Shown one piece after another: positions 1 through 20,000 of a stretch of 20,000 nucleotides of DNA. The notes under the pieces were generated by a model. That model did no database searches. It worked only from the letters and a program-made list of their open reading frames with translations, and was not told the origin of the DNA. Each line of letters starts with the position of its first letter. Position 1 is the stretch's first letter. Position numbers and translations under genes: made by a program. This stretch comes from Psammoneis japonica (Eukaryota): the NCBI GenBank assembly GCA_008632985.1, contig QPGO01000279.1, positions 55,128 to 75,127 on the forward strand, given 5' to 3'.

Positions 1-45
1 TTGGCAACATGATGATCACTGTCAAGGATTTTGTTGATCTTGTCA

Positions 46-428
46 CATCAAGTGCAGTGGGCATCCCTGCCGTAGCCGCCGATGATGCTGCTTTCCTGCG
101 TCTGTAGGCTGTCCGTAGCGACGCTGATCCCGCAGAAGCGCGCACCAGGAAACGCGACTCTCAGCATGAGACCCACGAAGGGCTACGGGAGATCCATACG
201 ACTGAGACCGGCGCGACTGGCCATCGCGTACGTGACTCACCTTGTATGAAGGGACTGCGTAGGATGTATGTACGCAGTACCGAGTATGATTGGTTCCGCG
301 CAGGGACTGAAGACGCGGCACTGTATGTCTTACTGTCGCGCGTACACATGCAGTCTTATAATTTACGCAACACACGAATTATCAACCCTCTTTACGACTT
401 AGTGCTTAGACCCTATTTTTGCATAGGG
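46..428 (+). ncRNA. Unassigned highly structured, CpG/TpA-rich insertion; candidate structured RNA or small mobile element
   Basis: Interrupts the Gypsy frame (…NSLV | DKINKILD…). Stems read directly: ccgtagcc 70-77/ggctacgg 181-188; tttcctg 92-98/caggaaa 146-152; catacga 195-201/ttgtatg 242-248; actgcgta 254-261/tacgcagt 271-278; ttggttcc 290-297/gggactga 303-310; cgcggca 314-320/tgtcgcg 334-340; ataatt 358-363/aattat 377-382; ccctat 411-416/ataggg 423-428. G.U wobbles favour the + strand. The insertion itself is well supported; RNA function is inferred. Confidence 0.5.
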
Positions 429-715
429 CACAAGACTGTTTGTGGCATGCGGTTTCTCAATGTGATTGGCTGTCAGCGTGAACACTTCAGTGTTAAAGAG
501 TGCATCAACATTGTTCATGGGTGTGGGGGCATTCTCCCATTTGATTTTTTCATTTGCAAAGTCCAACAACATGATTCCAAGACTGCTCATTGAGTCATGT
601 CCCATGATCACATCATGTTGACTTGAAGAAGCAGTGCTGTCATCTGCTTGTGCTGTCTTCTCAACCCTTTTGTGTTTGTCTAATTCAGGCAATGAGAACT
701 GCATTGTACAGTGAC

Positions 716-1745
716 ACAATTCTGCCTTGGTTTCACGGCCACAACCCCTGCTTGTTTTTCTACGTGAGCCCTGGTGCTGATGTCACCTTTTTCAGGTGGT
801 GTGATGATGACTCTTGCCTGCCCTTTCTGAGTGCATTTTTTATTGACATGCCTTTGTTCGGTCATCACAAGCAATCTCACGTATTTGAAAGCAACTGGCA
901 TCAACCTCTTTTGGTTGGTGTGCTTGTCATTCTTGTTGGCAATTTTTTCCTTGGTTGCAATTTTTTCTATGCAAGTTTCAGCACACAAATTCCATGTGTT
1001 CCAAAAGTCATTTCCAGATGGCCGACTGGCCAAACTACAAACTGTTCTCTGTCCATGCCTCTCAAGTGTCAATGACTCCCCTTCCATCTGTTGCCAATCT
1101 GAGTTCTCTGCTTTATGTGGTGGACAATCTTCTGTCATTGATGCTCCCAGAAGTCTGCATTTGAGATCAACTCAGCATGATTTGGCCATTCTTCTATTTG
1201 CTGACAATTCTGCACAAGTTTCAGTGCAAATTCTACATCTCTTGAAAGTGGTTTCAGATGATCCACTTGCCAATCCATGGATTGTTTTCTGTTCACACCT
1301 CTCAGGTCTTAATGACTCCTTTTGTCCACTGCCAATTTAAGTTCTCTGCTTCATGTGGTGAACAATCTTTTGTCAATGCCACCTGCAGAACTTGAACTCA
1401 AGACTTCAGCATGGGTTGACCAGTTTTTCCTGTCCCTTTGCTCTCTCTTTGGTTGCACCCATTCAAGATTGCTTGTTTCATCCTTGCAACCAGATCCTGT
1501 CCCAAGCAGATGTCCTGATGGCAGCATTGAGTGCTTCAAATTTGATGTCTGGTTTTGTGGGTCCTGTTTTTGCTGCTGCCAGCTATTTCTGGTGGGCACA
1601 ACAGACTTGTGGTGTCATTTTTGGCTGATTGCAACACATTCCTGCTGCACTTTATCAATGCACTGGGGGTGCAAGTTAGCTTGTTGCCAAAGTTGCAGGG
1701 TGGAAGTGCAGCAGCACTTTTAAATGCAGAATTTTGGTTTTGTTT
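716..1745 (-). mobile_element. Internal fragment of a related Gypsy LTR/3' region, inserted into the protease with a 16-bp flanking duplication
   Basis: tgcattgtacagtgac at 700-715 vs tgcattgtgcagtgac at 1746-1761. The minus strand aligns by eye with ~6650-7670 (shared atttaaa(a)gtgc, ccccagtgca, gcagga, agtcatcat and the same ~240-bp tandem unit). Confidence 0.75.
1005..1480. repeat. Two diverged tandem copies of a ~240-bp unit
   Basis: cctctcaagtgtcaatgactcc…gccaatctgagttctctgctttatgtggtggacaatctt (~1058-1131) vs cctctcaggtcttaatgactcc…gccaatttaagttctctgcttcatgtggtgaacaatctt (~1298-1369). Confidence 0.8.
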
Positions 1746-1945
1746 TGCATTGTGCAGTGACTGTCAGTCATGAAGAGTTTGCCCTTGGTTTCCCAAGTTT
1801 GGGTGGCGGATTTCTTCATTCTCAATTTCTGCATGAATTTGTGCAAAATCATGGTTGACAATGTTCCACTGTCAAGAAGAATGCACAAGGGCTCATTTTT
1901 CTCCTTTCCCAAAGAAGCATTCATGTGAGCAACAACTGTTGGACT

Positions 1946-4174
1946 GGTGTGTGAGTTGCTTTGGCATTTTTTCTGGGCTTCCTGACACCTGGTGACATGC
2001 ACAAGACTCCTCTGCAGGAGCAAGTCATTCTTCAGAATTGCTGCACAATGTTTTTTCAAACTGACAATTTTCCTTGCTGAGTGAATCAGAATTGTGTTTC
2101 TTGGGCTTGTTCTTGTGTTTGGAATTCTTCACATTGGGACTTGTGGTGAGTGACATGTTGATTTCCTGAGTGATGATGGCATTCAATTCTTCTTTTGGAG
2201 GGGTGTTTTTAGTGTTGCGATGTGACCACATGCGACTGCCATTTGAACAATGCCTTTTCATGTCATGCTCAACATTCTTCCAACATTCCTTGGCTAAAAG
2301 CAGCACTTGTCCATATTGTGAGTGGACTTTTTGCAACAATTGCACCACTCATTGGACTCGGAACATTTGGCACCAGATTGGCGATCACCTTGCGGGGTCG
2401 ACTGATGGCTCCTGCAGCAGGGCATGAGGTTGCACATGATGTCACAAAGAGCTCATCCTCATCCAAACTCTGCAAGGCTCAAAAGGAGGGCAGCAATTGA
2501 AATCATCATTGACCCCCTGTGTCCAGGTGGCAATTTCCCAGATCTTCATGGTCTTTGGTTTCTTCAAATCACATTGCAGGTGTCGTTTCTGGTTGCAAAG
2601 TAATTTCTTGGGGAAGACATGAGTGGTGAGGTGTTGCGGGCATTTTTCGAAGGCTCTTTCATCACATTTGGACTCCAGGTTTGCTGCCTTGTTCTCAAAA
2701 ACTTGAAGAGCATCTCCCTGCAACCTCAGTTTGGTTTCACCATGTAATTTCTCAAAATTCCCTGGGATTAACTTACCACCTTTTACCCTGTTTTTCCACG
2801 GGAAGGGTGAATTCCCGGGGAATCGCCACGAATTGCCAATCTTGTCTACACATGCTAAATGCATGAATAAAAAACATTGGCAATTCCCCGTGCTTCCCCT
2901 CTCATGCATTTCTGCGAATTCTACATGCCGGCATGTGCAGAACCACACACCATCAACCGACCGCAACAAAAATGGTCAACACACCATGGAGCATTCGCAT
3001 CCCATTTATGATGGCTCTTGTCAAACAACAATGAGACCAGTCAATCCAGTGAGTGAGATTATGATCAACAGTGTAAAATAAAAAATGAACAGAACTGTGA
3101 CAGATGATGTTGAGCAGACAACTGGAGCATTGATCCAAAAGAGTGATTCTAAATTATCCACTTCATTCTGCACATAAGATGTGTCAATTGGAAGAACAAA
3201 CATGGCCATTCACTCCGCCATGTTTTCATCAGCAACACATGGTTCTGCTTTTGCCTTGGACTTTACCACAAATGCTGCATGGCTTGCATTTGTGACCTGT
3301 TGTTGTGCAGCTGCAAATGCAAACTGTGAGGCATCTAGAGTGAAGGCTAAGGCAAAAGCAGAACCTCACAAGGCCAATAAAAATTGTGGGGGATTGTGTG
3401 GTCATGCTTGTTCTTTCCTTTGACCCATCTCATTTGCAGAACACAGTGTGTCATGTGTTCCTTCTTGTGTGGCATGGTCACAAATGCAAACCACAAGGGC
3501 TCTAGAGCAAAGGATGAGGCAAAAATAGAACCGCACATGAGCAACATTGACATGGCTGATTTAACGGTAAAGTTTGTTCTTTCCTTGCTCTGCCACAAGA
3601 AGCTGCTTTTGTGTCGATGCACTGGTCATTGTCGTCATCTTGCATCATGTCGCGTCGGTTGTCAGGGGGATAAAAGCACAACCACCTGACTGTAATTACC
3701 GCACATTACCACATTCCATTTGTTTTGTGTTCCCCTCCCCTGAGCCCTTTCAGGCATTCTTTCCCACAAAATTACCCTCATTTCCCGGGTTTTCCCCAAA
3801 CGGGCAAGGTGACTCCCCCTCACCCTGGCCATTTTGGGGAATCCCCAAAAGGGCAAAACCAAACTAAGCCTGCAACAACACATGCACAATTTGGCACTTG
3901 TCAGCTTGGCTCTGTTTTGCATTCTGTCCAACCTGAAGTTTGGCAAAGGTCTTCAAAAATTTGATGAACTTGGGAACTCCTTGCTTGTTGTGACACTTGA
4001 TGTTGATCATGCAAGTGCAACTTTTTCATCTCCAGGGTCAAAACACTGCTCCATGTTGAGACACTAGCTTGGCTTGAGTGCTTTTGGCTTGGAAATCAAT
4101 TCCAATGGAACAGGACCAATTTTCTCCTGCTTGACGCAGATCTGGGCATCCATCACTTGGGGTGAAAGCTTCAT
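1946..4174 (-). pseudogene. gag: Gypsy gag (capsid-like region plus CCHC zinc knuckle), split by the 2725-3868 TIR element
   Basis: ATG at 4174-4172. Frames are continuous once 2725-3868 and one TSD are removed (LLQ|GDA). CX2CX4HX4C at 2303-2344. Multiple stops and frameshifts. The 3' border is approximate. Confidence 0.8.
2725..3868. mobile_element. Non-autonomous TIR DNA transposon (1144 bp) with an 8-bp TSD, a length typical of hAT or P elements
   Basis: TSD cctgcaac at 2717-2724 and 3869-3876. TIR ctcagtttggtttcacc (left) vs the reverse complement of the right end, cttagtttggttttgccc. Many ttccc/gggaa subterminal motifs. Removal restores gag LLQGDA. Confidence 0.88.
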
Positions 4175-4210
4175 TCTTGTGGTTTTACCTTCTGTGGAGT
4201 GCATGCACAA

Positions 4211-4515
4211 TGCACTCCTGTGCTTGAAGAAGGAGTGCAAATGAAAGCAGAACAAATCACAAAAAGTGAAAATTGTGAGATTGGGCTTCTTTGCTCTCTG
4301 CAATTTTGAGATTCTCCAAAGGTGTTCTCAACAGCCTGAAGCTTTGGCACTGCTTCTACAGACTGAAGGCCTTTTGGAGAATCTGATCATGACAACAGAT
4401 TATCCGGATGCAATCAACATTGACGCCTCACATGTCAACATCATCTGTTGATGGCACCTGTGCAATTTTCAACATTGGATCAACTCTGTGTGATTGATCC
4501 ATCCTTTGTGTGCAT
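4211..4515 (-). repeat. 3' part of the 5' LTR of Gypsy #1
   Basis: Inverted homology to ~7720-8019 (e.g. tctgtagaagcagtgc, gtgatttgttct, tttcatttgcactc, ttcttcaagcacag). Lies just upstream of the gag ATG. Confidence 0.75.
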
Positions 4516-4584
4516 CCACAACTGTGACACGATTGACACATGGCACAACATGTGTGACTGTGAACAAGCACATGACAATGCATG

Positions 4585-6536
4585 CTGCAGACCATCTCAG
4601 AAAGCTTGAGAAAACATTCACATGGCTCGAGCAAGCGGGATTGAAGGTTAACACCAAAAAGTCATTTTTTGCCAAGCCAGAGGCAAATTGTCTGGGTTTT
4701 CACATCACTCAAAATTGCATCAGACCAAAACCTGAGAAAGTGGAGGCGATTCAAGCAATTGCAATGCCTGCCACTCACTGGGAATTGTTGTGTTTCATTG
4801 GCATTGTCAATTGTTGTGGAGACATGTGATCCAATGCCTTTGGCCAAACTCACCTCATTTAAGGTTAAGTGGCAATGGACAAGCACAGAACAAAAAGCCT
4901 CCAAAAATGTGAAGTGGATCATGTCAAAAGATGTGTCACTGTCACACCCAAATTTCAACATTCCCTTTGTGATCCATGCTGACACAAGCAATTCTCTGCC
5001 AGGAACAGTCACAATGCAGAGAACAGCAGACCTGTTGCCTTCTACAGCCACAAGTTAAATGGAGCACAGACGTGCCACACTGCAATGGAAAAAGAATTTG
5101 TGTCCACAGTGGAGACACTTGAGGAATTCCAGAATGTGCTGTTTGGCCAACAGATTAACATGCACATGGATCACAAGAATTTCACCCAAGAGAACTTCAC
5201 AATGGAGAGACTCATGCATTGGCAACCAACAACAGAAGAATGCAGCTCCAAAACAATTTACCTCAAGGGCAAAGTGCATGTTGTTGCAGACACGATCAGC
5301 CCAATCACTGTGAAGAAAAGAGAACCTGTGGAAAACCTCAGCAATGAAGAACCAGCTGACAAAAGTTGCACCTGAACCCCATGACAATGTCTTTCCATTA
5401 ACACAAAAAGTTCTCGACACTAAACACAAACAGGATGAAGACATTTTCCCCAAATTGTTGGACGCAACATGTCATGCCAAAACTTTTTGTTGAGGCAAGC
5501 AAAACCAGATGCTCATCTGTCACAAGGATGAAATCATTGCACCAAAGACATCACAATGAGTGGTGACAGATTGCCACCATTTGCACCTTCTGCACCATGG
5601 CATAAATGGAACTGAAGAGACAATCTCACAACACTTGTGGTGGTCCATCTCATGTGAAGATGTGCAAAGATGTGTTGAAATGTGAGACATGCCAGAAATT
5701 TAAAAACAAACAAAAGAAATGTGGGCATTTGCCTCCTGAGTTCACAGAACCAGTGCCATGGGAAAGACCACACATGGATCTTGTTGGAACATGCAAGATG
5801 CATCGGAAGGACAAAAAGAAACCCCCAGCTCTGAAATGTCTGACAATGACAGATCCAGCAACAGCACAGTTTGAAGCAGCAGAAACTCCAAACATGGAAT
5901 CCATGACCATTGCTAGATTGTTAGAGAGAATGTGGTTCTTGAGCAGATGTCCTTGGCCATTGTTGGTCACTTGTGATTGTGGAAGTGAATTTGTTGGATG
6001 TCAATCTCTAGAACTGTGGTTCACGATTGTTGTGGCATTAAATGCAAGCCCACAACCATGCAAAATCCACAAGCAAATGCCACAATTGAGCACATGCATC
6101 AAGTGCTGGGCAACATGCTGCATGCATTTGATTTACAAAATGCACCCCTGGATGCTCAGAGTCCTTTTGAGGGAATGCTGTCAGCAGCAGCCTTTGCACA
6201 GTGTGTTTGACATGTCATGCCACTGTGCAAGCTGCACCAGAAGAATTGGTCTTTAAAATGCTAGAGACATTGCCAACTGGAAGTTTGTTCAGAAACAAAC
6301 ACAAGATGTTTTAAATGCAAACAATGCCAGAGAGAATGCATGGTGCACTCCATGCACGTGCAGAGTGGGAGAAAAGATCTTGCTAGAAAAAGACTCTAAA
6401 AAATTAGAATGGCCTTGTGCTGGGCCATGCATCATGACAACTGCACACACTCAATGGCAAAGTGCAGATCAAATGTGGTGATCTCATGCATTGACACTGT
6501 CAACATCTCCAACAAATGATTCCATTTGACGAATGA
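4585..6536 (+). pseudogene. pol: Gypsy #2 pol fragment: RT C-terminus, RNase H and integrase (H2C2, DDE core, GPY/F)
   Basis: HLRKLEKTFTWLEQAGLKVNTKKSFFAKPEANCLGF…RPKPEKVEAI; LSHPNFNIPFVIHADTS; EKEFVSTVETLEEFQNVLFG…HMDHKNFT; CETCQKFK…CGHLPP…PWERPHMDLVG; TCDCGSEF; NPQANATIEHMHQVLGNML; PCAGPC…NGKVQI. Domain order RT-RH-INT identifies Gypsy. Frameshifted. Confidence 0.93.
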
Positions 6537-6551
6537 CTCCAATGTGCAATT

Positions 6552-6562
6552 GGGAAGGGGAG
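6552..6562 (+). promoter_or_regulatory. Polypurine tract of Gypsy #2
   Basis: gggaaggggag, ~15 nt after the integrase stop and immediately followed by TG. Confidence 0.7.
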
Positions 6563-8019
6563 TGCAGCATGCATTGTCAAGTGGGTGAAATTGTGCATGT
6601 TCACAATTGCACAATGTTGTGTGTCAATCGCACCACAATCATGGATGCATGCAAAGATCAAAAAACCAGATCTAAATTTAAAGTGCCATCACTCCTCTGC
6701 CAGCCAGTCTGACCTGGCTGACCCACAGCCCCAGTGCACAGTTAAGTGTGGCAGGAGCTTGTGCGGCATTAGCCAGAATGGGCATCACCAGAAGGTGACA
6801 CCCCACCAAGACAACTGAAAAAGAATGATTCACAAGAGGGATTTATTGCGCGCTTGCTGATGACAGCCACAGAAGGCACACCACAACTGCAACAGACAAT
6901 TGCATTCAGATGGGTTTTTAAAACAGTCAACAAAAGGAGCCTTGAAGGCAAGACAAGCAGGTCATTGGAGAAAATGTTTGTTGCACACAGAAGCAGCACT
7001 GAGTCTTGCACAGAAAAGCGGATGGCAGCAGCAAACCAACGACAATCAAATGGCACCACAGGATGACTTGTGTTCTTGCTGAAAAGGGCTGAAACAGAAG
7101 CAGCACATTCACCTCATAGAGTGAAGTGCTTGATTGCATGGCAGAGAAAAAAGTGGGGTTGAAGACCGATTGGCAAGGACAAAAGTAGTCTGGATGAGTG
7201 ACACGTAGATGGTCAGTGGTGTCACATTGACACAATGCCAGATCTTGCGCAGAACAGCCGATGAGAGCAGCAAATGGATGACAATCAAATGACTCTGAAG
7301 GATGACTGACATTCTTGCTGAAAAGGAGAAGCAGCACTTTCACCACAAAGAGTGAAGGACTTGATTGCATGGCAAGGAAAAGAAGTGGCATTGAAAACCA
7401 ATTTGCAAGGATAAAAACAGTCTGGGGAAGTCACATGCAGATCATCAGCAGCATCTGCACATCCTGGCAGAATTTGCACTAGAACCTGTGCAGAAAATTT
7501 TCTGAGACAACAGAAAATTACGAGAAACAACAACCAGCACACTGGCCAACAGGCCGTGACAGTCATCATTTTCCACTGATGAACATTGCTCATCATGTTG
7601 TAATGAGGATGTGCCATTGGTGAACAAGGACAGCATGGGCTTGTTGGAGCCAAATCAACACAAGAAGGTGCGCAGCAACCTGTGTACAAGCTGAGGGCAT
7701 GCAGCTGATGTCGAAAAAGTGTGTGCAAAGATCAGATGGATCACACAGAAAAAATTGATCGGATGTCTAAAATTACAAAAACACCATGGATGGACAATGT
7801 TGACACACAAGATGTCAATGTCGATTGCATCGGGACAATCTGTTGTCACGTTTAGATCACACGAAAGGCCTTTGCTCTGTAGAAGCAGTGCAAATGCTTC
7901 AGGCCATTGAGAACTCTTTTGGTAAATGGCAAAATCACAGTGTAAAATCTGATCTTATAATTTCCACTTTTAGTGATTTGTTCTACTTTCATTTGCACTC
8001 ATTCTTCAAGCACAGTGCA
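6563..8019 (+). repeat. Putative ~1.45-kb 3' LTR of Gypsy #2 containing a ~240-bp tandem duplication (7004-7242, 7243-~7485)
   Basis: Starts TG after the PPT. The last ~300 bp match the sequence upstream of gag in Gypsy #1 and end in …aagcaca(gtgca). Tandem units begin tcttgcacagaa and tcttgcgcagaa. Confidence 0.65.
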
Positions 8020-8117
8020 AAAGGTCAATTGACATTGCAAAACAAAACTTTTTTAACTCTCATGACTTGTTTTTCTGATGTGGCAGCTGTCTCCACTGTT
8101 GCCTGCAATCTTTCAAG

Positions 8118-8536
8118 CTTTTGATTTTTTCCCCTCATGCAACGTGCATCTTATCTTGTGAAGCAGCAGGGACAGTGTGTTCATGTGACCGTGTTTCTGC
8201 CTCAGTGCGGCTTCTGGGGACCAGCCCTTCCTCTGCATTGGTCACACTCAGTGTTGCGCACATTTTAATCTTTTTTTCTCATGCAACATGCATCTTGTCT
8301 TGTGAAGCACCAGTGACAGCATGCTCAAGTGTTTCTGCCACAGTGTGGCTTCTGGTGACCAGCCCTTTCCCTGCATTGGTCACACTCAGTGTTGCGCACA
8401 TTTTAATCTTTTTTTCTCATGCAACATGCATCTTGTCTTGTGAAGCACCAGTGACAGCATGCTCAAGTGTTTCTGCCACAGTGTGGCTTCTGGTGACCAG
8501 CCCTTTCCCTGCATTGGTCACACTCAGTGCTGTGCA
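8118..8536. repeat. Three tandem copies of a 138-bp unit
   Basis: Copies start at ~8118, 8261 and 8399. Copies 2 and 3 are identical except for the last few bases; copy 1 is diverged. Confidence 0.93.
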
Positions 8537-8599
8537 CAGAAATTTTGCATGTGTGACATCCTCCTGCAGATTTCCTGTGCACAGCCATTTGCAAGCTTA

Positions 8600-9620
8600 A
8601 CATGGGCCGACAGAGTTGCACTTTCTCACAGGGCAATTTTTCATCCAGATGCATGACTGGCAACATGCGATGATTCACCAAAGGTTTTGGCTGCATTTTT
8701 TTTTGGTTGGCTGTGGGGAAGAATGGTGAGTTGTTGACAAACAAGATGATGCAGTGCAAGACCAACATTTGAACCACAGCCAAACACTCCCCAGGAGCTG
8801 CCGCAACCTTGGCCATTGCATGTGCCAACGTGATGTTCATCAGTGGGGAAAACAAATTGTTTGATGTTCCCAACTTGACTCTTGGTGCAAAAACCTTTCT
8901 CAACCTTGTTGAAAACTGTTGTGGAAATGAAGTGCATCCAAGAAGTCCATCCCTCAACATGGAACAGACAACACTGGATTTGCTACAATGAAAGGCTCTT
9001 GACCCTCTGTGACCCATTAGAGTGGTGTGTTGTTGCTGCCAAAGATGACACAAATGCACAAAGGAAATCATGCAAAGTGTGAGAGATGTAAGAAGGATCC
9101 ATTGTTTCACTGCTTCAGAGCAGAACTTGCCATCACAATGGTGACTCAAGAAGATGAAGGAAAGTCACCTCCCATGAGAACATGCCAAAGATGTGTGTGG
9201 CAATGAGGACAGCACACAGCTGGCAGATGTGCACAGGCTGCATCCAGGAGGCAACACTGGCACAAATGTGCTGGTGTCAGCTTTGTGTTCTGTTCATGAG
9301 AGATGAAGTTGACAAAGCTGAGCTCAAGTGTGCAGCAACACATCACAAGTTTGTCCATTTGCTTTGTTCATGGAGACAGCATCACAAGTTGTAAGGCAGC
9401 ATTGGTGCCTTGGACCAAGCACCTGCTAAAGATGAGCACAGCATTTTGTCATGGATGGCTTGTCATGGATGGGAACCATGAACAAATTGATGCAAAAACC
9501 ATTTCCCCAGAAGCAACAAAAATTGTGATGAAGAAAAGCAAGTGTGAAGAAACAAGCCACAACCACCAAGTTAAACATCAGCACCTGTGAAAACAAGTTG
9601 GAGGCCAACAGAGCCACAGA
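8600..9620 (+). pseudogene. Degenerate coding relic of unknown family, probably transposon-derived
   Basis: Long protein-like frames broken by TGA (consistent with CGA decay) and frameshifts, e.g. LAIACANVMFISGENKLFDVPNLTLGAKTFLNLVEN and a CxxC…CxxC pair (KCERCK…RTCQRC). No family recognised. Confidence 0.25.
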
Positions 9621-12265
9621 AAAGACAAGGACAAGGATTCAATCATTGACTTGCTTGCTGTGCTTCTGGCAACACTGACTCAGTCATTGCAAAGGAAGAT
9701 TTTAAAGGAATTCATGGTGTCTGGCATCGTTGACCAAAGACTCTGAATTGCCCTGATTTAGAGTCTGTCATTTGTTGTGCTGTCAAATGGCAAGTCAAAA
9801 GAATGTGATCTTTGCTTGTGATCATTCCCCACCTTGATCACAGTGTGGGACAACAGTGGGGCGAGGTCACATCCCTGAAATGGTTTTTGATAAACTCAAG
9901 TTCCATTGGGACTGTGATCCCACCTGGAACATCTGCCAGCCTGATGCCAGCATTTTGCAAGAGCCCTTGCTGTGTCATCAGAGAGGCAAGAAAGGGCACA
10001 TGAGTCCCAGGGGATCATTTGGCACTTTGAACTGGTGAGTGCACACTCAGGTTTGTTGTGTTGGCCCATCTCTGATTGAAGTGCACACTCACTCATTGGC
10101 ATTTCAGCTCTTCATTTACTTTCCCCTTTGTCATTCAGGCTTCATGTGTGACTGTTGCCCCATGATCAAATCTTTCACTTTTTGCATTTTGACTGGAGTG
10201 CCAAATGCTCAGCAAATGTTTGGCAACCATCTGGCCTTGTCATGCCCCAATCCATCCAGATGCACTCAACTTTGCCAACTGGATTTGCACTCCTGTGCAC
10301 TCAGTGATGTCCAGTGACATTTTTGCATTTGATGTTTTCATGTTGCATGTTGACATGTCAAGCTCTCAGGTTAAATGTGACAAGGCATGCTCTCATGAAT
10401 GGGCACTGCGTGTTGCATGAAGTTGTTCACATGCAATTTTCTTGTCCATGCTGCAGCATTCCCATGGGAATTTCATCTCATCAACTTTTTGCTCTCTTTG
10501 TTTTCACCAATGTCAACAGCGTGAAATTCACACACTCCGGTGGCGCCTTCTCTGCTGTGGTGAATTGGAAAATTCCTGCATTTGTGGCTGCTTCTTGCAA
10601 AACACAGTCCTTTTGTCTCCATCAATGATGTGTCTGAAGAAGTTGATGGCAACACAGAGAGCATTTGCTCTTTGAGCCAAAAACTTGAGGAACAGGGGGT
10701 TGGGATCGGCCATTGAGAATGGTTTTCTTTGCCACAACAACTCCCTTTCTTGTTGGAGGATGGTGGCAAAAAACAAAGGATCATTGGATGCCACTTCCTT
10801 TGATGCCAAAGATCCTTCTGGTGAGGAAGAAAAGTCCACCACTTCTGCTGAATTGGAGCCCAGTGCTGGGTGCATGGAATCACTGCTCATTGGCGCTCCT
10901 TTTGTGGATGATGAGGACACCAAAGATCTGTTTGCTGAGTTTGTAAATGATGATAAAGACGACAAAGACAATGAAGATGACAAAGGAACATCTCTGTGAT
11001 CTGAGACATTGACAAAGCAGAATCTACAGAAAAACATGCTGCGGCACTTCTCCAATGTAAAGTTGTGCAGAGAAGTCACAGCCATCAATTTTCTTGCACA
11101 GAGTTGGCACTTGAAATGCCATGGAACCAACCCCAGCCACCACATGCCACACAAGACGACACCCAAGTTAATGTGCAAGCATGATGTCATCAAGAACACT
11201 GTCATGTCAAACACATGCCTGTAGAAAGAGAGCATTTCAGACATGTGCAGTCCACACACTGTTGTGCAATGACAGAATCTCATCTGTGACAAGCATTTTG
11301 GATGCTCCTTTGGAGATTTTGTCCTGTCCCACACTGAACCACAGAAGTCAAACACAATGGAAGCACATGGCATTGAAAGCATCCACCTGCAACCACATTG
11401 TGACATTCCAAAGGGCGGGTGTCAAACTGCAAATCTGCATGTGGGAAAACTCCTGAACCCCTGGAAGTGTGCCAAGATCTCACTGACTGATGTTGCCATC
11501 CAGACAGTTGAGAAAATGGCAATTGCTGAGGGCATTAAAGTGTTTAAATTCATGGGTAAATGCAGAGACAACCTGCACGACACTTGCTGATTAGACTGCA
11601 GGAATGGAACACACAAAAAGTGACACCACAAGTGACAATGAAGAATGCAAAAGTGACAATGAAGGCAAAGAAGAAGGGCATGAAAAGACTCTGACAAAGA
11701 ATGCAAAGAAGTTCAAGACATTTTAGCAGATGTAAATTCCAGTCCAGATCAGCTGCAAGACGATGCAATCACCAACCACAATGACCATGGCAGTGCAGAA
11801 AACAAAGATGAACTGCAACACAAAGACAAACCAACCAAGAATGCAGGGCCATCAGCAATGAGAAGTGGAAAAGTGTGTGGTGTGGTGACACACCTCCACA
11901 GACAAAAAAAACAACAGAATGAGAGACAAAAGTGCAATTTACAGGATTGGCAGAAACCAAAGAGGAAAGACACAAAGAGAGCAAGCTCAAATGCTGTCAC
12001 CATCTGTGAACAAACACAAGTCCCAACCTAGAACAGGACATGGAATGTGACATTGAGACAGGAATGGTTGTGGCACAATTCATGCAAGAGATCAATGACC
12101 AATTGCAATCAGGAGAGGGTTTCTCATTCGCCCAGCAACACCTGCTGCATGAAGGCCTCAAGACATGTGGCCAACGAGGACATGAAACTTCAAGGGGAAG
12201 AAGGTCAAACAACTCCATGACAGAGTGTGCTTTGCACCAGTGTCAGCCAACACAGCATCCACGGA

Positions 12266-12690
12266 TTCACCAGGCAAAATTGGCAAAAGTCGGGTGTGGC
12301 AAAAAGTGTGCATTTGGTCAAAATTGATCATTGAGTGCAAATGGTGGCATCTTTGGGGTCCCTTTAAAGAGCCGGACATGCATGTTTCTCATTTGACCAT
12401 CACAGGTCCGTCTCATGGGGGGTGTCAAAACATCATGCTTTGATGCANATTTTCAATTTTATGTGACCTCAACAGCTGAGTGCATCATGTGACGATTAAT
12501 CCTCGAGATGCATCAAAGCATGATGTTTTGACACCCCCCATGAGACGGACCTGTGATGGTCAAATGAGAAACATGCATGTCCGGCTCTTTAAAGGGACCC
12601 CAAAGATGCCACCATTTGCACTCAATGATCAATTTTGACCAAATGCACACTTTTTGCCACACCCGACTTTTGCCAATTTTGCCTGGTGAA
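12266..12690. repeat. Perfect 182-bp inverted repeat (12266-12447 / 12509-12690) with each arm ending at an N, within an insertion in the Copia RT
   Basis: The arms are exact reverse complements (identical ORF translations on both strands). N at 12448 and 12691 sit exactly at arm ends. Confidence 0.9.
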
Positions 12691-14028
12691 NGTGGTGTTA
12701 AAGACATGACTCTGACTGAGAGAAAGAGAGCTGTGACAGCCCTGATGTTCCTCATGGAGAAACAAGATGGCAGCGTGAAAGTTTGGATGGTTTACAATGG
12801 AAAGCTGATCAGAGAATGGCCAGACAAGGATGAATCAGATCGATGCCAAAGAAGGGCATGACACGATGAGCGTGGATGTGCCAAATGTGTTCATTCAAGC
12901 CCAGGCACCGGAACCCAAGAGGGACAAGACTGGATCATGATGAAGATTGCAGGAGTGTTGGTCTGCATGCTGGCGAGCATTGATTCCAACCCATGTGGAC
13001 CACATGTGGTCATGGAAAAGATGAAGAGAGTCATCTGGTGTCTCGAGGTTCTCAGAGTGACATGCAGCACGCCAGTTGCAGCCTCTTCACTGGGTGCAAA
13101 AAGTTTTGCAAGGACCTGGAGAAGATTGGGTTTAAGTTCACTCCATGTGATCCATGCATTGCCAATTGCAAAGTCAACGGCAGACAGCACACAATCTGTT
13201 TTCACATGGACGACCTGTTGTGGAGCTGCAAGAACCTCAAGGTCAATGACAAATTACAGAGCCAGCTCAACAAGATGCATGGAAGCCATGGAAAAGTTGT
13301 TGTGACTGAAGGGAAGAGACACACGACTGTCTGGACATGACCCTGGACTTCAGCAAGAAAGGCAAGGTGAAGGTTGACATGACCAAACACATCCGCAAGA
13401 TGATCAAACAGCTTCCAGAAAAGATCAAGAGCACCAATGCCACCATGATGCCAGCAGGAGAGAACCTGTTTAACACAAACAACATGAGGTCACCAGCTGA
13501 CAAAGCACACCTTCCATGCATGGGCAGCCAAAGGATCATTTTTGTTCAAGAGCAGTTGAATGGACATGCACCCTGTGACTGCAGCCCTGTGTGTGTGTGT
13601 GAGTCAGGGAACCAGCCAAAAAGGATTGGGGAAAGCCAGTGCAATGTGTCAAGCACCTGAACCACACAAGGAATGAAGTTGCCGCACTGAGTGCAAAAGA
13701 CCACACCTTCAAATTCTCAAGTGGTGTGTGGATGCATCATCATTTGTGGTGCACCCAGATTTCAAGAGCCACACCAGATGCATTGTGACAATGGGTGACA
13801 GAGCAGTGCAGGCTGTTTCTAAGCACAGGAAACTGAACACCCAAAACAGCTCTGAAGCTGAGCTTGTCAGAGTCAACAATGCCATGACTGTGATTCCATG
13901 GACCAAGTCATTTGTGCAGCAACAAGGGCATCTGATTGACAAGAATGTCCCACAGCAGGACAACCAGAGTGCCATCCTGTTAGAGACCAACAGGTCAAGA
14001 GTGCCAGGAAATGGTCCAGGGTGCTCAA

Positions 14029-14436
14029 CCCTTCAACCACCGGACTTGAGCAAGTGACATTTTATTCACGCGATTTTGTTTTGGAACTTGCATTCGCCAA
14101 AAATCTGGGGGAACCCTTTTTGTAATTTAGAAAGTTCAATGTCAACTTTTAACACCGGTTTTTTTCAAGCTTCATCTGTGAACAGAGAAGAACTAAATCT
14201 CAACCTTCAACAATGCAGGTTTTTGTGAATCACTGTCACAAATGGAGCAAAACAATGCCACACCCTTGGAGCTCCCAATGAGCAAATGCACATGGCACAC
14301 TTTACGTAGATTGTGGGTGATGTGACATTTTTGTGCTGTGTTCATTGTGTTGTCATGAAAGTGCATGACACATCACAAATCCTCAAGCAAAGCAAATCTC
14401 CACCCACAGAGATTTGCTCCCCTGGTGGTTGAAGGG
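14029..14436. mobile_element. piggyBac-like MITE (408 bp) in the Copia RNase H
   Basis: TIR cccttcaaccacc / ggtggttgaaggg (13 bp exact). 4-bp TSD tcaa at 14025-14028 and 14437-14440. Removal restores GKWSRVLN-I*CSFVT (Copia KRSRALNIRYFFVT). CCC…GGG ends plus a 4-bp TSD are piggyBac hallmarks. Confidence 0.85.
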
Positions 14437-15404
14437 TCAACATTTGATGCTCCTTTGTCACAGAGATCAGATCAAGAAGGGCAACTTGAGAGCCCAGCGC
14501 TGCCCCCAAGATGACATGCTAGACTGGGAAACTTCATGATGAAGCTGTCACAGGGCAAGAAGTTCCAAAAGTTCAAGTGAGTGATCATGGGATGCCAGAG
14601 AGAAGGTGAGCAGGGTTCTTAAAATGCAGAAAAGAAAACGTAAGTGCACTGTTGTAAAAAGATGCAATTGCACTGATTTGGCAATCACATCACAATCATG
14701 TCACAATGCTCTGCCTCCCTGGCAGGGGCGCCAGGCACACCCTCCACACAGGAGCACCCTCTGCACAGGAGAAATGCTTGCCGCAGGTGAAGAAAAATGG
14801 AGCCTGTTGCACAATCTGGGTAAATTTCTAGCATCAATTTGGACCTTGATGGCAACCTAAAGACAGTGTCTAAGATAACACTGGAAACATGCACGGAAAA
14901 CTGGCAGCGTCTTCACTCATGCTGCAGTTGTTTCTTTTCCATCACCTTGTCCCAAGATGCAATTGTGGCAAGGAGAGGCAAAATGAGGGGCGGCAATTGC
15001 TTCTTTCTGTCTCTCTCGTTTCTCTTTTCTTGAGAGGTGCAATGGGGGAACGAGACAGCACTGGCAGCTGCTAGAGACTGCGTGGCATCCAAAAAGAGCG
15101 GTGGTGGTGTGGTGCCTCCAAAAAATGTGATGTGCACATGTGACACAAGATTCCACATTCCAAATTCTCACATTTGGCTCTCAAAAAGAGCTGGCACAAT
15201 GATTGCAAACCATTGCAACTGCAATTGCAACAACAGCACATGTAATCAGATTGAATGTGCATGGCAAACGCAAATTACAAACATCATTTCTCAGATCTGG
15301 TGATCGTTTGCAATCAATGTTATGACCATTCTCTGTAATTTAAGAACCCTGAAAGAAAGTGTGATAAATGCGCAAGCTGTTTGTGATGTCAAAAGAGAAT
15401 TCTG

Positions 15405-16600
15405 ATGCATGTGGGGGAAAGATCCCTGTCAAATGAGAGGCCAAAAGTGCCTCAGTTCCAATGGAACATAATTCTCAATTGGGGAGACTTTTTGTTCTTT
15501 GAGAACACATCAACCATGGAAGAGGTCAATCCCTGTGTCAATGACATGTTCAACACAGTGTTCGATGTGTTGCAGGATGCAGCAATGCAACAATGGCCTG
15601 TGGGTTGCTGGTTTAGGATCAGAGACCATGAGGCTTACAAGGAAATGGTGAACCACAACAAGTTCAAGGCTCTCATGGTGGAGAAGAGATTGCAATCAAC
15701 AAGAGCTCCGTGGGTGCCAATGGATGAAGCAAACATTGTAATGAGGAAGCAGGGCATTGAATTTAACAATGCAAATGATGAATTGCAACAATGGCTTGAG
15801 GTGGACAAGATGAAATTGACTGATGATCCTTGCCTCCACTGGGACATCCTGGACTTGTGTCAGTTGGCACAAGATGAAGCAAATGAATGAGGGTGGTCTT
15901 AGCCTGTGACAAGGTGGGGACCCCATTGTTGCCAAAATGGCAAGACCTGTGAAACAAGAGACATGAGATGATGCTGCACACTTGTGAGTGCATCAGGAAC
16001 TGGACTGAAATTTTGTCAGAGCATGTGTCTGTTCCCACACCAATGTTTTCCCTGCACAAAGAAATGGACGTGGCATGTGAAGTTGACAAGCACACCCAGG
16101 AAGCATGCAGAACAAAAGAGTGCTGGCAAGTTGTTGGAAGACAAGCCAGCAGGCAAGGTCACAGTTGTTAAAGACTGAGTGATCATTCAGTGGCTGGATG
16201 TCCCACATGTGGTGTGGACAGGTCAGGGGTCTGTGGTCCCCTTGTGAAACTTAATGCTGAAAATCCTGAAAATGCAATGAGCCAACACGTGCTCATGCGG
16301 GACAGTGATGGCATTGTGTTTGATGGACCAAAGTTGGCAAAACTTTTCCATTGCAAGACAAGTCTGGTGGGTCCATTGGTGACATGGACTTGTCACCAGA
16401 TGGAGTTCTTTGAGTTGACTCCAGAACTGATCCATGATTGGATCAGGGGACAGTTGGACAACACCTGTTTTAAGCAGTGCTGACAGAGAGAGTTCAAGAA
16501 GCATGCATCAGTGATGCAGCTGTGAATGTGCTTGATGCAGTCCTGGTTTGACATTCCAGATGGGCACATCCCAACATGCAGCAACTGGTGCAATGAGCAA
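15405..16600 (+). pseudogene. Degenerate ORF of unknown function
   Basis: Near-continuous protein-like reading (MEEVNPCVNDMFNTVFDVLQDAA…; …FFELTPELIHDWIRGQLDNTCFKQC*QREFKK) with few stops or frameshifts. No motif recognised. Confidence 0.35.
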
Positions 16601-16899
16601 AGTGCCAATGTGAGCAGCAGCAGTGTGTTGGAATGCCAAGTTGAGACACACGGATGTCATGCATTGTGACGCAGATTTGTTTAAGAAGAGATCTTTGATC
16701 TCTGATGTGGATCCATGTTGACTGAATGTGAGTGTTTTTATTCTCACTCTTTGGAGTGAATCATTTGGTTTGCACAATTGTTCATTGGTGTCCAGAGATG
16801 CCTGCATTGTGGCAGTTGCAGAGTCCACTTTGATGCCCAGGCACACCACAGCCACCAGAGACTGCCAAGGAAAGTGCAGCAAGCAGCACAGGAGACCTC

Positions 16900-18150
16900 G
16901 TGCGATTCCCTTTTGGCAACATTGACTTGCCAGTTCAACAGCAAATCCACATGGTTTTCACTGATGGAAACTCACAAGAGATCAAAGAGCTTGGAGATGC
17001 CACACAAAGGCACATGCCTGGAATGCACCAGGCAAGGTGTGGGTGGCACATTGCAGAGAAAGGTTGGTCAAGGACTGCCCCAGCAAGACCTGCATGTCCA
17101 CCTGCAGCTAAGAAATTTGAAGCTTCTTGTGGGGGCCATCCAGGTGTGGCTGTGCTTGTTCATGTGCCCAGGGGGTTGTGAGAATGAGGAAAAGATGATG
17201 GTCACCAGGGCCCTCCTTTTCATGTTTTTGCACTTCCCAATGGTCCTTGAGATTTGTGAGAGAATGGAGTCCAACCCAACACACATGTTCAAATTCATCT
17301 GTGGCAAAGTGTTCAACAAGGAAGCAAGCTGTGCTTTCTGTCAAAAGAAGTAGATTGATCTCTGCTGGGGAGCCAACAACTCCAGTCTTGAAGGTGCTAA
17401 CTTTGGCAGAAAGACCTGTGCTGCTCCAGTTTTGCCATCTCAGAACCTTGCAACAAGCACTGCAAACCTGGCAATGCAGTCAGATGCCAAGGTGAAGGGG
17501 AGCTTTTTTTGCAGTCAAGCTGTGCAGCTCATGACAAGTGTCTCTGGTTGAATCTCCCAACCGGGGATCATGTGCTCACCAAGTGCAAGGGCATTTTGGC
17601 TGGTCGATTCAAAGCCATCCCATGCTGTGAAGACATGCACAAACCCCAGTCATCCCACACAAACCAGGCAACTGGCGTGCGGAAGGACTGGACAACATGT
17701 TTGAAGATTTGTTGCAAAATGATGTAAAAGGTCCCAGAATGCCAGATGTGTTTGACCCATCAGTTGTGCCCAATCCAACTACCTTTTTTGAAGATTTGTT
17801 TGAGGAGCCAAGGTCAGCTGTGTCTTCCCTCAAGAATTGCTCAGCTGAGCAAGCGAGGAGTGCAGTTGACTTGATGATGATGCTGATGTTGAACATGGGT
17901 GCAGGAGGCTTTTCACAGATTTTGAACATCAACAACAAGGACAATGAGTCTAACGAAGAAGCAAAGATGAAGACTTGGGACTCGGCTTCCTTGCTGACTC
18001 AGAACAGGATGCTTTTCCACTGTGGACTGTGGACAGCAATGTGGTCCCACCCCCAACTGCCAACAAAGGTGTTTGCAACCTTTTGGTGCCCAGGACAAGC
18101 ATCATGTTGTGCAGTTTGCAAAGATGTTTCCTTGATTGATGTTCCAGATG
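16900..18150 (+). pseudogene. MULE/MuDR-type DDE transposase relic (C-terminal two-thirds)
   Basis: VFTDGNSQE (TDGNSQE 16960-16980), RCGWHI (17035-17052; the MULE CxxH motif), WLCLFMCPGGCENEEKMMVTRALL, NNSSLEGANFG (third acidic residue), and a possible decayed SWIM region near 18010-18060. Confidence 0.75.
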
Positions 18151-18321
18151 TGCAACCTTTGGCACAGTCCACAGATGAGATGACAGTGGACATGCAAAGA
18201 AAGCTTCAAGAATCATCAGACACAACTTGCCAAAATGAAAAGGAGAACTGCCCACCCCAATGGGTGTCAAACTGTTCGGAACATGACACCAAGAGGTGCC
18301 CACATGTGTCACAATGGACTT

Positions 18322-18490
18322 GACATCTTCTAATGTGACACACATGACATGACACAATGCATCCCTTGCATCATGTGATGCATCTGTGTCATCACACAGG
18401 GGTGCATTGTGCATTGCATGATGCATGAGTGTCACATGTGTGTTGTCATGTGATGCATTTGATGCATGTGTGTTGTCATGCACAATGCTC
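18322..18490. repeat. Low-complexity tract built almost entirely of TG/CA/AT steps
   Basis: tgtgacacacatgacatgacacaatgcat…tgcattgtgcattgcatgatgcatg…catgtgtgttgtcatg (the last motif twice). Confidence 0.7.
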
Positions 18491-18529
18491 AAATTTCATT
18501 ACAGTCAGATGCTAACTGCATTCCACAGC

Positions 18530-19400
18530 ACCTCTCTTGCCAAAAATCTTGGGAGCTCAAAAGACTCGGTCAAGGTGAATGTCCAGATTTCTTGTGTTTC
18601 TTGTTAAATTTTCTGGCATGTCTCACACTTGCACATGTGTTTTCTTGTGTCTTCACATGAGACAGACCACCACAAGTGTTGTGAGATTGTCTCTTCAGCT
18701 CCATTTTTTATGCCAGGATGCAGAAGGAGCGCATGATGCCAATCTGTGACCACTGATGCATTGCCAAGTTGCACAACACAATGTTTTGTTCTGTTCTCAA
18801 CAACAGATGTTGTTGTGTCCTCACATCAGAACTCCTTGCAATGGTTGTCATTTTTGCAAATGCACATTTCAGCAATTGCTCAAACTTGCGCAATTTTAGA
18901 AATTGCTCAAAGTTGCCATGTTTGAGCAACCGGGGATGCAAGTTTGAGCAATTGCTTCTTGAACTTTCACTGGCAAAAGCCAAGACTGAAACTTTCAGTC
19001 ATGACTGTCGAACATTGCTGAACAAGGTGTTTGCTCACATCCATTGTAAAGCTCACAAGTGTTTGAGCATTTTTCCTGTGTGGTGCAGTGTCTAGAACTT
19101 GTGAGTCAATGCAAAGACATTGTCATGGGATTTAGGTGCACTTTTGCAAACTGGTTCTTCAGTGCTGAGGTTTTCCACTGGCTCCATTTTCTTCACATTA
19201 AGTCAGCTGATTTTGTCTGCAATGATGTCAGCCTTGCCCTTGAGGTAAATTAATTTGGGACTGCATTCTTCTGTCATTTGATGCCAAGGCATGACTCTGT
19301 CCATTGTGAAATTCTTGTGAGTGAGATTCTTGTGATCCACATGTGTCTTCATCTGTGGGCCAAACAAGACACTCTGGAACTCTTGCAGTGTTTCCACTGT
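18530..19400 (-). pseudogene. pol: Gypsy #3 fragment (RNase H end and integrase H2C2), same family as #2, interrupted at ~18760-19090
   Basis: VETLQEFQSVLFGPQMKTHVDHKNLTHKNFTMDRVMPWHQMTEECSPKLIYLKGKADIIADKIS, collinear with 5109-5300. ctgaagagacaatctcacaacacttgtggtgg is shared with 5612-5643. Confidence 0.9.
18762..19090. mobile_element. Fragment of a DNA-transposon end with subterminal ttgctcaaac repeats, possibly CACTA-like
   Basis: Replaces ~130 bp of Gypsy linker. The motif ttgctcaaa/tttgagca occurs repeatedly in both orientations. The minus-strand end reads cactgcaccacacaggaaaaa, but cact overlaps host sequence. Confidence 0.45.
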
Positions 19401-20000
19401 CCCAGCTTGGCCCCTGGTGTGTGTCTGCAATCCTTGGGAGCATCCTTTGCAGGAGGCTGTGTGTTTTGTGCAAGACAAATCTCAGCGCACAACTCTGGCA
19501 TCATCTCACTGTCAGCACATTGCTGTCAAAAAACAAAAAAGCACGCAAGAATCTGGGTGCAGCAGCAACTGCAAGATGATGTTGCAAAGCATCCTTTGCA
19601 TGGGTCAAGTCACCAACACATTGCATCTGTCATTCATGATGTCTGCACTCATTGTCGCAGTGTCAGGTGGAGCTCTGGTTCATCCACAATCTGTGGAAGA
19701 CTGAATTGATGTGTTTGTTGACAGTTTCACACAGTGTTTTACTTTGTTTCAGAACTGTGTTGTCTCTGTTGCTCTGATGTCTCTCATGCTTTTTTGCATT
19801 TGCCACATGTCATTCACATTGTTGCACAGTTTTTGATGGAGATCCCAATCTAAGTGGGAATGATGCGCAGCCACTAAGACCCCCCCCACTGGGAGAATGG
19901 TGAGCCCATCTACAATGGGAGCACTGTTCTGCTGGTGAACAGTGCAGTGGTGTATCTTCACTGCTGTCTAAACACAGGACGGGGGATGACGTCAGTGAGG

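Follow-up and report, generated by a model that had tools for sequence, protein, structure and literature searches.

A probable young copy of an unclassified short interspersed repeat within a CG- and TA-depleted retroelement of Psammoneis japonica

Results

Layout of the locus

We analysed a window of 20,000 nt of Psammoneis japonica DNA, corresponding to positions 55,128 to 75,127 on the forward strand of contig QPGO01000279.1 (assembly GCA_008632985.1). Close to the start of the window lies a segment of approximately 384 nt, hereafter the insert, which interrupts a minus-strand ORF with protease homology (Table 1). The window was compared with contigs from two sequencing runs: a public run, X1, which contains 68% of the sampled words from 30-445 and whose contigs were compared over window positions 1-2000, and a sediment metagenome run, X2. 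Unique or single-locus sequence in X1 has a depth of 32-37 (about 35). X1 possibly derives from the same sample as the window assembly, and it is then independent of the assembler, not of the sample.

Table 1. Coordinates of the insert, its repeat core and the host retroelement in the 20,000-nt window
Feature	Positions	Strand	Remarks
Insert	46-428		383-385 nt; borders ± 1-2 bases; undecayed dinucleotides; no credible ORF
caca direct repeat, left copy	44-47		possible target-site duplication or junction microhomology; indistinguishable from chance in one copy
caca direct repeat, right copy	429-432		read directly
High-copy core	53-312 (about 53-310)		X1 summed contig depth; shared edge at 53
Low-copy, A+T-richer end	313-428		closes with 6-bp hairpin 411-416/423-428 around T5 run
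X1 summed depth	68-134		5226
X1 summed depth	135-201		2338
X1 summed depth	202-268		4726
X1 summed depth	269-335		462
X1 summed depth	336-402		201
X1 summed depth	403-469		149
Host ORF	429-782	-	C-terminal half of retropepsin-type protease at ~483-713
Host ORF, continuation	3-44	-	DKINKILDSDHHVA; in phase with ORF ending at 429
Protease, N-terminal half	1739-1963	-	DSG motif at 1865-1873 (within LLDSGT); ~1.07 kb from C-terminal half

Two further repeat structures were observed elsewhere in the window. A perfect inverted repeat has arms of 182 nt (12266-12447/12509-12690) that are 100% complementary and separated by a 61-nt spacer; one N comes directly after each arm (12448, 12691). That the arms are flawless although their surroundings are heavily decayed points to a foldback element of very recent origin or to an artefact of assembly. 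At 8119-8604, a 138-nt unit occurs three times in tandem, and identities to the first copy are 96% and 62%.

Host retroelement

A phmmer search with the ORF at 429-782(-) against 1.84 billion representatives yielded 58 matches at E ≤ 1e-3 (best, 2.2e-8), covering approximately residues 24-100 of the query. We aligned 55 of these matches with the query, three long multi-domain matches being left out, and Pfam assigned Asp_protease_2 to 12, RVP to 9, gag-asp_proteas to 8 and RVP_2 to 3 of the resulting 56 sequences. One relative (P0028) also contained RVT_1 approximately 130 residues downstream of the matched stretch, and the profile of the relatives matched residues 84-99 of HIV-1 protease with an E value of 1.8e-4. 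The ORF at 1676-2128(-), when compared by hhalign with the alignment of the relatives, matched its NH2-terminal part (residues 56-130) with a probability of 97.5% and an E value of 8.1e-12. Pfam applied directly to the flanking ORFs gave no match, even at an E value of 10; a word-indexed homology search for longer proteins related to the flanking ORF found none, and a cluster look-up of 10 protease relatives returned no informative names.

Given the protease domains of the relatives and the presence of the ORF with a DSG motif, we conclude that the host is the pol of a retroelement with its protease encoded on the minus strand and split between 1739-1963 and 483-713. An LTR-retroelement pol has a retropepsin domain with a D-S/T-G motif, followed by reverse transcriptase; here the domain and motif are present, and the reverse transcriptase would lie before the start of the window. 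By homology, the flank is a retropepsin-type protease region of a retroelement pol, and the label "Gypsy" from an earlier reading of this DNA, made from the sequence only, is not carried over, as it would call for the Gypsy-type order of reverse transcriptase, RNase H and integrase and for a reverse transcriptase phylogeny. The insert sits approximately 18 codons past the protease domain.

The same sequence-only reading had proposed that deletion of about 46-428 rejoins the host frame. The two peptides concerned, NSLV (ending at 429) and DKINKILD (starting at 44), are indeed in phase, whereas the proposed deletion, at 383 nt, is one base short: the two frames lie 384 nt apart (45-428), a multiple of three, so that the flanking host ORF pieces are in phase.

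The approximately 1.07 kb that splits the protease domain showed features of its own. At least five X1 contigs skip 703-1783: they pass from 702-711 to 1771-1784 by way of 23-35 different letters. Both edges of this stretch encode the peptide HCTMQ, and direct repeats of about 238 nt (1092-1140/1330-1378) lie within it. The stretch probably arose by an earlier nested insertion or by duplication. A separate element on the plus strand at 4494-5375 contains RVT_1, RT_RNaseH and RT_RNaseH_2 according to Pfam, and the neighbours of its RNase H ORF were generic Ty3-like clusters from several phyla. Comparison by tblastx gave no link between the protease region of this element and that of the host of the insert. 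An inverted copy of its Ty3/Gypsy-type reverse transcriptase and RNase H pieces, 79% complementary, was found at 19140-19400 (piece 19140-19481, minus strand).

Junctions of the insert

Both junctions are bridged by X1 contigs that show 0 differences from the window. The first (record 1; 352 nt, depth 32.5) spans 1-120, crossing 45|46 and extending 232 letters past the window start, and the second (record 5; 1203 nt, depth 37.1) spans 357-1559, crossing 428|429. Each of the two has more than 31 letters on either side of the junction and stands at unique-sequence depth. The X1 contigs fragment between 120 and 357, as expected inside a repeat.

These contigs bear on whether the segment stems from a chimeric assembly or from contaminating DNA, as might be suspected from its start 45 bases from the beginning of the window, from a composition that is foreign to the window and from the existence of a 229-nt relative in the sediment metagenome. 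Such an origin is very improbable in view of the two error-free contigs at unique depth, the first of which continues well beyond the window, the abundance of the repeat core in the organism's own run, and the lack of any match in prokaryote genomes, viral contigs, plasmids and phages.

Other X1 contigs represent related sites that lack the segment. In one, at a depth of 32, base 45 is connected to base 443 through 13 different letters; in another, at a depth of 62.7, base 45 is connected to base 572, and the shorter side measures 25 letters. Given that the intervening letters differ from window positions 429-442, these contigs correspond to diverged host paralogues rather than to the other allele. 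With a left side of at most 45 letters, and of 25 in one of them, they are suggestive rather than strong evidence of insertion. Together with the bridging of both junctions, the break of these paralogous contigs at base 45 bears out the earlier claim of an insertion.

The 4-bp caca duplication that had been put forward for an alternative border is present (Table 1). The segment-less paralogue has 13 letters at the site, for which a model with a 4-bp target-site duplication predicts 12 and a model without such a duplication 13-14. Seven bases (46-52) separate the break in the host from the edge of the repeat family at 53.

CG and TA content

The insert (46-428) contains 34 CG (positions 71 to 395) and 24 TA (positions 73 to 424), or 58 of the 424 CG and TA sites of the window in 1.9% of its length. 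A previous hand count of 31 CG and 17 TA in 61-360 proved exact on recount. The right flank at 429-700 contains 2 CG and 2 TA. Ratios of observed to expected frequency were 1.19 for CG and 1.21 for TA in the insert, compared with 0.17 and 0.14, respectively, in window positions 501-20000, where those for CA and TG were 1.81 and 1.85 and those for the remaining twelve dinucleotides were between 0.88 and 1.20. Among 200-nt bins, the first two contain 15 and 19 CG and the other 98 contain 0-9, mostly 0-3. The second-densest cluster of CG and TA in the window (17 sites in 219 nt at 2745-2962) falls far below the insert. The compositional edges are sharp and match the insertion borders (first site at 71, last at 424), without fading into the flanks. 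G+C content is 0.56-0.61 at 46-340 and 0.40 at 341-428.

Paralogous X1 contigs often have CA in one copy where another has TG, as at 892-893, 902-903, 1850-1851 and 1884-1885. Such pairs look as if both forms had arisen from a CG or TA that has since disappeared. Loss of TA through transitions differs from the usual methyl-cytosine pattern, and the background, in which TA is lost as completely as CG, is more unusual than the insert itself. Our literature search found no account of joint CG and TA depletion, which is no proof that none exists. For one dinoflagellate, 5-hydroxymethyluracil is reported to be enriched on repeats and to be without sequence preference (PMC11071213); the idea that the loss of TA reflects this base is unsupported.

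Repeat family in the insert

The summed depth of X1 contigs over the insert (Table 1) corresponds to roughly 60-150 copy-equivalents for 60-268 and to about 4-12 for 269-428, and summed depth over the retroelement flanks was 130-690. With so few copy-equivalents over 269-428, the insert could be composite, or it could represent a long form that is rare. Eleven X1 contigs cease to match at 53 and run into flanks that are unlike each other (agreement of 0.44); such a shared break is the signature of a family terminus, here a candidate one, with many insertion sites. Eight other contigs share only 194-268 and have a common, different left flank (agreement of 0.77).

At position 90, an alternative letter is present in 42 X1 contigs. 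Variant contigs of single-copy depth differ from the insert at 18 of 125 positions (60-184), 20 of 141 (128-268) and 16 of 138 (175-312), and 87 of the 109 changed places among X1 contigs across 1-2000 are transitions. The 16-20 differences of the relatives per 125-141 nt, mostly transitions, are the pattern expected if older copies had decayed. At three well-supported variable sites (105, 185 and 229), the insert has TA where most of the X1 depth has CA or TG, so that this copy is not simply the family consensus. A 229-nt contig of X2 covers 66-268 with 11 differences (approximately 95% identity) and shares five of the X1 majority variants (90, 145, 146, 229 and 254), indicating that the family, or an organism bearing it, is present in the environmental sample.

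No second copy was detected in the window by blastn with a word size of 7, and an ungapped scan of the window after purine/pyrimidine recoding gave a best score of 63/80, compared with 60-65 for shuffled inserts. Pattern scans, which are insensitive given that copies are approximately 86% alike, gave no match for the exact 22-mer at 204-225 in metagenome and viral contigs, for a degenerate version of 106-134 (CG and TA written as YR) in metagenome, genome and viral contigs, or for a degenerate 202-228 pattern in genome contigs. Plasmids and phages, searched by blastn in distant mode, also gave no match to the insert.

Another very abundant repeat was observed at 1676-1876, with a summed X1 depth of 11,262 at 1676-1742, the highest in the 2 kb, and of approximately 2,900-3,600 up to 1876; X1 contigs have loose ends at 1675 and 1747.

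Class of the element

The absence of terminal inverted repeats, of a poly-A tail and of a credible ORF had been noted from the sequence, and a repeat search, a reading of the ends and Pfam on the ORFs were all negative. The inverted-repeat search of 30-450 (seed of 6) detected only internal pairs, 67-77/181-191 and 251-261/271-281, and Pfam found no family in the ORFs of the insert. No A-run at the ends of the insert, microsatellite tail or Pol III A and B boxes were found. ARAGORN predicted 0 tRNA genes in 1-1000, and tRNA, 5S and 7SL RNA were without a match in the Rfam search of the same interval.

Several classes of element were considered and rejected. A MITE or other DNA transposon lacks its terminal inverted repeats here, and for a solo LTR, which has TG...CA termini flanked by a duplication of 4-6 bp, the ends cannot be placed so that the flanks match. 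Helitrons have a 5' TC and a 3' hairpin followed by CTRR, and insert between A and T. The insert does have a hairpin at 411-428 and a TC at 48-49, but its right end reads ATAGGG followed by C, with neither a CTRR nor a T flank. As SINEs are, the insert is short (less than about 600 bp), non-coding, high-copy and dispersed, although it shows no head derived from tRNA, 5S or 7SL RNA and no internal Pol III promoter. From its repeat depth, its diverse flanks and its lack of an ORF family, terminal inverted repeats, tail and tRNA likeness, we conclude that the insert belongs to a family of short, dispersed repeats that are non-coding.

A different origin, not by transposition, would be the copying of filler DNA from a multi-copy locus (a spacer, a satellite or the interior of an element) into a double-strand break during end joining. 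The lack of terminal inverted repeats, of a tail and of a convincing target-site duplication would fit such an event, which would explain a microhomology of 2-4 bp such as caca, and so would the seven bases at 46-52 between the host break and the family edge. The insert also looks composite, with a GC-rich, high-copy part and an AT-richer, low-copy part, and the eight contigs that share only 194-268 represent a second context. The break of eleven contigs at 53 into unlike flanks is, however, what a transposon terminus gives, and the copy number, in the hundreds and with variants at single-copy depth, also argues against filler. We regard this origin as unlikely.

Folding and RNA homology

The sequence-only reading had described the segment as a multi-helix RNA with at least eight stems that tile almost its whole length. 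The stems exist in the sequence: 70-77/181-188 and 254-261/271-278 have 8 of 8 Watson-Crick pairs, and 358-363/377-382 and 411-416/423-428 have 6 of 6. They are no more than chance provides, however, when helices within 130 nt are counted and compared with those of 200 dinucleotide-preserving shuffles. Helices of at least 6 bp numbered 75, compared with 60.9 ± 9.5 in the shuffles, 15 of which reached 75; those of at least 7 bp numbered 31 (shuffle mean, 22.7; reached by 16 of 200), and those of at least 8 bp numbered 10 (shuffle mean, 7.9; reached by 54 of 200). The stems are what a sequence of this length with 55% G+C yields.

Minimum free energies were compared with those of 100 shuffles of the same kind. 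The plus strand gave -122.0 kcal/mol against -123.05 ± 5.84 kcal/mol (z = +0.18), with 57 of 100 shuffles folding at least as well, and the minus strand gave -130.5 against -126.45 ± 5.37 kcal/mol (z = -0.75), with 21 of 100 as good. Folding was thus no better than that of dinucleotide shuffles on either strand, and the proposal that G.U pairs favour the plus strand is contradicted by the lower energy of the minus strand. Fifteen sliding windows of 120 nt, evaluated on both strands over 1-680, gave a lowest z of -2.18 (241-360, minus strand) and a next lowest of -1.37; the value of -2.18 is about what the minimum of 30 tests yields. A cmscan search of 1-1000 on both strands with E values up to 10 gave three chance-level matches to Rfam, with 13.9-16.1 bits against gathering scores of 44-112, and the only one that touches the insert (2-84) has 14.1 bits against a gathering score of 112. 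Folding energy, sliding windows, helix counts and Rfam all failed to support a multi-helix RNA, and a ribozyme or guide RNA is also without support.

An 8-mer at 70-77 has its exact reverse complement at 181-188. This 8-mer is identical to the start of the dinoflagellate spliced leader. The full 21-nt spliced-leader motif does not occur in the window, even with 3 mismatches allowed, and the likeness of 70-77/181-188 is no more than a lead and may be chance.

The insert might nevertheless be a functional or master ncRNA gene, such as a Pol III source gene, that is kept free of modification, and hence of CG and TA decay, and is possibly as old as its surroundings. This copy is nearly pristine, while the differences of the single-copy relatives (18, 20 and 16) are about as many as the CG and TA sites in the stretches that they cover (17, 21 and 23), and a T5 run is found 8 nt short of the right end. 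Anecdotally, within the stems proposed earlier, the majority variants 146 C>T, 147 A>G and 185 A>G would keep plus-strand G.U pairing, and with 229 T>C a G.U pair becomes G-C; such compatible variants are few, however, and their compatibility is expected to be inflated by the derivation of the stems from the same sequence. Folding no better than that of shuffles on either strand, the lack of an Rfam family and of a tRNA-like head, and the coincidence of the compositional edges with the insertion borders all speak against such a gene, as do the paralogous sites without the segment, which call for an insertion whichever account is preferred. A gene of this kind seems decidedly unlikely, and a functional ncRNA kept free of methylation is a less economical explanation than late arrival.

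Discussion

We consider it probable, with an estimated likelihood of approximately 0.68, that the insert is nothing more unusual than a nested copy of a short interspersed repeat, so far unclassified, and is younger than the retroelement that hosts it. The earlier proposal of a recent non-coding mobile insertion thus holds in part: the junctions, the segment-less paralogues and the multi-copy core agree with it, whereas its extension to a structured RNA, a ribozyme or a guide RNA lacks support. One copy of a short interspersed repeat that is non-coding and abundant in this organism would have landed in the pol of a much older LTR-type retroelement, which, like the rest of the window, has lost nearly all of its CG and TA to CA and TG via transitions. 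Given that the insert retains CG and TA, most of that decay had most likely already taken place when it arrived, and its contrast with the flanks would then represent a difference in age and not a sign of function. The undecayed state most likely reflects youth, which in the letters of a single locus looks the same as local protection.

Movement of the repeat may have occurred by retroposition, with the plus strand read as a SINE-like unit or the minus strand as the tail of a 5'-truncated LINE or SINE. SINEs nested in older transposons resemble the insert in that they are a few hundred bases long, non-coding and high-copy, and have diverse flanks and one sharp terminus. In the plus-strand reading, the GC-rich, abundant head and the AT-richer, rarer tail of the insert are also SINE-like. 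SINEs differ from the insert in their head derived from tRNA, 5S or 7SL RNA, their A and B boxes and their A-rich or simple-repeat tail, and the target duplication of the insert is at most 4 bp. The 3' ends of 5'-truncated non-LTR elements (LINEs), and SINEs that share a LINE tail, also offer a comparison, and several LINE clades need no poly-A tail. In the minus-strand reading, the end at 53 would be the 3' terminus, with X1 depth falling from 4726 through 462 and 201 to 149 with distance from it, as for 5'-truncated copies. Unlike a LINE, however, the 384 nt contain no reverse transcriptase coding sequence, no partner LINE was identified, and the depth drops in a step rather than along a gradient.

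Retrozymes, which are small retroelements with self-cleaving ribozymes, and other structured mobile RNAs are similar to the insert in size and in being non-coding and repeated. They differ from it in that no hammerhead, HDV-like, twister or other ribozyme family was matched with E values up to 10 and no excess folding energy was found.

CpG decay serves as an age clock of repeats, as for young and old subfamilies of primate Alu. The insert is comparable in that a young element retains mutable dinucleotides that its old host has lost. The likeness ends with TA, which has here been lost as thoroughly as CG, both to CA and TG, and this is not the vertebrate pattern.

A more speculative interpretation is that an undescribed ncRNA family has seeded hundreds of retro-copies, with the insert as its intact source gene or a very close daughter of that gene, and that this copy alone has been shielded from the double decay of CG and TA to CA and TG, for instance by active transcription that keeps base-modifying enzymes off. 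We think this combination, source gene and shielding together, a long shot. If true, the insert would mark a new mobile RNA and at the same time serve as a natural reporter of places that the mutational process spares.

As a nested copy of a short interspersed repeat, the insert in itself matters little, since a young repeat in an old retrotransposon is an everyday genome structure. Its use lies in that it can serve as an internal standard for the depletion of CG and TA. The presence of 384 nt with normal dinucleotide content directly abutting DNA in which CG and TA are depleted by approximately 85% indicates that the depletion is due to time-dependent mutation of resident DNA rather than to sequencing or assembly bias. 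Copies of the family that differ in age could be used to calibrate the rate and the sequence context of CG and TA decay.

Follow-up and report, generated by a model that had tools for sequence, protein, structure and literature searches.

The window analysed here, a stretch of 20,000 nucleotides with a GC content of 45%, raises the question of what has removed nearly all of its TA and CG dinucleotides. An earlier note had proposed that a strand-symmetric mutator converts TpA to TpG/CpA throughout repeats, on top of CpG decay, in positions 429-20000. In the whole window there are 223 TA (observed/expected, o/e, 0.15) and 201 CG (0.195), along with 2247 CA (1.79) and 2239 TG (1.83); a dinucleotide count of the block 429-20000 gives 199 TA (o/e 0.14) and 167 CG (0.17). 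Used as a null, 300 mononucleotide shuffles of this block had on average 1464 TA (sd 27, minimum 1386) and 1000 CG (sd 24). The scarcity of both dinucleotides is therefore confirmed and is extreme; TA o/e is at most 0.27 in each of the 19 one-kb windows from 1001 onward, and the composition changes at about 428, in agreement with the proposed start.

Old, dead transposons, nested in one another, make up the block: three of the remnants are gypsy and one is copia-like, and they are joined by one element bounded by terminal inverted repeats (TIR) and by unclassified repeats (Table 1). Element A matches the Pfam families RVT_1, RT_RNaseH and RT_RNaseH_2, and rve weakly (E 0.021); element B is about 80% like element A. 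For the copia-like remnant, whose motifs lie at 13146-13736, Pfam searches gave no RVT_2 and no hit; its protein atlas lead is 'Reverse transcriptase Ty1/copia-type' (0.95), the sole Ty1/copia lead, from a 20-hit set with RVT_2 in 14% of its members.

Table 1. Features of the window.
Feature	Position	Strand	Basis
Left flank of island	1..64	.	0 TA, 0 CG
Normal-composition island, non-coding, multi-copy	65..428	.	Composition and read depth
TA- and CG-depleted, CA/TG-enriched block	429..20000	.	Dinucleotide composition
Degraded Ty3/gypsy element C (gag-like 2717-2547; protease DSG region 1951-1760; next stretch 692-504)	504..2717	-	tblastn with P0152
Putative TIR-bounded non-autonomous element	2719..3874	.	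19-nt inverted arms (2719-2737 and 3856-3874), 84% complementary
Degraded Ty3/gypsy element A, several frameshifts (RT 4494-4826; RNase H 4645-5372; integrase 5606-6454)	4218..6454	+	Pfam, tblastn
Inverted copy of 4218-4503, fragment of a further element	7735..8015	-	75.5% identity
Tandem repeat within depleted block, 138-bp unit, 2.9 copies	8134..8538	.	
Palindrome	12266..12690	.	91% self-complementary
Copia-like RT/RNase H remnant	12862..14054	+	Motifs CDPC, HMDD, WCVDA
Degraded Ty3/gypsy element B (RNase H, integrase zinc finger)	18578..19568	-	Pfam, tblastn

TA and CG losses progress in parallel across three decay classes. The TA and CG o/e values are 0.14 and 0.12 in element A, 0.12 and 0.13 in element B, 0.12 and 0.15 in element C, and 0.07 and 0.17 in the copia-like remnant; the TIR element, at 0.33 and 0.37, represents an intermediate stage, and the island at 65-428 has 1.29 and 1.25. 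The coupling rests on these classes, since in 500-bp windows the correlation between both values is weak (Spearman 0.31, p 0.054). These figures support TpA loss on top of CpG decay in transposon remains of several kinds.

Both dinucleotides were converted to TG/CA. The deficits in TA (1266) and CG (834) add up to 2100, and the excess of CA (991) and TG (1009) to 2000; all remaining dinucleotides lie within 277 of the expected count. The codon fates in gypsy pol point in the same direction. They were scored at positions conserved among at least five homologues with at least 50% agreement, in small samples that come from a single TE superfamily. Three of 19 conserved Tyr are kept, all as TAC, while eight read TGT/TGC and five CAC; in contrast, the control residues D, H, G, P, E, F, N and W are kept at 123 of 163 positions (Fisher 5e-7). 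Conserved Ile (n=30) reads ACA five times, ATG three times and never ATA, and among 31 conserved Arg the seven that are kept are all AGA/AGG, with 12 CAN, four TGN and no CGN. Against P0152 alone, the single closest full-length homologue, 28 aligned Tyr (one counted twice in overlapping HSPs) comprise three kept, eight changed to Cys and six to His. The Tyr to Cys/His changes that the earlier note had read in Gypsy thus stand against real homologues, at 13 of the 19 conserved positions. YLG to CLG, YGHLP to CGHLP and RYPWP to RCPWP are visible directly in the homologue alignment, and YPDF to HPNF was matched by eye against P0152; at GPY the change of Tyr to Cys is seen, but VGPY reads VGTC and not GPC as had been given.

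Paralogous copies within the window show the same conversion. Pairs of them contain 41 adjacent TG/CA double differences, against a rough expectation of about four from independent transitions, together with 37 TA-versus-TG/CA and 16 CG-versus-TG/CA differences, 114 other transitions and 165 transversions. The differences gta/gtg, ctcag/cttag and ttgg/ttag previously pointed out between paired copies are present. In a separate sample, 40 of about 2000 copy differences from the contigs of run X1, only six are TA or CG changed to TG/CA in the window, and in two a transition gives rise to a TA or a CG.

The process is strand-symmetric, as had been claimed: conserved Tyr became Cys eight times and His five times, and the sense strand carries 769 CA and 643 TG, with no clear excess of either. 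This bears on the idea that an ADAR-like enzyme edited A to I in double-stranded TE RNA and that reverse transcription fixed the changes in DNA, since both products are found on the sense strand. Moreover, ADAR prefers G as the 3' base, whereas T or C is preferred here, and depletion is just as strong in the TIR element, in the tandem repeat and in unclassified DNA. The identifiable elements are mostly retrotransposons, and ADAR favours a 5' U (bioRxiv 10.64898/2026.01.13.699255); even so, we regard this explanation as very improbable.

The loss of TA depends on the flanking bases. The block contains five RTAY sites (o/e 0.01), against a mean of 367 (sd 20) in the shuffles, 95 sites of the mixed classes RTAR/YTAY (0.13) and 99 YTAR sites (0.27). 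This bears out the statement that surviving TAs are mostly YTAR and that RTAY is nearly absent. The best survivor is TTAA (0.42), and CTAG is among the better ones (0.17). At the trinucleotide level o/e is 0.05 for TAT, 0.11 for both TAC and TAG, and 0.25 for TAA. The per-strand rule for A is T-A-T > T-A-C ≈ T-A-G > T-A-A, from which it follows that the palindrome RTAY is lost first and that TTAA persists longest; an additive per-strand model fits the 12 off-diagonal tetranucleotide values within a factor of about 2.5. The order of loss is seen in the TIR element, where RTAY is absent (21.6 expected) and the other TA classes are at 0.37-0.48. The ratio of RCAY+RTGY to RTAY has reached 1200:5, as compared with 26:1 for CA+TG to CG. 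Stated for T, the rule reads A-T-A > G-T-A > C-T-A > T-T-A.

The 364 bp at 65-428 bear on regionality. They contain 24 TA and 34 CG with a GC content of 54.7%, and nine RTAY where 4.6 are expected; a protein search with them gave no match. Given that 1-64 is also depleted, this stretch does not mark the block's edge but forms an island. Summed contig depth at position 264 is 1358, versus about 35 for unique contigs, and so the island is a repeat that has not been affected; the term 'repeat-wide' is for this reason wrong. With a multi-copy sequence spared, the process would depend on region or state rather than reflect a genome-wide bias. The island was either inserted more recently or is protected, and in the former case it carries no information about targeting.

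This last possibility touches on an account in which a genome-wide mutational or repair bias operates with no targeting, all old neutral DNA drifts towards a composition poor in TA and CG, and the island is merely recent. All segments besides the island are depleted, whatever their type, with the TIR element in between, as expected from a simple clock. Nevertheless, the RTAY ratio at equilibrium would require a rate more than 200 times that of the reverse transition, and such a rate, acting across the whole genome, would also deprive genes of Tyr, of Ile-ATA and of two stop codons out of three. In addition, the sole measured case, that of Bigelowiella natans, is regional, and the consensus loose ends of other copies in run X1, a very small sample, retain CG and TA. 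A bias of this sort seems to us quite improbable.

The signature is absent from related elements elsewhere. Across 85 related gypsy loci, taken from metagenome and viral contigs, TA o/e ranges from 0.5 to 1.06 (median 0.79), and the RTAY/YTAR ratio, obtained for 79 of them, has a median of 1.15 and a minimum of 0.57, versus 0.04 here; one control locus (L070) combines a very low CG (0.07) with normal TA (1.05). The signature could also be conceived as a sequencing or assembly artefact, for example if modified bases were systematically miscalled, and two isolated N (12448, inside the palindrome, and 12691, just beyond its end) and the lack of a spacer in this palindrome do hint at imperfect assembly. 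However, among the contigs listed for run X1 the eight longest (10,276 of the 20,000 bases, depth 31-40) show no differences, the island boundary included, where a contig of this run spans 357-1559 with none, although the best-matching run may be the window's own source and would then not be independent support. The elements carry frameshifts and TGA stops, as real decay would produce, and in four of 152 homologues, from unrelated metagenome assemblies, each of the three conserved Tyr columns holds Cys or His. Since read-derived contigs match exactly across the island boundary, we give an artefact hardly any credence.

We therefore favour, with a probability of about 0.65, a reading in which two context-specific transition processes have run almost to completion on dead transposons. 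In the first, methylated CpG would decay to TpG/CpA; the second would be a TpA-specific transition to TpG/CpA of the kind measured in B. natans. An enzyme acting on silenced DNA could be responsible for the latter, and one may speculate that it would most likely be a TadA/ADAT2-type DNA adenine deaminase. The natural tRNA target of enzymes of this type is an A preceded by U. Cytosine methylation would mark the same DNA, and the effect may be defensive.

The primary lesion might instead be on thymine, since double-stranded sequence fits A>G on one strand and T>C on the other equally well. A TET/JBP-type enzyme would oxidise T at R-T-A in silenced repeats, and the resulting 5hmU or 5-formyl-U would mispair with G or be misrepaired, giving T>C (cf. 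dinoflagellates and base-J organisms). 5hmU:A pairs, however, are only weakly mutagenic. Dinoflagellate 5hmU is described as favouring T in TA and TC, being enriched at repeats and overlapping 5mC (PMC11572971), which would explain the joint decay of TA and CG. Nonetheless, TC shows no depletion in this DNA (1118 observed, 1139 expected), and a search of the window for a dinoflagellate spliced-leader relic found none; this route is possible and, in our view, unlikely. On the favoured reading, that of two transition processes, the block looks like the end state of TpA-specific hypermutation alongside ordinary methyl-CpG decay, and the earlier proposal of a mutator that turns TpA into TpG/CpA on both strands of selfish DNA holds.

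Several known systems share part of this pattern. Ascomycete RIP is also a transition-only, dinucleotide-specific and strand-symmetric degradation of transposons with sharp borders, but its chemistry is the opposite (CpA to TpA); the RIP indices are inverted here, with TpA/ApT at 199/1324 = 0.15 and (CpA+TpG)/(ApC+GpT) at 4422/2322 = 1.90, and the multi-copy island is untouched. Restriction by APOBEC3/ADAR likewise consists of context-specific hypermutation of selfish nucleic acids; it acts on single-stranded cDNA or dsRNA and leaves its footprint (C>T/G>A, or else A>G) on one strand, whereas here both strands and non-retro elements are affected. In E. coli, very-short-patch repair shapes the abundance of CTAG and CCAGG, and it resembles the present case in a T:G-directed repair bias that turns TA words into CA/TG words; it is bacterial, modest and confined to a single motif, and CTAG is here among the sites that survive better. 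Methyl-CpG decay, known from vertebrates and from TEs of rust fungi, truffle and others, agrees with the low CG, the gain of TG/CA, the change of conserved Arg from CGN to CAN/TGN and a CpG-normal island within depleted DNA. It accounts for only 834 of the 2100 missing dinucleotides, and to our knowledge no methylation-driven process removes TpA.

The closest likeness is to the alga B. natans, the only one in which TpA-specific hypermutation has been reported so far (Mettrop et al., bioRxiv 10.64898/2026.01.13.699255, version 14 Apr 2026); this preprint makes the statement that no well-described pathway exists out of date. In mutation-accumulation lines, silent integrated viral DNA mutated about 1000 times faster than the remaining genome; in two viral regions 230 of 231 mutations were A>G or T>C, and every GC-biased one was on TpA. 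The same preprint describes 124 genomic clusters poor in TpA and rich in CpA+TpG, and an enrichment of RT, endonuclease-RT and DDE domains in low-TpA CDS; its authors liken the process to RIP and propose an ADAT2-like DNA adenine deaminase. Both cases share the conversion of TpA to TpG/CpA on both strands, regional and not genome-wide, the long-term footprint of scarce TpA with abundant CpA+TpG in runs of 1-kb windows, selfish DNA with RT and DDE domains as the victim, and a GC content of 45% (PMC12730881, Table 1); judged by our own o/e values, the preprint's cluster thresholds are passed by 19 of the 20 one-kb windows. The targets in B. natans are single-copy giant-virus and virophage inserts with Rho(TpA) of at least 0.45, whereas the LTR retrotransposons here are saturated, at 0.07-0.14. 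The hypermutated regions of B. natans have essentially no CpG component (1 of 211 mutations non-TpA), and hence the lock-step of TA and CG is not part of the known process. The preprint nowhere mentions CpG, and its main text contains no CpG component and no analysis of flanks; unlike in that text, CG falls here alongside TA and there is a clear T-A-Y / R-T-A rule. What this window adds is thus saturation on LTR retrotransposons, the order of flank preference, and CpG decay in step with that of TpA.

The dinucleotide profile of the window is well outside the ordinary range. At a GC content of 45%, TA occurs 223 times (observed/expected ratio, o/e, 0.15) and CG 201 times (0.195), and CA (2247; 1.79) and TG (2239; 1.83) are in excess. 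The anomaly begins at position 429, where the earlier note had placed it, given that the o/e values for TA and CG are 0.14 and 0.17 in 429-20000 versus 1.01 and 1.14 in 1-428; the scarcity of both dinucleotides that it described is in fact extreme. In 300 mononucleotide shuffles of 429-20000 the mean count was 1464 for TA (sd 27, minimum 1386) and 1000 for CG (sd 24), the observed counts being 199 and 167, and the TA o/e is 0.27 or less in 19 of the 19 one-kb windows from 1001 onward. Relative to base composition the deficit is 1266 TA plus 834 CG (2100), and the excess is 991 CA plus 1009 TG (2000), with all the remaining dinucleotides within 277 of expectation. Since deficit and excess are nearly equal, we infer that TA and CG were turned into TG and CA, and the same balance argues against a loss of TA to AA/TT or by transversion. 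The stop triplets of this block are 106 TAA, 38 TAG and 547 TGA; because TAA and TAG are few, the dead DNA is full of long false ORFs, and the 20 kb hold 54 stop-to-stop ORFs of at least 100 aa. In genomes and metagenomes, the false ORFs of such DNA make gene counts too high. Gene callers would over-predict proteins here, with little Tyr and much Cys, His, Gln and Trp.

Within the window, every nameable part of the depleted DNA is derived from transposable elements, and the remainder is unclassified repeat. Searched exhaustively with HMMER, the RNase H ORF has 2355 relatives, of which the best are 45-53% identical and nearly all come from metagenome assemblies; 19 of the 20 top homologues are from metagenome sources only (three are named just "hypothetical protein") and one is a snail protein. 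The homologue P0152 is an intact Ty3/gypsy polyprotein of 1497 aa, which was used to place three degraded elements, gypsy A, B and C. In the copia-like ORFs the domain RVT_2 was not found by Pfam, even at an E value of 5, and a word-indexed protein search gave no match for the RNase H, integrase and copia-like ORFs. Rfam and tRNA scans of the window found nothing. Among contigs derived from sequencing run X1, the summed depth of the window repeats reaches thousands, versus about 35 for unique pieces. The copies of the 138-bp tandem repeat differ at TA/TG and CG/TG pairs, among others. The palindrome is perhaps a genuine foldback element, perhaps a product of misassembly; isolated N characters are present at 12448, inside it, and at 12691, one base beyond its end.

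Features of the window and the basis on which they were recognized
Feature	Position	Strand	Basis or description
Island of normal composition	65-428		364 bp, non-coding
Gypsy C, degraded, frameshifted	2717-504	-	tblastn with P0152
Putative TIR element	2719-3874		
Reverse transcriptase and RNase H	4494-5372	+	Pfam on stop-to-stop ORFs
Gypsy A, degraded, frameshifted	4587-6454	+	tblastn with P0152
Tandem repeat	8134-8538		138-bp unit, 2.9 copies, 92% identity, in depleted block
Palindrome	12266-12690		spacer-less, 91% self-complementary
Copia-like RT/RNase H remnant	~12862-14054	+	motifs CDPC, HMDD, WCVDA; Ty1/copia lead from protein atlas
Integrase zinc finger and RNase H	18607-19481	-	Pfam on stop-to-stop ORFs
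Gypsy B, degraded, frameshifted	19568-18610	-	tblastn with P0152

The direction of change can be read from conserved codons. For this, 154 homologues were placed on the window by tblastn, and codons were used at positions with five or more aligned homologues, no fewer than half of them in agreement. The 19 conserved Tyr positions carry TAC in three cases, TGT or TGC (Cys) in eight, CAC (His) in five and other codons in three, whereas 123 of 163 positions are kept for the control residues D, H, G, P, E, F, N and W, whose codons contain neither TA nor CG (Tyr retention versus controls, Fisher 5e-7). The picture is unchanged at a stricter and at a looser threshold, with Tyr replaced by Cys or His at 7 of 12 and 16 of 26 positions, respectively. 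Against P0152 alone, of 28 aligned Tyr (a tally in which overlapping HSPs enter one residue twice) 8 now read Cys and 6 His, and 3 are retained; the gypsy examples of Tyr read as Cys or His given in the earlier note were seen in this comparison, HPNF being read against P0152 by eye. At 30 conserved Ile positions ACA is found five times and ATG three times, both being products expected of ATA, which is absent, and the retained Ile codons are ATC or ATT only. Seven of 31 conserved Arg are kept, all as AGA or AGG, and CAN is present at 12 positions, TGN at four and CGN at none; this absence, the CG o/e of 0.17 and the gain of TG and CA are the signature of CpG decay. Codon fates and mass balance together bear out the proposal that TpA was converted to TpG/CpA on top of CpG decay. 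In paralogous pairs within the window, a tally in which two self-inverted alignments enter each difference twice, TG in one copy faces CA in the other as an adjacent double difference in 41 cases, each the trace of a single ancestral TA or CG that decayed oppositely in two copies; the same pairs show 37 TA-versus-TG/CA differences, 16 CG-versus-TG/CA, 114 other transitions and 165 transversions. At 80% likeness, X1 yields paralogous contigs by the thousand with about 2000 differing places, and the contexts of the 40 of these that were listed gave no readable direction.

The loss of TA depends strongly on its flanks. RTAY is reduced to five sites over 19.6 kb (o/e 0.01), the mean of the shuffles being 367, and the o/e is 0.13 for RTAR/YTAY, 0.27 for YTAR and 0.42 for TTAA, so that the near absence of RTAY and the survival of YTAR are sharper than had been claimed. 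Among trinucleotides the values are 0.05 for TAT, 0.11 for TAC, 0.11 for TAG and 0.25 for TAA. Products outnumber survivors 1200:5 for RTAY (an equilibrium-style ratio of 240:1 here), 24:1 for the mixed contexts and 9:1 for YTAR, and the ratio of CA plus TG to CG is 26:1. These values can be described by a model in which the two strands would mutate independently of each other, with the rate depending on the base 5' of T in the order A > G > C > T or, equivalently, on the base 3' of A in the order T > C > G > A. When fitted on the four palindromes, this model gives the other 12 tetranucleotides within a factor of about 2.5 by our own arithmetic, and therefore a palindrome-reading enzyme is not required. 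The Cys codons are TGT in seven of eight cases and the His codons CAC in five of five, which agrees with T-A-T being the fastest target on the top strand. The resulting flank rule is T-A-T > T-A-C ≈ T-A-G > T-A-A, RTAY being the first to go; it is a concrete requirement on any candidate enzyme, be it a TET/JBP oxidase or a DNA adenine deaminase of the TadA/ADAT2 kind.

The segments of the window fall into three classes of decay, across which RTAY is the first to disappear and TA declines in parallel with CG. The island has an o/e of 1.29 for TA and 1.25 for CG, with nine RTAY (4.6 expected); in the TIR element the values are 0.33 and 0.37, with no RTAY (21.6 expected); and in all other segments they are 0.07-0.14 and 0.12-0.38 (about 0.12 and 0.15 for the class), with five RTAY (344 expected). 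The island contains 24 TA and 34 CG at a GC content of 54.7%, and no protein match, continuation of gypsy C or coding support was found for it. Positions 1-64 have no TA and no CG, so the normal stretch is embedded in depleted DNA, and its junction is real given that an X1 contig spanning 357-1559 has no differences from the window. The island belongs to a multi-copy family, with a summed depth of 1358 at position 264 in the X1 contigs, and other copies carry a 4-base deletion. A 171-bp contig of a second run, X2, is 89% like 60-228. Since the island is repeated yet spared, repetition alone is insufficient for being hit, and to call the conversion repeat-wide was too strong. The island may be a young insertion, or a stretch shielded from both decays like a CpG island.

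As controls we used 85 loci encoding relatives of the window RNase H, 79 from metagenomes and six from viral contigs, the former being drawn from the best 80 relatives and mostly intact. The depletion signature is present in none of these best 80 metagenome relatives. Over the 85 loci the TA o/e ranges from 0.5 to 1.06 (median 0.79) and the CG o/e from 0.07 to 1.43, and the RTAY/YTAR ratio of the 79 metagenome loci has a median of 1.15 and a minimum of 0.57, versus 0.04 in the window. Controls with very low CG and normal TA, such as L070 (CG 0.07, TA 1.05), indicate that CpG decay alone does not lower TA. In L070, L003, L022 and L047 the CG o/e is 0.07-0.25 and TA is near-normal (0.70-1.05), the two decays being separable. 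At the protein level, three conserved Tyr columns were compared in 152 homologues: eight carry Cys or His in at least two of them, and four RNase H homologues from unrelated metagenome assemblies (P0021, P0036, P0124 and P0125) do so in all three, with one to three of six conserved Arg changed. These proteins hint at a similar TpA decay, accompanied by less strong CpG decay, in other environmental eukaryotes, and are only a lead because gene callers favour stop-poor DNA.

An artefactual origin was also considered. The eight longest listed X1 contigs (10,276 bases, depth 31-40) have no differences from the window; X1 is possibly the assembly's own source, so this agreement is not independent, and consistent exact k-mers at such depth rule out miscalls from noisy reads. 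Truly old elements are also what the frameshifts, the TGA stops and the 75-80% identity of the copies indicate.

Both strands are affected. On the sense strand, Tyr became Cys (A>G) eight times and His (T>C) five times, and in the four elements that bear protein remains the sense-strand counts are 769 CA and 643 TG; in these elements no strand asymmetry was found beyond base composition, and the sense o/e is higher for TG than for CA, yet the raw counts are reversed, which is evidence for neither side. Depletion is as strong in the TIR element and in non-coding repeats as in the retroelements. This depletion and the symmetry point to a process acting on chromosomal DNA and not to RNA editing passed on through reverse transcription, and the strand-symmetric process envisaged in the earlier note stands. 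ADAR editing fixed by retrotransposition, which would be restricted to the sense strand and to retroelements, was rejected on the eight Cys and five His and on the depletion outside retroelements.

A process of the same kind has been reported in Bigelowiella natans (bioRxiv 10.64898/2026.01.13.699255). According to this preprint, 231 of 302 nuclear point mutations in mutation accumulation lines fell in two integrated viral regions, at a rate there of ~6e-7 per site per generation; 230 of the 231 were A>G or T>C, all at TpA, and only 11 of the 15 lines showed the process, at a rate ~1000-fold over background. The genome is described as containing 124 clusters of 1-kb windows poor in TpA and rich in CpA plus TpG, with reverse transcriptase, endonuclease-RT and DDE enriched in 324 TpA-poor CDS, and the authors compare the process with RIP and put forward a DNA adenine deaminase resembling ADAT2 (bioRxiv 10.64898/2026.01.13.699255). 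When our own o/e values are set against the thresholds of the preprint, 19 of the 20 one-kb windows pass, and 1-1000 fails with a TA of 0.46. The same A>G or T>C change at TpA is found here in an indirect but polarised form, in Tyr and Ile codons and in the mass balance. The conversion of TpA to TpG/CpA on both strands of selfish DNA, on top of CpG decay, is right in substance, with the enzyme and the defence role at the level of candidates, and the remark that no well-described pathway was recognizable is outdated, since measurements of "reverse-RIP" are available for at least one organism. In the literature, no TpA-to-TpG/CpA decay of transposons was found described apart from this preprint, and nothing usable was found on cytosine methylation in B. 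natans. The window is probably a further instance outside the published B. natans data. Its GC content of 45% is the figure tabulated for B. natans, versus 27% for Amorphochlora (PMC12730881), a match that is no proof of origin. A natural adenine deaminase of genomic DNA, if real, would be of interest for genome defence and for base-editor engineering.

It is conceivable, although unlikely (a probability of roughly 0.15), that a single silencing-coupled pathway, in some lineage other than B. natans, produces both TpA decay and CpG decay. Once marked as selfish, DNA would be both CpG-methylated and attacked at T-A-Y, the attacker would be a natural DNA adenine deaminase or a thymine oxidase, and both self-complementary pyrimidine-purine steps would be driven to CA/TG at equal pace; the paired TA and CG ratios of the three decay classes bear on this last point. 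If true, the pathway would be a "two-dinucleotide RIP" that deprives invaders of every Tyr codon and leaves them one stop codon of three.

Fungal RIP, which converts CpA to TpA, was rejected because TpA/ApT is 0.15 and (CpA+TpG)/(ApC+GpT) is 1.90, the inverse direction. In dinoflagellates, 5hmU is reported to replace T preferentially in TA and TC, on repeats and overlapping 5mC (PMC11572971); in the window TA is depleted and TC is not (1118 versus 1139 expected). A search of the window for a dinoflagellate spliced-leader relic gave no matches at three or fewer mismatches. As for B. natans, the main text of the preprint makes no mention of CpG and deals neither with flank context nor with saturation of retrotransposons, all of which are evident in the window. 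The kind of process is known from one preprint, and what is new here is the context rule and the coupling to CpG decay, details that make the mechanism testable; if the DNA is from B. natans, little beyond these two details would be new, and if it is not, it would be a second instance and would show the system run to completion on retrotransposons.
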